This document shows, in pieces, positions 1 to 64,000 of a stretch of 64,000 nt of DNA (within the stretch, counting starts at the first letter, position 1; every line of letters starts with the position of its first letter). Under the pieces are notes generated by a model, which saw nothing but the letters and a program-made list of their open reading frames with translations, was not told the origin of the DNA and made no database searches. Source of the DNA: an uncultured Verrucomicrobiae bacterium (GTDB taxonomy: Bacteria > Verrucomicrobiota > Verrucomicrobiia > Limisphaerales > Palsa-1400); NCBI GenBank assembly GCA_963702845.1, contig OY969763.1:2624001-2688000 (forward strand), given 5' to 3'. The translations under genes and the position numbers were made by a program.

Positions 1-101
1 AGCACCACAATTCGATTGGTATCGAACGCCGCGCGCGAATTCAGCGCAAAGAAAACAACAAATAGCGAGCAACAGGCAAAAACAAATTTAGCAAACTTCA
101 T
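1..101 (-). CDS. 5' end of a secreted protein (partial, runs off the window)
   Basis: Manual translation MKFAKFVFACCSLFVVFFALNSRAAFDTNRIVVL..., signal-peptide-like; not in the ORF track. Confidence 0.6.
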   Translation of the reverse strand, partial: MKFAKFVFACCSLFVVFFALNSRAAFDTNRIVV

Positions 102-235
102 TCAAATATGGAGGAATACCTCGTCCTTACGAGACTTGGACGAAGCAGAAAAGGTTACGATTCGAAAATTAGAAATGGCGCCGCCCCATCGACTCTATCG
201 GCACAATTACCCTGGCTCATCACCTTTTTACCGAC

Positions 236-2494
236 TCATTGTCGAATCGATCCGTAGACTGCCATCGTGTTCGTGAAACCCGCTGAATAAAAAGTGCCGA
301 ACGCGCCAGTTTTAATCCAGCTCACGTTGCCGGTCAGTTTGTAGTCGAGTGAGTTGGTGAATGTGATCCATCCAAGCGCGGATCCGGCGCCTTTATACAG
401 CCGAATGTAAAAAGGCCACTGTCCTGCTTTGGAAAGAATGGCAGTCTGGGCGAGAGCAACATCGTCAGCCAGTTGCCCACTCAGAGCGATGGATCCCGTG
501 GACTTCACTTTGACAATACCTCGCGTTCCGAAATCAGGAGCGCTGGTCCCGTTACCGACGCCGAGGAACGTCATCGCATAATTACCCGCCTGCGGACAAG
601 GATTCGTCAAACTATAGAAGTTCTTATATCCCATTAACGACGCGTTCCATACTCCGTCCGATACCGAACCCGAGACACTTCCGCTTGAACCGTCAGACGA
701 AAGTTGCAAATTCACCGCCAGAGTATTTGTCCCGGTGCGCAGGACCGAAACGCTGGCCGCAGCCGAATTTGTATTGAACGTGCCTGTTAAAGGATAGCTG
801 CCACCTTCGATGAAAATCCTGCCGCCAATTTTCCATTTGGCATCAATCGTCAAACTGAAATAACCGGAGCTTTGATGCGTGACATGGTTCGATTCGTAGA
901 AAAGTCCCGCGTAGGCGCCTTTGGCGAGCGCGTTCGGTAATAATGTGATGATGAGATTAGTCGCGGTACTGCCCTGATAATTGGAGTCGTTAACCGCTGC
1001 AACAACAGCGTAATTGCCGACAGCACTCGGAGCACTAGGTGAACCATTGTAAGTTACATCCACTGGCAAACCCACCGGAACCGTGACAACGGAAACGCTT
1101 TTAATTGTTCCATCAAAGTATTGCAGCAAATTACCCAAAGCTACCGGTGCCGTCGCCTTATTGATAACCAATGTCCCGGTAGCCTTGCCGTAATAATCCG
1201 AGTCAATGCCCGTTGCAACGACTGCGTAACTTCCCTGGTTCACAGGTCCATTGGCCGAACCGTCGTACGTCACCGTGACCGAAAATCCCGACGGAACAGT
1301 CGTCACCGGCACAGTCTTTGGTGAGCCGTCATATGTTTGGGCAAGCGAATTCAACGTAACCGTTGCGGTGAGCAGCACTTTGACCATGTTGGGTTGATTA
1401 TCGGTCGTCCCATTCGCGAGTTGGCCTCCATTATTACTGCCCGAATCCCAAACTGAACCGTCAGACTTCAGCGCGACTGTGTGAAAGAGTCCGGCGACCA
1501 ATCCCGTCCAGTTGGTTTCCGACCCAATCTGAAACGGGGCGTGCGCATCATTAGTTGTCCCATTACCCAATTGGCCGTAGGCGTTAAAACCCCAAGCCCA
1601 AATCGAGCCGTCCGTAGCCATCGCTACGCTATGCGTTTGTCCTGCTGAGATTATTTGCCAATTGGTCGCAGAACCGATTTGTGTCGGACTGTCTAACTCA
1701 TTTATTGTTCCATCACCCAATTGGCCGTCGAAATTGCCACCCCAGGCCCAGAGCGTACCATTTGTCTTCAGTCCCAGCGTGTGGAAAAAACCCGCGGCAG
1801 CGATGTTCCAGTCTGTATCTGCACCGATCTGCTCCGGACTATTCGTCTGCGTTGTGGTCCCATCTCCCAACATGCCAAAATTATTTTTGCCCCACGCCCA
1901 AAGCGTGCCGTTGGTCTTCACTGCCAGCGAGTGCGCCTGTCCCGCGGTAACAAACGCCCAATCCGTATCCGAGCCGATCTGAATCAGGCTATGCTCTTCC
2001 GCAGTCGTTGTGTCACCCAATTGCCCCGTACTATTCGCGCCCCATGCCCAAAGCGTTCCATTTGTTTTGATTGCTAAACTGTAAAACGCGCCTGCGGCCA
2101 CTAACTTCCAGTCCGTTGCCGACCCAATTTGAATCGGGCTAAGCGCATTAGCGGTCGTTCCGTCGCCCAACTGCCCGTTGCTGTTGTTACCCCAGGCCCA
2201 AAGAGTGCCATCGGTTTTCAAAGCGAGATTGTGAAATTCTCCCGCGGAGATCGACTGCCAATGATTATCCACCCCGATCTGCTCAGCGCTGACCCGCGAG
2301 GCGGTCGTCCCATCGCCTAATTCACCAAATGAGTTCGTGCCCCACGCCCACAACGTGCCGTTACTAGCGATTGCCAACGAATGATAGCCACTCGCCGATA
2401 TTTTCTGAAAAACGCCGGCTCCAAAACTTAAGAACGCGCCACAACCGAGTGCGAGACACACAAGCACGAATTTGGGGTTGATTGATTTCATCAT
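236..2494 (-). CDS. Secreted RCC1-repeat (BLIP-II-like beta-propeller) protein with MBG/Ig-like domains
   Basis: About 7 repeats of AGxxHSLAxKxDGTLWAWGxNxxGQLGDGT, then 'LAQTYDGSPK...VTYDGS...GSYAVVAT' MBG-like domains; signal peptide. Confidence 0.9.
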   Translation of the reverse strand: MMKSINPKFVLVCLALGCGAFLSFGAGVFQKISASGYHSLAIASNGTLWAWGTNSFGELGDGTTASRVSAEQIGVDNHWQSISAGEFHNLALKTDGTLWAWGNNSNGQLGDGTTANALSPIQIGSATDWKLVAAGAFYSLAIKTNGTLWAWGANSTGQLGDTTTAEEHSLIQIGSDTDWAFVTAGQAHSLAVKTNGTLWAWGKNNFGMLGDGTTTQTNSPEQIGADTDWNIAAAGFFHTLGLKTNGTLWAWGGNFDGQLGDGTINELDSPTQIGSATNWQIISAGQTHSVAMATDGSIWAWGFNAYGQLGNGTTNDAHAPFQIGSETNWTGLVAGLFHTVALKSDGSVWDSGSNNGGQLANGTTDNQPNMVKVLLTATVTLNSLAQTYDGSPKTVPVTTVPSGFSVTVTYDGSANGPVNQGSYAVVATGIDSDYYGKATGTLVINKATAPVALGNLLQYFDGTIKSVSVVTVPVGLPVDVTYNGSPSAPSAVGNYAVVAAVNDSNYQGSTATNLIITLLPNALAKGAYAGLFYESNHVTHQSSGYFSLTIDAKWKIGGRIFIEGGSYPLTGTFNTNSAAASVSVLRTGTNTLAVNLQLSSDGSSGSVSGSVSDGVWNASLMGYKNFYSLTNPCPQAGNYAMTFLGVGNGTSAPDFGTRGIVKVKSTGSIALSGQLADDVALAQTAILSKAGQWPFYIRLYKGAGSALGWITFTNSLDYKLTGNVSWIKTGAFGTFYSAGFTNTMAVYGSIRQ

Positions 2495-2776
2495 GATATT
2501 GCTTGGGGCGATTGGCCTGAAATGCACTGTGAGAGCGCGGGCGCAGGCGATGCTTTTATACGTAAAAGGTCTGACTCTGGTGTTATCTCCCTGTCAAATC
2601 AATTCATTTGTTTCAAAGAAGATGTGCCATCAGTCGCCGAAATTTGGAGGTATTCAAGCGAAAATCGAAGAATTGCTCCTCACCAATCGGGAGAACCTAT
2701 AGCAACACACGGTTAATCACGAATCGAGACTCAATGATTGAACAATGTTGTGATTGTTAGAGGAGGAGATAAAAAA

Positions 2777-2851
2777 TGGCTCCAGAGGTAGGACTCGAAC
2801 CTACAACTTCGCGGTTAACAGCCGCGCGCTCTACCATTGAGCTACTCTGGA
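2777..2851 (-). tRNA. tRNA-Asn(GTT)
   Basis: Reverse complement TCCAGAGTAGCTCAATGGTAGAGC...CTGTTAA...GGTTCGAGTCC...CTCTGGAGCCA; cloverleaf, encoded CCA. Confidence 0.97.
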
Positions 2852-2892
2852 TTCCCTTCCTCCAGCAACCTTCCGGTCACCAAAGGGCGGAT

Positions 2893-2921
2893 AATCTACA
2901 AATCGACCCACACACCGTCAA
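2893..2921 (-). promoter_or_regulatory. Sigma70-type promoter for tRNA-Asn
   Basis: TTGACG-N17-TAGATT on the minus strand, about 40 bp upstream of the tRNA. Confidence 0.65.
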
Positions 2922-3173
2922 CATTTGCGTGAGGAATTATTTTCATCTCTCACTTGACGCTCTCGTAACGCACGTCCTAGCCAGTATTTCGTACCAGCTC
3001 GTGTCCGCCTCTGTCCTACATAACAATGAGACGTTTCATCACAAAATTGCTTTAGAACTACCGTTTCAATGCTGCTAATATGCCAGTTGATCCGAAGCGT
3101 TCCCCAAACAACATAGGGGACGCAACGGACCAGCGTATATGGATGCAGCCTCAAAACCAACAGTGTTGCCATT

Positions 3174-5633
3174 ATGAGCGGAGATGCCGTGCAATCTCTT
3201 GCGCATGACGACCTGCGTCTGCAGGCGCAGCTGCTTGCCGAGAGCGAGGAACGCTTTCGGCAGCTGGCTGAAAATGTCAGCACCGTCTTTTGGATTTGCG
3301 AGTGGCCCTCGCGCAAAATCATTTACGTCAATCCATATTACGAAAAGGTGTTTGGTAAAAAGTGCCAAAACCTGCTCGATAACCGTGAAAGTTGGGACGA
3401 CTCGATTCATCCTGAAGACGTCGAACGATTCATGGCCTCACAGCCGAGACTGGCCAGCGATACGTTCGATGAGACATATCGTATCGTGCGACCCGACGGC
3501 AAAGTCCGTTGGCTTCGCGACCGCGCGAACCCCGTTCGTGATGAAAACGGCAAAATCTACCGCATTGTCGGAACTGCGCTGGATGTAACTGAAAAAAAGC
3601 GCAGCGCACAACGCTGGACCGCCCTTTCGCGCCTCGGCCGCGCCCTTAATTCAGCAACTTCAGCCAAAGAAGCCGCCCAATCCATCGTCGACGCCGCGGA
3701 TGAGTTATTCGGTTGGGACGCGGCAACCCTCGATTTGTATGATGAGGAGACTGACATCACTGCATCCATCCTCGCCGTCGACACGATCGATGGCCAACGG
3801 ACCTCATGTCGCCCGAGTGTTCACTGGTCTCAGCCTTCTAAACTTGCCCGGGCTGTGCTCGCTCACGGCGCGCGATTAATCCTCCGCAAACCCGAGGACT
3901 TTCCAGACGCGCAAACGCATATGTTCGGTGATGCCTCAAAACCGTCCCGGTCATTGATGCTCGTCCCCATTCGCCAGGGAGCTCACACGATCGGCATTTT
4001 ATCCGTCCAGAGCTATCGCCTGAACGCCTATGGCAAATCAGATCTGGAATTGTTCCAGATGTTTGCCGATTACGCTGCCGGCGCGTTGAACCGCATTGCT
4101 GCTGAAGAAGAACGCAGCAGGGTCGAACAGCGCCTCAAAGAACAAGCCGCTTTGCTCGACATTGCGCAGGACGCGATTTTAGTAAAGGACCTCGAGGACC
4201 GCATTATTTACTGGAACAAAGGCGCCGAACGCACCTACGGATGGACTGCACTCGAGGCAGTCGGACGCAAAGCCGCCACGATCCACAAAGACCACGCCAA
4301 GTTTTGTGAATCGATGGACGCCGTTCTCAAACACGGCGAGTGGACCGGCGAAATGATGCAACACACCAAGGATGGCCGCGACCTCGTCGTCCAGGTGCGT
4401 ATGACCCTTGTCCGCGACCACAACGAGAACCCAAAAGCGATTCTCGCCATCAACACCGACGTCACCGACAAGAAAAGGCTTGAAGAACAAATTCTGCGCG
4501 GCCAACGCCTTGAGAGCATCGGAACCCTCGCTGGCGGCATCGCCCACGACCTCAACAACGTCCTCGCGCCCATTCTGATGTCTGTGCAGATGCTGCGACA
4601 AATCGTCAACACTTCTGAAGGCCAGGCGATGCTCGACACGCTGCAGACCAGCAGCCAGCGCGGCGCTGATCTTATCAAACAAGTGCTTTCATTTGCACGC
4701 GGGGTCGAAGGAAAACGCGGCCCCATCAACGTCAGTCACCTCACGCGAGATCTTGAGAAAGTTGTCCACGACACCTTCCCCAAAAATATCCAGTTGCAAA
4801 TCGAGGCGCCAAAAGAACTCTGGACGATTGAAGGCGACCCCACGCATATCCATCAAGTCTTGATGAATTTATGCGTGAACGCGCGCGACGCCATGCCGGA
4901 TGGCGGCAAACTGACTCTCAGCATCAAAAATATAAAAATCGACGAGGCCTATGCCCGCATGAATCCGGACGGCAAAGCCGGATCACACGTCGTCGTGACC
5001 GTTGAGGACACAGGCGCGGGAATCCCTGCATCGATTCGCAACAAAATCTTCGATCCATTCTTCACGACTAAAGAATCGGTAAAGGCACCGGTCTCGGCCT
5101 TGCCACCGTGCTCACGATCGTCAAAAGTCACCACGGATTCATCAACGTCTACAGCGAACCCGGCAAGGGAGCACAGTTCAAAATCTATTTCCCGGCCAGC
5201 CCGCATCAAGCTGTTACCGAGCAAGTCGTCACCGCAGAAGACCAACTTCCGCGCGGCAACGGCGAATTAATCATGATCGTCGACGACGAAGACGCCATCC
5301 GCAGCATCACGGAACAGACGTTGCAATGCTTCGGCTATCGCACAGTCACTGCTTCAAACGGCGCTGAGGCAGTCGCGCTCTATGCCCAACGGCCAACCGA
5401 AATCGCTGTCGTGCTCACCGATATGATGATGCCGGTGATGGATGGGGCCGCTGCCATTGTCGCCCTTCGATCAATTAATCCGACCGTAAAAGTCATCGGC
5501 TCCAGCGGACTTGGATCGAACGACGGCCCCGCCAAGCTCGATCAGCGGTGGCGTCCACGAATTCATCGCCAAACCCTACACCGCCGAACAATTGTTGAAA
5601 GCTCTCGACAAAGTGCTCCATCAAATGTCCTAG
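3174..5633 (+). CDS. PAS-GAF-PAS hybrid histidine kinase with receiver domain (apparent frameshifts near 5075 and 5540)
   Basis: PAS/PAC motifs, H-box AGGIAHDLNN, N-box NLCVNARDA, G boxes; ORFs 3174..5270 and 5108..5650 join (KxxGKGTGLGL split); receiver ends FIAKPYTAEQLL...*. Confidence 0.88.
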
Positions 5634-5712
5634 CCGCCGCCGTTCGTTGAGGACCGTTTGCCCGTTTGCCATCGGGGTATTCCCCTGCTATCGTTACACG
5701 CTTTTACGGACC

Positions 5713-6519
5713 ATGAGCACATCTTCTAAAAACAATCCCAAGGTTGAGGTCATGCACGACAAACAGAGCGAGCGCGACCATCGCAAACTGCGCATCGACA
5801 AAGTCGGCGTTCGTGGCCTGCGTTTCCCGATTCAAATCCGCGACAAAGAAAAAGTCGTGCAAAACACAGTCGCGACCATCGGCATGTTTGTCGACCTGCC
5901 CCACGAGTTCAAAGGCACCCACATGAGCCGCTTCATCGAGGTGCTCAACTCCCACGGCAGCATGGTCCACGTCGAAAACATCAACGACATTCTCCACGCC
6001 ATGCAGGCGAAGCTCAACGCCGCTACTGCGCATCTGGAAATGGAATTCCCATTTTTCCTCACCAAAAAAGCGCCCGTCTCGGGAATGGAAAGCGTGATGG
6101 ATTACACCGCGCGCTTCGATGCCACCGCCTGCGCCAAAGACATCGATTTCGTGCTCACCGTCAAAGTCGGTGTCACCACGCTCTGCCCCTGCTCCAAGGC
6201 AATTTCCAAATACGGAGCGCACAATCAACGCGGCCTTTGCACCGTCCAGATTCGTTCTCGGAAAGCGATTTGGATTGAGGACCTGATCGCTCTCGTCGAA
6301 GCAAGCGCCAGTTGTGAACTGTATTCCTTGCTCAAACGTCGTGACGAAAAAGCCGTCACCGAACGCGCTTACGAAAATCCCGTTTTCGTCGAAGACCTCG
6401 TCCGTAGCGTCGCCGAAAAACTCAACGCCCATCGCGATGTCACGTGGTATAAAATCGAAGCCGAGAACTACGAAAGCATCCACAGCCACAACGCCTACGC
6501 CTCCATCGAAAAAGGTTAA
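5713..6519 (+). CDS. folE2: GTP cyclohydrolase IB (FolE2)
   Basis: KGTHMSRF, TTLCPCSK, GAHNQRG, FVEDLVR, ESIHSHNAYA motifs. Confidence 0.95.
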   Translation: MSTSSKNNPKVEVMHDKQSERDHRKLRIDKVGVRGLRFPIQIRDKEKVVQNTVATIGMFVDLPHEFKGTHMSRFIEVLNSHGSMVHVENINDILHAMQAKLNAATAHLEMEFPFFLTKKAPVSGMESVMDYTARFDATACAKDIDFVLTVKVGVTTLCPCSKAISKYGAHNQRGLCTVQIRSRKAIWIEDLIALVEASASCELYSLLKRRDEKAVTERAYENPVFVEDLVRSVAEKLNAHRDVTWYKIEAENYESIHSHNAYASIEKG

Positions 6520-6523
6520 CCTC

Positions 6524-6612
6524 GTAGACGCCGAGGTGAGGAGGCGGATCTTCATTCCACTCGGCGCGCGGACAATCACGTTTGCGTCTTCATAGCGTTG
6601 CGTTAGATCCGC
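6524..6612. repeat. Degenerate GTAG-type REP-like element
   Basis: GTAGACGCCGAGGTGAGGAGGCGGATCT with a downstream partial inverted copy AGATCCGC, just after the folE2 stop. Confidence 0.45.
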
Positions 6613-6746
6613 TCTGGTCAATCTCAGCAATTCGCCCACAACCGAATCGTTCCCTCTCCTAGTTGCCCCTAAACCATCCTGAGCGATGGAAAGGTATGGA
6701 CTAATTCCATCCGGTCGTTCCGACCGGCAAATCACAAGGAGAAATC

Positions 6747-7274
6747 ATGAAGAAGATTGTTACTACCATTGGGTGTTTCACACTCGCGACTTCCCTCGCC
6801 TTGGCGCAGGCCGGCGGTGGTGGTGCAGGCGGGGCTGCTGGTGCAGGCGGCGCCGGCGCTGGCGGAGCGGGAGCCGGAACAGGTGGAGCGGGCGGAGCCG
6901 GTGTCTCTGGCACTGGAACAGCTGGCACGGGAGCGGGCGTTGGGACCACAGGTTCAGGCACAAGCACGGGCGCTGGTGTCTCAGGCACCACCGGCAACAA
7001 CAGTGTTAACCCCAACGGAACCGGCGTCGGCGGAGTCGGCAGCAGCTCAACCGGACTAGGCACCGGAAACACTACAGGAACTGGCCTTAACACTGGAACC
7101 AGCGCAGGCACAGGTCTGAATAATGGCACCGGAACCGGCACGATCATCGGTGGTTCCGCGGGCGCAGCCGGTGCAAGCATTTACACGAATAACAACAACT
7201 TGAACGCCAACCCAGGCCTTCAACAAAACGGCACCGCCCCGAGTCCACTGAACACGACTCCGCGTAATCCTTAA
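6747..7274 (+). CDS. Secreted Gly/Thr/Asn-rich low-complexity protein
   Basis: AGGAGA RBS, signal peptide MKKIV...ALAQA, GAG/GTG repeats. Confidence 0.75.
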   Translation: MKKIVTTIGCFTLATSLALAQAGGGGAGGAAGAGGAGAGGAGAGTGGAGGAGVSGTGTAGTGAGVGTTGSGTSTGAGVSGTTGNNSVNPNGTGVGGVGSSSTGLGTGNTTGTGLNTGTSAGTGLNNGTGTGTIIGGSAGAAGASIYTNNNNLNANPGLQQNGTAPSPLNTTPRNP

Positions 7275-7298
7275 CAACAGGCACGCTGCGTTGCGGCA

Positions 7299-9135
7299 TT
7301 ACCACCGATCCAGCGGCAGCACCTCTGTCCGCTGGGTCGAGTCTGGACTCAGGAGAATTGCCAGACGCACACGCGCCACTTCAGGCAAATGAACGGCGAG
7401 TTTCGTTACGCCGCCGTTCTTTGCCTGAACCGGCGGCTGCGGTGACGTCGGCAAAGGTTCCGGCTTCATCACTTCAAACTTCGCATTCGCTGGACTCAAA
7501 ATCCGCGCGAACAATTTTTTACCATTCAGTTCCAACACCGCTTCCGCGCCCTTCGTATTAATCGCAGCCACCGTGTGCAGGAACCACCAGACGTTACCTG
7601 ATTGTTTCCGATCAATCTCATCTTCCACCAACACATCGCGTCGATTCAACAGCGCAACCCCGCGCAGCACCTTGCTCGCATTCGTGTAGGACGCGGTAAT
7701 ATCCGCAATTGCAAAAACCCGCTCCGGTTTCGATTCGAAACGAACAATTCGAGTGTCCGCTTTTGGATTTTGATCCGGACCTTCCGCCGGATCGATCAGC
7801 AAGGTGTTATGACCTTCCGCGCGCAGTCGATAATATGTCAGTCGTTTGCCGCCGAAATATCCCGGCAAATTGTAATCATCACTGCCCAGATCCAACGCCC
7901 ATCGCTCGCCGAGCGCATCGAGCACGAACGAACCGATATCCAGATGTGCATGATTCGCGCGGTTACTGCCCGCTTTGAAACTCACGCACACCGCATTCGC
8001 GTCTTTCCAATCACCTCGAAACGTAGCGACTTCCGCCGCACGAAAATATTTATCCAACGGCAGGTTGGGACCGTCGCGCTGCGCGGTCCGTTCTACGCCT
8101 CGAATACCAAATCATGTCCTGAGGGCTACCACCCGCGTATTGCTGGCCGAAAACCGCGTATTCAGGTCGATTAAATTTCTTCGCCAGCCAAAACAACTGA
8201 GGCATATCGCCGTCGCGCCCATCGTGACAATCAGCAAAATCGAAGATATGCCCGTTGGGCGCAGTCATATAAATCGGAAACAAACCACAGTTCGAAAAAC
8301 CGGGGATTTGCGACAAACCAAAATCAGTCCCGAGCGCGCTCTCAAGCCCCGCGAGAAACGTCACATTATAAATCGTCGCATAATTCCAATAACCCGGCCC
8401 TTCATTCCACGCTCCATCCGGCGCGAACTTCACCATCGCCAACTGAATCGATTCCAGCGCATCGTGCAAAAGTTCGCCGCATACCACCGGTTCCTCATCC
8501 GCAATCGCCAACGCGCCCATGCCGGTGCCACCGTTGCACACCTGGTTCCAATTGTGCGTCATGCGCGTCCACGTGCCGTGATTGCGATGAAGAGCTAAGG
8601 CCATGTTCAATCCTTTTTCCACAATCGCGCGTTTTAAAAACGTCCGCTGTTCGGGCGTCCAATAGTCGTAAAACCAGTCATACCCAATTCCAAACGCATG
8701 CGTCATCTCCGCCGTGTCGAGGAAATGTCGCGGATTCCAATCCTTGAACTCCCCTGCTGCCTTCAACTCCGCCCACGCGCGCTCCGCGAATTTCTTGTCA
8801 CCCGTCATCCGATACATCATTCCCAAGTCGTAGATCCGATTCATCACCCGCCGGCTCGTCGCCAGCAACCGCAACCCATCCGGAATTTCATACTTCGAAG
8901 GCGCTTCGTTCAAAATTGCATTCGCACGATGCTGCACATTTCCATACCACCCCTTCAGCGTCTCATTCGTCTGCACCGCTTGTTTCAACCGCTCGAAATC
9001 CGCCGCGTTCGCCAACAATCGCGGATGCTCGTGCCGCAACGTTTTTAAAACCGACGAACTCTCCGGCACCGGAACCGGTTCTGCCGCGAGGCATCGCACG
9101 GAAATAAAGAGCGCCAACAACAATCGTAATCTCAT
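7299..9135 (-). CDS. Heparinase II/III-family polysaccharide lyase (DUF4962-like N-terminus), one apparent frameshift near 8060-8100
   Basis: HPRLL, HFLDTAE, HNWNQVC, EGPGYW, HAHLDIGSF, GHNTL motifs across ORFs 8050..9216 and 7299..8057. Confidence 0.85.
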
Positions 9136-9219
9136 CGCCTCAACCAGACGCCACTCGCACAACAAGAGTTTCACGACGCCAATCATTGCGGCGCCTGCCG
9201 GCCCACGCGATGACAAAAA

Positions 9220-10104
9220 TCAAACAAGCAACCGACGCAAATCTTCCGGCAACACCGGCGTTGCGCCAGCATCACCGCAAACGAAACCAGCAATCTGATT
9301 TGCCATCGCATTGATGCGATCCAAATCCAGCCCCCGTAATAGCCCAAGACAAAGCGCCGCCGTAAACGCATCCCCTGCCCCAATCGTATCTTTCACTGCG
9401 ACTGTTACCGCACCGTGATCCGACCAGCGTCCCTCCTGAAATAACAAGCTCCCTCCACCACCACGCGTTAATGCCACAACGCGCAAATCAAATCGCTGCG
9501 CGAAAAACTCAATCTGAGATTTAACATTTCCAGCAGCACCAAACAGTTTCGAAACGATCGGCAACTCCGCATCGTTCAGCTTGAGAACATTCGCCAACTT
9601 CAACGAAGTCTCGATTACTTCGCGGCTGAAATAATGCTGCCGCAAATTGATATCGAAAATCCGCCAGGCCTCCGCGCGCGCCGCCGACACTAAAGTTTGA
9701 ATACTTTCACGTGAAACGCGCTCCCGCTGAGCGAGACTCCCAAAACAAACCGCATCAGCCGCCCGCAGCAAATCCAACGCTTCCGTCGTCACCGCGATGT
9801 GATCCCATGCGACACCTTCATGGATGACATATTCCGGCGCGCCATCAGTCGACACTTCGACACTGACCGTCCCCGTCGGATGCGCAAAATCCGTTTGCAC
9901 GAATTTGTCTGCCAGACCCATTTGAACGAGACGTCGCCGGATTTCATTGCCCCGCTGATCATCGCCAACGCGAGAAATAATCTGCGACCGAGCCTCCAGT
10001 GCGTGGGCATGCCAGGCAAAATTGGCAGGCGCACCACCAAGTTGAGCTCCCGAAGGCAACAAATCCCACAGCACCTCTCCAATGCCAACAACGCTTAAAG
10101 TCAT
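9220..10104 (-). CDS. PfkB-family carbohydrate kinase (fructokinase-like)
   Basis: GEVLWD, GGAPANFA, DINLR, DTIGAGDAF. Confidence 0.92.
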   Translation of the reverse strand: MTLSVVGIGEVLWDLLPSGAQLGGAPANFAWHAHALEARSQIISRVGDDQRGNEIRRRLVQMGLADKFVQTDFAHPTGTVSVEVSTDGAPEYVIHEGVAWDHIAVTTEALDLLRAADAVCFGSLAQRERVSRESIQTLVSAARAEAWRIFDINLRQHYFSREVIETSLKLANVLKLNDAELPIVSKLFGAAGNVKSQIEFFAQRFDLRVVALTRGGGGSLLFQEGRWSDHGAVTVAVKDTIGAGDAFTAALCLGLLRGLDLDRINAMANQIAGFVCGDAGATPVLPEDLRRLLV

Positions 10105-10238
10105 AAAGATTCTGTGCAAGTTTAGAGTCGATTGCCAAGACACCAAGGCGCAAACCAAAAACGAATCGGAACATAATCTCGAACCGATCGTTTAGTCTTT
10201 TCTGACGAATTCTAATCAGGTCTACTTCGCCCTGAGGC

Positions 10239-11735
10239 ATGACACCACGCACTAAAGGCAGGTCGACCATTATTGTGGCAATTATTGTCGTCGCGATCCT
10301 GCTGTCATTTGCGGTCGTTCCAAAACTTTTTCCTCCATCCCCATTCAAATTACCCGCCGGACCGCGCGCGCCGGCAGTCGCCATCGGGAATTCCCATGGC
10401 GTTATTCTCGCGCCAGATGGCACGCTTTGGACCTGGGGCGATTGCACACTACACGGATGGAATGTTTTAGGGTTAGGCCCGAACGTCGTAAAACAACCCA
10501 CCCTCCGCCAAATCGGCACCGACACTAACTGGGTCAATGTCGCCGTCGGTGGCTCGACCACACTCGCCCTCAAATCCGACGGATCCATGTGGGGTTGGGG
10601 CGAGAACGTTTCCGGCCAGGTTGGAGATGGAACCAGTGCGCGCGAGCGCCTCACACCAGTGCGCTCTCTGCCGGGCAACGATTGGAAACAGGTCGCCTGC
10701 GCCGGCCCGCACTCCTTAGCGCTCAAACGCGACGGCTCGCTCTGGTCCTGGGGCAACAATTGGGCAGGACAACTAGGCGATGGAACCACCAGTTCCAGCC
10801 GCACTCCGGTGCAAGTCGGCGCTTCGACAAACTGGACCCGCATTTGGGCCGACCTCATCGAAAACGTCGCGCAACAAAACGATGGCAGCCTCTGGTTCTG
10901 GGGTTGGGACTACAGCCAGTCCAGCAAAGGCTCAAGCATCTCTGTTCCCACCCGTGTCTCGCCTGACACAAATTGGGTCGACGTTGGCATGGGCGATTGG
11001 ATGGTTTTTGCGATCAAATCCGACGGCACATTATGGGCGTGGGGCCGACAGTCCAACCGTTTTAGCACCGCGCAAACCCCGGCCCTCAATTCATCGCCTG
11101 TCCAGGTTGGCCGCGACACCGACTGGCGCGCCTGCGCCCACTTTCAATCCTCAACTCCGCTCTTGATGAAGCGCGACGGCTCCCTTTGGTGCCTCGACGG
11201 CGGCGATCATCGCGGCGTCGCCGTCGTCACAAAACTCGTCCAGAACCTCGTCACCAACAATCAACTGACCTGCATCGCCAACAGCGACACGTTGGGTGGC
11301 GATTCGGAATTCGGCGAAGTCAAACATTTGCAAATCACATACCAACTCAACGGCACCAATGCCGTTGCGGATTTCCGCGAGGACTCAACCGTAAACCTCG
11401 GCCACGCTGACTCGACGCTCACCATCACCCGCGCACTTTACGGCGACCCGAAAAAGTTTGCCGACCTCGACCATCTGTCGCCACAAGAACTTCTCTACCA
11501 ACCCAGCCGACTGCGCCGAGTCAATCTCAACAAAAACATCGTCGCCTTTTGCGGTGGCCGCCACGGCCTCGGCGTCGCGTTAACAACCGATGGCGAAGTG
11601 TGGCACTGGGGCGAAGCTTTGGGTCTGTCCCGTGAACCACTGGCCTCGCTGGGACGTACCCTGAGATCGTTCGGCATCAAACCACCTTGGACCGAACCTC
11701 CTGTAGTCCTTAAGGTCCCCACGCCGTTAGAATGA
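10239..11735 (+). CDS. Membrane-anchored RCC1-repeat protein with an inserted DUF3395-like domain
   Basis: N-terminal TM segment; repeats ALKxDGSLWxWG; insert 'ANSDTLGGDSEFGEVKHLQITY'. Confidence 0.85.
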   Translation: MTPRTKGRSTIIVAIIVVAILLSFAVVPKLFPPSPFKLPAGPRAPAVAIGNSHGVILAPDGTLWTWGDCTLHGWNVLGLGPNVVKQPTLRQIGTDTNWVNVAVGGSTTLALKSDGSMWGWGENVSGQVGDGTSARERLTPVRSLPGNDWKQVACAGPHSLALKRDGSLWSWGNNWAGQLGDGTTSSSRTPVQVGASTNWTRIWADLIENVAQQNDGSLWFWGWDYSQSSKGSSISVPTRVSPDTNWVDVGMGDWMVFAIKSDGTLWAWGRQSNRFSTAQTPALNSSPVQVGRDTDWRACAHFQSSTPLLMKRDGSLWCLDGGDHRGVAVVTKLVQNLVTNNQLTCIANSDTLGGDSEFGEVKHLQITYQLNGTNAVADFREDSTVNLGHADSTLTITRALYGDPKKFADLDHLSPQELLYQPSRLRRVNLNKNIVAFCGGRHGLGVALTTDGEVWHWGEALGLSREPLASLGRTLRSFGIKPPWTEPPVVLKVPTPLE

Positions 11736-11745
11736 GGCGGTGGCT

Positions 11746-12510
11746 TTAAACGAACCGCAAGCCACCCTGCTCGCTGCACACCCGTTCCAACGCGCTCACT
11801 GCGCTTTGCGGTGTGTAGGCGCCGGTCACCTTTCCACCAGCTTCACTGCTGACCTCAATGTTAAAACGATAACCCGTGCCGCCCACCTCAACGAGATGGC
11901 TGTTCGTATTCACCTTCGGGTCAGCAACAATTCGCGACACCGTGCGATCAAATCCCAGGCCTGCCAGCGCAATCATCGCGTGGACATTCACATTGCGCGG
12001 AAACTTTTCGCACGCGCCACGCGTCGGTCCGTCATAAACAACTTTGTAATCCTGCGGCGGCAATCCAAGACTCGCCGGGCTCTTCGTCGTCGTAATCGTA
12101 ACGGACTGAAGAGTCCGCCCCGCATCGACAAGTCCGTCGATCCCGACAATCGCACCGTGCGGCAAGAATACGCGGTGTCCCGCTTTCATCGCTGCATTTT
12201 GCAACTCATCACGAAATGCATCATCGGCGAGCGCAGTCACAGAGAACAACATCAGATCCGAGTTTTGCACAATTTTCGTGGCAACAGCCCTCACCAAATC
12301 AGAATGCGCCGCTTCCACCACGAGATCAGCATGGCGCGCCGCAATTTCGTCTAACGATGTGATGCGCAGATGTTGTGGAACTTCCTTGAGCCGAGCGTCG
12401 GTCCTGGAAAAAACGAATGCCAGCTCAAGCGAAGGATCAGCAACAACTGACCGGGCCAACACGGCGCCGATCGAGCCACAGCCGATTATCCCCACACGTT
12501 TTTGATTCAT
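11746..12510 (-). CDS. L-aspartate dehydrogenase-like protein (NadX/DUF108)
   Basis: GIIGCGSIG Rossmann motif, VVEAA, HGAIVGIDG, FPRNVNV. Confidence 0.8.
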   Translation of the reverse strand: MNQKRVGIIGCGSIGAVLARSVVADPSLELAFVFSRTDARLKEVPQHLRITSLDEIAARHADLVVEAAHSDLVRAVATKIVQNSDLMLFSVTALADDAFRDELQNAAMKAGHRVFLPHGAIVGIDGLVDAGRTLQSVTITTTKSPASLGLPPQDYKVVYDGPTRGACEKFPRNVNVHAMIALAGLGFDRTVSRIVADPKVNTNSHLVEVGGTGYRFNIEVSSEAGGKVTGAYTPQSAVSALERVCSEQGGLRFV

Positions 12511-12752
12511 GCCTGAGATTATCGAAAACTTGCGCAAAGAAAAGAGGTCGGTTCGTGACTTGGTGAGCTCATGGCAAATACCACGAGGGGTCTGCCGTAA
12601 GACTGAGGAAAACGAAACACAGATCGGAGGAAAGTATATGGATGGATTAAGTCGCATTGCATTTAACGTGGTGGAATCGATCGCGCATTTGCCCCTTGCC
12701 TCGCTTGCAACCAGTTCATACCGTCGCGCTAAGATTTCGAAACGCATTTCCT

Positions 12753-14108
12753 ATGAGCTTCACAATTAATCGCCGCCGTTTCCTCCAAACCTCTGCCGCG
12801 TCGCTCGCCTTCTCGGCCCTCGGCAGCTATGGCGTCGAACTCATCAACCAAAAACCCAAACGCGTCGGCCTGATCGGCACCGGCTGGTATGGCAAGAGCG
12901 ATCTGTTCCGCCTCATCCAGGTCGCGCCCATCGAAGTGATCTCGCTGTGCGACCCGGACAAACATCAGCTCGCGGAAGCGGCGACCATGGTCAGCCAGCG
13001 CCAGAAATCAAAAAAGATTCCCCGCACCTACACCGACTATCGAAAGATGCTCGCGGAAAAAGACCTCGACATCGTGCTCATTGGCACGCCCGACCACTGG
13101 CACGCACTGCAAATGATCGCCGCCGTCGAGTCAGGCGCAGACGTTTACTGTCAAAAACCCATCAGCGTCGATGTGATGGAAGGCGAAGCCATGATCGCGG
13201 CGGCACGCAAGCACAACCGAGTCGTGCAAGTCGGCACTCAACGCAAAAGCACGCCGCACCTCATCGAGGCCAAGAAAAACATCGTCGAAGCCGGCCTGCT
13301 CGGAAAAATCGCCCACGTCGACATCTGCTGCTACTACCACATGCGCGCCAACGGCAACCCGCCGGTCACCGCCGTCCCCGATTACTTCGATTACGACATG
13401 TGGACTGGCCCAGCCCCGCTGCGGCCGTTCGACGGCATGCCGCACACCCGCTGGTGGCGCACCTTCATGGAATACGGCAACGGCATCGTCGGCGACATGT
13501 GCGTGCACATGCTCGACACCACGCGCTGGATGCTCAAGCTCGGTTGGCCGAATCGCGTCACCTCCTCTGGCGGAATCTTCGTCGACAAAACCGGCAAGTC
13601 CAACATCAGCGACACCCAATCCGCCACGTTCGACTACGACAACCTCACGGTGAATTGGCAGCACCGCACCTGGGGCGCTCCGCCCGATCCGCAATACGAT
13701 TGGGCCCTCGTTCTTTACGGCGACAAAGGCACGCTTAAAGCAAGCACCTGGAAATACGATTTCATTCCGAACAAAGGCACGACCATCCACAAAGACTGCG
13801 TTTTCGAGCGCGAGAAATTTCCCGAAGACGTGACCGAACCAAAAATCGAACTCAACGCCGCGCCCGCCACGCGTCTGCACATGCTCGATTTCCTCGCCGC
13901 CATCGACAAACGCAGCCGCCCCGTCGCCGACATCCAGGAAGGCCACATCTCCACGGCAAGCTGCATCCTCGCCAACGTCTCCATGAAACTCGGTGGCCGC
14001 CCGCTCGTTTACGACCAGGCCAAACGCCAGGTCGTCGGTGATCACGAAGCAACAAAACTTTTACGCCGTCCTTACCGCACCGGGTACAAACATCCCGAGG
14101 TGGCATAA
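12753..14108 (+). CDS. Tat-exported Gfo/Idh/MocA-family oxidoreductase (left anchor of the accessory region)
   Basis: NRRRFL Tat motif, GLIGTGWYG, TPDHWH, YCQKP, DMCVHMLD. Confidence 0.93.
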   Translation: MSFTINRRRFLQTSAASLAFSALGSYGVELINQKPKRVGLIGTGWYGKSDLFRLIQVAPIEVISLCDPDKHQLAEAATMVSQRQKSKKIPRTYTDYRKMLAEKDLDIVLIGTPDHWHALQMIAAVESGADVYCQKPISVDVMEGEAMIAAARKHNRVVQVGTQRKSTPHLIEAKKNIVEAGLLGKIAHVDICCYYHMRANGNPPVTAVPDYFDYDMWTGPAPLRPFDGMPHTRWWRTFMEYGNGIVGDMCVHMLDTTRWMLKLGWPNRVTSSGGIFVDKTGKSNISDTQSATFDYDNLTVNWQHRTWGAPPDPQYDWALVLYGDKGTLKASTWKYDFIPNKGTTIHKDCVFEREKFPEDVTEPKIELNAAPATRLHMLDFLAAIDKRSRPVADIQEGHISTASCILANVSMKLGGRPLVYDQAKRQVVGDHEATKLLRRPYRTGYKHPEVA

Positions 14109-14136
14109 TCGGTTGGGTCAAAGTTCAAGAAGCAAA
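14065..14136 (+). repeat. L repeat, copy 1 (native oxidoreductase 3' end plus downstream 28 bp)
   Basis: GCCGTCCTTACCGCACCGGGTACAAACATCCCGAGGTGGCATAATCGGTTGGGTCAAAGTTCAAGAAGCAAA; recurs at 14589, 23784, 31568 and 38099. Confidence 0.9.
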
Positions 14137-14154
14137 ACACCCTGCGGATGCCGT

Positions 14155-14445
14155 TTAACTCGAAGTGTTCTCAAAATAATCAGCACCGCACTTAGAACAG
14201 TGTGTGACCTCGACGGTTACCGTGCGCAATGGTTTTTTACACTTCGGACATACCAGTCGATTGTTGCCGAGGACAACAGCGAAAATGCAGAACACCACCC
14301 CGAAGCCGGGCAACATAGGGCCAATCCGGCCACTCGGCTGACCGAATTTCGACATCAGGAGACCGATGCCAACGAGCACTATCCCGGTGTGCAACAAGTA
14401 TCGAGATGTCTTAAGGCGGGATTTCGAAATGCGTGTATTGGTCAT
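14155..14445 (-). CDS. Small membrane protein with CxxC...CxxC zinc ribbon (cassette cargo 1)
   Basis: Two TM segments, CPKC and CSKC; ATG 7 nt after GTTCGGC. Confidence 0.7.
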   Translation of the reverse strand: MTNTRISKSRLKTSRYLLHTGIVLVGIGLLMSKFGQPSGRIGPMLPGFGVVFCIFAVVLGNNRLVCPKCKKPLRTVTVEVTHCSKCGADYFENTSS

Positions 14446-14495
14446 TGGTTCAGCCGAACAATTAATACGACATGTGTTCGCATATTTTTTAATTC

Positions 14496-14548
14496 ACGAA
14501 CAGCGCCTTATATATCACCAACCCGCTGTTCGTTGAAGCATTCTTCAC
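14496..14548. repeat. R hairpin repeat (attC-like), copy 1
   Basis: ACGAACAGCG...TATATCACCAACC-CGCTGTTCGT followed by TGAAGCATTCTTCAC. Confidence 0.8.
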
Positions 14549-14559
14549 TTCAGCCTTTG

Positions 14560-14585
14560 TAGCCTTTAGAATTTAGCCTTCGTTC
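14560..14585 (+). repeat. S repeat TAGCCTTTAGAATTTAGCCTTCGTTC, copy 1
   Basis: Identical 26-mer at 15263-15288 and 23756-23781; inverted variant near 32082-32099. Confidence 0.85.
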
Positions 14586-14588
14586 TGG

Positions 14589-14660
14589 GCCGTCCCTACC
14601 GCACCGGATACAAACATCCCGACGTGGCGTAAGCGGTTGGGTTAAAGTTCAACAAGCAAA
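14589..14660 (+). repeat. L repeat, copy 2 (displaced oxidoreductase 3' end, RPYRTGYKHPDVA*)
   Basis: 65/72 identical to 14065-14136; the four coding differences are all at third codon positions. Confidence 0.92.
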
Positions 14661-14678
14661 GCAGAGTGCCGACGTAGT

Positions 14679-15035
14679 TCACTCTCTGGCACCGGTTTGA
14701 TACAGATGCTCCGCACAATAAACAACCCCTCGGACGCGAGGTTGATCGCATCCCTGCCGAATGCACTTCTCGTCCGTAAGTCCGCCTCGCGACCGTATTA
14801 AATAATCACGCCGCAACAACGTAGTGTCGAATTCTCTCCACCCATCTCGCTCGGGGATCTTAACAGCGAACTGTGTCTGAAGTTTGTCGAATTCGTCCAC
14901 CGACCAAAGCTGGTCGCAACACGGGCAGCGAAAGAGACGCACCCAATTACCTGTTTCCAATAGTTCGAAGCGCCCGATTTCCGGATGATTGTCCAGCTTT
15001 ACGATGTCTGGAAGCTGAGAGCATTTGCACGGCAT
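14679..15035 (-). CDS. Small Cys-rich putative metal-binding protein (cassette cargo 2)
   Basis: CKC, CPCC, C-x4-C...C-x2-H; start just after GTTACGC. Confidence 0.7.
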   Translation of the reverse strand: MPCKCSQLPDIVKLDNHPEIGRFELLETGNWVRLFRCPCCDQLWSVDEFDKLQTQFAVKIPERDGWREFDTTLLRRDYLIRSRGGLTDEKCIRQGCDQPRVRGVVYCAEHLYQTGARE

Positions 15036-15073
15036 AGCGAATTCTGACGGCGTAACATGGTTCTCTGACCAGA

Positions 15074-15117
15074 GCCTTGTATATCACCAACCCGCCATTC
15101 GTTGAAGCATTCTTCAC
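15074..15117. repeat. R hairpin repeat, copy 2 (left arm replaced)
   Basis: GCCTTGTATATCACCAACCCGCCATTCGTTGAAGCATTCTTCAC. Confidence 0.8.
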
Positions 15118-15137
15118 GGGACCAATTTGGTGGCGGC

Positions 15138-15210
15138 AGCTCCGTTAGGAGCGACATGTTTATAGAAACAACCCACAAAAAGACCAAACAAGCTCCGTAG
15201 GAGCGGCATG
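15138..15210. repeat. REP-like doublet AGCTCCGT(T)AGGAGCGRCAT
   Basis: Two direct copies of a short hairpin GCTCC-GT(T)A-GGAGC. Confidence 0.6.
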
Positions 15211-15289
15211 AGCAAAGAACAGAGCCGCGTGCATCAAAAGATCTCTTTTTTGTTTTAGCCTTTAGCCTTTAGAATTTAGCCTTCGTTCC

Positions 15290-16732
15290 ATGTCTCGATT
15301 GATGCGTTTATGCCGCTGGTGGTTGCTCGTGCTCGCTTTGAATGCCGGCGCGGCGGAAAAGCTCAACGTGCTCTACATCATCTCGGATGACTTGCGTGAC
15401 ACGGTGGGTTGTTATGGCAACACCGCGGTGAAGACTCCAAATATTGACCGGCTGGCGCAACGCGGCGTCTGCTTCGAGCGGGCTTATGCGCAATACCCCA
15501 TTTGCAACCCAAGCCGCGCTTCCTTTCTGACCGGCTTGCGTAGTGAGCAAACGCACGTCGTCGGCAACCGGACCATGTTCCGCACGAAGCTGCCGGACAT
15601 CGTCACTCTCCCACAACTGTTGCGGCAGCAAGGATGGCATGCGGCGTCTTTCGGCAAAGTATTTCATGTCGGAGAAAGCATCGGGGAAATTCGCGACGGC
15701 TGGATGGACCTGGGCAAATCGTGGGATGAAGCGGCTATGTTCCAGCCCACCGAGGCCGGGCGCGTCATCGAAGGCCGCAACCTGACCGGCGGCAAATTGA
15801 AATGGTGCGAATGGGGCGCGACGGCGGGCGGCGACGATGATCAACCCGACGGCCAGACGGCGCAACACGCCCTGGCAGTCATCGAACGGGAAACCAAGGC
15901 CGGCAAACCGTGGCTCGTCGCAGCCGGTTTTCATCGACCGCACGACCCGTTTATCTCGCCCAAAAAGTATTTCGACCTGTATCCGCCCGGCTCGATGAAA
16001 ATCTATCACGACCCGACCAACGTCACGAAGCTGCCGCCCCTATCCATAGCTGGTGGCGCGTTTACCGAGGCTTTCAATGCATTCACCGAGCGCGAGCGCC
16101 AGGAATTTCAACGCGCTTACTATGCCGGGGTTTCTTTTACCGACGCGCAAGTCGGCCGGCTCATGGAAGAATTGGATAAGCGCGGGCTTTGGGAACACAC
16201 ACTGGTGATTTTCTCGGGTGACAACGGTTATCATCACAACGAGCGGGGTTGGTGGAACAAAAACACCTTGTTCGAGCGCAGTTGCCGGGTGCCGTTGATT
16301 GTCGTGGCGCCAGGCGGCGCGCGGGGCAAAGTCTGTCACTCACTGGTCGAGCTTGTAGATATTTACCCCACCGTGGCGGATTATTGCGGGCTGCCGGCAC
16401 CGCATAAATTGGCCGGTCAGAGCTTGCGGCCCTTGTTGCAAAATCCCGCAGGCAAAGGGCGCGACGCCGCTTTCACCCTGGTTGTGCGCGGCAGAAACTA
16501 CGGCCAGGCGGTGCGCACCGAACGCTGGCGCTTCATTCAATGGAGCGATGGAAACATGGAACTCTACGACGAACTAAAGGACCCGGAAGAAACGCACGAC
16601 GTTTCCTCCGCGCGTCAGAACGGGGCTGTGATTACGGAATTGAAAACCCTGCTCAACCAACGCATCGGCCCTTACCAACCCGACGCCCCAGCCAAAGTCA
16701 GCCAGCAACGCAGAGGCAAAAAGACAACGTGA
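15290..16732 (+). CDS. Sulfatase (iduronate-2-sulfatase-like)
   Basis: SDDLR, CNPSR formylglycine motif, GKVFH, GFHRPH; signal peptide. Confidence 0.93.
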   Translation: MSRLMRLCRWWLLVLALNAGAAEKLNVLYIISDDLRDTVGCYGNTAVKTPNIDRLAQRGVCFERAYAQYPICNPSRASFLTGLRSEQTHVVGNRTMFRTKLPDIVTLPQLLRQQGWHAASFGKVFHVGESIGEIRDGWMDLGKSWDEAAMFQPTEAGRVIEGRNLTGGKLKWCEWGATAGGDDDQPDGQTAQHALAVIERETKAGKPWLVAAGFHRPHDPFISPKKYFDLYPPGSMKIYHDPTNVTKLPPLSIAGGAFTEAFNAFTERERQEFQRAYYAGVSFTDAQVGRLMEELDKRGLWEHTLVIFSGDNGYHHNERGWWNKNTLFERSCRVPLIVVAPGGARGKVCHSLVELVDIYPTVADYCGLPAPHKLAGQSLRPLLQNPAGKGRDAAFTLVVRGRNYGQAVRTERWRFIQWSDGNMELYDELKDPEETHDVSSARQNGAVITELKTLLNQRIGPYQPDAPAKVSQQRRGKKTT

Positions 16733-16816
16733 TCAACCACGCCCGCTCGTTTACGACTCTGGTCATCTTGTAATTTGTATTTTCCCCTCAACCCTCAACT
16801 ATCCCCCCTCTCACCG

Positions 16817-17890
16817 CTACTTTCCAAACGCCGTTTCAACAAACCGGTACGCTTCACGCCGGATTGTCGTCGGGAACGAATGTTCGCATTCCGGACTTGT
16901 GACCACAAAGCGATCGGCAGCGCCGAGAAGTTTGTAGACCGATTCGATCTCCGGTATCGCCGACCGCACGCCCGCGAATTCGAAGTTGGCGTCGAACTTG
17001 GGACTATTGGAAAAAACCGCGCGCGGCGCGATCGCCCCAATCACTTCCGTCAAATCAAACGGCACCTCATCCGGATTACTGTGATAAACATCGCGGATAG
17101 CCGGCATATACCGATCCTGCGCCCAGTTCGCCAACTTCTTCCCGCCATAATAATAATGGAACGGCGTCCACCCGCAGCTCGTCACCACAGCCGTGATACG
17201 CTCATCAAAGGCCGCTGTGAAAAGCGCGTTGTGCCCGCCAAGGGAATGGCCGATGACAGCGATCCGCTTCCGGTCCACATCGCTGCGCGCGAGCAAGACA
17301 TCGACGCATCGCATATTGTCTGCGATCGCCTTCATCGTTCCTGACCGATACGGCGAAGTTTTGAAGTTATAATTCGTCAGCTCGCCGAACGAAGAATAGT
17401 CCGGCGCAATGACAACGTATCCCAGCCGTGCAAGCTCGGTCGCATAGCCAAAATTGCGATCACCGGGAAACGTATCGTCACTGATATCTTTCCCAACCGT
17501 CGCAGTCTGCTGCACCGCCAACGCCGCCGGCCGACGCTCGTTTGGCCCGATGTCATTCGGAACGTAGAGATAAGCCGGAATATGTTCGTTAAACAGCGTA
17601 TCGATCGTCACCAATTCGCGGTGATAAGTGGCGAATGACAGCGACTGGCGGATCTGCACCACCGGCGCGGCGAGCTTCGAGCGATCGGGCAAGGGACCCA
17701 TCACCTGTTGCATTCCGGAAAGAATAGCTCGCCGCCGCAACTGCCAATCGCCAGGAGTCGCTATCGTTTTGATTTGTCCGGAAGGATTCGCAAACCAATC
17801 AAGCCTGGCATGATCAAGAGACCCGCCATTAACCGTGGCAATCGTTAGGAAAATTAAAAAAATGGAACCGATCAGAACAGACAGTTTCAC
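16817..17890 (-). CDS. Secreted alpha/beta hydrolase (dienelactone hydrolase/acetyl xylan esterase-like)
   Basis: GHSLGG nucleophile elbow, IAPR, C-terminal His (EHSF); start codon uncertain. Confidence 0.8.
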   Translation of the reverse strand: MKLSVLIGSIFLIFLTIATVNGGSLDHARLDWFANPSGQIKTIATPGDWQLRRRAILSGMQQVMGPLPDRSKLAAPVVQIRQSLSFATYHRELVTIDTLFNEHIPAYLYVPNDIGPNERRPAALAVQQTATVGKDISDDTFPGDRNFGYATELARLGYVVIAPDYSSFGELTNYNFKTSPYRSGTMKAIADNMRCVDVLLARSDVDRKRIAVIGHSLGGHNALFTAAFDERITAVVTSCGWTPFHYYYGGKKLANWAQDRYMPAIRDVYHSNPDEVPFDLTEVIGAIAPRAVFSNSPKFDANFEFAGVRSAIPEIESVYKLLGAADRFVVTSPECEHSFPTTIRREAYRFVETAFGK

Positions 17891-17991
17891 GGCGCGAGCA
17901 TAAAACAGTTGCCGGAAAGTGGTGAGAAATTTTTCGCGCCCGCGTCCTGAAGGGACAACACGAAACGCTCCGTCCTGAAACGGCTGGTCAA

Positions 17992-18900
17992 TCAATTCGC
18001 CAGGGGAGATGTGCACGCCTGGACACGGGGAAGGTCGTCCGAATTATCAGCGGTTTTATAATAACCTGTAAAAGTGAGCACAGCGGTTCCGTGCCACTTC
18101 CAATACTCAGCGTGGCCATCGGCAAAGGAAAAAGTGGTGCCTTTGTTGTGGCGGCTGCCCGGGTAATTCCACCATTGGCCGTCATGCGGCCCGCCCGGTA
18201 CGGCGATGGCAAAGTCGCCGTCATCCACGCTAAACTCATTCTCATCCACAAAGACAATCATCTTGCCAAACCCGTTGGTATGAGCACCGATTTGGGCGAA
18301 TTTCATAATGCTATTTTGTCCATTGAGCAGTATTCCACCTTGTGGACTACTGGCCGTGAACCCGCCAAGAGGATAGTTCATCGACACGGTACGTGCCTGG
18401 GGCCCCAGCGTAGCGGCGAAAGTAAACGGCGGGTTCGCCGGGTAGAGAATTTGCCTCGTATTGGCCGGACACGCATAAATGGAAAGTGACCCATTGTATG
18501 GAAAGAGAACCCCATTGGGGATCCAAGGCTTCGCCGGGTCAGTCTGCGCCCCGCCTTGAATCCACGAGTTTGGCAAACCGTTGCCACCCGGTCCGTTGAC
18601 GGGCGCGGCTCCGTTCAGTGGCAGATGATCGTTGTAGTCGCCAACATACATGTGCCAGCACAGTTGCAACTGCTTCATGTTGCTGAGGCATTGAGTGGTC
18701 TTGGCTTTTTCCTTGGCTTTGGCCAGAGCAGGCAACAATAACGAGGCCAAAATCGCGATGATGGCAATAACCACCAGCAATTCGATCAACGTAAAACCCG
18801 CCCGCTTGTCTGCGCCCGATTCCACCAATCGCGTCGGCGCGCCGGATTGATTTATCCCTCTATCCAACTTTGGTGTCATATCATTCATAACGCTCTTCAC
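17992..18900 (-). CDS. Prepilin-type N-terminal methylation / H-X9-DG domain protein
   Basis: [39 protein letters not shown]. Confidence 0.9.
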
Positions 18901-21900
18901 TCAGGGTTGTTGAAAGAACATGCGATAAAAGACGTTAGTCTGGTTCGCATTCGGAGTGATGGTGATCTGGTTGGTCGAGGTCGAACCACTTACAGGGAAC
19001 CATGCGTTGGTTACCGCCACCCCTACCGAGTTGCTCTGTATCTGCCAGCCCGTGTGGTCAGCCGGCCACGAGAGCGTCAATTGATTGTTCGAATATGAGA
19101 CCGTCAGGTTTGTCGGGGTGGGATTAAACAACGTAAAATGGTGTTGCGCGCTGAGATAGTTGGCCAGGCTTGCAGCGTCGCTGCTGGACAAGGGCGAGGC
19201 AGCGACGATCAGTTCGGAAAGGTCGCCCGCCAGACGATTGAAACCATCAGACCGCGCGCCGATGTATAGCGGCTGTCCGTTATCGAAGCTATTCGACTCG
19301 TCGAAGTTGGCGCTCAACAGACCCGTTCCCGCAGGCTGGCCGTTAACATAGTGGCTGACGGTATTGCCCGTGTCGGAAGCTATCACGACGGAGGTATTGC
19401 CGATGGACGGCCCGCTCGTCGCGGGGTATGAGCCGTAATGAATACCTGCGACCGTGCCATTGCCATTGCCGCGGTAGAGTTGCGCCCCGGGGGTGCCAAG
19501 ATAGAAATCATACGGTGCGGCAATGTTTTTATTCGCGGTTCCAGTCTTTGAAACGAGATGGCCCGTTCTGCCGTTCAGAACCCTGGGGTTGACCACGGCG
19601 ATAATGGACATATCACCGGTGATACCCAGGGTGGAAGAACCGCCGGCCGTAGTCATGTAGTTCGTAACCAAATCGTTGGTGTTGAAACGGATCACCGGAT
19701 CTCCCGATGCATTGGTGGCAAGCTGTCGGTTGAATCGTCGGCCCGCCACCCCCGTAAATGGTGTTGTTATTTCCGGACAGGTCGCTCCATAAGACCACAC
19801 TGTTCGTCGTCGCATCGTGACGCCGGTATCGGCCCGGACCCAGAGAGCCGCGTTTGGATAAAGTCCTACCGGCGTTGAAGCGGGGTCATGGTAAGACCAA
19901 ACAGATCCTTCACATTTTGAATGGTCAGCGAGTAGAAGCCGGGGTTGGCATTGAAGGTCAAAGGCGAGGTGGTCAACACCACTTTGTTGGGCAGTGTCGC
20001 CCATCGCGGCGGAAAGGACACTAGCCCCGTTGTTCAACGAATAATTGCCGGCAACGGTGGCTGTGGCGGGGTCCACCGCTTCGTCAAAAGTGACAATGAC
20101 TTGATTCGTGTTCCAAATGGGTATTCCCGCCAACGTGACGAAGGGCGGCACCGTGAGAACCGTCAAGGTATTTGTGGTGCTATAGACAAAGGAACCATTG
20201 GGCAAGGTCACCTGCACATCGAACTTCGTCGCCATTGTCGTTGGGAGCCAGAATTGGCGTGGTGTAAGTCGAATTGGTGGCGCCCGAGAATGTTCGTGCC
20301 GTTTTCCTGCCATTGGAAGGAGAAGCCGTGAGCGCTCCCCGCGCCTGCCACAAACGTATAGGTCACGGAAAATCCATTGGAGGAGGTGGTGCTTGCGGGC
20401 AGGTCGGTGGTAATGGCAAAGGTGAAATATTTTACGCCCAGATAATTGTCCACAATGGTGCGGTCTGCGTCCGACAGGGCTGTGTTAAAGAGCATGATTT
20501 CCGCAATCTGGCCTCTCATTTTCGGATTCGCGGCTTGCAGATCGCTGCGCCCGCCGATCCATACTGGCGTCCCGCCGTCATAAATGCCCGGAGGGTTGCC
20601 GGTAACGGGCCGATGGGCCAGCTGCCGTTGTTTGCGCCGTTCAGCCAGAAGTTGAAGTTGTTCGTCGCCAGCCCGTTTTCTGGCGGAAATGACAGCATGG
20701 AGGCATAACGTAAGGAGTGTTGATCAAAATCGTGCCTCCGATGCCGCCAGCCGGGGCGTTATTGAAACCATTTCCATATTGCACAGTTTTCACTGGCGGC
20801 TTGGGTCCCAATCGAAAGGCGCCGGCAAATTGCCCCACGTTTTGTTGAACAAATCGTTGCCGGCGGTTGAATAAAATTCGGCGACGGCATACATCGTTGT
20901 GTTGCTAGTCATTGAATCCAGACTGGGTGAGGATGGCGCCTGCAGACAGTGAAGAACATTGGCGCCGCTGCCATGGTTGCCGAAGTCCAATGACGGTTGG
21001 CCATTGTTAATGATGTTCGTTCCCGGCCGGGCCGCGCTGCCGGTTAAACCGACTGAAGGAACACCGAAGAATTGGGAAGCGTTGTTGCGCGTTGGTGGTT
21101 TGGTCGAGCCATTGCACCACGTTGTTGTTGGCATCAAGCACCACACCCGAATCCCCTCTCAAAAAGAGCACCAAACCTGCGGGAAGCACCGCTTGGTGCT
21201 GGCAGTCATGGCGTTGCCAAACAAATCCTGGACGTTTTGAACTTTAAGATAATAGCCGGTGTTTGTGTTCAGCGTCGAAGTCGTGCAGGATGACGTTATT
21301 GGACGTACTGCCGAAACTGGCGGAAACAATGGAAGCCAGCACGGAGTCAGCGTGATAATTAGCGGGATTCAAGCCGGTCACCGGGTCAACCGCCTTGGAA
21401 AAGGCAACACGATGTTCGTCGCATTCGCCGTTTTCGTCACGGAATAAACCGTTGGCGGGCCGGATACGACGGCCAAAGTTGCGGTGGCGCTGTTCGTCGA
21501 GCCGTTCACGTTGGTGATAGTTACGCTGTAGTTTAATCCGTTGTATGACGGATCCAGCGACGGGGTGGTGTAGAAGGCATTGGTCGCTCCGGCGATCGGA
21601 GTGGTCGGGCCGCTCGCGCCATTGGTCATCCATTGGTATGCAGCCGCGGGATAATCATTCGTGACGCCCACCCAGAAAGTGGCGGTTTGACCGACCTGCG
21701 CCGTTCTATTCTGGGGTTGCTCGATAATCGTCGGCGCTCCCTGGCGCATCAGGACATCAGTCAAAGTAAATTCTTGGAAAAACCCTTGCGCGGCATCGGC
21801 ACCAATGCCCACGTACTGGATCATGGTCGGATTGACATTTGCAGTTGCGTAGGAGTCCACTTGAACCGAATTGGTAAAGAATCGATAGGTCCAGCCTCTC

Positions 21901-22553
21901 GCCGTCCCGGTTCCCGTAGTGGTGTCCAGAACGACTGTGAACAGATTGGTGGTGGTTCCAAACGTGGCTGCTTTTATGGCGGGGTTGCCCGAGCCGCCCG
22001 GGAATCGGTGAGGCTGAACTCCGGTACCGTCTCCGCGTATGAACATACATCCCGCACCGAGAGGCACAGTGCGATAGCTGCCATTGGTGAGCGGGTTCAC
22101 GGCGAAACCCATCGCCAGAAAATTGGTGCCGCCGGAGAGCGCGCTGACTTTGCAACTAAGAGTATAGATATGCCCCACTTGCGGAACAAAGGGGAGGAAA
22201 CCATTCAAAGAGAGGCCGTTAGCGGGTACATTGGTGAGGGCGATCTCCGATCCATCCGTTTGCAACTGAGCATTCAACCCTGGAGCGTTGCAGGCTGTCC
22301 ACGTGGCGCCGGGAGCATTCACTGTATCGGGAGCCGAACCATCCAATGGTCCCACCCGGGCGAAGGTGTCTCGATAAATGATATTGGTGACCTGCGCCTG
22401 CATCACGCCGGTCATGAACAATAACGGCAAAAGGAACGCTAACCGTTCCCACGTGCAACAACGGCACCAGGCGGTCATGACTTTTACCGCTGCTTTTTTT
22501 GATTTCGCATTTAATCGCGGGGTCACGAACGTATTGTGTAATGGCATTTTCAT
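18901..22553 (-). CDS. Large secreted multi-domain protein (Ig, SbsA-Ig-like, LamG-like domains) broken by multiple frameshifts
   Basis: Consecutive overlapping ORFs 21378..22553, 21244..21633, 21007..21189, 20790..21146, 20641..20838, 20208..20519, 19613..19798 and 18901..20313 read as one protein ending in a PVC-type 'LSWPADHTGW...VFYRM' C-terminus. Confidence 0.75.
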
Positions 22554-22732
22554 GGCGTGATTCTGATGGTGGTTAAACTGATACTGAACTAATTACGAAA
22601 TTGCGTTTTGTACGCGGCGAGGCCAATGGCGAATTACTTTTCACAACGGCTGATTTCTGAAGATATTGCACATCCGAACCCGTCTAGTCAAGCGTGCGTC
22701 GCCGTTCAGAAGGGATTTTTGTAAATCAAATC

Positions 22733-22777
22733 AAAAATCAGGTGTCAAAAAATCAGGTGTCAGTCCTAACTATTGAC
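22733..22777. repeat. Tandem AAAAATCAGGTGTCA repeat, REP-like
   Basis: AAAAATCAGGTGTCA-AAAAATCAGGTGTCAGTCCTAACTATTGAC. Confidence 0.5.
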
Positions 22778-23034
22778 GCAAACGCACTCCTTCCTTTTTG
22801 TTGGCTGCGTTTAGCAATCTCTCAAGATGTCCCATTTATTTTCCCGCATCACTGGTGAAACAGAAGAGCCGCCGCCTACGGATCTGGCACCCTCACCCCA
22901 CGACAAAAACAAACGCGAAGCGCATGGAGTGCGCCGTCATCCGGCGCTTTTCCCCTTTTTGCGTCTTTCGCGTCTTTCGCGGTTTTCCCTCTCTGCGTTC
23001 TATGCGGCGAAATACGCCTGCCTCAAGGCTGTGT

Positions 23035-23448
23035 TTACTCCGGCGAAACTCTCCTGCGGAATTCTTTTTTGGAAGAGTGGCGGGATTTGTTGGCGAGCAT
23101 GCGTTCCTTCGCGCCGCGGCTGCGGCGGAGTTTTTGGCGGCGCGCCTTTTCAACCCTGGCGCGTTCGGCTGCCGTGCGTTCCTTTCGCATCGACTCGATC
23201 TTGTCGAGAAGGAGTTTGCGGGCGAGGAAGCGATTGAGGCCCTGTTGTCGGGTCTCCTGGCATTTGACCTGCACGCCGCTCGGACGATGGAGGAGCATCA
23301 CGCACGTGGCAACCTTGTTGACGTTCTGTCCGCCATGACCACCGGAGCGGACGAAGGATTCGTCGATATCGGTTTCGCGGACGCCGAGGGAAGCCATCCG
23401 TTGGGCGAGTTGCGTTTGTTTATCGGTTGAGACCTCGGAGGTGCTCAT
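23035..23448 (-). CDS. Peptide chain release factor-like peptidyl-tRNA hydrolase (ArfB/YaeJ-like)
   Basis: RSGGHGGQNVNK GGQ motif, short RF-1 domain with basic C-terminal tail. Confidence 0.85.
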   Translation of the reverse strand: MSTSEVSTDKQTQLAQRMASLGVRETDIDESFVRSGGHGGQNVNKVATCVMLLHRPSGVQVKCQETRQQGLNRFLARKLLLDKIESMRKERTAAERARVEKARRQKLRRSRGAKERMLANKSRHSSKKEFRRRVSPE

Positions 23449-23536
23449 GGCGGGAGGGTAGTGGTAAGGGCATCCGCTTGGAAGAAAACTTAGTTTGGTC
23501 CGAAATCGGTGGTGGGCGGAGATGGGCATCCGTAAA

Positions 23537-23715
23537 CTGCTGCTGGATAATTGGAATGAGTGGAGTGAGGGCCACTATATCGCGCCTCATCGCCAATATG
23601 GCTTCGGCTATCTGGACGCGGTGCGTCGGGTATTTTCAAGTGCGCCAGACAAACATGCTGATTTGGTCCCATTAGACATCGGGCTCGGCCCATACGAGCG
23701 GCGCGCGAAGGACGC
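23537..23715 (+). pseudogene. Orphan C-terminal fragment of a GH99-like/WbsX-family protein
   Basis: LLDNWNEWSEGHYIAP...YGFGYLDAVRRVF motif with no N-terminal part. Confidence 0.7.
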
Positions 23716-23755
23716 AGAGACACGAACCTTGCGAAACTCGGTCTCTGTTTTCCTT

Positions 23756-23829
23756 TAGCCTTTAGAATTTAGCCTTCGTTCCGCGCCGTTCCTACGGCAG
23801 CGGATACAAACATCCCGAGGCCGGCATAA
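23756..23829 (+). repeat. S repeat joined to L repeat (copy 3)
   Basis: Same S-L junction as 14560-14632; CGCCGTTCCTACGGCAGCGGATACAAACATCCCGAGG. Confidence 0.88.
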
Positions 23830-23965
23830 AAGACGCGGTTCATAGCCGGAACGATTCACTTCATCTGGCGAGCGAACGCGCCACCGCGTCGAACTATCGC
23901 GGGGGCAGTCAAAGGCGTAAAACTTTTCTGTCATATTTTTGTCCGGGCCGACATTTAATATATGA

Positions 23966-25270
23966 ATGAGCAACCTCTCTGACGGCGAATTGTTGGCACA
24001 ATTTGTCCGGAACAATTCCGAGACGGCTTTTTCCACCCTGGTGGAACGCCATCTGGCTTTGGTTCATTCCGTCGCGTTGCGACAAACCGACAATCCCCAG
24101 GACGCCCAGGACATTTCACAAGCGGTATTCATGATCCTGGCGCGGAAAGCTGCCACGCTCCGCTCCGGAACAGTCCTGCCCGGCTGGCTTTATCAAACGG
24201 CTCTTTTTACCGCGGCGAATTTTCAACGGGCTGAATGGCGGCGCACCCGACGAGAACAGGAAGCAGCTATGCAATTAGACCCGAACGAAGGTGCGCACGA
24301 CGTCGCTTGGCGTGAACTCAGCCCGCACCTCGAATCGGCCATGGCACGACTCAACCCAATCGACCGTGACGCGTTGGTGCTGCGCTATTTTCAAAACCGC
24401 AGCATGACCGAGGTTGGTGCTGCTTTCGGTTGGACCCAAAACACGGCGCAGCAAAGGGTCGGACGTGCGCTGGAAAAGCTTCGAAAACTTTTCGCCAAGC
24501 GAGGTTGTGTGGTGGGCGTGACTGCTTTGGCCGGAGTCATTTCGGCCAATGCAGTTCAGGCCGCGCCCGCTGGTTTAATAGGAACGGTAGCGAGCGGTGC
24601 ATTGTCGTCTGGCGCGGCAGCAGGCAGTTCAGCATTCACCATGGCAAAAGGAGTTTCGAAGATCATGGTTTGGATGAAAATCAAAACCGCAGCCGTTGCT
24701 ACAATTGGACTATTGATGATCGGCGGAATCTCGACAGCAACGTGGGCCACCTTTTTTAAGCCGAGAATTGTTTTCAGTTCATTCGGCTCAACAGAAAAAT
24801 ACGACAAGTCTGGTTCCTGGGCTGTCTATGATACCGGCAAGCCTGGCAAACGCGATGGCTACCGCGGGCAGGCAGAATGGTTTTCGCCGAACATCAACGG
24901 ACGATTGAAAACGATTGAAGCCGCCATTCGCTGCGACCGGCGAAACGGCGGACCGCTTGATTTTTCCATTACTGAAGACGGAAACGGCATTCCGGGAAAA
25001 GTCCTGGAACATTTTTCAGTTTTACCATCCGCCGTCGGTAAAGGTTCGATACTTGTTTTGAATTCAACGGCAAAACCAAAACTGCAAGCGGGCCAAAAAT
25101 ATTGGTTGTGCGCCGAGCCTGTGGATTCGTCGAGCCAGTGGGGCTGGTCTTTCAACAATCAGAATCTGGCAACGGGTCATGCCTACGCGGTGGAACGAGG
25201 GGAAGGGAAATGGGAATTTTTCAAAGGCGGGCCCAACAATGGCGCGTTCAGCGTCGCCGTTTCTCCATAA
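23966..25270 (+). CDS. ECF sigma-70 factor with TM linker and C-terminal extracytoplasmic (choice-of-anchor R-like) domain
   Basis: SDGELL...AFSTLVERH...DAQDISQAVF...GWLY sigma2; LVLRYF...QRVGRALEKLR sigma4; hydrophobic segment; beta-sandwich tail. Confidence 0.88.
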   Translation: MSNLSDGELLAQFVRNNSETAFSTLVERHLALVHSVALRQTDNPQDAQDISQAVFMILARKAATLRSGTVLPGWLYQTALFTAANFQRAEWRRTRREQEAAMQLDPNEGAHDVAWRELSPHLESAMARLNPIDRDALVLRYFQNRSMTEVGAAFGWTQNTAQQRVGRALEKLRKLFAKRGCVVGVTALAGVISANAVQAAPAGLIGTVASGALSSGAAAGSSAFTMAKGVSKIMVWMKIKTAAVATIGLLMIGGISTATWATFFKPRIVFSSFGSTEKYDKSGSWAVYDTGKPGKRDGYRGQAEWFSPNINGRLKTIEAAIRCDRRNGGPLDFSITEDGNGIPGKVLEHFSVLPSAVGKGSILVLNSTAKPKLQAGQKYWLCAEPVDSSSQWGWSFNNQNLATGHAYAVERGEGKWEFFKGGPNNGAFSVAVSP

Positions 25271-25329
25271 AACCAACGTTTGAAAACAAACTTTAGATTA
25301 GAACAAAAACAAAAACCACAACACACATC

Positions 25330-26085
25330 ATGAAAAAATTCCAAACAATGTTGGCCTTGATGGCTCTGAGTTCGGCACTGACGGCATTCGCCGCTCCGGA
25401 AAAAGACGCGCCGGCGACCGCTGAGGATCTGCTAAAAAAATTCGACGCCGCTCTGAAAGCAAAAGACAAAGATGCAGTGCTGCACCTTTTCGATTGGCAA
25501 GGGGTCTCCGCCGAAATCAGGAGTATGCACGAGCGCGTCACTGTGCAAGTGCTGCTCAGAGCGCCCGTGAAGAGCATCAAACTCGCCCCGTTGCCAGCCA
25601 GCCAGATAACAGAGTTTGAACGCAATGGCGTTCGATACCGCCCCAACGTGACGATCGTTGGCATCATCGATGTTCAGTTTGCGACGCAAGGCACGCATTC
25701 GTCTGCAGCGCAGGTGCCCTATGGAAAAAAGGACGGTCATTTTTATCTGTCCAATACTATTGAAGAACGAGTTTCCACGGAGCCGGCAGTCAAAGAACAG
25801 CCATTAAACATCAGTATTCAGGGCACCATCTCGCCGAACCCGGCAATGTTCGAAGGCAGCTACGTCTATCTCAAGGGCGGTAAAGAGGTCAAAGAAAGCA
25901 TCGTTGACGAATTTCATCACGGGAATACGAGCAAAGCGTTTTGGGGCGACCGGATCAAATCCTGCACTGTGCGAAAAACCTCGGCCGATGGACAAATCAG
26001 ATTGATGATCTCCGAGGGCGGCAAAGAAATATTCAAATCGGAATGGGAGACAAGCGATAAGCCAATTGTGTATGCTCCAAAATAA
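25330..26085 (+). CDS. Secreted hypothetical protein
   Basis: Clear signal peptide, 251-aa ORF downstream of the sigma factor. Confidence 0.75.
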   Translation: MKKFQTMLALMALSSALTAFAAPEKDAPATAEDLLKKFDAALKAKDKDAVLHLFDWQGVSAEIRSMHERVTVQVLLRAPVKSIKLAPLPASQITEFERNGVRYRPNVTIVGIIDVQFATQGTHSSAAQVPYGKKDGHFYLSNTIEERVSTEPAVKEQPLNISIQGTISPNPAMFEGSYVYLKGGKEVKESIVDEFHHGNTSKAFWGDRIKSCTVRKTSADGQIRLMISEGGKEIFKSEWETSDKPIVYAPK

Positions 26086-26253
26086 ATGCGTCGTGTTTAG
26101 CGGACAAAGACCACCTGTACCCAAACGCGCCAAGTGTTTGGGGCTTTATTTCTGATCGGCTTCGTATTCCTTATTTGGTCTGGAAGGGTGATTCCGGCCA
26201 CGTCGGCGGCGATGTACCTTGAAGCTAACCAATCGCCGAACCCGACCGTCCGG

Positions 26254-26311
26254 GCGGCGATCGATAAACGCAGCCGGCCTATCGCAGATTCAAGGAAGGT
26301 CACATCTGCAC
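26254..26311 (+). pseudogene. Internal 3'-proximal fragment of the Gfo/Idh/MocA gene (AAIDKRSRPIAD..EGHI)
   Basis: Homologous to 13896-13954, with mostly third-position substitutions and a 1-nt indel. Confidence 0.8.
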
Positions 26312-26362
26312 TAAAGGCAAAAATTTGAATCCTTTTCGCATCGGCGGCCATATGCTTGTAAG

Positions 26363-27575
26363 ATGATCGGTGATGACATGGAGTTGGTCCGGGACTATGC
26401 CCGACGCGGGTCCGAGGAGGCCTTCGCCACGCTGGTGTCGCGCCATGTCAATTTGGTTTACTCGGTCGCGCTGCACCAGCTTCGTGACACTCATCTGGCG
26501 GAAGAAGTTACCCAGGCCGCTTTCATCATTCTGGCGCGAAAGGCCGGCTCGCTCGATTCGAAAACGATTCTCTCAGCCTGGCTCTGCCGCACCGCGCAAT
26601 ACTGCGCCGCCGATGCCTTGCGATCTCAGCGCCGCCGCCAAATCCGCGAACAGGAGGCCTACATGCAATCCACGCTAAATGAAACTGAGCCCGACTCGGC
26701 CGCATGGCAGGACATCGCTCCGCTGCTGAACGTCGCCATGGCGGGATTGGGCGAGAAGAATCACAGCGCACTCGTGCTCCGGTATTTTGAAGGCAAGGAT
26801 TGGAAACAGGTCGGGGCCGAACTGGGCATCGACCAACGAACCGCCCAGACCCGCGCCAGGCGCGCACTGGAAAAATTGCGCAAGTTTTTCGTCAAACGCG
26901 GAATCGACCTGGCGTCCACGGTCGATTGCCGGAGCGATTTCCACCAACACTGTCCAGGCCGCGCCGGTCGCGCTTTCAAAAACCGTAACGAGTATCGCGC
27001 TGGCCAAAGGCGCGACGGCTTCCGCATCAACCTTAACCCTTATCAAAGGAGCATTAAAACTTATGGCATGGTCAAAAACAAAATCGACGGTCGTCGTATG
27101 TGTGGTAACTCTACTGCTTGGAGGCGGGATCGCCACCATCGTCCTCAAGGCGAAGGCACGCGCGGCCCTCGCCAACGATCCCGTCGCCTACCAGTTCCGA
27201 AATCAATCGCCAATCGCAACCGACAAATTGAGAGAACAACTCATCGGGAATTGGGCGCTCGAAGCCAAGAGGCTGGGCGTCGATAAAAAATATAGCCATT
27301 TCAACGACAACAACCGCCTGAAAATGTGGACCGAGACCAATTGGGCCATCATCACTTACGATGCCAAGTCGAATGTCGTGTACTCGGCCAGCGGCTCCTA
27401 CGAATTGCAAGGCGACCTTTATACCGAAACAATCGAAAAGGCAACCGGCACCATGGCCAGTTACGTCGGCGCCCGTCCGAAATTCAGACTGCGCGTCGTT
27501 GGCGATAAATATTATCAAACGGCACTGGGCGACAAGCCCGGGCTTCAGGAAATTGGCCATCGCCTCCCGCAGTGA
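26363..27575 (+). CDS. Second ECF sigma-70 factor with C-terminal extension (apparent frameshift near 26915)
   Basis: ORFs 26363..27286 and 26787..27575 join; sigma2/sigma4, 'ISTNTVQAAP' linker, TM segment, different C-terminal domain. Confidence 0.82.
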
Positions 27576-27585
27576 CGCCCAATGC

Positions 27586-27629
27586 TCGGCAAGGAGACAC
27601 TTTACTTTTTTGGCCAATTCGAGATTCGC
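27586..27629 (-). pseudogene. Displaced copy of the 3' end of the 29631-31001 gene (ELAKKVKxLLA)
   Basis: 40/44 identity to 29635-29678. Confidence 0.8.
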
Positions 27630-27689
27630 GAAAGGTCGCATTGGCTTTTTGTCATGCATTATCGTCAATTGCTGATTACGATTCTGCGA

Positions 27690-29507
27690 ATGGCTGTCAG
27701 GTTTCATCGCCTCATTCCAATAATTCTGGCCTGTCTTGTATGGGCGATTGGTATGTTCCCCGTGTTCGGTAAGGACGCGTTTGATGTCACGGCAAAACAG
27801 ATCGACAGAAAAAATTTGCGCCCTCTAGGGCCAGAATACGCTTGGGAAACTGTCACATGGGGGTTCTACCTCGATGGGCATGGATTACCAAATCATTACG
27901 GCACGTTCGTCGTAGTGAGGGTTCCCAATCAGCCAAAATCAAAGCGGGAGTTGATCTGGCCTGCGTTTGCCTATGGATACGAATCACCAAATGCCGCCGT
28001 GCTGGATGGCCGAATTGTTTTTACGGCGGCAATGCCGGACCACACACCGGTCTTGATGGCGCATAAACCAGGCAGCCCGCCAATGGTCATCTCACCTGCC
28101 GTCCTGCGATTGGCCGCTCGACGACTGGGACGAACCATCGTTGTCCCCGAAAAAGATTATTATTTCAGCCAGGTCCGACTTCCGCCCGGACGCATCTGGT
28201 TGAAAGCCTCAACGATGCCCTCCAAGTCATACTCTGGCGACACGGCGTTTATCGTGGAACTTACCAGCGCTGACCTCGATCACGTAATCGATGAAACGGT
28301 AGAACAAGGTCGCCCACTCAAAGCCAAAACGTTTAATTACATTGCCGAGGACGCTTATTTTACGCGGCTAAACCGGCAGTCCTATCCCACTGACGCGCCG
28401 ACTGCGCCAAACCCAAGCTTGCGCGTAGAAAACGCATATGTCCCCGAAGACGAGCGATTGTATGGAAACGGGTTGGTGGACGTCGTCAACCGCTTCGCCT
28501 ACTTCAGCACGGTTCATGAGCCGGGCCGGATTCTAAAAGTGTCGCCAGGCGACCAACAGACTGATCCACCACGAGTAGTCGGCGCGGTGGTTATGGAACC
28601 AGAGGAAAACGATTGTTTTTATGGAACGATCGAATCCGCGGGCGGCTATGCATATTACAATGCCAAGTACGGTCGCTTGGTGAAAATTGCGCTGGGCAAA
28701 GGTGATGCAGCACCCAAGCGCATCGGTTCGTTGCTCCTTGCAAAAAATGACAGCGTCGGCCCCGGTGTAGCCGATTCCGGTGCGGGTTACGGATGCTTTT
28801 CCGGTAGAGGCAAAATCTTCAAAATCAAACTTGGCAAAGGAGACGAAATGTCGAGCCTCATTTCGACGCTGGAGCTGCCCGATCGAGCAGAGGAGATCGT
28901 GTCAGCGGTCTTGGATCCATCAACGCACGAGGTGTTGCTGGGTAGTGAATACAACATGATTTATAAACTCGATCTGGGAACCAACGAGTCCCCTCCCCGC
29001 ATCATCGGCACGATCGAATTGCCGAGGGATCAGGGCGGTTTTCGAGGCGCGCTGCTGGACCCGCGAAAGAGGTGTTGTTGTTTCATTTCGCATTTTGGTT
29101 TCGTGATCAAAATTTCCATTGGAGATAAGAACCAACCGCCGAAACTTCTCGGAGTGATGCAGGTGCCCAATAGCTTTCGCTATCTTGAGCACACGTTCGG
29201 CAGCGACAATTCTGGTTACGGTTATCTTGGCGCGGACGGCTCCGGTGATTCGCAGGCAGCAATTTTGAAAATCGATCCAGGGAATGAATCTGCTGCATTG
29301 CCACGAATTGTCGCCACACTTCCGCTGAAGCCGGGCGAGGACTACATCGCCGGCGGCGTCACAGCCCCGTGGCAAGACGCGCTCTGTTTGGGAATCGGAA
29401 CCGGGCCTTGTACATTACAAAAATTGAGTCTCGGAAAAGCTGAAAAGTCCCCAACGATCGTATCCAAAACGAAACTTCTCGCCTACCCTTACGGGGAACA
29501 CCAATAA
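27690..29507 (+). CDS. Secreted hypothetical protein with beta-propeller-like repeats
   Basis: Signal peptide; repeated 'GYAYx...xVKIxLG...PxxIGxL' units. Confidence 0.7.
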   Translation: MAVRFHRLIPIILACLVWAIGMFPVFGKDAFDVTAKQIDRKNLRPLGPEYAWETVTWGFYLDGHGLPNHYGTFVVVRVPNQPKSKRELIWPAFAYGYESPNAAVLDGRIVFTAAMPDHTPVLMAHKPGSPPMVISPAVLRLAARRLGRTIVVPEKDYYFSQVRLPPGRIWLKASTMPSKSYSGDTAFIVELTSADLDHVIDETVEQGRPLKAKTFNYIAEDAYFTRLNRQSYPTDAPTAPNPSLRVENAYVPEDERLYGNGLVDVVNRFAYFSTVHEPGRILKVSPGDQQTDPPRVVGAVVMEPEENDCFYGTIESAGGYAYYNAKYGRLVKIALGKGDAAPKRIGSLLLAKNDSVGPGVADSGAGYGCFSGRGKIFKIKLGKGDEMSSLISTLELPDRAEEIVSAVLDPSTHEVLLGSEYNMIYKLDLGTNESPPRIIGTIELPRDQGGFRGALLDPRKRCCCFISHFGFVIKISIGDKNQPPKLLGVMQVPNSFRYLEHTFGSDNSGYGYLGADGSGDSQAAILKIDPGNESAALPRIVATLPLKPGEDYIAGGVTAPWQDALCLGIGTGPCTLQKLSLGKAEKSPTIVSKTKLLAYPYGEHQ

Positions 29508-29630
29508 AAATCGCGACGAGTGCCGAAAGCGGATCATCGGAATTGATGCTCGCCGCAGGAAAATGGCGGGAACGGCGGGGGCTCCAACCGATGCAAAACC
29601 AATAAAAGACACCACTAGTAAGCTAGAAAA

Positions 29631-31001
29631 TCAGTCGGCAAGGAGGCGCTTTACTTTTTTGGCCAATTCGGGATCCGCACCCATTTTCTCGAGCGCAAGT
29701 TTTCGGTCGCGGGTGGCGACGTCGCGCCTGATTGTTTCAAGGTCGGACTCAACGTGCGGCACCGCGATGAGACTGATGCTCCCCATCTCGTCTTTGGTTT
29801 GTTCGCCCCACTCGACATGGATAGGCGGGGTCGACGGGTTGTGCGGATTGTCCGCCGAGTTGTCCCAATGAATTTCCGACGAGAGCGTGGTTCCTTTGGG
29901 CAACGGAACGAAGTCTTTGAAATAATACCGGTCCTGCCAGGCGAAATCCCAGTCCTTGATGAGCAGAAGCGTCTTCACCTGGCCGTCCGGGAGCGTCGCT
30001 GTCATTTTCATTTGCGTGGCGAGGTAATGCGCGTGCGCGCTCACGCCGACTCCATCCACCGCGACCGGCAAGGTATAGGAATCGCGCAGGACAAAATCCT
30101 TTTGACCGGCGGGAATATCGAGTCCCGAAAAGAGCGAATAGTGCGGAGGCAATTGAATGCGGGTGATGTTTCGTTCGGGCGCTTTTTTGGCGAAGTAAAA
30201 TCCGATCCGCGATTTTTCAACCTCCGGCTTGCCGGTGGGATGGAAATGATATTGGACGATGAAGTCCGATCCCGCCGGCACTTTGAGCGCAAGGCCGTTC
30301 GGAAGGAAATGCGGTTGCGCACCGACTGCCCAACCGCCGAGCGGAAGCACCTGACGACCGCCGGGGCGCATACCGTTGAAGCCGGGTTCGGCGCCCTGGG
30401 ACGGGCGTAAGTGGGCGTGGCCGCTGCCGTCAGCGAAATAGAGAACGTGATGGACGACGGCGCGTGCAGAAGGCTTCATGTCAATGGCCGTGATCCATTT
30501 GTCCTCGGCCAAACCAAGTTGAACCGGAATATTGCGATAGATGTCCGGCCCGTCGGCGGGGACATGAAAACCCGCAGGCATCTCAATCACGAGGTCGGGT
30601 TCGCCCAGTTGCCAACCAGAGGCGAATTTCGGCGGCGTGGGTTTTTGGGAGGAATCGCCCTCGAGCATGCCGGCGGCGACCCAGGCTTTAATCGTGGCGA
30701 TTTGCTGCTCAGTGAGACGGCGTTCATCGCGATAGGCGTAGGAGGCAGGTTCGGCTTTCCACGGCGGCATGTTGTGCAACGAGACGGCCTTGCCGATCGT
30801 TTTGCCCTTTCGTCGCACATCCTCATACGACAACAGGGAAAACGGGGCCGCTTCGCCCGGACGATGGCACGAGGAACAGTTTTGATAAATGATGGGGGCG
30901 ACCTGGTTGTTGAACGTGACGGCGTCGCCCGCCTGAACGACTCGTGCCGCGAATGTCAGCGCGAGAAATACGGCGAACTTTTGAACACAGTGGGCTTTCA
31001 T
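29631..31001 (-). CDS. Cytochrome c / copper type II ascorbate-dependent monooxygenase-like fusion
   Basis: CSSCH heme motif and MPPW; HHVL, QYHFH, SAHAHY and DEMG copper-ligand motifs. Confidence 0.8.
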   Translation of the reverse strand: MKAHCVQKFAVFLALTFAARVVQAGDAVTFNNQVAPIIYQNCSSCHRPGEAAPFSLLSYEDVRRKGKTIGKAVSLHNMPPWKAEPASYAYRDERRLTEQQIATIKAWVAAGMLEGDSSQKPTPPKFASGWQLGEPDLVIEMPAGFHVPADGPDIYRNIPVQLGLAEDKWITAIDMKPSARAVVHHVLYFADGSGHAHLRPSQGAEPGFNGMRPGGRQVLPLGGWAVGAQPHFLPNGLALKVPAGSDFIVQYHFHPTGKPEVEKSRIGFYFAKKAPERNITRIQLPPHYSLFSGLDIPAGQKDFVLRDSYTLPVAVDGVGVSAHAHYLATQMKMTATLPDGQVKTLLLIKDWDFAWQDRYYFKDFVPLPKGTTLSSEIHWDNSADNPHNPSTPPIHVEWGEQTKDEMGSISLIAVPHVESDLETIRRDVATRDRKLALEKMGADPELAKKVKRLLAD

Positions 31002-31004
31002 ATT

Positions 31005-31562
31005 TTATTGGATGACGCAGCCAATGGCTTTGGTTTCCTTGAGTTTTACCGGTTGGCCCGCGGCGATGGCGTCCAACGCGTCAATCAAATCATGTTGCCG
31101 AACCGATGCACGCTTTTTTCCAAACGCGGCATAGTTGTCATCGATGCGTCCCCGATATAACACCTCGCCGTTTTTTCCGAAGACGACGGCTTCCGGCGTT
31201 ACAGTGGCGCGCGCGAGTTTTACGAGCTGATGTTTGGGATCGAGCAAAACCGGCATGGAAAGATGATACTGTGTGGCGTGCTCCCGGGCGGCGGCAGGCG
31301 TGAGTTCCGGATCAACCTGGACGATATAAAATGCGCAGTTGGTGTGGCTGGCGGCGATGCGATTCAACTCGGGAGCGTAGCCATTTGAGACGGGACAATC
31401 CTGCCAGAAAAAAACCAGCACCGAAGCGTCCTTCTCCGCCGGCTTCAACGGGTGGCGAGCCACATCGGCCAAATCGCGGAAGACGACGTCAGGCAACGGG
31501 TCCGGCGCCGCAAGGCATAGACTCGCTGCGAAACAAAGGATGGCGCAAAGATATCGCATCAT
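31005..31562 (-). CDS. Redoxin (AhpC/TSA-like) protein
   Basis: DCPVS, TVTPEA, YRGRIDD, AIGC. Confidence 0.85.
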   Translation of the reverse strand: MMRYLCAILCFAASLCLAAPDPLPDVVFRDLADVARHPLKPAEKDASVLVFFWQDCPVSNGYAPELNRIAASHTNCAFYIVQVDPELTPAAAREHATQYHLSMPVLLDPKHQLVKLARATVTPEAVVFGKNGEVLYRGRIDDNYAAFGKKRASVRQHDLIDALDAIAAGQPVKLKETKAIGCVIQ

Positions 31563-31567
31563 GATAA

Positions 31568-31588
31568 AAACATCCGGAGCCGGTATAA
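31568..31588 (+). repeat. L repeat, copy 4 (KHPEPV*)
   Basis: AAACATCCGGAGCCGGTATAA. Confidence 0.7.
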
Positions 31589-31607
31589 CGACCTCAAAGG
31601 CCAGAAT

Positions 31608-31970
31608 CTAGTTCTTTGGCGCGTATTTTTGTATCCAAGGCTCTGGCTTATTGCCCAAATCTTCGCCCGTCTTCGTGCGCAAATACCCAATTATATCTCG
31701 AATGACATTCGTCCGCTGAAGATTACAAACCTGGTCGAGCGGTGACCCTTCTCTCTGCTTCATATTCAGGCCGTAGCTAGCGTACGATAGGCGCTTAGCC
31801 GCTTCTGGAACATTCGTGCCAAGCGCCTCATCGCGATACCGCTGCAAACCGAATACTTCTCTCTGGGCGTATGCAACTTCCACGTTTCGAGTCATGTCGC
31901 CGAGAAAGTGAATCACGACAATGAAAAACACTCCAAGCCCAGCCCATACTTTTATCCATCGAGGAATCAT
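31608..31970 (-). CDS. Small membrane-anchored hypothetical protein (cassette cargo 3)
   Basis: N-terminal TM segment, 120 aa; start shortly after GTTGAGGC. Confidence 0.7.
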   Translation of the reverse strand: MIPRWIKVWAGLGVFFIVVIHFLGDMTRNVEVAYAQREVFGLQRYRDEALGTNVPEAAKRLSYASYGLNMKQREGSPLDQVCNLQRTNVIRDIIGYLRTKTGEDLGNKPEPWIQKYAPKN

Positions 31971-31999
31971 AGGTTCAGTATGGCCTCAACAATTAATCC

Positions 32000-32049
32000 A
32001 CGAGCAGCAGGTTGTATATCACCAACCTGCTGTTCGTCGCAATTCAATC
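32000..32049. repeat. R hairpin repeat, copy 3
   Basis: ACGAGCAGCAGGTTG-TATATCAC-CAACCTGCTGTTCGT, with a compensatory pair relative to copy 4. Confidence 0.85.
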
Positions 32050-32106
32050 ATGGGACATCTTGGTGGCCGGGTCGCTGAAAAAAGGCTAAATGCTAAAGGG
32101 AAAAAC

Positions 32107-32190
32107 TACCGATGGCGCGGACGCGGAACCAGAGCTTGCTGCCGCTGGTCAATCCTTTCAACGCAAACTTGGATTTCTCAGAACAAGCGG
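32107..32190 (-). pseudogene. Relic of a fibronectin type III domain C-terminus
   Basis: Reads SEKSKFALKGLTSGSKLWFRVRAIG, with no start codon. Confidence 0.6.
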
Positions 32191-32366
32191 AGCATTGATA
32201 CCGTACGTCAGCGGTTTATCGAATCCCAAAAAAAGATTTCAGAGACTTCAATTGAAACAAAGTTTCATTTGTCCTTTCGATGATCTCAGGTCGGACTCCG
32301 CTGGAAAACACCCTTGTTCGCAAATCAAAAACCAGATAACAATCGTTCGAAAAAAACATAGAATAA

Positions 32367-32807
32367 ATGGAAAAAATCATCCCCCTGATCAGCTCCGGGA
32401 CGGAAGGTCCGCTTGGTTTAAAACATCTTCCCAGGCTATGGATAAAAACTTTACTGAGTGCGACTGGGCGACTTCCGGAAGGGTACAAGGACATTCGGCC
32501 GGGGTTTGACTTTGTCGTGTTGGAAGGTCTAGGGATCAATCCTGACTCTGCTCGCGAATTTATTTTCAACAATCGACCTACCTATCTGTCTTTTGAAAAA
32601 TGGATCTCCGAGCAGCCCGGCGTGGATGTTTCTCAAGAGAACATTTCGAAAATCAACGCGCTCCTGGTGGGCAGAATGAAAGCGCCCGAGGCTCGATTCG
32701 AAATACTCAGAGAAAGCGGATTGCCTGAAGATACTCCGATAAAGGATGGGATCATGATAAACAATCTGGACGATTGGAAATCAGTTCATGATCAGGTGAC
32801 AAAATGA
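32367..32807 (+). CDS. DUF5069-like protein
   Basis: IPLISSG..GPLGLKHLPRLW...NNLDDW; lower GC than flanks. Confidence 0.75.
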   Translation: MEKIIPLISSGTEGPLGLKHLPRLWIKTLLSATGRLPEGYKDIRPGFDFVVLEGLGINPDSAREFIFNNRPTYLSFEKWISEQPGVDVSQENISKINALLVGRMKAPEARFEILRESGLPEDTPIKDGIMINNLDDWKSVHDQVTK

Positions 32808-33601
32808 TTCGAACAAATTGGCGTAGAAAAACCGGATTCAGCTTGGTGGAGCTTCTTGTCGTCGTCGCTGTCATCGGCATTTTAGCCGCATTGCTGCTTC
32901 CGGTGCTTTCGCGAGCGAAGGATTCCGGACGTTCCACCGCCTGCCGGAATCACCTTCGGCAAATGGGAATAGCCCTCCAACTTTACGCGCAAGACGACAA
33001 GGCCTTGTACCCGCACTACCTTGGTTCGGCTGGCTCTGCTTACGGCGATACCACAGGTCAACGGAGCCGAGCGGCTGGATTGGTCTACTGGTCGTCCAAC
33101 CTTCGCCCTTACGGCATGCTTGCCTGGACGAATCGGGCTTTTCATTGTCCGGGCTACACGGGAGAGATCGCTGCCCCGAAGTGGAAAGATGCTGCGGATC
33201 GCGCCGGCAGTTACGCTTACAATACCTATGGGGTGCGGACGGGCAACACCACCCGAGGAGCTTTTGGGCTCGGTCCAATACAGTATTGGCAGATGGCCCC
33301 CAGACTTTACGTGCCAGCGGTCTCCCAATCGAAAATTGCGTCGCCCAGCGAGTTCCTGGCGATGGGCGACGCTCTCATGAAGGTCGGCACGTCAGGCGCC
33401 TCGGATGTTTGGGGGTGCATCAACGCTTTCGGTGGCGAACTGGTGACTGCTCCTTTCGTGGCACGCCACGGCCGCAAAGACAATCAGGCGTATGTGGACG
33501 GCCATGTTTCGTCCAGAGCCCCAGGCGAGATTTACGATCCGGTGAAGACGGCCCCATTGTGGAACTACGACCACCGCTCGCATGAGGAGCTATGGAAGTA
33601 G
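32804..33601 (+). CDS. Prepilin-type N-terminal methylation / H-X9-DG domain protein
   Basis: GFSLVELLVVVAVIGILAALLLP; RHGRKDNQAYVDGH. Confidence 0.88.
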   Translation: MIRTNWRRKTGFSLVELLVVVAVIGILAALLLPVLSRAKDSGRSTACRNHLRQMGIALQLYAQDDKALYPHYLGSAGSAYGDTTGQRSRAAGLVYWSSNLRPYGMLAWTNRAFHCPGYTGEIAAPKWKDAADRAGSYAYNTYGVRTGNTTRGAFGLGPIQYWQMAPRLYVPAVSQSKIASPSEFLAMGDALMKVGTSGASDVWGCINAFGGELVTAPFVARHGRKDNQAYVDGHVSSRAPGEIYDPVKTAPLWNYDHRSHEELWK

Positions 33602-33657
33602 TGATTCAAATGGCCAAACATCGGCCGTGGGTCGCTGAGCCGCTGAAGGCAGACTGA

Positions 33658-34158
33658 GTGAGTTACTACACATCAATTTTCTGGGATTTAATCCACACTC
33701 CGTTTCAGCATATTGAGCTGATTTGGGGAATTGTGCCGCTCTACTTCGCCCTGCTGGTGAGCGAATTGAACTCCGCCAAGGCGAATTTCCGCACGGCGAT
33801 TCAGACGGGCTTCAGTTTTATCTGGGCGGCGGCGCAGTGGCTCTACCTTTACCGCCAAGCGCACCCGCATCTGGGGATTCAGGTGGAACCGCGCCCGGTG
33901 GTGCCGATCAACCTGTTCGTCACGTTCCTGGTGCTGGCGTTGGGTGCGGTGGCCTTGTTCAGCGGGCTGCGGCATCGCTTCCCCAGGTATGGCTCGTTCC
34001 TGGGCCAGACACGGTTTGCCAATTATTTCATGATCACGATCTATCCCATCCAGGCGCATTATTTTGTTTGGACGTGGGATCGTTTGGCGGCGATTGCAAT
34101 GTTTGCGGTGCCGGTGTGGCTGTTGCTGCACTTTGGGTTAATGCCGCTTAGGAAATAA
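33658..34158 (+). CDS. Hypothetical integral membrane protein
   Basis: 166 aa with 4-5 hydrophobic segments. Confidence 0.7.
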   Translation: MSYYTSIFWDLIHTPFQHIELIWGIVPLYFALLVSELNSAKANFRTAIQTGFSFIWAAAQWLYLYRQAHPHLGIQVEPRPVVPINLFVTFLVLALGAVALFSGLRHRFPRYGSFLGQTRFANYFMITIYPIQAHYFVWTWDRLAAIAMFAVPVWLLLHFGLMPLRK

Positions 34159-34200
34159 GACCGTCCGACCCATGACATCCATCCATTCGCGAAGAAATGT

Positions 34201-34280
34201 GTAGGAGACGAGGTGACGAGTCTCTGACTTCCTGTCGGACGAGCGGAGTTCAATTTGAGACTTGTCACCTCGTCTCCTAC
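34201..34280. repeat. REPIN-like inverted pair of GTAG REPs
   Basis: GTAGGAGACGAGGTGACGAGTCTC ... GAGACTTGTCACCTCGTCTCCTAC (23/24 inverted match). Confidence 0.85.
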
Positions 34281-34329
34281 AAAATTAAATTTTTGTCGCT
34301 TAGCCTGATGGCTGTTTTATTCTGGCGCG

Positions 34330-35376
34330 GTGAACCTGTCTATTCTGACCGCTTCCATTTTTCTGAGCGCAAGCATCGCCGCGCAGGCCGATAAAGCCGA
34401 TAGGTACCTGAATGCCCAAATGCGCGAGCATCGCATCCCCGGCCTTGCCTTACGCGTGCTTCGCAATGGCAAACCGATCAAGACGGCAGCTTATGGGCTG
34501 GCCAATATTGAATTGAACGTGCCGGTCACTTCGAAGTCGGTTTTCGAGATTGGTTCGGACACGAAACAATTCACTGCCGCCTGCATTCTCCTTTTGCAGC
34601 AGGAAGGAAAGCTCTCGGTTGATGACCCGATCACGAAATATCTAAAGGATGCCCCCGCGGATTGGAGCAACATTCGCATCCGCCATCTGCTTTCGCACAC
34701 GTCCGGGTTGAAAAGTTACACCGTCCTCGATGGTTTCGCCCTGACCCGCCATCTCACCCAAAAACAATTCATCGATCTCATCGCCAAACAGCCGCGCGAA
34801 TTCGCGCCGGGCGAGGCTTTCAATTATTGCAATACCGGCTACAACCTTCTCGGGCTGATTGTTGAAAATGTCAGTGGCGCGCATTACTGGCAGTTTCTGC
34901 GGGAACGCATCTTCCAACCCTTGGGCATGAACTCCACCACTTCGCGCGACCCGTCGATCATCGTCACCAATCGCGTGAACGGTTACGAGCATCCGCGTCG
35001 GGGTGGCTTGATCAACCGCGACTACGACCTCACGGACATCTTTGCCGCTGGTGCGATCGTGTCGACCGTCGAGGATCTCAGCCGTTGGAATAACGCTCTC
35101 GACACCGATAAACTTCTCAGCAGGGAAAGCAAACGGCAGATGTGGACCCCGGCCAAACTGAACAATGGCACAGAGACCGACTACGGGTTTGGCTGGCGCA
35201 TTTCAACGGTGGATGGCCACAGGAACATTGGCCACGGCGGCTCTACCTCTGGATTTTCTGCCACGATCCAGCGATTTCCGGACGATCATCTCGTGGTGAT
35301 CATCCTCAGCAACACTGACGAGGAAATCGCCACCAAGCTCGGTAAGCAAGTCGCCACATTCTACTTTGCCAAATGA
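34330..35376 (+). CDS. Serine hydrolase, beta-lactamase (AmpC/PBP-like) family
   Basis: SDTK (SxxK), LLSHTSG, YCN, HGG. Confidence 0.9.
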   Translation: MNLSILTASIFLSASIAAQADKADRYLNAQMREHRIPGLALRVLRNGKPIKTAAYGLANIELNVPVTSKSVFEIGSDTKQFTAACILLLQQEGKLSVDDPITKYLKDAPADWSNIRIRHLLSHTSGLKSYTVLDGFALTRHLTQKQFIDLIAKQPREFAPGEAFNYCNTGYNLLGLIVENVSGAHYWQFLRERIFQPLGMNSTTSRDPSIIVTNRVNGYEHPRRGGLINRDYDLTDIFAAGAIVSTVEDLSRWNNALDTDKLLSRESKRQMWTPAKLNNGTETDYGFGWRISTVDGHRNIGHGGSTSGFSATIQRFPDDHLVVIILSNTDEEIATKLGKQVATFYFAK

Positions 35377-35573
35377 GCTCCCGACCGCTGCTGTCTATAA
35401 AAAGCGCGCGTCTTGAATTCTACTCGGGCATTGGTGGTTCCCTCTAAAATCGTCGGCAGTATCAACTGGACGTCGGTTGAATTCTTAAGGCCCTCACAGA
35501 GTTGAGCGCCAAAACGGTTCAAGGGTTTGACCTTGATCAAAGTCAATAAAACCGAAAAAATTCCAGTCCGTTT

Positions 35574-38093
35574 ATGAAAACTACCCAACTGGCCCTTCTC
35601 GGTGCGCTCCTTGCTTTCAGCTCGTTACATCTTTTCGCCGCCCCACTTAATTGGGATCCGGCCGGAAGCGCAGGTGCGGCGCTGGGAGGACCTGGAAACT
35701 GGGACCAGGCATCGTCCGATTGGTTCAACGGAACAGTCGATATGATTTGGGCCAACGCCAACAACGATGACGCGATTTTCTCTGGAACCGCCGGCACGGT
35801 CACATTGACGGAAAATATTTCCGCCGGAAATTTATATTTTACCAACGCGACCGGGAATTACGTTATTGGGAATGCGACAGGCGCGGAAGTTTTGACTGTT
35901 GCCGGAGCCGTTGACACTGGCGGCGGTGAACATATCGTCACCGCGCCGATCGGCAATTCGAGCACGCTGAACAAGAATGGCGCAGGACGGTTGCATTTGC
36001 CCGTGGACAACGGTGCGACCCTCACCGGCGCTGTGGTGATCAACCAAGGCGATCTTTCGGTTGAGAACAATAATGGCGCGGGCCAATATACTTCGATAAC
36101 GGTAGCCGACGGCGCGGCTTTGGTGTTGAACGGCGGCGCTACGGGGTTGCCTGGGTTTTATGCTAACGTGACCATCAATGGTTCAGGCATCACCAACAGC
36201 GGGGCGCTTCGGAACCTGTCGGGTGTAACGACTTTTTATGGACAGATTACATTGGGAGAGAACAACAGTGTCATTTATGCGGATAGCGGCAGCGCTTTGG
36301 CTTACCTCGGGTCAAGCCCGCTTACCGACAATGGAAATAATTATAATCTGATTATCAGCGGGTCGGGGACGGGCAACGTTCATTTGGGTCAAACCAGCAT
36401 TGGCGGGACCCTGTTCGTCCAAGGCCCCGCGTCGTGTTACGCTTACCTGACCTCAATTACGCCGGCAGCTTGGAAAAGCACGTCTATCTCGAGAGGCGGC
36501 ACGCTTTACGTCGAGGACGCTACCTGCTTTGGAACGCAACCGGGCACACTGATGACGACAAACGTGCTTTTGGATGGCGGCACGATTAACTCGACTGGCA
36601 CCTACACAATGTATGCCACCGATGGTATCACGGGGACCACCAATGGCGGCACATTGACTGTCGCTAGTGGAACCTTGACGACCTGCAATATTTACAGCCA
36701 ATCAAATGCCGCTGTTACACTCGGAGGCGCGGGAAGCAGTAGACCCGGCGGTGCGGCTGGCGCAACGACCGGCACCATCAATTTGGGCGCAGGAGCCCTC
36801 ATCAAGAGCGGCGGCGGCGATTGCCATTTGGGTTTCGCCAATCCTGCGCTTGAAATCTACAGCAACCTCGTGGTGAACGGCGGCAGCGTCACTTTCAATT
36901 ACGATGTGACCGCCGGTCAAATAACTAGTTTGGGAGCGGTGCCCAGCACTCTCAATGCGTCGAACATCGTGTTAAATGGAGGCCAGCTGCACGTCGGTCA
37001 CAGCACCACGATCGGCGCCACGCGCGGGATCTACGTTGCGTCGGGTGGCGGAACCATCGAGGATGTCACTTCCGGCGGAACTGTGACTGTCGCGTCGCCA
37101 ATCAGCGGGCCGGGCAGTATGAACTTTCCCCTGGGCAAGACCGGCAGCACCACGACGGTGGCTTTAACGACCAATAACAGCTATGCCGGAACGACAACAG
37201 TCGGCGCCAGTAGCATCCTCAACGTTGGCGCAGGCGGCGCGAATGGAACGCTCGGCGCGGGCAATACCACTGACAACGGCACGCTGATAATCAGTCGAAC
37301 GGGCAGCTATTCATACAACAAGATCATCAGCGGCACCGGGTCATTGACCAAAAGCGCGAGCGGGACCCTCACCCTCACCGGCGCGAGTACTTATTCCGGC
37401 CCCACCACCAACACCACTGGCGCGCTGTTTATTAACAACACCAGTGGCAGCGGAACAGGCACCGGCTCTGTGTTCATCACCTCGGGCACCCTTGGCGGAA
37501 ACGGCTCTATCAGCGGCGCGGTCACGATGAATTCCGGTTCGACGCTTGCTCCGGGACCGACGGCCTTGTCGGTGGGGACATTGACCATTAGCAACAATCT
37601 CACCATTGGCGGCAACGTAGCCATTGCCATCAATAAATCACTTTCACCAAGCAACAGCGCGGTGGTTGTTACTGGCGCCTTGACCGATTCCGGCGCGGGA
37701 ACGCTAAACGTTACCAACCTGGGCCCGGCGCTCGCCGTGGGCGACAGGTTCCAAATCTTCAACCAACCTCTCACCGGCAATGCCATGGCGGTTTCGGGCG
37801 GCGGAGTAATTTGGAACAATAATCTTGCGGTGGATGGCTCCATTTCCGTCGCCACAGTGCCGACCCCGGGCATCGCCAGTTATTCATTCAGCGCTGGCAA
37901 CCTGATCCTGGCGGGAACCAATGGCTATCCGTCGGCTGGTTTCAGCGTGCTGACCTCCACCAACGTGGCCGCTTCCCTGACGAATTGGACGACCTTCACC
38001 ACCGGGTCCTATGACGCGAGCGGCAATTTTGCCATCACCAACGCCATCACGAACACCGCCCCTACGCAGTTCTTCGTTATCAAGTCGCATTAA
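35574..38093 (+). CDS. Secreted beta-helix protein with autotransporter-associated (PATR) repeats
   Basis: GSLTKSASGTLTLTGASTYSGPT, NNSYAGTTTV repeats; PVC-type C-terminal 'VLTSTN...FFVI'. Confidence 0.88.
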   Translation: MKTTQLALLGALLAFSSLHLFAAPLNWDPAGSAGAALGGPGNWDQASSDWFNGTVDMIWANANNDDAIFSGTAGTVTLTENISAGNLYFTNATGNYVIGNATGAEVLTVAGAVDTGGGEHIVTAPIGNSSTLNKNGAGRLHLPVDNGATLTGAVVINQGDLSVENNNGAGQYTSITVADGAALVLNGGATGLPGFYANVTINGSGITNSGALRNLSGVTTFYGQITLGENNSVIYADSGSALAYLGSSPLTDNGNNYNLIISGSGTGNVHLGQTSIGGTLFVQGPASCYAYLTSITPAAWKSTSISRGGTLYVEDATCFGTQPGTLMTTNVLLDGGTINSTGTYTMYATDGITGTTNGGTLTVASGTLTTCNIYSQSNAAVTLGGAGSSRPGGAAGATTGTINLGAGALIKSGGGDCHLGFANPALEIYSNLVVNGGSVTFNYDVTAGQITSLGAVPSTLNASNIVLNGGQLHVGHSTTIGATRGIYVASGGGTIEDVTSGGTVTVASPISGPGSMNFPLGKTGSTTTVALTTNNSYAGTTTVGASSILNVGAGGANGTLGAGNTTDNGTLIISRTGSYSYNKIISGTGSLTKSASGTLTLTGASTYSGPTTNTTGALFINNTSGSGTGTGSVFITSGTLGGNGSISGAVTMNSGSTLAPGPTALSVGTLTISNNLTIGGNVAIAINKSLSPSNSAVVVTGALTDSGAGTLNVTNLGPALAVGDRFQIFNQPLTGNAMAVSGGGVIWNNNLAVDGSISVATVPTPGIASYSFSAGNLILAGTNGYPSAGFSVLTSTNVAASLTNWTTFTTGSYDASGNFAITNAITNTAPTQFFVIKSH

Positions 38094-38098
38094 GCTCT

Positions 38099-38160
38099 CC
38101 GCGCCGGACACAAACATCCCGAGCCGGCATAACCGGTTGGGTTAAAGTTCAAGAAGCAAA
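38099..38160 (+). repeat. L repeat, copy 5 (RAGHKHPEPA* plus GGTTGGGTTAAAGTTCAAGAAGCAAA)
   Basis: Homologous to 14075-14136. Confidence 0.9.
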
Positions 38161-38168
38161 GCGGAGGC

Positions 38169-38459
38169 TCACGATGCGCTCTTTTTCGAAAACGGCAGAC
38201 TAAACAACAAACCCCAGCAAAGACTCTGCAAAATCATCACTAGAGTGCTTCCTTCGGAGCCAAATCCTTCCCGGTGGTGCAGCAGCTTAAATATCGTAGT
38301 CAGAGGAAAAGTAAAAATATACATCGGGATCTCCCAAGAACCGTGTCCGCCAGTAGGACTCGTCGCTTCCGCAGCTGCTAGAACGATGCAGCCAAATCCC
38401 AGCAGGAGATGAATAATCCCAATTACAATAGCGACTGTGAAATTGGGGCGCAGATGCAT
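38169..38459 (-). CDS. Small membrane protein (cassette cargo 4)
   Basis: MHLRPNF..., 2-3 TM segments; ATG 7 nt after GTTCGGAC of the hairpin. Confidence 0.7.
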   Translation of the reverse strand: MHLRPNFTVAIVIGIIHLLLGFGCIVLAAAEATSPTGGHGSWEIPMYIFTFPLTTIFKLLHHREGFGSEGSTLVMILQSLCWGLLFSLPFSKKSAS

Positions 38460-38469
38460 ACAGATTGTC

Positions 38470-38518
38470 CGAACAGCGGGTTGTATATCACCAACCCGCT
38501 GTTCGTCGCAATTCAATC
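38470..38518. repeat. R hairpin repeat, copy 4
   Basis: Perfect 14-bp inverted repeat CGAACAGCGGGTTG-TATATCAC-CAACCCGCTGTTCG. Confidence 0.88.
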
Positions 38519-38525
38519 GCGCAGT

Positions 38526-39146
38526 TTACGGGGCGCAGGTGACAATCACGCTTTCGCTCCAGGTGCCGACTTCCACGCCGTCCAAAACATACACCGCCTT
38601 ATACTCGCGTTGCTCCGGTTTGCCGGCGGCGAGCAGCACGCGGGTGTCGACGTAGGGCGACTCGGTGTCGCGGGCCAGGAAACTGAATTCGGTCTCCGCG
38701 CCGCGTCGGCAATAGATGTTCACGCCGTCGCCCTTGGGGTTGGTGAAGTCGATCTGGGCCTGGCCGTTGACCAGCGGTTTGCCGGTGATTTTCGGCGCGG
38801 CGGTGTGGATGTCGAAGGTGTCTTCGGCTCCGTTGATGCCGTAAGTGTCGCCCACGCCCGGATTGTAGGCGGCGCTGGATTTGATGCGATTGGCCAAACC
38901 GCGGCTCTGGGCGATGGCGATGATGAGGCTGGTGTTTTTGGCGGTGACGGCGTTTTTGGCCGCCACTTGCGCGGTGTTGTTGGCGCTTATTTTGGTGTGC
39001 AAATCGGTGTTGGCGGCGCCGATGGCGGTGACCTCGCCGGCGGTCAAACCGTAAGTCGTCCCGCTGGCGACGGCCGCAGCCTTGAAGATGTCGTGCCAGG
39101 CGAGGAACTCTGCGTCTTTGTGGGGGATGAAGTCTTTTCTAGCCAT
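38526..39146 (-). CDS. Hypothetical protein (helical N-terminus, FN3/Ig-like C-terminus)
   Basis: DFIPHKDAEFLAW N-terminus; 'PYVDTR...REYKAVY...VGTWSESV' C-terminus; strong codon bias. Confidence 0.8.
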   Translation of the reverse strand: MARKDFIPHKDAEFLAWHDIFKAAAVASGTTYGLTAGEVTAIGAANTDLHTKISANNTAQVAAKNAVTAKNTSLIIAIAQSRGLANRIKSSAAYNPGVGDTYGINGAEDTFDIHTAAPKITGKPLVNGQAQIDFTNPKGDGVNIYCRRGAETEFSFLARDTESPYVDTRVLLAAGKPEQREYKAVYVLDGVEVGTWSESVIVTCAP

Positions 39147-39231
39147 ATGTTCTTTGTATTTAAGTGGTTAACTGACTCTGGACGTTTCCACGGGATGCCC
39201 GGGAAATTCCCCCGAACGCTCGGGGGAAAAT

Positions 39232-39450
39232 CTGGAAGCTCTGGCGGCACCGCCAGAGACGCTGGCGGTAGAGCCAGAGGTTCTGGCGCTAAAGCTGGAT
39301 GTTCCGGCGGTGCGGCTGGAACGGCTGGCGGTGCCGCTGGAAGTTCTGGCTAGACCGCTGGCGGTTGCGGCGGTGCCGCTAGAAATTCCAGCGGTAAGTC
39401 CAGAAGGCGTAGCGGTGCGGCTGAACAGTCCAGCGGTGCGGCTGGAGTCC
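39232..39450. repeat. Degenerate 21-bp tandem array (about 10.5 units)
   Basis: Consensus approximately CTGGAAGTTCTGGCGGTGCCG, exact 21-bp period. Confidence 0.85.
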
Positions 39451-39546
39451 CCATCCCTGTCCCGACCACCCGCCGGGACGGCGTATGCTGACGCGCGTGC
39501 CATGATTCGCCCGGGATTGTTCCCGACACGTTCACCGTGTCAAGCG

Positions 39547-39657
39547 TTACATAGGTGGTTTGCTTGTGTGCGGCAATAGGATGGCGAGCAATATGCCAGC
39601 AAATATTGTGGCCGAAAGCAGGATCCAAAACCATCGTTTGCGATAGAACGGTGTCAT
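39547..39657 (-). CDS. 36-aa single-TM peptide
   Basis: MTPFYRKRWFWILLSATIFAGILLAILLPHTSKPPM*; ATGA overlap with the upstream ORF. Confidence 0.5.
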   Translation of the reverse strand: MTPFYRKRWFWILLSATIFAGILLAILLPHTSKPPM

Positions 39658-39860
39658 TTGCCCTTGTCTCGCTTAACAAACTGATAAATACCGCCAACCA
39701 GCAATATTCCCGCACCCAACAACTTCAAGGCGACAAATAATGGAGACTCCTTTTGGTGTGTAGTTTTCAACGACAGCATGAGAAGGCAAAGTGCAGTGCA
39801 AAAAATAAGCATGAAGAACCTACGTCCCCAAAATCTTCGCTTTTTTGGTATTTGGTTCAT
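39654..39860 (-). CDS. Small two-TM protein
   Basis: GGCGAGA RBS-like site, basic N-terminus, two hydrophobic helices. Confidence 0.6.
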   Translation of the reverse strand: MNQIPKKRRFWGRRFFMLIFCTALCLLMLSLKTTHQKESPLFVALKLLGAGILLVGGIYQFVKRDKGK

Positions 39861-39875
39861 CTACAATTCTCGCCT

Positions 39876-40089
39876 TTATTTACCCGCCGCCGCCGCCGGC
39901 ACATAGACCACTCGATTGGGCTGCGTCGGCGCATAGGCGTTGCGTTGGGGAATGTTGGCGCGATGGAACGGTTTGTAATCCTTGATCGCCCCAACTCGCG
40001 CGATGCGCAGCGACTTGCGAATGATTCCCTTGCCGCCGTTGCTGTCGCTGAACTTGCCTTCGCCGTAGCCCACGCCTTTTGTCCCGGAG
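39876..40089 (-). pseudogene. Displaced copy of the 3' end of the 41591-42667 gene
   Basis: SGTKGVGYGEGKFSD...NRVVYVPA; 9 synonymous and 3 non-synonymous codon differences before the variable tail. Confidence 0.92.
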
Positions 40090-40105
40090 TGCTCGTCGTC
40101 CAGTT

Positions 40106-41502
40106 TCATTGCGATTGTAGAATGTAGAACTGCTGGGCGACGTTGGGATCAATGTTCAGAGATGACGGTTTGTGCTGGCCGTCGGTCAAAGTGAAATTAT
40201 TGCTGCCCCGAATGCTGATAGTATTAGTCCAAATCGTTGTCCACGGTCCGGGCGGATCGCTAAGGTTCGTGGTCGCGAGCAAATAATTTAGGCCACCAAA
40301 ATAACAGGTCCCGACAAGCTGCAGATTGGTGTTTGAAACAATGCTGATACTCGTCAGCACAGGCTCCGGCGCGGGAACAATCCGTTCGGGAAACTGACAA
40401 TTGCCCGTAAAACCATCGCCAAGTTGATAATAGGTGTCCTGACCCATTCCCCAAAGGACGCCGTCGGATTTCAAATACAGACTGTGATGGGCCTCACATC
40501 CCTTTGCGACTGCAATAACATCGCAATCCACGAGAGTCGGCTTGTTTGTGCTGCCAACGCCGCCAATGCCAAGCTGGCCGTATTGGTTTGCGCCCATGAC
40601 ATACAGGCAACCGTCGGACTTAAGAAAGAGACAGTGTTGCCATGCCCCAGCGATTGCGACAACGTTGCTGGACACAATCTGCACCGGCCGATTGGTGACG
40701 TAGACGGTCTCGCCGAGTTGTCCAAAAACGCCGGAACCCATTCCCCAAAGGCTGCCGTCAGATTTTAAAAACAGGCTGAAGCCACCGCCGCCTGCAATAG
40801 AAACAACCCCGTTGGAAATGATCTGCTCGGGTTGGTTTGTATTGCTCAAAGTACATCCCCGAGCTGACCATTGAAATTGGCCCCCATCGCCCAAAGACTG
40901 CTATCAGATTTCAGGAAGAGACTATGATCTTCTCCAGCGGCTATGGCTGTAACATCGCTATCGACGATTTTCTGCGGTCGGTTTGTCGTTGTGAACGTTC
41001 CATTTCCGAGCGAGCCATAATTGTTGTAGCCCATCGACCAAAGGCTTCCGTCCGATTTAAGAAAAAGAGAATGGTTACCTCCAGCAGCGATCGCCACCAC
41101 TCCCTGCGATACGATCTGCTCCGGTTTGTTCGTGTCGGTGAAAGTTCCATCGCCGAGTGCGCCGTATTGGTTCGACCCCATGACCCAAAGACTTCCGTCC
41201 GATTTAATAAACAGACTGTGACGAAATCCGGTGGCGATTGCCGTCACGCTGTTGGAGACGATCAACTCCGGTCGTTTGGCCGGATTCAGAGTCCCATCGC
41301 CAAGCTGGCCGGCGACATTATTTCCCATGGCCCAAAGACTGCCATCAGATTTGACGTATAGGCTGTAAAGATCACCAACGGCACTGTTAGTCACCGTTAC
41401 AGCGCCGATCGCGAAAATTCTAGAAAGCAACAAGGCCAGAACACCCAATTTGACCATCAAGATTGCACGGTAAGGCCGTGCGCTAAAAGAGGGTGCTTTC
41501 AT
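40106..41502 (-). CDS. Secreted RCC1-repeat protein (apparent frameshift near 40855)
   Basis: HSLFLKSDGSLWxMGxNxxGQLGDGT repeats in ORFs 40846..41502 and 40106..40894. Confidence 0.87.
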
Positions 41503-41590
41503 TCGCTATCTTATTGAACCACCGCGTTGGAACTTGCAAGCGGCTTTCTTTCCGCAACCGTCCAACGAAAATGCGCCCTTTACCTCAGCC

Positions 41591-42667
41591 TCATTTACCG
41601 GACGCACTCGTCGTCGCCGGAGCCGGCACATAGACCACTCGATTCGGCTGCGTCGGCGCATAGGCGTTGCGTTGGGGAATGTTGGCGCGATTGAACGGTT
41701 TGTAATCCTTGATCGCCCCGACTCGCGCGATCCGCAGCGATTTGCGTATGATTCCCTTGCCGCCGTTGGCATCGCTGAATTTGCCCTGGCCGTAGCCCAC
41801 GCCCTTCGTCCCGGAGAGGTTCGATGAAAAATATTTGAACCCAACAATCTTGTTCTGCTCATCACGCAGCCATCCCACGAAGATGACGGCATGGCCGCTG
41901 GGCTTGGTCGTGTCGTAGCTGATGAAATCTCCGGGCCGGCATTTCTCCAGATCATCCACGCTGATGCCGTAACCCAGGCCGTAGGATTTGATCGCGCGCC
42001 GTTCGCAATCGCCCTTGCCCTCGATATACCAAAATTGGAGCGCGTTGAAGAGATCGCCGAAGGTCATGCCGTTGAAATCGTCGGGGTCCAATCCCTTTTG
42101 GATATTGCGCAGCTTCATCGCGCGGGTGAACACCTCAAAGGTAAACCCGCAACAATAACTGCAACGCGAACCGTCCGGATACGCTTTGGCCACGACCATG
42201 CCCTTATACCACATGTCCTGCGTCACGCCGTTGTAGATGTCATACTCGCGCACTTTCCAACTGCAATGATACGGCAGCGATCCGTCCAGCGGATAACCGG
42301 AGATGACCGCCATCACATACGGGTTCAACGCGCCTTCTTCGTCGTCCTGCACCAGTTGTTCACGCGCATAATATTTTGCCAGCGTCTTGTCGACCGGCGA
42401 GAACCCGCGTTCATCGACCGGATATGGTTTGGGCGTATAAAGGAACCGGCGACTTTCCGGTTTGGACGGATCCAGGTTTTTGGGTGTCGCTGTAACGTGG
42501 CCCTCAGCCGAAGACTGGATTACTCCTGGGAATATGGAACTGGGGTTTGTTGGCGCGGCAACTTGGCACTGAGCCGAAGTGTTGACCAAAGCAGTAATTG
42601 CAACGAAGCAAACCGAAATGTGCCGCCGTAGCAGCAAACGAAAAATCGCAGACGTGTTCATCTTCAC
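41591..42667 (-). CDS. Secreted putative papain-fold (NlpC/P60-like) Cys hydrolase; right anchor of the accessory region
   Basis: SYCCGFTFEV ... PGDFI ... GHAVIF Cys/His pattern; signal peptide. Confidence 0.65.
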   Translation of the reverse strand: MKMNTSAIFRLLLRRHISVCFVAITALVNTSAQCQVAAPTNPSSIFPGVIQSSAEGHVTATPKNLDPSKPESRRFLYTPKPYPVDERGFSPVDKTLAKYYAREQLVQDDEEGALNPYVMAVISGYPLDGSLPYHCSWKVREYDIYNGVTQDMWYKGMVVAKAYPDGSRCSYCCGFTFEVFTRAMKLRNIQKGLDPDDFNGMTFGDLFNALQFWYIEGKGDCERRAIKSYGLGYGISVDDLEKCRPGDFISYDTTKPSGHAVIFVGWLRDEQNKIVGFKYFSSNLSGTKGVGYGQGKFSDANGGKGIIRKSLRIARVGAIKDYKPFNRANIPQRNAYAPTQPNRVVYVPAPATTSASGK

Positions 42668-42840
42668 CCCGCCAGCGTAACAAACCGTCCAGCAGATTCA
42701 ACATCGGCGCACATCAGGATCCCATGTCAGTCCTACTTATATCGCGCGCCTGAGCCGCATTAAAAGCATCGGCGGCTGTAGCGCGATACCCATGTGTCGC
42801 CCACGCGAGACTAGTTGCCGGGCCGGCTCACTACATACAA

Positions 42841-42868
42841 TTGACACGCCGCTGCTTCACGTTATAAT
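42841..42868 (+). promoter_or_regulatory. Consensus sigma70 promoter
   Basis: TTGACA-N16-TATAAT. Confidence 0.75.
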
Positions 42869-42870
42869 CC

Positions 42871-42913
42871 CTTTGGACCGCCGGTCCTTACCGGCACTGG
42901 GGGACGGTCAAGA
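42871..42913 (+). ncRNA. Small pseudoknotted RNA, probably Acido-Lenti-1-like motif
   Basis: Outer stem GACCG/CGGTC, inner hairpin CCGGT-CCTT-ACCGG, loop complementary to GGGGGA; starts at the predicted TSS. Family assignment is from recall, not a search. Confidence 0.6.
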
Positions 42914-42978
42914 ATGTGCAGTTTTCCCCAGTTCGTTCTTTGAAAAACCGCGCCAAAAGTGCGACTCAACTGCCACCA

Positions 42979-43044
42979 AAAGTGGAACAATGTGCGGGAA
43001 TGTGGGGCAATGTGCGACAATGTGCGACTTTCCCGCGAAATTTT
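42979..43044 (+). repeat. 10-bp-period array 1 (AATGTGCGAC-like x5) followed by TTCCCGCGAAATTTT
   Basis: AAAGTGGAAC AATGTGCGGG AATGTGGGGC AATGTGCGAC AATGTGCGAC. Confidence 0.8.
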
Positions 43045-43130
43045 CTATCGGAGTGCGAGATGCGCAGCCGACATTCGGCCTTTGACGAAAGTTGCAAGAT
43101 TTTCGGCTACAAAACCGCTCCCCTTGGCAA

Positions 43131-43188
43131 CTAATTGCAGGAAGTAGGCGGAAGTTGCAGGAAGTTGCAACATTCCCGCGAAATTTTT
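43131..43188 (+). repeat. 10-bp-period array 2 (GAAGTTGCAG-like x4) followed by TTCCCGCGAAATTTT
   Basis: CTAATTGCAG GAAGTAGGCG GAAGTTGCAG GAAGTTGCAA. Confidence 0.75.
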
Positions 43189-43414
43189 TCCGAACGCAAC
43201 CCGGACGCAAGCGGAGCTCGTTCTAAACAAGCGTTCACTTGCCCGAATGGGCTGACCATCAACACATTGCAAACGCCAAACGCATCGCAAAGCTTCTTCA
43301 ATCGGTTCCCTATCGATACCGGCGTCTGCAACAAACCGCTGGGTGCGAACACCATCCACCAATCTCGCGCCGTTGATCGAAGCAGCCATTCATTTGAAGA
43401 AACCACTTTTTTCC

Positions 43415-43441
43415 AAAGAATATTGTGGCATATTCTTTGCC
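43415..43441 (+). promoter_or_regulatory. Putative sigma54 -24/-12 promoter overlapped by a palindrome
   Basis: TGGCATATTCTTTGC (GG-N10-GC) overlapping AAAGAATAT-N6-ATATTCTTT, about 70 bp before the dksA-like gene. Confidence 0.5.
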
Positions 43442-43511
43442 CTTTGCTACAGTCCGCAACCCTTGGAAAGGGTGGTTGAGCTGTTAGCCGAGATTTAAAC
43501 GAATTTAAGAA

Positions 43512-44105
43512 ATGGCAACAAAGAATAAAAAAGACGAAAAGAAGCCCGCACCGCGTCCGAAAAACGTCGCGTCTGCTACGGCTGCTTCCATTTTGGGTCT
43601 GCCCACGGGTCGGAGTCACGGCGTTAGCAATGGCAGGCCGAAGATCAAGGCCGAATGGGTTAAATATTACGACAATCTTCTGGAGCTGCGCGACCGTCTG
43701 ACCCATCAGATGGACGGACTCGCCAAGGAATCGGCCGAAGAAATGTCCAATTACAGCCTGCACATGGCCGATGCCGGCACGGATAATTTTGACCGCGACT
43801 TTGCCCTGAGCCTGTTGTCATCGGACCAGGACGCAATTTACGAAATCGAAGAAGCGCTCAAGCGCATCGAGAAGAACACCTTTGGCGTTTGTGAATTGAC
43901 CGGTAAGGCGATTCCCAGAAGCCGTCTGGATGCGATTCCCTGGACTCGTTTCACTGTTGAAGCGCAGAGCCAGCTCGAACGTGAAGGCGCGCTCAAGTCG
44001 CGCCGTCTCGGCACGCTCGGCAGCGTTGACAGCACCAGTGCAAGCGACGCCGACAGTGACGAAGGCGACGAACCCGAAGAAAAGCCCGCCAAGGACAAGG
44101 ATTAA
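43512..44105 (+). CDS. TraR/DksA-family transcription factor (single-Cys finger)
   Basis: Coiled coil with HMADAGT tip; FGVCELTGKAIPRSRLDAIPWTRFTVEAQ. Confidence 0.88.
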   Translation: MATKNKKDEKKPAPRPKNVASATAASILGLPTGRSHGVSNGRPKIKAEWVKYYDNLLELRDRLTHQMDGLAKESAEEMSNYSLHMADAGTDNFDRDFALSLLSSDQDAIYEIEEALKRIEKNTFGVCELTGKAIPRSRLDAIPWTRFTVEAQSQLEREGALKSRRLGTLGSVDSTSASDADSDEGDEPEEKPAKDKD

Positions 44106-44108
44106 TTT

Positions 44109-44276
44109 ATGCCTCGCGAAATTATTACAATCGAATGTCAGGAAGCGCGTAAGGAAGGCAAGCCGCCCTCCCGCTACACGACCACGCGCAATAAAAAGCT
44201 CAAGACCGAAAAGCTTGAGATCAAGAAATACAATCCTTTCTTGCGCCGTCACACTGTCCATCGCGAAATCAAGTAA
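44109..44276 (+). CDS. rpmG: 50S ribosomal protein L33
   Basis: Manual translation [55 protein letters not shown]. Confidence 0.95.
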
Positions 44277-44285
44277 GACACGTTT

Positions 44286-44534
44286 ATGCCACGCAAAACA
44301 CATCCTGAAAAACCGGGCCGCAAAGGCAGTTCCGAAGTCCGCACACCGCGTCCGAAGCCGAAAATCGACTTCACCGTGGACGCGCTGGACTATAAGAACG
44401 TCACTTTGCTGAAGCAATTCGTGACCGACCAAGGCCGCATTCTTCCGCGCAAGTACACCGGACTCCCGGCACACTACCAACGCCGTCTGAACCGCTCGAT
44501 CAAACGCGCGCGTCAGATGTTGTTGATGAAGTAG
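44286..44534 (+). CDS. rpsR: 30S ribosomal protein S18
   Basis: [26 protein letters not shown]...QRRL..SIKRAR. Confidence 0.95.
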
Positions 44535-44558
44535 TTTCGAACGGTCGAAGAGATTTGT

Positions 44559-44592
44559 AAAAGCCGTCGCCTTTTCAGGCGCGGCTTTTTTC
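44559..44592. terminator. Intrinsic (possibly bidirectional) terminator
   Basis: AAAAGCCGTCGCCT-TTTC-AGGCGCGGCTTTTTT between convergent genes. Confidence 0.7.
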
Positions 44593-44645
44593 TATTCCAC
44601 CGCGTGGGTAGGCGGGGCGCCCATCCATGCCAAGGCGTCCAAGAT

Positions 44646-47075
44646 TTAGGCCGCCTCCAATTCAATCCAAAACCGCGCCCCTCGTCCGGGTTCGGATTCG
44701 ACCCCGACTTTTCCGTGCATTTTTTCGACGACCTTGCGCACCAGCGCGAGCCCAATCCCAGTTCCGGGTAAATCAGAATGGAGTTTCTGAAACATCTCGA
44801 AAATGCGGTGGTGATGCTCAAGGGGAATCCCGACACCTTCATCCTCCACCCATAACCGCACAACGCTCTCGCGTTTCTCAGCCCGGACACGAACGACTGG
44901 CTTTCGATCTGGCGGGGTAAATTTAACGGCATTGTTGAGCAAGTTCGAGAAGCACTGGGTCAGCCCGGCGCGATTGGCCATTACCGCCGGTAATTCAGCG
45001 GCTACGGTAATCTGCGCGCGCTCCGGATGAAATTGGGGATACGATTCAATAATGCTCATCACTAATTGGTCGGGGCGCACCACGGCCAGCGGCAACTCTT
45101 CGCGCAACGCGGTGGTGTAATTGAAAGCGTCCGTGACGAGTTGGTCCATGCGCTCGGCAGACTCAATGATCCGGCGCAAATAATCATTTGCTTCTTGGTC
45201 AAGCGCCGGCCCGTGTTCGTCTTTTAGAATTTGGCTAAAACTGCGCATCGCCCGTAACGGCGCGCGCAAATCGTGAACGATGCTATAAGATAATTGCTCG
45301 AGTTCATCGCGCGCCTGGCGAACACGACGCTGCGCGCGTTTTTCTTCGGTGATATCGCGAAGGATGCCGGTAAAAAACCGCCGTCCTGCGACGCGACTTT
45401 CGCTCACACCTAAATAGAGCGGGAAAACGGTTCCATCCTTACACTGGCCCCCGACTTCGCGGCTGATGCCAACAATCTTGCGACGGCCGGTTCGTCGATA
45501 CAGTTCGAGATAGGAATCGTGCCGGCTTTTGTCAGGTTCAGGCATGAGCATGCTGACGTTGCGGCCAAGCAGTTCCTGGGCAGAATATCCGAACATCTTT
45601 TCGGCGGCCGGGTTGACCATCTCGATTATTCCATTTTCGTCGATTGCGATGATGCCATCGATCGCGGTATCGACGATGACGCGCAGGCGTTCCGAACTTT
45701 CTTCCAAACGCACGGTTCGTTCCTGGACAGAGTGTTCGAGGTCGTGCGTATATGCTTCGAGCGAGCGTCTCAGGCGACTGCGGTCACGAGCAATGGCGAC
45801 ATAGTGCGCAAGCGTTTGGAAGAACTCTTTGTCGTCGGCTGCAAACGCATCGCGGTGACGACTGGCAAAAGCCAGTGTCCCGAGCAGACGATCCCCGACT
45901 AAAAGCGGATGAACGCTGTAGGTGCGGACGCCCAAGGCTTTTATGACTTCCAACGATGGGTCGCTCGATTGCTGAATGTTGTTCGCGAAGACCGGTTCTC
46001 GTCGTTCGGGAATCGTGTGGCAGAACGCCTCGGCGAATTGCATATATTTCAAACGATCTTCGGCATCAGCCGGAATACCGCCGCTGATGACGAGCTGTCT
46101 GTTTACGGTGGTCTGGTCGGTGGTCGCGTATTCCAAATACACATCCGCCTGAAACAAATCCCCGACACGTCGATATAGGTCGGCGATTTCTTCATTCGTG
46201 CGCATTGGCGACAACAACTGCGCAGCGGCTTCGTGCAGAAGGTCAATGCGCTGCTTTTCCTGCGCGACTTCTGATTCCCAATGCTTTCGCTGTGTGATGT
46301 CGATGATGGCCGCAACCGCGCCGGTTATGGTGCCGGATTCGTCGCGCAAGGGAACTGAGGAAATGAGAATACATTTGCGAACACCGTCGAAAGTTTCGAT
46401 TTCCACCTCTTCATCAAACGTGTTCACTCCATTCAAAATTGCGCGCGCGGCAGCCCACTCCCGCGGCTGGATTGGCTTACCGGTATCTGGCCACCATCCT
46501 TTGTAGTTGCGGACTTCCCGTACACCGGCGGCGCGAGGCAGGCCCCAGATTCGCGCACCTGCCGCGTTACTACTGAGGATTTGGCCTTCCCTGTCGAGGA
46601 CCCATATACCTACAGGGGCGGTTTCGAGTATCCCGCGCAAAACCGCTTCGCTATGTCGCCGTTCAGCAGCCTCTTGTTCGACCCGTTCTTTCTGTGTTAA
46701 CGCTTCGACGGCTTCAATCTTGGATCGGCGATTGGCCACACGCATTAGACCACCGAGGCTGCAAATGATCGCACACACAATGACATAGACGAGGACCAAA
46801 ATGATATCGATAGAGCTGTCAAAACCGATCGTATGCCTCGGAAAAACAAAAAAATAATCGCCAGCGATAAAGCCAGCCAAGGTGACAAATATGGCGGGGC
46901 CGACCCCAAGTCTCCATACGGCGATGGCCGCGCCGACCCAAAAAGTCCAATAGGGAAGGCGATCTCCGAGAACCGGATCAAACGCGAACCGAAGCAGAAG
47001 TGCGCCCGCGGACAAAACCGCAGCCCACGCATATCGGCGCAGGATCCTCGTCGGATTAGGCAGCACCCAGTTCAT
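44646..47075 (-). CDS. Membrane sensor histidine kinase (DUF4118-PAS-GAF-PAS-HisKA-HATPase)
   Basis: Four TM segments at N-terminus, FixL-like PAS (HDSYL), SIVHDLRAPLR, NAVKF, GTGIGL. Confidence 0.9.
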   Translation of the reverse strand: MNWVLPNPTRILRRYAWAAVLSAGALLLRFAFDPVLGDRLPYWTFWVGAAIAVWRLGVGPAIFVTLAGFIAGDYFFVFPRHTIGFDSSIDIILVLVYVIVCAIICSLGGLMRVANRRSKIEAVEALTQKERVEQEAAERRHSEAVLRGILETAPVGIWVLDREGQILSSNAAGARIWGLPRAAGVREVRNYKGWWPDTGKPIQPREWAAARAILNGVNTFDEEVEIETFDGVRKCILISSVPLRDESGTITGAVAAIIDITQRKHWESEVAQEKQRIDLLHEAAAQLLSPMRTNEEIADLYRRVGDLFQADVYLEYATTDQTTVNRQLVISGGIPADAEDRLKYMQFAEAFCHTIPERREPVFANNIQQSSDPSLEVIKALGVRTYSVHPLLVGDRLLGTLAFASRHRDAFAADDKEFFQTLAHYVAIARDRSRLRRSLEAYTHDLEHSVQERTVRLEESSERLRVIVDTAIDGIIAIDENGIIEMVNPAAEKMFGYSAQELLGRNVSMLMPEPDKSRHDSYLELYRRTGRRKIVGISREVGGQCKDGTVFPLYLGVSESRVAGRRFFTGILRDITEEKRAQRRVRQARDELEQLSYSIVHDLRAPLRAMRSFSQILKDEHGPALDQEANDYLRRIIESAERMDQLVTDAFNYTTALREELPLAVVRPDQLVMSIIESYPQFHPERAQITVAAELPAVMANRAGLTQCFSNLLNNAVKFTPPDRKPVVRVRAEKRESVVRLWVEDEGVGIPLEHHHRIFEMFQKLHSDLPGTGIGLALVRKVVEKMHGKVGVESEPGRGARFWIELEAA

Positions 47076-47272
47076 CTCTCCCCTTCCCCATGTATTTCTT
47101 TACCGAAACAACACGGCAGCTTCTGCACGACTTTGCGCAACCGAAGCCGACATCACTCCGGCACTACACCCCAGAACATCGTGGCACTATTATGCCGCTG
47201 AAAAAATACGACCTATCAACGTATTTGATAGCACGTGAAAAGATGATGTTGAAATCCGTCAAAGCATCAGCG

Positions 47273-49945
47273 CTAAGAACCAACGCCGGCTTGAGCACCG
47301 CTCGTTTCCTGCGCTGCACCAGGTAGTTCCACATCGAGATCGATGAGGATATCGCGAGGTTCGGCGCCTTTATTCGGCCCGACGATACCACGGGCCTCAA
47401 GATCGTCCATGATTCGAGCAGCGCGCGTATAGCCAAGGCGCAGACGTCGTTGCAATAACGAGACACTCGCCTTTTGTTCGGTGCGAATGATCTCAATACA
47501 CTGCTCGATTAATGCTTCATCTTCACCACTGCTGTTCTCGTCGCCATCAAACGAGCTGACCGGTTTTGAAAGCTGTTGGTGAATCTCCAGTTCGTAGCTC
47601 GGTTTGCCTTGAGCGGCGATAAATTCGACAAGCTGTTGAATTTCGTTGTCGGTCACCAACGCACCCTGAGCGCGAATGAGTTTCGCTGAACCCGGTGGCA
47701 AAAATAACATGTCGCCTTTGCCCAGCAATTTATCAGCGCCCATCGCGTCGAGAATCGTGCGGGAGTCGACTTTGGCAGCGACCTGGAACGCGATACGAGC
47801 GGGAATGTTCGCTTTGATGACGCCGGTGATAACGTCGACGCTGGGACGTTGCGTTGCGACGATGCAATGAATACCAGCCGCTCGCGCCATTTGCGTGATG
47901 CGGGCAATCGCCATTTCGACGTCAGCCGGAGCGACGAGCATCAAGTCCGCAAGCTCGTCGATGATGACGACGATGTAACTGAGGTGATCTGGAATGACAA
48001 TTTCCTCGTCACGCGGCACCGCAATTTCGTCATCCAGTTCGACTGCAAAACCGTCCACGCCGGCCTCGCCCTTGTCGCGTTTCGGTTCTTCGCGCGGCGG
48101 CACCGGAGGTGGCTGATTTTTCGGCCGATCATTGAAGGAGTGAATGTTGCGCACGCCGACCTTGGCAAAAATTTGATAGCGCTTTTCCATTTCGCTGACG
48201 ACCCAGCGCAACGCGAGGATGACTTTCTTGGGATCTGTGACGACCGGCACGACGAGGTGCGGCAGCTTGTTGAATTGCTGGAGTTCAACGACCTTTGGAT
48301 CGATCATAACGAACCGCAATTTGTCCGGGCCGAAGCGATAAAGAAGCGACGCAATGATGGAGCTGATGGCAACGGATTTGCCTGAACCGGTGCTGCCGGC
48401 GATGAGCACATGCGGCATTTCGGCGAGGTCGGCGACGATGGGGTGACCGTAAACGTCTTTGCCCAAAGCGAGCGGGATGCGGGCCTTGGTGTTGCGCCAT
48501 TCGTCTGATTCGAACAGGTCGCGGAGGATGACTTTGGTCTTAACCGCATTCGGAACTTCGACGCCCACTGAACTTTTACCGGGCACGGGCGCGAGAATAT
48601 TAATACGCTCGGCCTTGAGAACCGCGGCGATGTTGTTGTTCAATGCGCTGATTTTTTCCAGCTTCACGCCCGGGGCCGGGTGCAGTTCGTAACGAGTGAT
48701 CGTCGGACCCTTGGTGATGTCGCCGATTGCCACTTCAATTTCGAACTGCGCCAACGTTTGTTGCATTAATTTTGCGTTGGCGATGAGTTCTTCTTTTGAT
48801 TCGGTGGGACGCACCGTGGTATCGGGATATTGCAACAAATCCATCGACGGCAGCTGGTAATTTCCGATTTTCGGTGTCGAGGCGACGGTGATTTGTCTCG
48901 GCTTCTTCGGCTTCATCGCTCTAAGCGGCGTGAGACCGTGGATCTGAGGGGCCGGCACTTCAGGCGCTTTTGGTTTCGCGGCCGATTCTTCATCCTTGTC
49001 ATTGCCACTGGAAACTTCCGCCACTTGTTTCGACAATTCCGCTTTGTCACCGATAATATCGGCCGTGGTAGCAGCGGCGATTTCCCTGGCGCTGATAACT
49101 TCGCCCTCTTCCACGACGGCGGGTTCCTTGACTTCTTTGACGTCCGCTTTTGCTTTCTTCGCTTTCGAGGTGGGAACGCTCAAGTCACGAACGGTCGGCT
49201 CAGGCACAGGTTTGAGATCAGCTCCGAGGCCGCTTGGCTCGGCGACCTTTTCAGCCACGCTCGGGCCTTTGGCGATTTTCTTATCAAGTTGGTCCTGCAA
49301 TTTCTTCGCTTGCCGGTCCAGTTCACGAGCACGCTTCTCCAGTTCGCGTTCTTCAGGAGTATTTGCAATAGACTTCCCGTTGCGTTCCGCCCACCAATTG
49401 CGGCACCAAAGGCCGAGTTGGAAATTGGTCAGATACATGATGCCGACGACGTAGACAGCACCGAGCACAATGCTGGCGCCGACCTTACCGAGCAACTGAA
49501 GAACCGTAAAATTGAGAAACACTCCGATGTAACCGCCAGCGCTCGGCGCTGAAACGCCCGCGCTGGCTGAACGAAGAATTCGCAAGTCGTGCTCAAACAA
49601 CGTCAGGAAGCCCATGGTACAAACGAGGAGCACCGCGCCCCATGTTCGGCGGTGTTGCAAATAGGACATGTAGGAAAACAGATAGCCGAGCCCGAAAGCG
49701 ATCATCAAAATTGGAACGGCAAATGCAGCTAAACCGAAAACCTGGAACACGGCCCAACCGACCCAAACGCCGATGGGCCCGCCTAGGTTATGCACGGGCG
49801 AGTTGGGCGGCACTTGGTTTGCCGAGCAGTCGTGGGGTTCAAACGAAAATAGGGCGACTAAAAGGAGCAGAGCTGCTGCGCCTAGAACAACGCCTATGAC
49901 ATCATTGAAACCGTGCGTCCTTGGGAGCGCATCTTTTCGAGCCAT
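47273..49945 (-). CDS. ftsK: DNA translocase FtsK
   Basis: 4TM N-terminus, AGSTGSGKS, IIDELADLM, ATQRPSVDVITG, gamma domain SLLQRRLRLGYTRAAR. Confidence 0.97.
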   Translation of the reverse strand: MARKDALPRTHGFNDVIGVVLGAAALLLLVALFSFEPHDCSANQVPPNSPVHNLGGPIGVWVGWAVFQVFGLAAFAVPILMIAFGLGYLFSYMSYLQHRRTWGAVLLVCTMGFLTLFEHDLRILRSASAGVSAPSAGGYIGVFLNFTVLQLLGKVGASIVLGAVYVVGIMYLTNFQLGLWCRNWWAERNGKSIANTPEERELEKRARELDRQAKKLQDQLDKKIAKGPSVAEKVAEPSGLGADLKPVPEPTVRDLSVPTSKAKKAKADVKEVKEPAVVEEGEVISAREIAAATTADIIGDKAELSKQVAEVSSGNDKDEESAAKPKAPEVPAPQIHGLTPLRAMKPKKPRQITVASTPKIGNYQLPSMDLLQYPDTTVRPTESKEELIANAKLMQQTLAQFEIEVAIGDITKGPTITRYELHPAPGVKLEKISALNNNIAAVLKAERINILAPVPGKSSVGVEVPNAVKTKVILRDLFESDEWRNTKARIPLALGKDVYGHPIVADLAEMPHVLIAGSTGSGKSVAISSIIASLLYRFGPDKLRFVMIDPKVVELQQFNKLPHLVVPVVTDPKKVILALRWVVSEMEKRYQIFAKVGVRNIHSFNDRPKNQPPPVPPREEPKRDKGEAGVDGFAVELDDEIAVPRDEEIVIPDHLSYIVVIIDELADLMLVAPADVEMAIARITQMARAAGIHCIVATQRPSVDVITGVIKANIPARIAFQVAAKVDSRTILDAMGADKLLGKGDMLFLPPGSAKLIRAQGALVTDNEIQQLVEFIAAQGKPSYELEIHQQLSKPVSSFDGDENSSGEDEALIEQCIEIIRTEQKASVSLLQRRLRLGYTRAARIMDDLEARGIVGPNKGAEPRDILIDLDVELPGAAQETSGAQAGVGS

Positions 49946-50013
49946 TGGGCGCTACTGTAAAGATTACGGCGGAAAGTTAAAGTGAAAAATGAGCGAAACC
50001 CTTAGGCACAATA

Positions 50014-50445
50014 TCAAACAGCGTTGCGCAAAGGTGACGGTACAATCGACCCGATAATGCGGCTCAGTTCTTTCGGTTCTGGCGGTTTGACCAAATATCC
50101 ATGCACAGCAAACATCGCAGCGCGATCGCGATCGCTCTGCTCGGCCGACGAAGTGAGAACGATGACTTTCAGTTCACGAAGTTCGGGACGCCCCCGCATC
50201 CATTCCAAAAACTCAAACCCACCGACATAGGGCAATTTTAAATCCAAAAAAATCAGTGACGGCAATGGATAATAATTTCTGTCTTCGAAAGTGCCCGTGC
50301 CCGAGAGATAATCGATCGCTTTTTGGCCATCCGTCACAACCTGCAACGGATGCACGGCCTGCGCTTTGCGCAACGCACGTTGCATAGCAAAGACATCATC
50401 ATCGTTGTCTTCAACCAATAGGATAGTGGGCATCGATGAGCTCAT
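50014..50445 (-). CDS. Single-domain response regulator (Rcp1-like)
   Basis: LLVEDNDDD, FLDLKLP, VLTSS, KP. Confidence 0.9.
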   Translation of the reverse strand: MSSSMPTILLVEDNDDDVFAMQRALRKAQAVHPLQVVTDGQKAIDYLSGTGTFEDRNYYPLPSLIFLDLKLPYVGGFEFLEWMRGRPELRELKVIVLTSSAEQSDRDRAAMFAVHGYLVKPPEPKELSRIIGSIVPSPLRNAV

Positions 50446-53015
50446 GCGTTTACATTAATCGCGGGCAATTCGATCCAAAACGTGCTGCCAGTGCCGGGCG
50501 CTGATTGCACCCCGAGAGTGCCGTTCATGCGTTCAACAGCTTTGCGAACAATGGCCAAGCCCACGCCTGTGCCTTCGTAAGGCAAATCAGGATGAACGCG
50601 TTCGAACATGTTGAACAAGCGGTGTTGGTATTGCGGCGGGATGCCGATGCCGTTATCCCGAACATGCAAACGAACCTGCCCTCCACGCTGCTCTGTCCAG
50701 ACTTTCACTTCTGGCGTAACACCCGCAGGCACAAACTTGACCGCATTGCTCAAGAGATTGGAGATGACCTGCGTTAGGGACGGTTCGTGCCCAGTGACAT
50801 CGGCTAACGACTCGATGGCCAACACTGCGCGAGGCGACTGCATTTCCGGATAATGCCGGACGATTTCACGAACGAGCTTGTCCAAGGCAACCCGTTCCAT
50901 CGTGTGATCACCGCGCGCGATGCGGCTAAAGCTCAACACGTCCAAGATCATTTTGTCGAGCCGCGTGGCGTTCAGCGCCAAGCGCTTGAGATAACCAACA
51001 CCCTCCACCGACAAAGCGTCAGCGTAATCTTCAAGCAGCGCCTGCGAATAGACCTGCATCGCACGTAACGGCGCGCGCAAATCGTGCGAGATGGTGTAGG
51101 AAAACTCCTCCATCTGCTGGACCGCTTCTTGCAAAGAAGCGGTGCGCTCGTACACGAGACGTTCCAATTTCTGCTCGGCTTTCTGACGTTGGATCGCAAA
51201 CGCGACCTGCGTCGCCATCGTTTGGGCAGGTCGAATTTCCGGAGGTGTAAACGTATGCGGCGAGTTGTAATAGACCATGAACTTGCCGACCAACTTGCCT
51301 TCGTAGGTAATTGGAATAAACGCCAGCGCGCGAATGCCCTCCTTATTGATTACCTGCCGTAAATGCTCATCGAGCGGAACGGAGGCAAGATCGTCGATGC
51401 AAACAGGCTGAGGATCCGGGTCGTCCATCTTCCACGGTGAATGACCTTCGACAGCGCGTTGATACGCTTCTGATAAACCACGCGAACTTTTGAAGCGCAT
51501 CACTCCTTTATCGTCGTAAACTAAAACGGAACTTCGGTCCGCCAATTGCGCACGCTTGACCGCATCCACGGACGCTTCGAAAATATCAGAGATATCGGCG
51601 GCGCGATTGACGCGCATCGCCAGTTCGTAAATGGCACGTTCCTGGGTTTCGCGGCGTCTACGCTCAGAGATGTCGCGCACTATTTTGGAGGCACCGACAA
51701 TCGTCTGAGAATCGTTGCGGATCGGAGAAACGCTGATCGAGACCTCGATCAGCTTGCCGTCTTTATGCCGACGAAGAGTCTCAAAACTCTCGACTCGCTC
51801 GCCGTTCAACACCTTTGCCATCAATTCCGGTTGTTCACCAGTGGTGTGATTTGGAATAATCGCCGAAATGCATTTGCCAACCATCTCGTCAGTGGCGTAA
51901 CCAAAAATACGCTCGGCGGCTTGATTCCAACTGATGATATTTCCCTGCAAATCTTCACTGATAATGGCATCTGCCGAATACTCGACAATCGCCGCCAACT
52001 GCCGCGACTCGTTTTCCGCGTGCATGCGCGCAGTGATGTCCAGGGCCGCGCCAGCAACCCCGATAATCCTGCGAGTATGATCGCGCCGCGCAACGATCGA
52101 CATGTCGTAGCATCGCGCTCCTCTTTTTAGCGAGGTCGTTATCTCGCGTCGTTGCGGAACGCCAGTGCGCAAGACTTCACGTTTCCACGACTCCAGCAAT
52201 TCACCTTCCGGTCCACCCTGGATTTCCGAGTCTGTCCGACCAAGCAACGTTGCGTGCTCCGGCTGTGGCGGATAAAGCCACGTGTAGCGCAAGTCGGCAT
52301 CCTGCTCATAGAGCGTAATGGCGTCACCACAAGCTGCCATCCGAAACCGCTCTTCATTGAGACGGTTGAGTTCCTGCAGATTTCGTAGATCAGCGACTTG
52401 CGTTTCGAGCGCCAGTTTGAGGTCGCGCAATTGGTCGGTGGACCTATGCCGGTCGCGCAAGTCTCTTTCAGCTTTCTCGCGCAACAAAGCCGAATTGAAC
52501 TCCTCCAGTCGCCGCGCCTCCTTCACCTGTGTCTCGAGTTGCGTTTGTAATTCCAAAAATTGGTCCGCCGACCGCTTCCGCTCGGTGACGTCACGAAAGA
52601 ATACCGATATCCCCTGCTCTGTTGCAGGACAAACGCGGAACTCAAACCAGCGTTTCGAAGTGCGATCGTAGCTCTCGAATTCGACAGAAACGCCGTCGCG
52701 CGCTACACGTCGATACGCTTCTTCAACGGGAGTGCCGATCAATTCCGGGTAGATTTCCCATAAGTTGAGCCCAACGAAAACCTTTTCACCAAGCAGCCCA
52801 CGCCCAGTCCTGTTGACGTAGATGATGCGCCAATCACGATCGATGGCAATAAAACCGTCGGTAACCGTTTCCAAAACGCCGGCGAGCGTTGCGTTGGAGG
52901 GCTGCTTAGCACCACCACGACTTGCGGACAAGTCATCGCGCCGGGGCTCGGGAGTTACTTTGATTTGGCGAAGGTCAGCCTGGATTATATTCACAGCTTC
53001 ATACTTCTTGCCCAC
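50442..53015 (-). CDS. Cytoplasmic multi-PAS/GAF histidine kinase
   Basis: Three PAS domains, GAF, ISHDLRAPLR, NAVKF, GTGVGL; overlaps the response regulator. Confidence 0.9.
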   Translation of the reverse strand: MGKKYEAVNIIQADLRQIKVTPEPRRDDLSASRGGAKQPSNATLAGVLETVTDGFIAIDRDWRIIYVNRTGRGLLGEKVFVGLNLWEIYPELIGTPVEEAYRRVARDGVSVEFESYDRTSKRWFEFRVCPATEQGISVFFRDVTERKRSADQFLELQTQLETQVKEARRLEEFNSALLREKAERDLRDRHRSTDQLRDLKLALETQVADLRNLQELNRLNEERFRMAACGDAITLYEQDADLRYTWLYPPQPEHATLLGRTDSEIQGGPEGELLESWKREVLRTGVPQRREITTSLKRGARCYDMSIVARRDHTRRIIGVAGAALDITARMHAENESRQLAAIVEYSADAIISEDLQGNIISWNQAAERIFGYATDEMVGKCISAIIPNHTTGEQPELMAKVLNGERVESFETLRRHKDGKLIEVSISVSPIRNDSQTIVGASKIVRDISERRRRETQERAIYELAMRVNRAADISDIFEASVDAVKRAQLADRSSVLVYDDKGVMRFKSSRGLSEAYQRAVEGHSPWKMDDPDPQPVCIDDLASVPLDEHLRQVINKEGIRALAFIPITYEGKLVGKFMVYYNSPHTFTPPEIRPAQTMATQVAFAIQRQKAEQKLERLVYERTASLQEAVQQMEEFSYTISHDLRAPLRAMQVYSQALLEDYADALSVEGVGYLKRLALNATRLDKMILDVLSFSRIARGDHTMERVALDKLVREIVRHYPEMQSPRAVLAIESLADVTGHEPSLTQVISNLLSNAVKFVPAGVTPEVKVWTEQRGGQVRLHVRDNGIGIPPQYQHRLFNMFERVHPDLPYEGTGVGLAIVRKAVERMNGTLGVQSAPGTGSTFWIELPAINVNA

Positions 53016-53163
53016 GGGACATCGCTATATACGACCTCCAGCATAGCACCGTGAAGGATGTCATACCTAAATCGGAGCGCAAATCGGGCAAAAACCGGAT
53101 GGTTCTTTAGGGGAAACCTCGACCCCACTGAATTTGTCTTCAAACTTTGCGTTTGCACTTTGA

Positions 53164-54546
53164 ATGCTTGACTCTAACGTTGCTGTGGTGAGTCATACGG
53201 TTTCCAGGTTCAAAAAATTTCAGCAATCGCTTCACGCCTTTCTCAACCCAAGCGCCGGTTACGACGAAGCCGAGCACGGCAAACTCGAAAAATTTATCCA
53301 CTTCTGGGCTCTGGTCGGTCGCACCTTCGTCGCAAACCGTTGCCTCATCCGCGCCTCCGCTCTCGCCTACACCACGCTGCTTTCCGTCATTCCGTTGCTG
53401 GCGGTCGGGTTGAGCTTTGTCAGCAGCTTTGCCAAAAGCGACATGACCCGAGTTGACCAATGGATCAAAAGCGCCGTTAATCGCTTCGCACCTCAAATTG
53501 GGCTTGTCCCCGCAACTGGCGAAGTGGATGCCCAACAAAAAGTACTCGACTACGTCCACCATGCGATGGATGCCGTCAACAATGGCACGCTCAAAACCGC
53601 CTCCATTATCGCACTGCTCTTCGTCGGGATTTCACTGCTCAGCAACATTGAAGCAACCTTGAACGACATCTGGGGCGTGCAGCGCGGACGAAGTTGGTTT
53701 TCGCGCGTCGTCCTTTACTGGGCCGCGATTACCCTCGTCCCGTTGCTGCTACTGCTGGCTATCGGCTTGAGCGCCGGGCCGTATTTCCGGGCGACACAAG
53801 ACATTATCGATAGAACTCCATTACTCGGCAATTTTCTCTACTCGGTCCTGCCCGTCATCGTCCTTATCCTCACATTCTCATTATTCTACATTTTGATGCC
53901 CAACACCCGAGTCAGGCCCGACGCCGCGTTGATCGGTGGAATCCTGGCCGGAATTCTTGTGCACTTAAACCATCGCTTCAGTTCGTTATACCTCGGCCAA
54001 GTCGTCTCAAGCACAAACCTCTATGGCAGCCTAGCTGTGTTGCCGTTGTTCCTTGTCGGCCTCTACTTCTCGTGGGTGATCGTGCTGTTCGGCGCACAAG
54101 TCTCCTACGCATGGCAAAACCGCCGCCGCTATTTCCAGGAACGCATGACCGAAAACATCAACCAACGCGGTCGCGAATTCGTTGCGTTGCGGGTCATGAC
54201 CTTTATCGGCCAGCGCTTTTATAATGGCACAACCCCACCGACACTTTTGGAAATCTCCGAAATCCTTGCGGTGCCAAGCAAACTCCTCCAAAAAGTCATT
54301 GAACCTTTGATCCAAACTGGCCTGATTTTCGAAACCGCCGGAAAAGAAACCGCCTATGCTCCCGGCCGGCCGCTCGCACAAATCAGTTACGATAACGTGA
54401 TGCAGGCCATGCGCTGTGGCATCGGCCAGGAAGTCCCCACGCGCGACGATTCCAACTGCGCAATTGTCCGACGTGAAATGGAAAAGATTGAAACCGCCCG
54501 CAGCTCCGTCGCGGGTGAGATTACATTAGACAAGCTTGTGCAGTGA
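53164..54546 (+). CDS. YihY/virulence factor BrkB-family membrane protein with C-terminal wHTH
   Basis: ASALAYTTLLS, LNDIWG, YGSLA..PLFL..LY.SW..VLFGA. Confidence 0.9.
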   Translation: MLDSNVAVVSHTVSRFKKFQQSLHAFLNPSAGYDEAEHGKLEKFIHFWALVGRTFVANRCLIRASALAYTTLLSVIPLLAVGLSFVSSFAKSDMTRVDQWIKSAVNRFAPQIGLVPATGEVDAQQKVLDYVHHAMDAVNNGTLKTASIIALLFVGISLLSNIEATLNDIWGVQRGRSWFSRVVLYWAAITLVPLLLLLAIGLSAGPYFRATQDIIDRTPLLGNFLYSVLPVIVLILTFSLFYILMPNTRVRPDAALIGGILAGILVHLNHRFSSLYLGQVVSSTNLYGSLAVLPLFLVGLYFSWVIVLFGAQVSYAWQNRRRYFQERMTENINQRGREFVALRVMTFIGQRFYNGTTPPTLLEISEILAVPSKLLQKVIEPLIQTGLIFETAGKETAYAPGRPLAQISYDNVMQAMRCGIGQEVPTRDDSNCAIVRREMEKIETARSSVAGEITLDKLVQ

Positions 54547-54618
54547 CTTGAGTCAAAATTTGCATTCGATTTTTTACTTCAGCCTTTAACCTACAACCTT
54601 TAGCCTTCAGCCAAACTT

Positions 54619-55719
54619 ATGATTATTGGTGTTCCGAAAGAAATTAAGATTCAGGAATTTCGCGTTGCGCTGCTTCCCTCCGCGGCTTATCAACTCGTCA
54701 AACGCGGTCATCAAGTGATAGTGGAAAAAAACGCCGGCGCGGGTATCGGCTATCTTGATTCCGAATACGAAAAGGCCGGCGCAAAAATTGTCGCCGATCA
54801 TAAAGAAATTTTTGCGAAAGCCGATTTGGTCGTCAAAGTCAAAGAGCCGCAGGAAACGGAAATTCCCCTGCTTCGCCCCGGCCAAATCCTTTTCACTTAC
54901 CTCCACCTCGCCGCCGACCGCGACCTGACCGAAGGCCTGATGAAATCCGGCGTCACCGGCATCGCCTATGAAACGGTCGAAGTCAATCGTCGCTTGCCCT
55001 TGCTTGAGCCGATGAGCGAAATCGCCGGACGCATGAGTATTTTGGTGGGCGGATATTTTCTGGCCAAACATCACGGCGGCAGCGGAGTCCTTCTCGGCGG
55101 CGTTCCCGGAGTTTTGCCCGGTCGCGTGGTCGTGTTAGGCGGCGGTTCATCCGGCATCAACGCCGCGCGCATGGCGCAAGGTTTGGGAGCTGACGTCACG
55201 ATTCTCGAAGTTGACCTGGAACGCATGCGCTTCCTCGATATCACGCTCCATACCGCGCACACGCTTTACTCGAACGAAGCGCACCTTGTTGATTTGCTTC
55301 CGACCGTTGATTTGCTGATCGGCGCTGTCCTCGTGCCCGGAGCGAAAGCTCCCAAGCTCATCAACCGCGAGATGCTTCGCAAAATGCGTCCCGGCAGCGT
55401 GCTTGTGGATATTGCGATCGATCAAGGTGGTTGTGCAGAAACTTCGCGTCCGACAACCCACGATCATCCTGTATACGTCGAAGAAGGCGTGACTCACTAT
55501 TGCGTCGCGAACATGCCCGGTGCTTACGCCCGGACTGCGACGCAAGCGCTGACCAATGTCACGTTTCGCTATATCGAAATGCTCGCTGACCTTGGCTTGA
55601 AAGAAGCCTGTCAAAAACAACCTGCCCTCATCGGCGGAATCAATGTCATGGGCGGCAAGCTCACGCATAAAGCCGTCGCCGAAGCGCACGGCATGCCATA
55701 CCAGGCGCCGACAGTCTAG
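54619..55719 (+). CDS. ald: Alanine dehydrogenase
   Basis: [38 protein letters not shown]. Confidence 0.96.
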
Positions 55720-55786
55720 AATCGCACGAAACCCTTCGAGGCCGCCATGCGAACCCGCCGTTCGGCTCCGCTGGCGCTTTTTTATT

Positions 55787-56677
55787 TTAGCGCTTCAGGT
55801 AGCGGTCGAACCAGTCAGCAATAGTCTGCACCAATTCGTCGCGCGAAGGTTCGATGTTTGGGGTTGCCAACCCGTGGGTCCCATTATTCACCATGATCAG
55901 TCGACTGGGAACGCCAGCGGCTTTTAGTTTGTCGTAGAAAACTTGCGCCTGATTCGAGTGCACCAGCTCATCGCGTTCGCCGTGAATAATCAGCGTTGGC
56001 GCTGAGTGTTTACTCACGTATGTGATGGGGCTCGCCTGTTCCAGCAACGCATGGGTGGTCATTCCATTCTTCTCCAAATCCGCACCGAAAACAATTCCTG
56101 CGCGCTGCACATGTTGGCTTTCGCTGACCAACAACGGAATATCTGACGGCCCAAACATATCTACCACTGCCTGCAAACTGCTGGATTGCTTTTCATAATG
56201 CTCGCCCTCGAGCTTCGCCTTTTTATCAGTCGTTCCGAGCATCGCGACCAAATGTCCTCCGGCACTCGTTCCCCACGCTCCGATGTGTTTCGGATCGATC
56301 TGATACTTCTTCGCGTTCGCGCGCAAAAAGCGAATTGAACATTTCACATCATTCATGAACAACGGCCATTTATATTCAGGCGCGAGACGGTAATCGACGG
56401 ATGCGACGATGTAGCCGCGTTTGTTCAACTCGCCTCGCACGGAATTCAACCAGACTCCGCCTGCCTTGCTCCCCTTTTGCCAACCGCCACCATGCACAAA
56501 TACTGCCAGCGGCGCCGGCTTGTCGGACTGTTTGTCCGGCAGATATAAATCCAACTTCAGCACCACACCTGAATTCGTGCAGTAAGGCACATCGCGCAGC
56601 ACTTCAGCCTTCGCGGTGAACGATGCGAACAGTGCAAAAGCGAAACTTAACAAGAACCTCAAAAAACATTTTGGCAT
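55787..56677 (-). CDS. Secreted alpha/beta hydrolase (BD-FAE/esterase-lipase)
   Basis: HGGGW, GTSAGG, HGERD, C-terminal His. Confidence 0.9.
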   Translation of the reverse strand: MPKCFLRFLLSFAFALFASFTAKAEVLRDVPYCTNSGVVLKLDLYLPDKQSDKPAPLAVFVHGGGWQKGSKAGGVWLNSVRGELNKRGYIVASVDYRLAPEYKWPLFMNDVKCSIRFLRANAKKYQIDPKHIGAWGTSAGGHLVAMLGTTDKKAKLEGEHYEKQSSSLQAVVDMFGPSDIPLLVSESQHVQRAGIVFGADLEKNGMTTHALLEQASPITYVSKHSAPTLIIHGERDELVHSNQAQVFYDKLKAAGVPSRLIMVNNGTHGLATPNIEPSRDELVQTIADWFDRYLKR

Positions 56678-57014
56678 ACGTCAGTTGGACGAATCTCACC
56701 GTGGCAAGGTTAACGACCGCACTGTATACTTTTGCGCACGCTGGGCATTTATGTTGCCCGGACTGTTGCGGAGAAATCGCTGAATACGCGAATTGCCCAC
56801 TCGTTAAAATTGATTTGTCACAAGAACTTCACGTCACCGCTCTTCAAACGACTAACCACGTCGGTAGATTACGAGTGTTATTAAATTTCTGATAAAAGAA
56901 TGGTCGCCACATGGCGTAAATTCTGCTTGTCATGGTTCGCTGCCAAATCCCGGCAGGACCCCCACTTTCGTCTAAAGTGGCGTCCTGTACGAAAGCGGCA
57001 GACAAATAAAAAAT

Positions 57015-57932
57015 ATGAAAACCGGTTACCTGATCGACATGGACGGAGTCATTTACCGGGAAAACCAACTTATTCCGCAAGCTGCGGAATTTGTGCAGGT
57101 CCTGTTGGCGACCAGCACGCCGTTTCTTTTTGTCACCAACAATTCCGCGCCAACACCTGATGACCTTGCCGTTCGTCTGCGCCACCTCGGAATTCAAGGC
57201 GTGACCGCGCGGCATTTCTACACCTCCGCTCTGAACACCGCCGATTTCCTCAGTGAAACCGATCCCGGCTGCACCGTGTTCGTCGTTGGCGAAGGCGGCC
57301 TGCTAGCGGCGCTGCACGAAAGATCGATCCCCAGCGATTCCATTCGCCCCCGCTACGTCGTCGTCGGAGAAGGATCCCCCACGACCGAGCGCCTGACCAA
57401 AGCCCACGAATGCATCGAACGCGGCGCGGGTTTGCTCGCAACCAATCCCGATAATTGGTGTCCCGTCGGCCCGGAAAAAACCCGTCCCGGCACGGGCGCG
57501 ACGGCAGCCTTTCTCGAGGCCAGCACCGGCCGCCGCGCATATTACGTCGGCAAACCAAATGGCTATATGTTTCACCGCGCCTGCCGCAAGCTCACCGAAA
57601 TCAGCCTCGTCAAACCCGACCACATCGTGATGATTGGCGACACCATGGAAACCGACATTCGCGGCGCGTTCGAATCGGGAATGCAATCCTATCTCGTCCT
57701 AAGTGGATCGACGCGGCTCGAAGACGTCGGTGATTACGTCTATCAGCCGACCCGCGTTCTGCAAAGCGTCGCCGACCTCGTGGACGAAATAAAAACCGGC
57801 AAGCCAAGCGATCGCTTGAACAGTCCGGCCTTTTCCCGAGGACATTCCGACGCCCTAAAACCCGGGCACCGTCATCAAACCGACATCTTCGCCCTGCACA
57901 AACCTCGACCGCGCCCGGCCATGACAAAGTAA
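57015..57932 (+). CDS. HAD-IIA family hydrolase (NagD-like)
   Basis: DMDGV, TNN, GKP, GDTMETDI. Confidence 0.9.
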   Translation: MKTGYLIDMDGVIYRENQLIPQAAEFVQVLLATSTPFLFVTNNSAPTPDDLAVRLRHLGIQGVTARHFYTSALNTADFLSETDPGCTVFVVGEGGLLAALHERSIPSDSIRPRYVVVGEGSPTTERLTKAHECIERGAGLLATNPDNWCPVGPEKTRPGTGATAAFLEASTGRRAYYVGKPNGYMFHRACRKLTEISLVKPDHIVMIGDTMETDIRGAFESGMQSYLVLSGSTRLEDVGDYVYQPTRVLQSVADLVDEIKTGKPSDRLNSPAFSRGHSDALKPGHRHQTDIFALHKPRPRPAMTK

Positions 57933-57944
57933 GCTACGTCCGAG

Positions 57945-58346
57945 TCAATGTTTGAAGTAATCGCTGAACGGCTGGAGCACTTTCAATCTGATCAGCACCA
58001 CAATCAGCAGCGTGTAGACCAACGAAGTCCCGATATCGCGCAGGAAATCTCTTCCTGAGTATTTCTTATCTTCTTTGCTAACGATCTTCGCACCGCCTTT
58101 GTGCATCAACACAAATCCCGCCACGTTCGTCAGCCAATAACCAACCACCACCGCTGGTTCAAATGCTGGTTTGTAAACAAGGCTGATCACCCACCCAAAA
58201 GCTATCGCCAGCGGCAAATTCACAAACGCATCATTCCACCACGACAACGGAGATAACATGAAGCCGACCATTCCCAGCACACTTCCCCAAACACGACGTT
58301 TGGTGACGAGTTTTCCTTTTCTGGATTGGTCGGTATCGGCAGACAC
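57945..58346 (-). CDS. Hypothetical membrane protein
   Basis: GFMLSPLSWWND..VNLP motif, 3-4 TM segments. Confidence 0.75.
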   Translation of the reverse strand: MSADTDQSRKGKLVTKRRVWGSVLGMVGFMLSPLSWWNDAFVNLPLAIAFGWVISLVYKPAFEPAVVVGYWLTNVAGFVLMHKGGAKIVSKEDKKYSGRDFLRDIGTSLVYTLLIVVLIRLKVLQPFSDYFKH

Positions 58347-58396
58347 TCAAAAATAATAATTTGACTGGCGGCATAGAACCAGCTAACAGTTCTGGC

Positions 58397-58468
58397 GTGA
58401 GTTATCTGTTAAACATTCGACTGTCGCTAAATGCGCTGCTGCTAAGCCGCGCGGCGGGTCGGGTTTAA
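58397..58468 (+). CDS. Leu-rich leader peptide of the leuA attenuator
   Basis: GTG start, (M)SYLLNIRLSLNALLLSRAAGRV*, 7 Leu including TTA/CTA codons. Confidence 0.75.
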   Translation: MSYLLNIRLSLNALLLSRAAGRV

Positions 58469-58493
58469 TTTTCGCTCACCACGAACAATTTCC

Positions 58494-58535
58494 AAACCTC
58501 ATCCTGACCGCAAGTCGGGATGAGGTTTTTGTTTT
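58494..58535 (+). terminator. Attenuator terminator hairpin
   Basis: AAACCTCATCCTGAC-CGCAA-GTCGGGATGAGGTTTTT, between the leader and leuA. Confidence 0.85.
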
Positions 58536-58576
58536 GTTCGAATAGCACCTGAAGTAAAAGAACTGAAAGTAACTGT

Positions 58577-60151
58577 ATGAAAAACGATCGCATTGTCATT
58601 TTTGACACCACGTTGCGCGATGGCGAGCAATGCCCTGGCGCTTCAATGAATTTGCGCGAGAAACTCGAAATCGCGCGCCAGCTCGCGCGACTGAATGTCG
58701 ATGTGATCGAAGCCGGCTTCCCCGTCATCAGCGATGGCGACTTTGAGGCGGTCCAAACGATCGCCAAAGATATAAAAGGCCCGATCATCTGTGGTCTCGC
58801 GCGTTGCGTGCCGAAGGACATCGACGCCGCCGGTAAAGCTGTCGCACCCGCCGGCAAGCGCGGTCGTATCCACGTCTTTCTCGCCACGTCGAAAATCCAT
58901 CGCGAATTCAAACTCGGCAAAGCACAACACGAAATCGTGCGCTTGGCCGTCGATGGCGTGAAGCGCGCGAAAAGTTTCACAAATGACGTCGAGTTCTCGC
59001 CCGAGGACGGTTCGCGCACTGAACCCGATTTCCTCGTCGAAGTTTGCAAAGCGGTGGTCGCCGCCGGTGCCACGACCGTGAATATTCCGGACACCGTCGG
59101 CTGGGCGGTGCCCGATCAATACGGCGCATTGATCAAACATTTGCACGATTCAGTTCCAGAATTCCGTTCCGGCAAAGCCATTATCAGCGTGCATTGCCAT
59201 AATGACTTGGGCTTGGCTGTCGCGAATTCCATAGCGGCCATTCGCAACGGCGCGCGCCAGGTCGAGTGCACAATCAACGGCATCGGCGAACGCGCCGGTA
59301 ACGCTGCCCTCGAAGAAATCGTTATGGTGCTCAAAACGCGCAGCGACGCAGTGGGCAAATACGATTGCGGCATCAAGACGCGAGAGATAGTCAAAGCCTC
59401 TCGCCTCGTCGCTCGCATGAGCGGCCTCACGGTCCAACGCAGCAAAGCCGTCGTCGGCGAAAACGCCTTCGCGCATTCCAGCGGCATTCACCAGGATGGC
59501 ATTCTCAAAAAACGCGAAACCTACGAGATCATGGATCCCCAGGAGGTCGGCTGGGGCAAGACCGAATTGCCTTTGACCAAACACAGCGGTCGGGCGGCTG
59601 TGGCAGCGCGCTTGAAACATCTCGGCTTCAAAATGACCGAGACTGACCTCGCCGCCATCTTTGCGCGGTTCAAAGAAATCGGTGACAAAAAGAAATTCGT
59701 CTACGACGACGATTTGACCGCGCTTGTCGAAGGTCACATCACGGAAGTGCCCGAAACATGGTCGCTCGAATATCTCAACGTCACCTCCGGCAACGCCACT
59801 GTTCCCACGGCCACCGTGCGTTTGCGCAAAGTCGCCGGCAAGAAAGACACCCAAACCGTCTTGCAAGACGCCGGTATTGGCGACGGCCCGGTTGATGCCT
59901 CGTTGAAAGCGATTGATCGCCTCACCAAAACGCGCGGCAAACTCATGGACTACTCCCTGCGCGCGGTATCGCAAGGCAAAGACGCCTTGGGCGAAGTCGC
60001 CGTAAAAGTTGATTTTGGCGACGGCGAAATCGTCACTGGCAAAGGCGCGAGCACCGACGTCATCGAAGCGAGCGCACGCGCCTATTTGAACGCTGTGAAC
60101 CGGTTCCTTTGCGACGGCACTGCAAAAAAGGGTAAGCAAACACAACCGTAA
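58577..60151 (+). CDS. leuA: 2-isopropylmalate synthase
   Basis: [26 protein letters not shown], regulatory domain GDGPVDA. Confidence 0.96.
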
Positions 60152-60184
60152 CCATTCGTCGGGTTAATCAAATTACAAACTGAT

Positions 60185-60215
60185 GGAGTGGGGGCAAATC
60201 GCTCCCACTCCTTTT
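60185..60215 (+). terminator. Intrinsic terminator after leuA
   Basis: GGAGTGGGGGC-AAATC-GCTCCCACTCC-TTTT. Confidence 0.75.
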
Positions 60216-60359
60216 AAGCGTTGGAATTCAACCGCGCGAAGATTTGAAGCCGGGTAATGCTTGCGAGGTTCATGCCAATACCTCTGGGGAAAATCAACAA
60301 AGCCATCCGCTTGTCGGCTGCATCAACCGGCATTTAGGTTTTACCAATCCCGCATCTAC

Positions 60360-60800
60360 TCAACGCCCTGCCAGATAACTCTCCATCTGGTCGAGTGCCG
60401 CGCTTTGCATCGAGATGGTCCAATTCACGAGGTCGCCGATCGAAATAATTCCGACCAACTTCTCGTCCTGGCACACCGGCAGATGTCGAATGCGGTGCTC
60501 GGTCATTAATCGCATGGATTCTTCGACGGAGGTGTCCGAGGTCACGAAGATCACGTCCGTGCTGAGAATTTCTCGCACGCGCGTGTCCTTCGATGACTTG
60601 CCGGCCAACGCAATCTTACGCGTGTAATCGCGCTCGGAGAAGATGCCGATAACTTTGTCGTTTTCGATAACCGGCAGAGCGCCAATGTTTTTCTGAGCCA
60701 ACAATTGAATGGCTTCGAACACGGTCTTGTCAGGCGAGATGGACCAAACCTGAGGGCCTTTGTGATGCAAAATGGAATCGATTGTACCGATTGTTTGCAT
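60360..60800 (-). CDS. CBS domain pair protein
   Basis: IGALPV, GIFSERD, RIRHLPV, GIISIGD. Confidence 0.92.
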   Translation of the reverse strand: MQTIGTIDSILHHKGPQVWSISPDKTVFEAIQLLAQKNIGALPVIENDKVIGIFSERDYTRKIALAGKSSKDTRVREILSTDVIFVTSDTSVEESMRLMTEHRIRHLPVCQDEKLVGIISIGDLVNWTISMQSAALDQMESYLAGR

Positions 60801-60910
60801 GGATCAGAGCGACTATAGCACTCGCGGTGCCGATGGGTAGTGAAAACTTCTCAGGGAAACCCTGCCATTTTTATGGGAACAAAACAAAAAATTGTTCATC
60901 ATACCTCTGC

Positions 60911-61876
60911 ATGTGCATTAGTTTTTCATCCCAAACGACAATACGGGCAGTCCTGGCCACTATCATCAGCTTTTCCATGCCCGCAGTTCACGCGGGAACA
61001 ATCTGGAACGGACCAACAACAAATTTCACCCAAAACGTCTCGGGAACGAGCGATTTCCTGACGTCAAAAGTTATCATCAGCCGAGGCGGAAACTTCCCCG
61101 TTTACAACACAGTGTCGGAAGGCGCTGCCAACAAAATCAGCAGCCCTGCAGATACGGAATGGGCGTTCGGCACATTGGCCAACACAAACCTCACATATAA
61201 ATCGTTTTATAGCTTCGCCACCGCCTCTTCTCCAGGTGACGTCGCGGCCGGCGTAATAAACAAAAACGCGGTCTGCCATCTTAAAACTGACGATATTTTC
61301 CTGTCGGTGAAATTCACGGCTTGGGGTCAAAACCGCACCGGTGGATTTGCTTACACTCGTTCCACGCCGCCCGCCGTCGCGCCGACTCCGACGGTCGCCA
61401 TTACAAATCCGCCGTCCGGAACCGTTTACTCTGCGCCTGCCAATGTTAAAATCACGGCCATCGCAAGCGTGAGCAGCGGCTCGGTCACCAACGTCAGCTT
61501 CTTCCGTGGCGCAACTTTGATCGACTCCTCGGCAGTCTCGCCGTATAGCGTAACTGCCAGCAATCTTGCCGTTGGTTCTTACAATATAACCGCCGTCGCC
61601 ACCGCCGCTGGTGTTTCGGCAACATCTGCCGTTGTTACCGTCAGCATCATCAATCCGGTTCCGGTCGTGCTAACAACTCCGGTCGTCTCCAACGGCCAGG
61701 TTTCATTCAACTATTCCGCAGACCCCGGCATTCTTTACTCCGTGCAATCGTCCAGCGACCTTACCAACTGGAACTCCGGACCGACCAACTCGGCCGCTGT
61801 CAATTCAGTGCCGTTCAGCCAAGCCGCTGTTCCACCATACCGATTCTACCGCGTTTCACGTCAACCGAATCGATAA
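60911..61876 (+). CDS. Secreted protein with bacterial Ig-like domain
   Basis: PTVAITNP...VTNVSFF...GSYNITAVA; PVC-type C-terminal 'YSVQSSSDL..W...RFYRV'. Confidence 0.8.
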   Translation: MCISFSSQTTIRAVLATIISFSMPAVHAGTIWNGPTTNFTQNVSGTSDFLTSKVIISRGGNFPVYNTVSEGAANKISSPADTEWAFGTLANTNLTYKSFYSFATASSPGDVAAGVINKNAVCHLKTDDIFLSVKFTAWGQNRTGGFAYTRSTPPAVAPTPTVAITNPPSGTVYSAPANVKITAIASVSSGSVTNVSFFRGATLIDSSAVSPYSVTASNLAVGSYNITAVATAAGVSATSAVVTVSIINPVPVVLTTPVVSNGQVSFNYSADPGILYSVQSSSDLTNWNSGPTNSAAVNSVPFSQAAVPPYRFYRVSRQPNR

Positions 61877-61887
61877 GCCCAGTCCCG

Positions 61888-62673
61888 GTGAAACGCATCA
61901 TCGTTCCCCTGCTCCTGCTGATTCTTGCAGCGGGAACGGTTGTGATTTTCAATTCCTGCGCAAGTTTCGAAGGGGGCACCGTCATCGCCCCGCCGCAGAT
62001 CGAAGGCGCGACTTACGTCGGCGACAAAGCTTGTGCTGATTGCCATGACAAGATCACTCGCGTCTTTCCATCGAGTCCGCACGCGCGCATCCGCGTATCC
62101 AACGCGAAAATGCCGAGCCAACAAGGCTGCGAATCGTGCCACGGCCCGGGAAGCAAACACGTGGCTGCCGGCGGACGCCGATTTATCATCAATCCCGGCA
62201 AACAACCCGAAGCCTGTTTCCAATGCCACATTTCCGCCAATGTTGAATTCCACCTGCCTCAGCACCACCCCGTCCTCGAAGGCAAAATGAACTGCGTCCA
62301 ATGCCACGATCCGCACGGTATGGACATCATGAAACCGCACGGCGGCCTTGCCATGGCACGCATGAACGAAGCGTGTTCCAATTGCCACCGCGAACAGACA
62401 AAACCACACGTATTCGAACATCCAGCTTTGCGCGAAGGCTGCACGACGTGTCATTCCCCTCACGGCTCAGTAAACGCAAAGCTCCTTACAATTCGCGACT
62501 CGAATCTTTGTCTGCGCTGCCACGCCCAAGTCCAAAAACCCAGCTTCGCACCGGGGACCATTTTCATCGGCAACATCAATCACACAACTTATCTGCACTA
62601 CGGCACCTGCTGGACCGCCGGTTGCCACAGCGCCGTGCACGGCTCGAACGTTCAACCCTATTATTTGTACTGA
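61888..62673 (+). CDS. DmsE/MtrA-like multiheme cytochrome c (7 CxxCH plus 1 CX4CH), probable lipoprotein
   Basis: CADCH, CESCH, CFQCH, CVQCH, CSNCH, CTTCH, CLRCH, CWTAGCH...VHGSN; FNSC lipobox-like. Confidence 0.9.
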   Translation: MKRIIVPLLLLILAAGTVVIFNSCASFEGGTVIAPPQIEGATYVGDKACADCHDKITRVFPSSPHARIRVSNAKMPSQQGCESCHGPGSKHVAAGGRRFIINPGKQPEACFQCHISANVEFHLPQHHPVLEGKMNCVQCHDPHGMDIMKPHGGLAMARMNEACSNCHREQTKPHVFEHPALREGCTTCHSPHGSVNAKLLTIRDSNLCLRCHAQVQKPSFAPGTIFIGNINHTTYLHYGTCWTAGCHSAVHGSNVQPYYLY

Positions 62674-62676
62674 GCC

Positions 62677-64000
62677 ATGGTCTATGCCTTCAACAGATCC
62701 GCGCGCGTGAGCAAGCGGTTTCGCACCGTGGCCGTGTGGATAACACACCGCTTGCTCACGCATGCGGCTCTGTTCATTTGCATCTCCGCCTCCGCAGCTT
62801 TGGACGCGACAAAACTTCCTCCACCTGCCAACGCTGAAATCGATTTCACGCGCGACATCAAACCAATCCTCGACCAATCCTGCATCCGCTGTCACGGCCC
62901 CGAACGTCCACGCAGCAAATTCCGTTTGGACAATCGCGAAGACGCATTGAAAGGCGGCAAAGACGGCGTCGACATCATTTCTCACAACAGCGCGAAAAGT
63001 TTGATGATCTATTACGTCGCCGGTTTGGTCGAAGACATGGAAATGCCGCCGCCCGACAAAGGCGCAAAACTCACTCCGAAACAAGTTGGATTGCTCCGCG
63101 CATGGATTGATCAAGGCTTGGCGTGGGATTCAGCGGCGCCAACAAACTATTCATCCGTCACGCTTTCTCCAACCGTCGGGTTCACATTTCTCACCGGTGA
63201 CAACCGTAAATTCCGCGAACACTACTGGCAATGCGAAGGCGCTAACGGCGGCGCGGAAAATTTCGAAATGTTCTATCAGGCTGATAAAAACACCAAAGTC
63301 TCGGTTACCGGCCATGCCTTGCTCGATGATTACGACGTATCGTACCAAGTTGATCGCAACGACCTCGGCTTCTTCCACACCGGCTTTCAGGAATACCGGA
63401 AATATTTTGACGACACCGGCGGTTACTTCCCTGGCATCGTGAACACGCCGCTCTCGCTCAATCGCGATCTCCACCTCGACATCGGCAAAGTTTGGGCCGA
63501 CTTCGGCGTGACATTGCCGAATTGGCCACGAATGGTTTTCGGTTACGAATACGATTTCAAACGCGGAGACGAATCCGACACCTCATGGAACTCGACACCC
63601 CACGGCGCGCCCAACCTCGGTCCGGGCAGTCGCAATTTGAATGAAGCCGTGCACATCGCGAAGTTCGACCTCGACGCTGAAGTCAGCGGCATCAGCATCG
63701 AAGACCGTTTCCGCGCTGAATTCTACTCGCTCAATTCCCACTACACCAACGCCGATGCCCGTGGCGGCAGTTTCGAAAATGTCACCGAAGCCAATCACTA
63801 TTTCCAGGGCGAGAACTCGCTGCGTCTCGAACGCAAAGTAAACGACTGGCTCTTCGCATCCGGCGGCTACTTCTTCAGTAAACTCAACGGTGATGGCAAT
63901 TTCTCTGACACAATCGTCAACGTGCGCGGCACTACACATTGCCAGCGTCCCGCAGATCACGCTCGAGCGCGAATCGCACATACTCAATCTCAACGGCCTC
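62677..64000 (+). CDS. Planctomycete-type cytochrome c domain fused to a probable outer-membrane beta-barrel (MtrB/PioB-like), partial
   Basis: Manual translation: IDFTRDIKPILDQSCIRCHG...MPP...LLRAWIDQG, then KFREHYW and aromatic amphipathic strands; runs off the window, probable frameshift near 63930. Confidence 0.78.
   Translation, partial: MVYAFNRSARVSKRFRTVAVWITHRLLTHAALFICISASAALDATKLPPPANAEIDFTRDIKPILDQSCIRCHGPERPRSKFRLDNREDALKGGKDGVDIISHNSAKSLMIYYVAGLVEDMEMPPPDKGAKLTPKQVGLLRAWIDQGLAWDSAAPTNYSSVTLSPTVGFTFLTGDNRKFREHYWQCEGANGGAENFEMFYQADKNTKVSVTGHALLDDYDVSYQVDRNDLGFFHTGFQEYRKYFDDTGGYFPGIVNTPLSLNRDLHLDIGKVWADFGVTLPNWPRMVFGYEYDFKRGDESDTSWNSTPHGAPNLGPGSRNLNEAVHIAKFDLDAEVSGISIEDRFRAEFYSLNSHYTNADARGGSFENVTEANHYFQGENSLRLERKVNDWLFASGGYFFSKLNGDGNFSDTIVNVRGTTHCQRPADHARARIAHTQSQRP

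What the first reader, a model, noticed from the sequence alone, without database searches (positions are those of the whole stretch)
14065..41816. Integrase-free accessory region that appears to grow by displacing the 3' ends of its flanking genes
Seen: the region lies between two convergent genes, the Gfo/Idh/MocA oxidoreductase (+) and the 41591-42667 gene (-). The oxidoreductase 3' end recurs at 14589, 23784, 31568 and 38099 (KHPDVA*, KHPEA.., KHPEPV*, KHPEPA*). Internal pieces recur at 16740-16757 (18-bp exact match to 13998-14015) and 26254-26311. All lie between genes and in the same orientation. The right anchor's 3' end is duplicated at 39876-40089. Differences in the best-aligned copies are concentrated at third codon positions, so those pieces were once functional gene ends, probably from orthologs in related strains. 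No integrase, transposase or RT is visible. Inference: incoming DNA recombines into the anchor gene, replaces its tail and pushes the old tail and earlier cargo inward. That would give an ordered acquisition record, analogous to Rhs C-terminal displacement but using ordinary genes as the landing pad.
Basis: partly seen in the sequence, partly recalled or inferred. Interest (0 to 1): 0.85.

Follow-up and report, generated by a model that had tools for sequence, protein, structure and literature searches.

The report
Gene-tail scars at integrase-free hotspot
Leftover copies of the ends of ordinary genes sit between blocks of acquired DNA in this soil-type bacterium, most likely because incoming DNA from related species recombined into a gene at one end only and pushed the old gene end aside, a known kind of recombination here seen on everyday genes.

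Summary
Four oxidoreductase tail relics, two internal pieces and a 205-bp relic of the right gene are real, same-strand and enriched in third-position changes (28 of 44, p=4e-5). The window has no integrase or transposase. Relatives repeat the pattern with other cargo: G019, G002, L020 and a contig from run X3. Relic starts vary from about -25 to -267, which favours one-sided homologous integration (homology-facilitated illegitimate recombination, or single crossover of recircularised DNA; about 0.55) over a fixed integrase site (0.2). ComEC, DprA and ComM are present. The right gene is accessory (6 of 31 genomes). Divergence shows no age gradient. Cargo genes are landing pads too. Relics also lie far away with cargo. 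The locus is the densest case of a genome-wide pattern: 18 downstream same-strand tail relics at 16 of 3151 genes, against 1 upstream. No excess over other family genomes was shown. A separate hairpin-bounded small-gene module family is mixed in. This scan noted similar relics on other DNA (Patescibacteria, Clostridia). No reads of this strain were found, so contiguity is unconfirmed. A new variant of known mechanisms.

The parts
12753..14108 (+). Gfo/Idh/MocA oxidoreductase, left landing gene
   Evidence: Pfam PF01408/PF19051; matched at E<=1e-180 in 19 of 31 family genomes, G000 included
14109..14145 (+). motif A, one end of the small-gene module; follows the stop codon
   Evidence: an A-like stretch also follows the anchor in G001 and L020
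14155..14445 (-). small variable ORF (96 aa) in module 1
   Evidence: no Pfam family
14489..14548 (.). hairpin B (arms up to 14 bp around an 8-bp spacer), other end of the module; resembles part of the family's attI by eye
14549..14586 (+). dispersed heptamer repeat directly before relic R1; the same repeat precedes R2 and the sulfatase start
14589..14666 (+). relic R1: last 44 bp of the oxidoreductase plus motif A
   Evidence: 4 mismatches, all third position
14679..15035 (-). small variable ORF (118 aa) in module 2
15067..15133 (-). hairpin B with a few codons of an FN3-like gene tail
15290..16732 (+). sulfatase, older cargo shared with G001 in the same relative position
16740..16757 (+). 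18-bp internal relic (-110..-93), stump of a longer relic
   Evidence: a contig from run X3 joins the sulfatase end to 13998-14050 and on to an R2-like tail
23752..23829 (+). heptamer repeat plus relic R2 (-44..stop)
23966..25270 (+). ECF sigma factor cargo behind R2
   Evidence: Pfam sigma70 r2/r4
26249..26311 (+). internal relic (-212..-154)
26363..27575 (+). second ECF sigma factor, split into two frames
   Evidence: a contig of run X4 lacks one base at 26922
27586..27629 (-). tail relic of the cargo gene 29631-31001, 2 kb downstream of it
   Evidence: 91% over 44 bp
29631..31001 (-). cargo gene that itself served as a landing gene
31563..31589 (+). relic R3 (short, weakest)
   Evidence: family D9
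31608..32052 (-). small ORF (120 aa) plus hairpin B, module 3
32050..32190 (-). broken tail of an FN3-like gene, interrupted by the heptamer repeat
   Evidence: translation; similar pieces at 4 other genome places
38099..38166 (+). relic R4 (-33..stop) plus motif A
38169..38521 (-). small ORF plus hairpin B, module 4
38526..39146 (-). FN3-like gene heading a B-ORF-A module; look-alike genes head the modules at genome 1.298 and 2.347 Mb
   Evidence: Atlas lead to fn3 at 0.91, carried by 15% of that cluster
39876..40089 (-). 205-bp in-frame relic of the right gene's 3' end
   Evidence: 16 mismatches in 198 bp, 11 at third positions
40106..41502 (-). RCC1-repeat cargo, split in two ORFs, between the right gene and its relic
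41591..42589 (-). right landing gene, hypothetical and accessory
   Evidence: no Pfam or NCBIfam family; 6 of 31 family genomes; weak NlpC/P60-like lead at 0.90

Best explanation
The region is an integrase-free accessory hotspot that grows partly by one-sided, homology-anchored integration. DNA from a related strain or species carries the 3' part of a resident gene plus whatever follows it in the donor. RecA-type recombination in that gene installs the donor's tail. The far end joins illegitimately, or the fragment has recircularised and enters by a single crossover. The old tail, from a variable point to the stop, is left behind the new cargo. The gene stays intact and keeps its promoter, so the event is tolerated. 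Later deletions, small repeats and ordinary two-sided recombination trim, shuffle and relocate relic-plus-cargo blocks, so the order is only partly chronological. Any gene can be the landing pad, including cargo genes. Shown: the relics, their coding origin, variable starts, recurrence in relatives, the genome-wide downstream same-strand bias, and competence genes. Inferred: the recombination route, the donors and the order of events.
For: Starts vary: -43/-44 (R1, R2), -33 (R4), about -25 (R3), -110 (16740; X3 contig), -212 (26254), -267 (L020), -47 (G019, about -41 in this gene's numbering). For the right gene they are about -225 here and -52 in G002. Third-position bias. Genome-wide, tail pieces that reach the stop number 18 (16 of 3151 genes) downstream on the same strand within 50 kb, 1 upstream, 0 inverted and 62 far; the mid-gene control gives 1 near and 15 far. 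Spreading the 62 far hits evenly would give about 0.3 in that class (my arithmetic). Anchors include pheS, with 7 called genes and none of the tyrosine or serine recombinase hits between gene and relic. ComEC, DprA and ComM pass their cut-offs. In E. coli, partly degraded and recircularised DNA with one-sided homology gave 109-950-bp duplications of the homologous gene end, ten times more often than HFIR (PMC3240628, passages and Discussion read). HFIR is proposed for T6SS and Rhs arrays (PMC5361080, passages).
Against: R1/R2 and the G019 relic start within 3 bp of each other, as a fixed crossover would give. Synonymous bias also follows if a duplicate is left in place and the working copy is later replaced by ordinary recombination. 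Textbook HFIR usually deletes recipient DNA rather than keeping the old tail (PMC3240628). Several of the 16 genome-wide anchors are mobile-element genes (a Y1 transposase and a serine recombinase; others by my recall). G001 has a module inserted behind the anchor with no relic. The strict 5'-end screen shows no matching bias (4 upstream, 3 downstream, 81 far). Relics are rare in relatives: 1 of 17 genome loci of the oxidoreductase and 2 of 62 metagenome loci, one of them weak. Competence genes are common and do not prove uptake.
Confidence: 0.55

Rival explanations
1. A site-specific recombinase acting in trans, or lost from the island, targets the R-R-P-Y codons near the gene end. The relics are attR-type sites of a tandem array, as with partial tRNAs in additive islands.
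For: R1/R2 (-43/-44) and G019 (about -41) start close together. The genome has 11 tyrosine-recombinase matches and 2 serine recombinases elsewhere. In Prochlorococcus, elements push older ones inward and leave partial tRNAs in islands that mostly hold no element (10.1101/2020.12.28.424599, passages).
Against: Other starts range from -25 to -267, and the right gene's starts differ by about 170 bp between G000 and G002. The far copy that BLAST starts at -44 still reads as the gene for four more codons upstream. Sixteen unrelated genes are hit. No integrase or fragment was found among 51 ORFs. None of 20 family pheS loci has a pheS tail relic.
Confidence: 0.2
2. The hairpin-B / motif-A small-gene modules (attI-derived, moved by an integron integrase in trans or in the past) pick up the neighbouring gene tail when they excise and re-enter, so the relics are by-products of a cassette system.
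For: The anchor, R1, R3 and R4 are each followed by a small reverse-strand ORF and hairpin B. The A...B pair occurs at 5 further genome places and in G001 and G002. B shares a stretch with the attI of family integrons by eye.
Against: No integron integrase passes the cut-off in G000 or matches in G001 and G002. The family attC is absent from the window, and BLASTN finds no match between the integron loci and B. R2, 16740, 26254, the right relic and the G019, G002 and L020 relics have no A/B module in front of them.
Confidence: 0.1
3. Local tandem duplication of the anchor, followed by deletion down to a stump; cargo arrives independently.
For: In G001 the heptamer repeat that precedes R1 and R2 lies directly before the anchor's own start codon, so R1 and R2 could be whole copies deleted down to the tail. 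Tandem duplications are direct and local by nature (established knowledge).
Against: A dead duplicate should gather first- and second-position changes; 28 of 44 are third-position. Relics end at or just behind the stop and lie downstream 18 to 1. Unrelated cargo always separates gene and relic.
Confidence: 0.12
4. Chimeric assembly of several strains.
For: No run holds this strain (best share 0.07), so contiguity is untested.
Against: The genome is one contig without N. The repeats are 18-205 bp, 80-100% alike, and flanked by unique DNA. Independent assemblies show the same kind of junction.
Confidence: 0.03

Closest known systems
Homology-facilitated illegitimate recombination, and single crossover of recircularised partly degraded DNA (PMC3240628; passages and Discussion read)
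   Same: One-sided homology; no dedicated recombinase; variable junctions; the single-crossover route duplicates a variable part of the homologous gene end.
   Different: The published duplications were 109-950 bp, made in laboratory conjugation in E. coli. Here the scars are 18-205 bp, diverged, stacked and natural. Junction microhomology could not be read because the donors are unknown.
C-terminal displacement in Rhs loci and T6SS effector-immunity arrays (PMC5361080; passages read; Jackson 2009 seen only as a reference there)
   Same: A new module enters at a conserved anchor and older parts are shifted downstream into an array.
   Different: The anchors here are ordinary enzymes and hypothetical genes. 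The displaced piece is a conserved tail of a few codons, not a variable toxin tip, and the protein is hardly changed.
Integrase-free HGT hotspots turning over by recombination at flanking core genes (PMC5635113; passages read)
   Same: Accessory genes with no mobility protein; 27% of hotspots there lacked any integrase or transposase.
   Different: Double crossover replaces the content and leaves no duplicate. Here tails are duplicated, one flank is not core, and synteny is not kept across the genus.
Additive islands with partial tRNA repeats (tycheposons; 10.1101/2020.12.28.424599; passages read)
   Same: Same-strand copies of the target's 3' end scattered through the island; newer DNA next to the intact gene.
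   Different: Those use an integrase and a fixed site of about 40 nt in a tRNA. No integrase and no fixed start were found here.

Membership tests
Integrase-made genomic island or tandem att array | integrase in the element | tested here: not met
   0 of 51 ORFs; none of 11 tyrosine or 2 serine recombinase matches lies in the window
Integrase-made genomic island or tandem att array | displaced target ends start at one crossover point | tested here: not met
   starts from about -25 to -267; two independent-looking ones near -41/-44
Integrase-made genomic island or tandem att array | same-strand copies of the target's 3' end, target restored | tested here: met
HFIR or single-crossover insertion | homology at one end, variable junction at the other | tested here: met
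   variable relic starts in 4 lineages and one contig
HFIR or single-crossover insertion | 3-10 bp microhomology at the illegitimate joint; RecA dependence | not testable with these tools
   donor sequences unknown; needs strain pairs or experiment
HFIR or single-crossover insertion | DNA uptake machinery in the host | tested here: inconclusive
   ComEC, DprA and ComM present, but ComEC and DprA also pass in 10 of 14 control genomes; uptake not shown
Rhs/T6SS C-terminal displacement | polymorphic toxin with orphan tip-immunity modules | tested here: not met
   anchors are an oxidoreductase and a hypothetical gene; relics are conserved tails
Replacement hotspot (double crossover at core flanks) | both flanks core and syntenic | tested here: not met
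   right gene in 6 of 31 genomes; upstream neighbours of the left gene differ
Replacement hotspot (double crossover at core flanks) | raised recombination in flanking genes | not tested
   too few close genomes (2 congeners, fragmented)
Integron or CALIN | intI | tested here: not met
   best match 85.9 bits against a cut-off of 265
Integron or CALIN | attC after each cassette gene | tested here: not met
   the family attC occurs elsewhere in G000 but not in the window; no attC covariance model was run
Integron or CALIN | attI-like site before the ORF | tested here: inconclusive
   likeness by eye, no BLASTN hit

The most novel reading that the evidence does not exclude
Displaced tails of ordinary genes are a general, recombinase-free footprint of additive one-sided integration of congener DNA. 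Any gene can seed a growing accessory stack, and such scars can be counted genome by genome to measure this route of gene gain in uncultured bacteria. That would supply the missing additive mechanism for hotspots that lack integrases.
Probability: 0.35. Interest if true: 0.7.

Novelty: new variant of a known kind. Interest (0 to 1): 0.45.

Why it matters
Many gene-transfer hotspots have no integrase or transposase. The usual explanation, double recombination at the flanks, swaps content but does not say how new genes first enter. One-sided integration would, yet it has been thought rare and hard to see in nature. A simple scar (downstream, same strand, ending at the stop, synonymous-biased, variable start) makes the question countable in any complete genome. 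This locus is a dense example with partial support from relatives. It is not a new machine.

Tried and rejected
Read check: no run holds the strain (shares 0.05-0.07). Baseline: in 20-kb pieces, downstream same-strand relics were 6 of 1124 genes in every third tile of G000 (3 upstream), 1 of 417 in other family genomes (plus 1 inverted, 1 upstream), 1 of 21 in close relatives and 0 of 326 in distant metagenome loci. The loci were chosen around anchors and the gene calls were rough, so no excess in G000 is shown. A rough first screen suggested a mirror bias of 5' relics upstream (26 against 13); stricter screens did not keep it (6 against 3; 4 against 3). Age gradient along the island: not found. 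pheS as a family-wide target: 0 of 20 loci, some on short contigs. Motif A as the tail of a resident gene: no called protein holds the peptide. Hairpin B across the family: 3 of 31 genomes match, and the G022 match lies in coding-like DNA without the arms. Linkage of the two anchors in a relative: not seen; G010, G021 and G041 have both genes on different contigs. A look for pheT by short motifs found nothing, so its position is not stated. Six literature searches listed no paper on stacked tail relics of ordinary genes without integrase; the library lacks most subscription papers. PMC4048246 (passages) was not useful. Look-ups of earlier notes by place (relatives) and by sequence were empty.
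Full report
The window is G000:C1:2624001-2688000 of a 6.03-Mb single-contig genome without N. The host is probably a member of the Verrucomicrobiota; that is an inference from Atlas taxa, gene content and earlier notes.

Observation. Six pieces pooled give 12, 4 and 28 mismatches at codon positions 1, 2 and 3 (p=3.8e-5). The 198-bp core of the right relic is still an open frame, with 10 synonymous and 3 non-synonymous codon changes. Over 36 bp, relics and congener orthologues differ from each other by 3-9 bases (up to 12 for a far copy), so the relics look like alleles of related species; the stretch is too short for a tree. Pfam finds no integrase, transposase or RT in 51 ORFs. The only tRNA lies at 2777, outside the region. 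Tyrosine recombinases (11 matches), serine recombinases (2) and Y1 transposases (7) are elsewhere in the genome. No integron integrase passes its cut-off.

Relatives. In G019 (another genus) the oxidoreductase's last 47 bp and its downstream DNA recur behind a 0.65-kb insert. In L020 (91% protein identity) an internal piece, -267 to -220, follows a two-gene insert that is 94% identical to one in G001; I read both inserts as HicAB-type pairs from recall, without a family scan. In G002 the right gene's last 52 bp recur 284 bp downstream, behind a small ORF. A contig of run X3 joins the sulfatase end to anchor position 13998-14050 and then to an R2-like tail, so the 18-mer at 16740 is the stump of a longer relic. 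G001 has anchor, small ORF, hairpin, two-gene insert and then the same sulfatase, with no relic. The counts are low: 1 of 17 genome loci and 2 of 62 metagenome loci for the left gene, and 1 of 5 for the right gene. Most of these are distant homologues or short contigs.

Genome-wide. I called 4430 genes with a codon model and searched the last 300 bp of the 3151 genes of 600 bp or more. I dropped genes with more than 8 hits and hits lying over 30% inside a same-strand gene of 400 bp or more. Pieces that reach the stop number 18 at 16 genes downstream on the same strand within 50 kb, 1 upstream, 0 inverted and 62 far. Mid-gene queries give 1 near and 15 far. Pooled mismatches are 42/32/85. Anchors include pheS, with a 79-bp relic 6.8 kb away and 7 of 10 changes at third positions, and genes that I recognise from recall as typA, an aldo-keto reductase and lnt. 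They also include mobile-element genes. Gene starts show no such bias in the strict screen. Selection would explain that, since a 3' swap keeps promoter and protein, but it is an inference. A rough baseline does not show G000 to be richer than its family.

The right gene is accessory, and the left gene changes its upstream neighbours within the genus. A cargo gene (29631-31001) has its own tail relic at 27586, and broken tails of an FN3-like gene lie at 15117 and 32050. At genome 4.696-4.698 Mb an ECF gene is bracketed by a left-tail piece and a right-gene piece in the same polarity as here. At 4.525 Mb three oxidoreductase pieces lie beside a gene that follows the anchor in L020. So blocks move with their scars. 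Divergence does not rise with distance. R1 and R2 share a 29-bp upstream repeat and may descend from one junction.

A second element is interleaved. The anchor, R1, R3 and R4 are each followed by a small, unrelated reverse-strand ORF and a hairpin (B). For three of the four, a conserved motif (A) lies between tail and ORF. The A...B pair recurs at five other genome places and in G001 and G002, twice more behind an FN3-like gene. B resembles part of the attI of family integrons by eye, a lead taken from earlier notes, but BLASTN does not link them and the family attC is not in the window. These modules explain some of the cargo. They do not explain most relic junctions.

Mechanism. Variable starts, many unrelated target genes, the downstream same-strand bias and the ortholog-like divergence fit one-sided homologous integration best (0.55). 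PMC3240628 (passages and Discussion) describes HFIR and reports that partly degraded, recircularised DNA entering by single crossover duplicated 109-950 bp of the homologous gene end. PMC5361080 (passages) proposes HFIR for displacement arrays at T6SS and Rhs loci. PMC5635113 (passages) reports that 27% of hotspots lack any mobility protein. ComEC, DprA and ComM are present. The main rival is a recombinase in trans (0.2): two independent-looking relics start within 3 bp, and islands with partial target repeats but no resident element are known (10.1101/2020.12.28.424599, passages). Cassette by-product (0.1), duplication and decay (0.12) and misassembly (0.03) follow.

Novelty. The ingredients are known. 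Their stacked footprint on ordinary genes, with a genome-wide count, was not in the listings of six searches, though the library is incomplete. Earlier notes of this scan report similar relics in other phyla; they are unchecked. Verdict: real, a new variant of a known kind, interest 0.45.

Noticed in passing
window 14109-14548, 14633-15117, 31590-32052, 38133-39146; G000 0.517, 1.298, 1.329, 2.348, 4.288 Mb; L001, L112: A family of small modules: an optional FN3-like gene, a hairpin with arms up to 14 bp around an 8-bp spacer, a variable small ORF, then a conserved 30-bp end motif. No recombinase or canonical attC goes with it. It is nearly confined to this genus among 31 family genomes.
   Followed up: partly
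window 17858-17908 and 34312-34362; G000 5929424-5929474 and 4523221-4523246: Unrelated secreted proteins share the same DNA around their start, which suggests swapping of cargo behind a common promoter and signal-peptide leader.
   Followed up: no
window 23784-25270, 26249-27575; G000 4696177-4697940: ECF sigma-factor genes follow oxidoreductase relics three times; the genome has 16 such paralogues.
   Followed up: partly
G000 4695900-4698000: A miniature of the island (left-tail piece, ECF gene, right-gene piece) lies between housekeeping-type genes 2 Mb away.
   Followed up: partly
G000 4915917-4923840: pheS is followed by 7 called cargo genes and a 79-bp relic of its own 3' end, with no recombinase match between them.
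   Followed up: partly
window 26363-27575, 40106-41502, 18901-22553: Several cargo genes are split across frames (ECF, RCC1-repeat, a large secreted protein). They are either pseudogenes or long-read indel errors; a relative's contig lacks one base at 26922.
   Followed up: no
window 14549-14586, 15246-15289, 23746-23782, 32073-32104, 16767-16815, 34195-34286, 15130-15215: Dense short dispersed repeats (heptamer runs and REP/MITE-like hairpins; the 34195 hairpin has 37 genome hits at E<=1e-3) sit at many junctions. In G001 the heptamer repeat precedes the anchor's start codon.
   Followed up: partly
window 39168-39503: A low-complexity 21-bp-period stretch with inverted symmetry lies upstream of the FN3-like gene.
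   Followed up: no
window 41591-42589: The uncharacterised right gene has a weak Atlas lead to DUF1175 / NlpC-P60 clusters (0.90).
   Followed up: no

Follow-up and report, generated by a model that had tools for sequence, protein, structure and literature searches.

Small genes at attI-like sites without attC in a Verrucomicrobiae genome: a likely derivative of the integron cassette system

Introduction

In a 64,000-nucleotide stretch of the genome of an uncultured Verrucomicrobiae bacterium—the whole stretch analyzed, hereafter the window—four small, mutually unrelated genes each lie between a repeat segment, L, and a second repeat, R. A preliminary description had taken them for promoterless, integron-type cassettes swapped into a fixed slot, and the locus raises the question of whether such genes are indeed cassettes and, if so, how they came to be placed, and moved, with neither an attC site nor an integrase nearby.

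Cargo genes of the four units

The fourfold arrangement was recovered with respect to cargo and R, with one minus-strand ORF of the size described (96, 118, 120, and 96 aa) left of an R at all four positions, but L is complete at only three of them. The cargo genes are as follows.

14155..14445, minus strand: cargo 1, 96 aa, with a membrane segment and C-terminal zinc-ribbon-like Cys pairs; no Pfam match
14679..15035, minus strand: cargo 2, 118 aa, Cys-rich; integron cassette gene, judged from its homologs, without its attC
31608..31970, minus strand: cargo 3, 120 aa; integron cassette gene by the same reasoning, with attC reduced to 6 nt (31598-31603)
38169..38459, minus strand: cargo 4, a 96-aa membrane protein; one homolog at 58%, without context; no Pfam or NCBIfam match

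No Pfam family was found for any of the four, and 15 other cargos include one SMI1/KNR4 and one Imm53 protein. For cargo 2, complementary cassette ends (8–9 of 9 positions) were observed at 23 of 36 homolog loci, compared with 1.9 in shuffled pairs, and intI adjoins one of these loci. For cargo 3, a Verrucomicrobia-type attC directly follows the stop codon at 4 of 7 homolog loci, and unit 3 itself retains 6 nt (TGGCCT) complementary to its start. Cargo 1 has 14 relatives; at four homolog loci with 28–44% identity, the attC HMM matched in two, and attC-like sequence past the stop was recognized by eye in three. Thus, cargos 2 and 3, whose homologs are bona fide cassettes standing in attC arrays, are by this comparison clearly integron cassette genes, as had been proposed, while cargo 1 is probably cassette-derived, a reading that rests on distant homologs and follows the proposal more weakly.

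GTT heptamers reported 7–14 nt before each ATG were found at 14453-14459, 15050-15056, 31984-31990, and 38468-38474, at distances of 7, 14, 13, and 8 nt, but none of the four strictly fits GTTRRRY, and that of unit 4 (GTTCGGA) is R's own arm. Since GTT stands at such a distance before 430 of 2244 arbitrary ATGs, the heptamer alone says little. A GTT core shortly before a single small ORF is present in units 1–3, unit 4 being uninformative in this respect.

attI-like sites, attC sites, and the integrase

Genome-wide, HMM searches at E<1e-3 returned 46 attI-like motifs and 29 attC sites, compared with none in the reversed genome; the attC HMM was trained on this genome's own attC sites. Clusters of attC are present elsewhere in the genome, and none of the 35 genome matches at E<0.1 lies in the window. 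An R″ complementary to R′ was found past the stop in none of the four window units, but an R″ complementary to the cassette start is present at three other R loci of the genome. Across the 13 R loci, attC is intact at one, collapsed at two (at C1:3189874, for example, between two GCTG repeats), and gone at ten; of the attI part, some loci have the full form, some an internally deleted one, and some nothing. The following sites remain before the cargo starts.

14453..14502, minus strand: full attI-like motif (HMM E 2.4e-7), ending TATTAATT-GTTCGGC; presumed crossover between G and TT at 14459/14458
15050..15056, minus strand: GTTACGC, probable cassette core R′, positioned as R′ is in homologous cassettes; no attI motif left before it
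31984..32001, minus strand: short attI-like form, GGATTAATT-GTTGAGG, with an internal deletion between ATTAA repeats; three other loci are alike

The 3′ core of the full motif is the same as that adjoining intI, alongside attC arrays, in integrons of the family, and the match to this core is clear in unit 1, partial in unit 3, and absent in units 2 and 4. Furthermore, R carries the core GAACA-N4-GTTGTATAT, which in family integrons is found between intI and the first cassette and which, in R, points away from the cargo; the long motif (46 copies) consists of two such cores back to back. The core was detected in 20 of 30 family genomes and not at all in the control.

An intI gene was absent nearby, as described, and also genome-wide, with nothing above the TIGR02249 cut-off (for comparison, G013 scored 277 bits) and with tblastn using the integrases of six relatives returning only two recombinases of 308 and 328 aa (25–33%), in a one-contig genome that is 89.76% complete and may have a plasmid missing. 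Seven of 40 relatives do encode IntI. Other tyrosine recombinases, ComEC, and RecA are encoded in the genome; no recombinase, transposase, or integrase was found by Pfam among 58 ORFs of the window.

Repeat R

The repeat R was detected at 13 loci, compared with none in the reversed genome (HMM, E<0.01). Four copies start in the window, at 14498, 15067, 32002, and 38471, and nine lie outside, the units extending beyond the window.

14498..14548, no strand: R1, 13+8+13 palindrome, partly decayed, plus tail; the congener G001 has the same R variant at the slot
15067..15117, no strand: R2, without a hairpin, one arm being decayed; a host-gene-end scrap (..ATKLVP and stop, ~15114-15134) comes next
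32002..32052, no strand: R3, hairpin; next to it, up to ~32140, a host-gene scrap that is broken (KLWFRVRAIG..SDPATKM)
38471..38521, no strand: R4, perfect 13+8+13 palindrome, one arm being the GTTCGGA heptamer
38526..39146, minus strand: conserved hypothetical gene, 206 aa; no Pfam or NCBIfam match

R3, R4, and most genome copies conform to a 13+8+13 palindrome with an asymmetric 8-bp spacer that is well conserved across copies; in R1, R2, and the G001 copy the arms are decayed and the spacer is retained. The sites loxP and FRT share this geometry of two 13-bp arms and a central, asymmetric spacer of 8 bp. The hairpin attributed to R was confirmed by folding for R1, R3, and R4 (z −5 to −8; −6.9 and −8.2 for R4) but not for R2 (z −1.6 and −0.9), and covariation in the stem did not exceed that of shuffles (101–428 of 500 equally high, with seven sequences only). 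An exact R 29-mer had no match in the public collection of genome contigs, nor a 20-mer in viral contigs, and an R-like match at three mismatches was found in 1 of 300 order-level genomes. R lies 12–21 nt past the stop of the 206-aa gene, and likewise for two of six other copies or pieces. The G002 ortholog of this gene has a different neighbor and no R behind its stop, so slot 4 is not comparable there.

Several identities were rejected for these repeats. A regular expression from the dif consensus matched neither R nor B as dif/pdif halves, and an Rfam scan of the window returned only a tRNA. The motif TGTTC-N4-GAACA is the Verrucomicrobia LexA box; a LexA operator was discarded, with 11 boxes observed and 11 expected and with canonical lexA not found.

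Composition of the L segment

L was resolved into two elements: A, the last ~44 bp of the adjoining Gfo/Idh/MocA gene, and B, a promoter-like 35-mer.

12753..14108, plus strand: Gfo/Idh/MocA oxidoreductase gene (Pfam PF01408/PF19051); its last ~44 bp are A
14106..14137, minus strand: B1, CTTTGC..TTGAAS-TTTRAC; stops short of the putative −10 box and faces into the Gfo gene end
14549..14586, plus strand: H repeat of TTTAGCC-type heptamers, directly abutting the A2 scrap
14587..14632, plus strand: A2, the 3′ end, in frame, of a different Gfo allele (RPYRTGYKHPDVA and stop)
14629..14662, minus strand: B2, HMM match
15290..16732, plus strand: sulfatase gene (PF00884), right flank of the slot, syntenic in G001
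23752..23829, plus strand: H and A3, a Gfo-end scrap with the same H–A junction as A2; no B, cargo, or R
31563..31588, plus strand: A3′, 26-nt Gfo-end scrap (KHPEPV and stop), the only L part of unit 3
38097..38162, no strand: A4 (38097-38132, ..HKHPEPA and stop) and B4 (38130-38162)

The scrap in unit 3 corresponds to the first half of L (HMM E 0.22), without B, and a fifth A copy, at 23786, has neither B, cargo, nor R. L gave no hairpin signal (z −0.7 to +0.4), by which attC or any other hairpin was ruled out. The earlier view of L as a recombination site finds no support in a non-folding combination of host-gene end and promoter-like repeat with variable junctions: the B core begins anywhere from −1 to +108 nt from the cargo stop, leaving no fixed crossover at L, and such variation is expected of deletions.

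The A scraps are in-frame ends of other Gfo alleles; A1/A2 and further in-frame scraps form direct repeats restoring the gene end. Four of the six are on the strand of the Gfo gene and no more than 24 kb downstream of it, the other two far away (C1:4525712 and 4697946). Their lengths in the window are 26, ~36, 44, and 44 bp; in an independent metagenome contig of public run X6, a 111-bp Gfo end directly follows the sulfatase stop. Over 14 codons, A2 departs from the resident gene four times, in each case at codon position 3, and it has GGA and GCG-TAA-GCG in common with the G001 Gfo gene. Gfo homologs ending RRPYR..HP occur in 18 of 30 family genomes. H recurs at 15250-15289, ahead of the sulfatase ATG, and at 23752-23782, ahead of A3.

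B was found in ten copies, compared with none in the reversed genome (HMM, E<0.01), its edge on the cargo side being fairly sharp, at CTTTGC. At tlyA, B shows −35/−10 spacing and provides the ATG, in 2 of 25 family loci, both in congeners; an ancient tlyA promoter was ruled out on this distribution. B also lies upstream of other host genes (C1:3182938, C1:1329343, G002:C77, and G001:C789). Its spacing fits the leaderless pattern of the genome (TAnnnT peak at −12), yet its −10 is CACCTT, and a sigma-70 consensus scan picked out neither R nor B. Overall, B is promoter-like by the criterion used for mobile promoters, a similar sequence before non-homologous genes.

The slot in relatives

The Gfo-to-sulfatase slot holds a different gene in G001, with the order Gfo, B-like sequence, another gene of 126 aa, R, hicB-like gene, R remnant, H, and sulfatase; R–H–sulfatase also occurs in contigs from two public runs. 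The claim that cargo is swapped in a slot stands insofar as content differs between lineages; of present-day swapping there was no sign. Modules are positioned immediately behind stop codons, and their left and right flanks were found in mixed combinations. Nine public DNA runs share 5–9% of the stretch's words, with no RNA run among the holders of the sequence; none of their contigs spans the body of cargo 1 or 2, and no circle junction for either was among those listed. A joint of position 14099 with 14597 in run X7 (side 35) could belong to either of the two L copies; neither it nor the missing contigs and circle junctions served as evidence.

Origin of the units

With a probability of roughly 0.6, the four genes entered multiplied attI-derived platforms through an IntI now absent, became locked there when attC was deleted, and were afterwards shifted and stacked by recombination. 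IntI would insert one cassette between G and TT, after which attC would be lost, the loci presenting intact, collapsed, and gone as a series of states. R would turn the intI promoter (in relatives, −35 TATACA, 17 nt, −10 TACAAT) towards the cassette and would by this means drive the cargo; the promoter roles of R and B are inferred from spacing only. The units were described as promoterless, which the promoter-like sequence in R, apparently homologous to the intI/cassette promoter region of the family, does not support. R–gene–B blocks would then be duplicated together with pieces of neighboring genes and passed from lineage to lineage, with homologous plus microhomology recombination of incoming DNA moving and stacking the units. 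At the Gfo locus, the A scraps would be older gene ends, pushed downstream whenever a new allele came in together with the DNA behind it. The two scraps far from the Gfo gene count against such displacement, and the H–A junction common to A2 and A3 could be due to copying or a preferred site no less than to random joining. At 35 bp, B is short for homologous exchange, and the full attI-like motif is present in only one of the four window units, none being found in units 2 and 4.

What this reading does not explain well is the pairing of the repeats: an R stands opposite 8 of the 10 B copies at 300–500 bp (chance 0.003), with exactly one ORF between them, and there are 3–4 more pairs in two congeners, whereas successive IntI insertions should leave arrays, so the one-gene pairing counts against it. 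The pairing is a point in favor of a rather unlikely alternative, in which a non-autonomous mobile unit has B and R as its ends, or R serves as the core site of some tyrosine recombinase, one captured cassette being moved per event. The exact 13+8+13 geometry with its conserved spacer, the fairly sharp B edge, the placement directly after stop codons, and the other tyrosine recombinases of the genome would agree with this. However, 5 of 13 R copies lack B and 2 of 10 B copies lack R, terminal inverted repeats or target duplications amount to chance matches of 4–6 nt at the outer edges of modules 1, 2, and 4, and junctions vary at both sides. Moreover, the arms have decayed where the spacer persists, the stem lacks covariation support, and no transposase or recombinase adjoins R or B in the loci viewed or occurs among the window ORFs.

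A related and doubtful possibility is that R–gene–B is a genus-specific one-gene exchange slot, derived from an integron platform and needing neither attC nor IntI, in which R would serve as promoter and recombination handle (possibly a core site of a host tyrosine recombinase), B would be an outward promoter shielding the next host gene, and cargo would still be exchanged between lineages.

It is improbable that an IntI acting in trans swaps cassettes at a fixed slot, with L standing in for attC and the GTT heptamer as crossover. The cassette-derived cargo, the different slot genes of the present genome and G001, the full attI-like site of unit 1, and an IntI that could visit from relatives are compatible with it, but L neither folds nor has an R″ complementary to the cassette start, half of it being a host-gene end; the genome lacks IntI; the GTT of unit 4 belongs to R; and excision by the known route is impossible without attC. 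It is likewise improbable that the A scraps are att sites of an integrative element targeting the Gfo 3′ end, with its own integrase and a spare in-frame end to restore the gene, such that tandem integrations stacked the segments with R–B units as passengers. Same-strand direct repeats bounding segments, third-position differences in A2 as in a replacement end, and the junction common to A2 and A3 would suit this, but the unequal scrap lengths indicate no constant crossover point, the window has no integrase, and the sulfatase inside one such segment keeps its synteny in G001, where it is not preceded by an A scrap. An assembly artefact or chance repeats would be conceivable for a single assembly of which no public run held more than 9%, but is hardly credible given that two congeners, assembled independently, also have R and B, that R–H–sulfatase recurs in contigs of two public runs, and that the copies are diverged rather than identical.

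Relationship to known systems

The units resemble integron cassettes and CALIN/SALIN elements in their small ORFans, a start preceded by a GTT core, homologs that stand in attC arrays, and an integrase not nearby. They differ from integron cassettes in being bounded downstream by a recurrent promoter-like repeat; and because a CALIN requires a minimum of two attC sites, a SALIN one, in both cases without intI, and the four units have none, they are by definition neither, and the label CALIN-like is not supported. As in family integrons (G043, G045, G015, and G018), the core GAACA-N4-GTTGTATAT is present, accompanied in the long and short forms by TAATT-GTT before the first gene; unlike there, where the core stands once per integron beside intI, 46 long-form and 13 R copies are present without intI, two cores being set back to back or forming a palindrome.

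Decay of attC has been suggested as a route to permanent cassette fixation (Cury et al., 2016; PMC4889954). Cassettes have been shown to insert at genomic attG sites and to be excised outside the insertion point (Loot et al., bioRxiv 10.1101/2022.09.11.507474); the present units differ in lying at copied attI-derived platforms instead of arbitrary attG sites. Vibrio T6SS effector-immunity loci and Rhs orphan ends have been presented as sequential displacement arrays (Kirchberger et al., 2017; PMC5361080), in which, similarly, a conserved gene anchors incoming DNA and old 3′ ends, along with the genes behind them, are shifted back one after another without need of an integrase; in the present case, however, a metabolic enzyme gene serves as anchor, its passengers being ex-integron cassettes and larger segments rather than cognate immunity genes. 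Both here and there, the mechanism is a proposal. Putative mobile promoters (Nijveen et al., 2012; PMC3575422) are comparable in that B recurs upstream of unrelated host genes, with −35/−10 spacing at tlyA in two congeners only; B differs in being shorter, in being usually tied to an R–cargo block, and in lacking the −10 part at the Gfo locus. A literature search, limited for subscription journals, listed no work in which cassettes without attC are dispersed over copied attI sites in Verrucomicrobiota.

Implications

What this analysis adds is the R–B slot, its genus range, and the difference in cargo between species. Present evidence favors a decaying, recombining derivative of a known cassette system; if R or B were active recombination handles, a new cassette system would be at hand. 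The graded loci—attC intact, collapsed, or gone, and attI full, short, or gone—together with a slot comparable across species make the idea of cassette domestication testable. Since cassette genes without attC are invisible to attC-based detectors, the contribution of cassettes to genomes is undercounted. Overall, the units point to a route by which cassettes become fixed chromosomal genes and still move after integrase and attC are gone.

The R-Gene-B Module

The genome (6.03 Mb in one contig, 89.76% complete), of which the window covers C1:2624001–2688000, was found to carry the repeat R at 13 loci. As the preliminary description stated, R occurs four times in the window, each time with a minus-strand ORF of 96–120 aa to its left; the repeat L is complete in only three of these units. 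The observation is thus real, but only in part as first described. The GTT-starting heptamers ahead of the cargo start codons have the sequences and distances claimed, but none of the four fits strict GTTRRRY, and that of unit 4 is an arm of R itself. GTT lies at an equivalent distance upstream of 430 of 2244 arbitrary ATGs. R recurs in both congeners (G001 and G002), but a screen of 300 further genomes from the order with a 25-nt pattern gave a hit in one only, at three mismatches.

B, the promoter-like 35-mer forming the second half of L, has 10 copies in the genome at E < 0.01 and none in the reversed genome. Eight of the 10 face a copy of R 296–502 bp away, and a single ORF, read in the R-to-B direction, lies between the two; the chance expectation for such facing pairs is 0.003. 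No cross-hits were detected among 19 such cargos of the three genomes, and a literature search yielded no description of this R-gene-B arrangement. Whole B copies are followed, on the minus strand, by host genes. In both G001 and G002, the copy ahead of tlyA has its TTGAAC at −35 and CACCTT at −12 relative to the ATG—that is, with the spacing of leaderless promoters in the studied genome, where TAnnnT peaks at −12 (118 vs. about 30–50 far upstream; 4235 starts). B is present at tlyA in just two of 25 family loci shown, and thus behaves like an acquired, putative promoter. The tlyA locus is B-cargo-R-like in G001, has B and no cargo in G002, and has neither in the studied genome; the B copy at the Gfo locus lacks the −10 part.

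Two kinds of gene scrap also recur: one from a host gene, on the far side of B, and one from a gene family represented in this genome by short scraps only (with no more than 35 codons open upstream), which frequently lie directly ahead of R.

Recurring gene scraps
Ending in HVRHLPRRRKHGAS and a stop: C1:517919, 3189874, 3794596, 2348121
From the gene family ending in WSDPATKMVP and a stop: window 15114–15134, 32049–32140; C1:1329831, 1694201, 1696458, 2528202

Cargo as Cassette Material

The proposal that the cargos are integron cassettes is supported by homologs of cargos 2 and 3 and, weakly, by distant homologs of cargo 1, but not by any attC site at the four units. The search with cargo 2 gave 53 metagenome loci; after partials and duplicates had been dropped, 36 full-length, non-redundant loci (one a plasmid record) were kept. 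The GTT 9-mer before the start and the AAC 9-mer after the stop match at 8–9 of nine positions in 23 of the 36, whereas 300 shuffled end pairings averaged 1.9 such loci and never exceeded 6; intI lies alongside at one locus. An attC site directly follows the stop codon in four of seven cargo 3 homolog loci, and the loci of the four distant homologs of cargo 1 gave attC HMM hits at two and attC-like sequence, by eye, at three. Cargo 4 has a single homolog, without genomic context.

At the 13 R loci, attC is intact at one, collapsed at two (once between two GCTG repeats), and gone from 10, including all four window units. An automatic test of the 46 loci of the attI-like 52-bp motif (the long motif) gave matching ends at nine and an attC hit at five, indicating that attC loss is general. 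CALIN elements are defined by attC, the decay of which is suggested in PMC4889954 to be a step toward fixation; the defining site is absent from all four units. The units are integron-derived, yet by definition not integron, CALIN, or SALIN.

The attI Link and the Absent Integrase

The cargo-side arm of R is the 5′ end of the long motif; the genome contains 46 copies of this motif and 29 scattered Verrucomicrobia-type attC sites, with none of either in the reversed-genome control. The same core adjoins the intI start codon in four family genomes (G043, G045, G015, and G018), with attC arrays following it in the first two, and an integrase of this intI clade from G013 passes TIGR02249. The core, GAACA-N4-GTTGTATATYA, was found in 20 of 30 family genomes and in none of the control. 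In R, it lies on the plus strand and is directed away from the cargo, so that the cargo occupies the position of intI in the relatives. The long motif consists of two cores back to back, and from this doubling and the orientation in R we infer that the intI promoter now faces the cassette. That promoter reads TATACA, 17 nt, TACAAT in the relatives, and the R-linked long form has promoter-like boxes TATACA or TATATA, 17 nt, TAAAAA. The long motif is found in unit 1 and not at all in units 2 and 4; unit 3 has a shortened form, with a deletion between two ATTAA repeats, and the same form occurs at three other loci.

The reported lack of a nearby intI extends to the whole assembly, in which nothing exceeds the TIGR02249 cut-off, a plasmid possibly being missing from it; this cut-off was passed in seven of 40 relatives. 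A tblastn search with the integrases of six relatives returned only two recombinases (308 and 328 aa; 25–33% identity). Among 30 family core loci examined, intI is full or near-full at four and reduced to its first 57–89 codons at 12 (L219, L221, L223, L226, L229, L234, L236, L237, L242, L243, L244, and L247); several such solo cores can occur in one genome. Breaks within so similar a range may reflect a hotspot for recombination or deletion in intI, and suggest a family-wide route of platform multiplication. A long attI-like copy at C1:4979513 lies 685 bp upstream of recA, points away from it, and precedes several small ORFs; a remnant of intI was not found at this locus. Two attI-like copies, at C1:179048 and 4310131, share the same downstream sequence, indicating duplication of platform and cargo as a block.

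Putatively Displaced Gene Ends and the Gfo Slot

A, the first half of L, corresponds to the 3′ terminus of the Gfo/Idh/MocA gene (12753–14108). Six additional copies were found, two far off and four in the window, all of the latter downstream of that gene.

Additional copies of A in the window
14587, strand of the Gfo gene, gene-end scrap
23786, strand of the Gfo gene, gene-end scrap
31563, strand of the Gfo gene, gene-end scrap (E 0.22)
38097, strand of the Gfo gene, gene-end scrap

The copies translate as in-frame C-termini of other Gfo alleles. Over 14 codons, scrap A2 departs from the resident gene at four sites, each a third codon position (about 1 in 80 under random change), and has GGA and GCG-TAA-GCG in common with the G001 Gfo gene. 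A3, A3′, and A4 have the HPEP ending of family Gfo homologs or come close to it. Thus, the scraps are indicated to have once been functional ends of the gene rather than neutral duplicates made locally. Just upstream of A3 and the TTTAGCC-type heptamer repeat H, an RF-1 domain gene (23035–23529), presumably ArfB-like, is 96% identical in DNA to G002, vs. 82–90% for neighboring genes, and is possibly a recent transfer.

In G001, whose Gfo protein is 91% identical, the slot between the Gfo and sulfatase genes starts with a degenerate B and another ORF, of 126 aa, followed by R of the R1 variant, a hicB-like gene and its neighbor, an R remnant, and H. Cargo in this slot differs between the two species. 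Contigs of two public sequencing runs join R to H and sulfatase via a shorter spacer, and in a third run, a contig places a Gfo end of 111 bp immediately after the sulfatase stop; with a likeness floor of 80%, these represent relatives, each arrangement occurring in one contig only. REP-like GCTCCGT(T)AGGAGCG repeats form an inverted pair in the interval separating R2 and sulfatase (15139–15212); this pair is missing from the contigs that match here in runs X1 and X4, and has high coverage in X1.

Elsewhere in the window, a 205-bp direct repeat (39885–40089 and 41612–41816; 92%) surrounds RCC1-repeat ORFs (40106–40894 and 40846–41502) split over several frames, which suggest a gene that has been broken or rearranged. 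Two ORFs at 7299–9216, heparinase II/III-like and DUF4962, overlap by 8 bp in different frames and are possibly one frameshifted gene. Long REP-like intergenic inverted repeats lie at 34195–34286 and 62692–62774 (arms of 30 and 28 bp).

Mechanism and Significance

Between cargo stop and B core the distance varies (−1 to +108 nt), and the G001 ORF extends into B. Neither terminal repeats nor target duplications were found at window units 1, 2, and 4, and left flanks of three kinds and right flanks of five are combined in mixed fashion. With these variable junctions, missing terminal repeats, and mixed flanks, a precise swap fits less well than insertion at platforms derived from attI with subsequent deletion and recombination. 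The stacked A scraps would have arisen by sequential displacement via homology-facilitated illegitimate recombination, the closest published model being that outlined in PMC5361080; the ComEC and RecA present in the genome are compatible with, but do not demonstrate, this displacement. Integrase excision outside the insertion point, as described in 10.1101/2022.09.11.507474, captures flanking DNA, and such capture may have aided platform multiplication.

Insertion and decay do not account well for the steady pairing of B and R, always with exactly one gene enclosed, and the junction common to A2 and A3 also counts against this reading, as does the tidy 13+8+13 form of R, which is possibly a recombinase site. 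The stem of R shows no covariation and is decayed in several copies with the spacer kept, a pattern more in line with a promoter or protein site than with a hairpin that is required. Of the hairpins described earlier, R1, R3, and R4 fold strongly but R2 does not, and none of the L copies put to the folding test folds. Overall, with insertion and decay favored, the window adds an R-gene-B module present in two congeners, a slot whose cargo differs from one species to another, and allele-based evidence of gene-end displacement.
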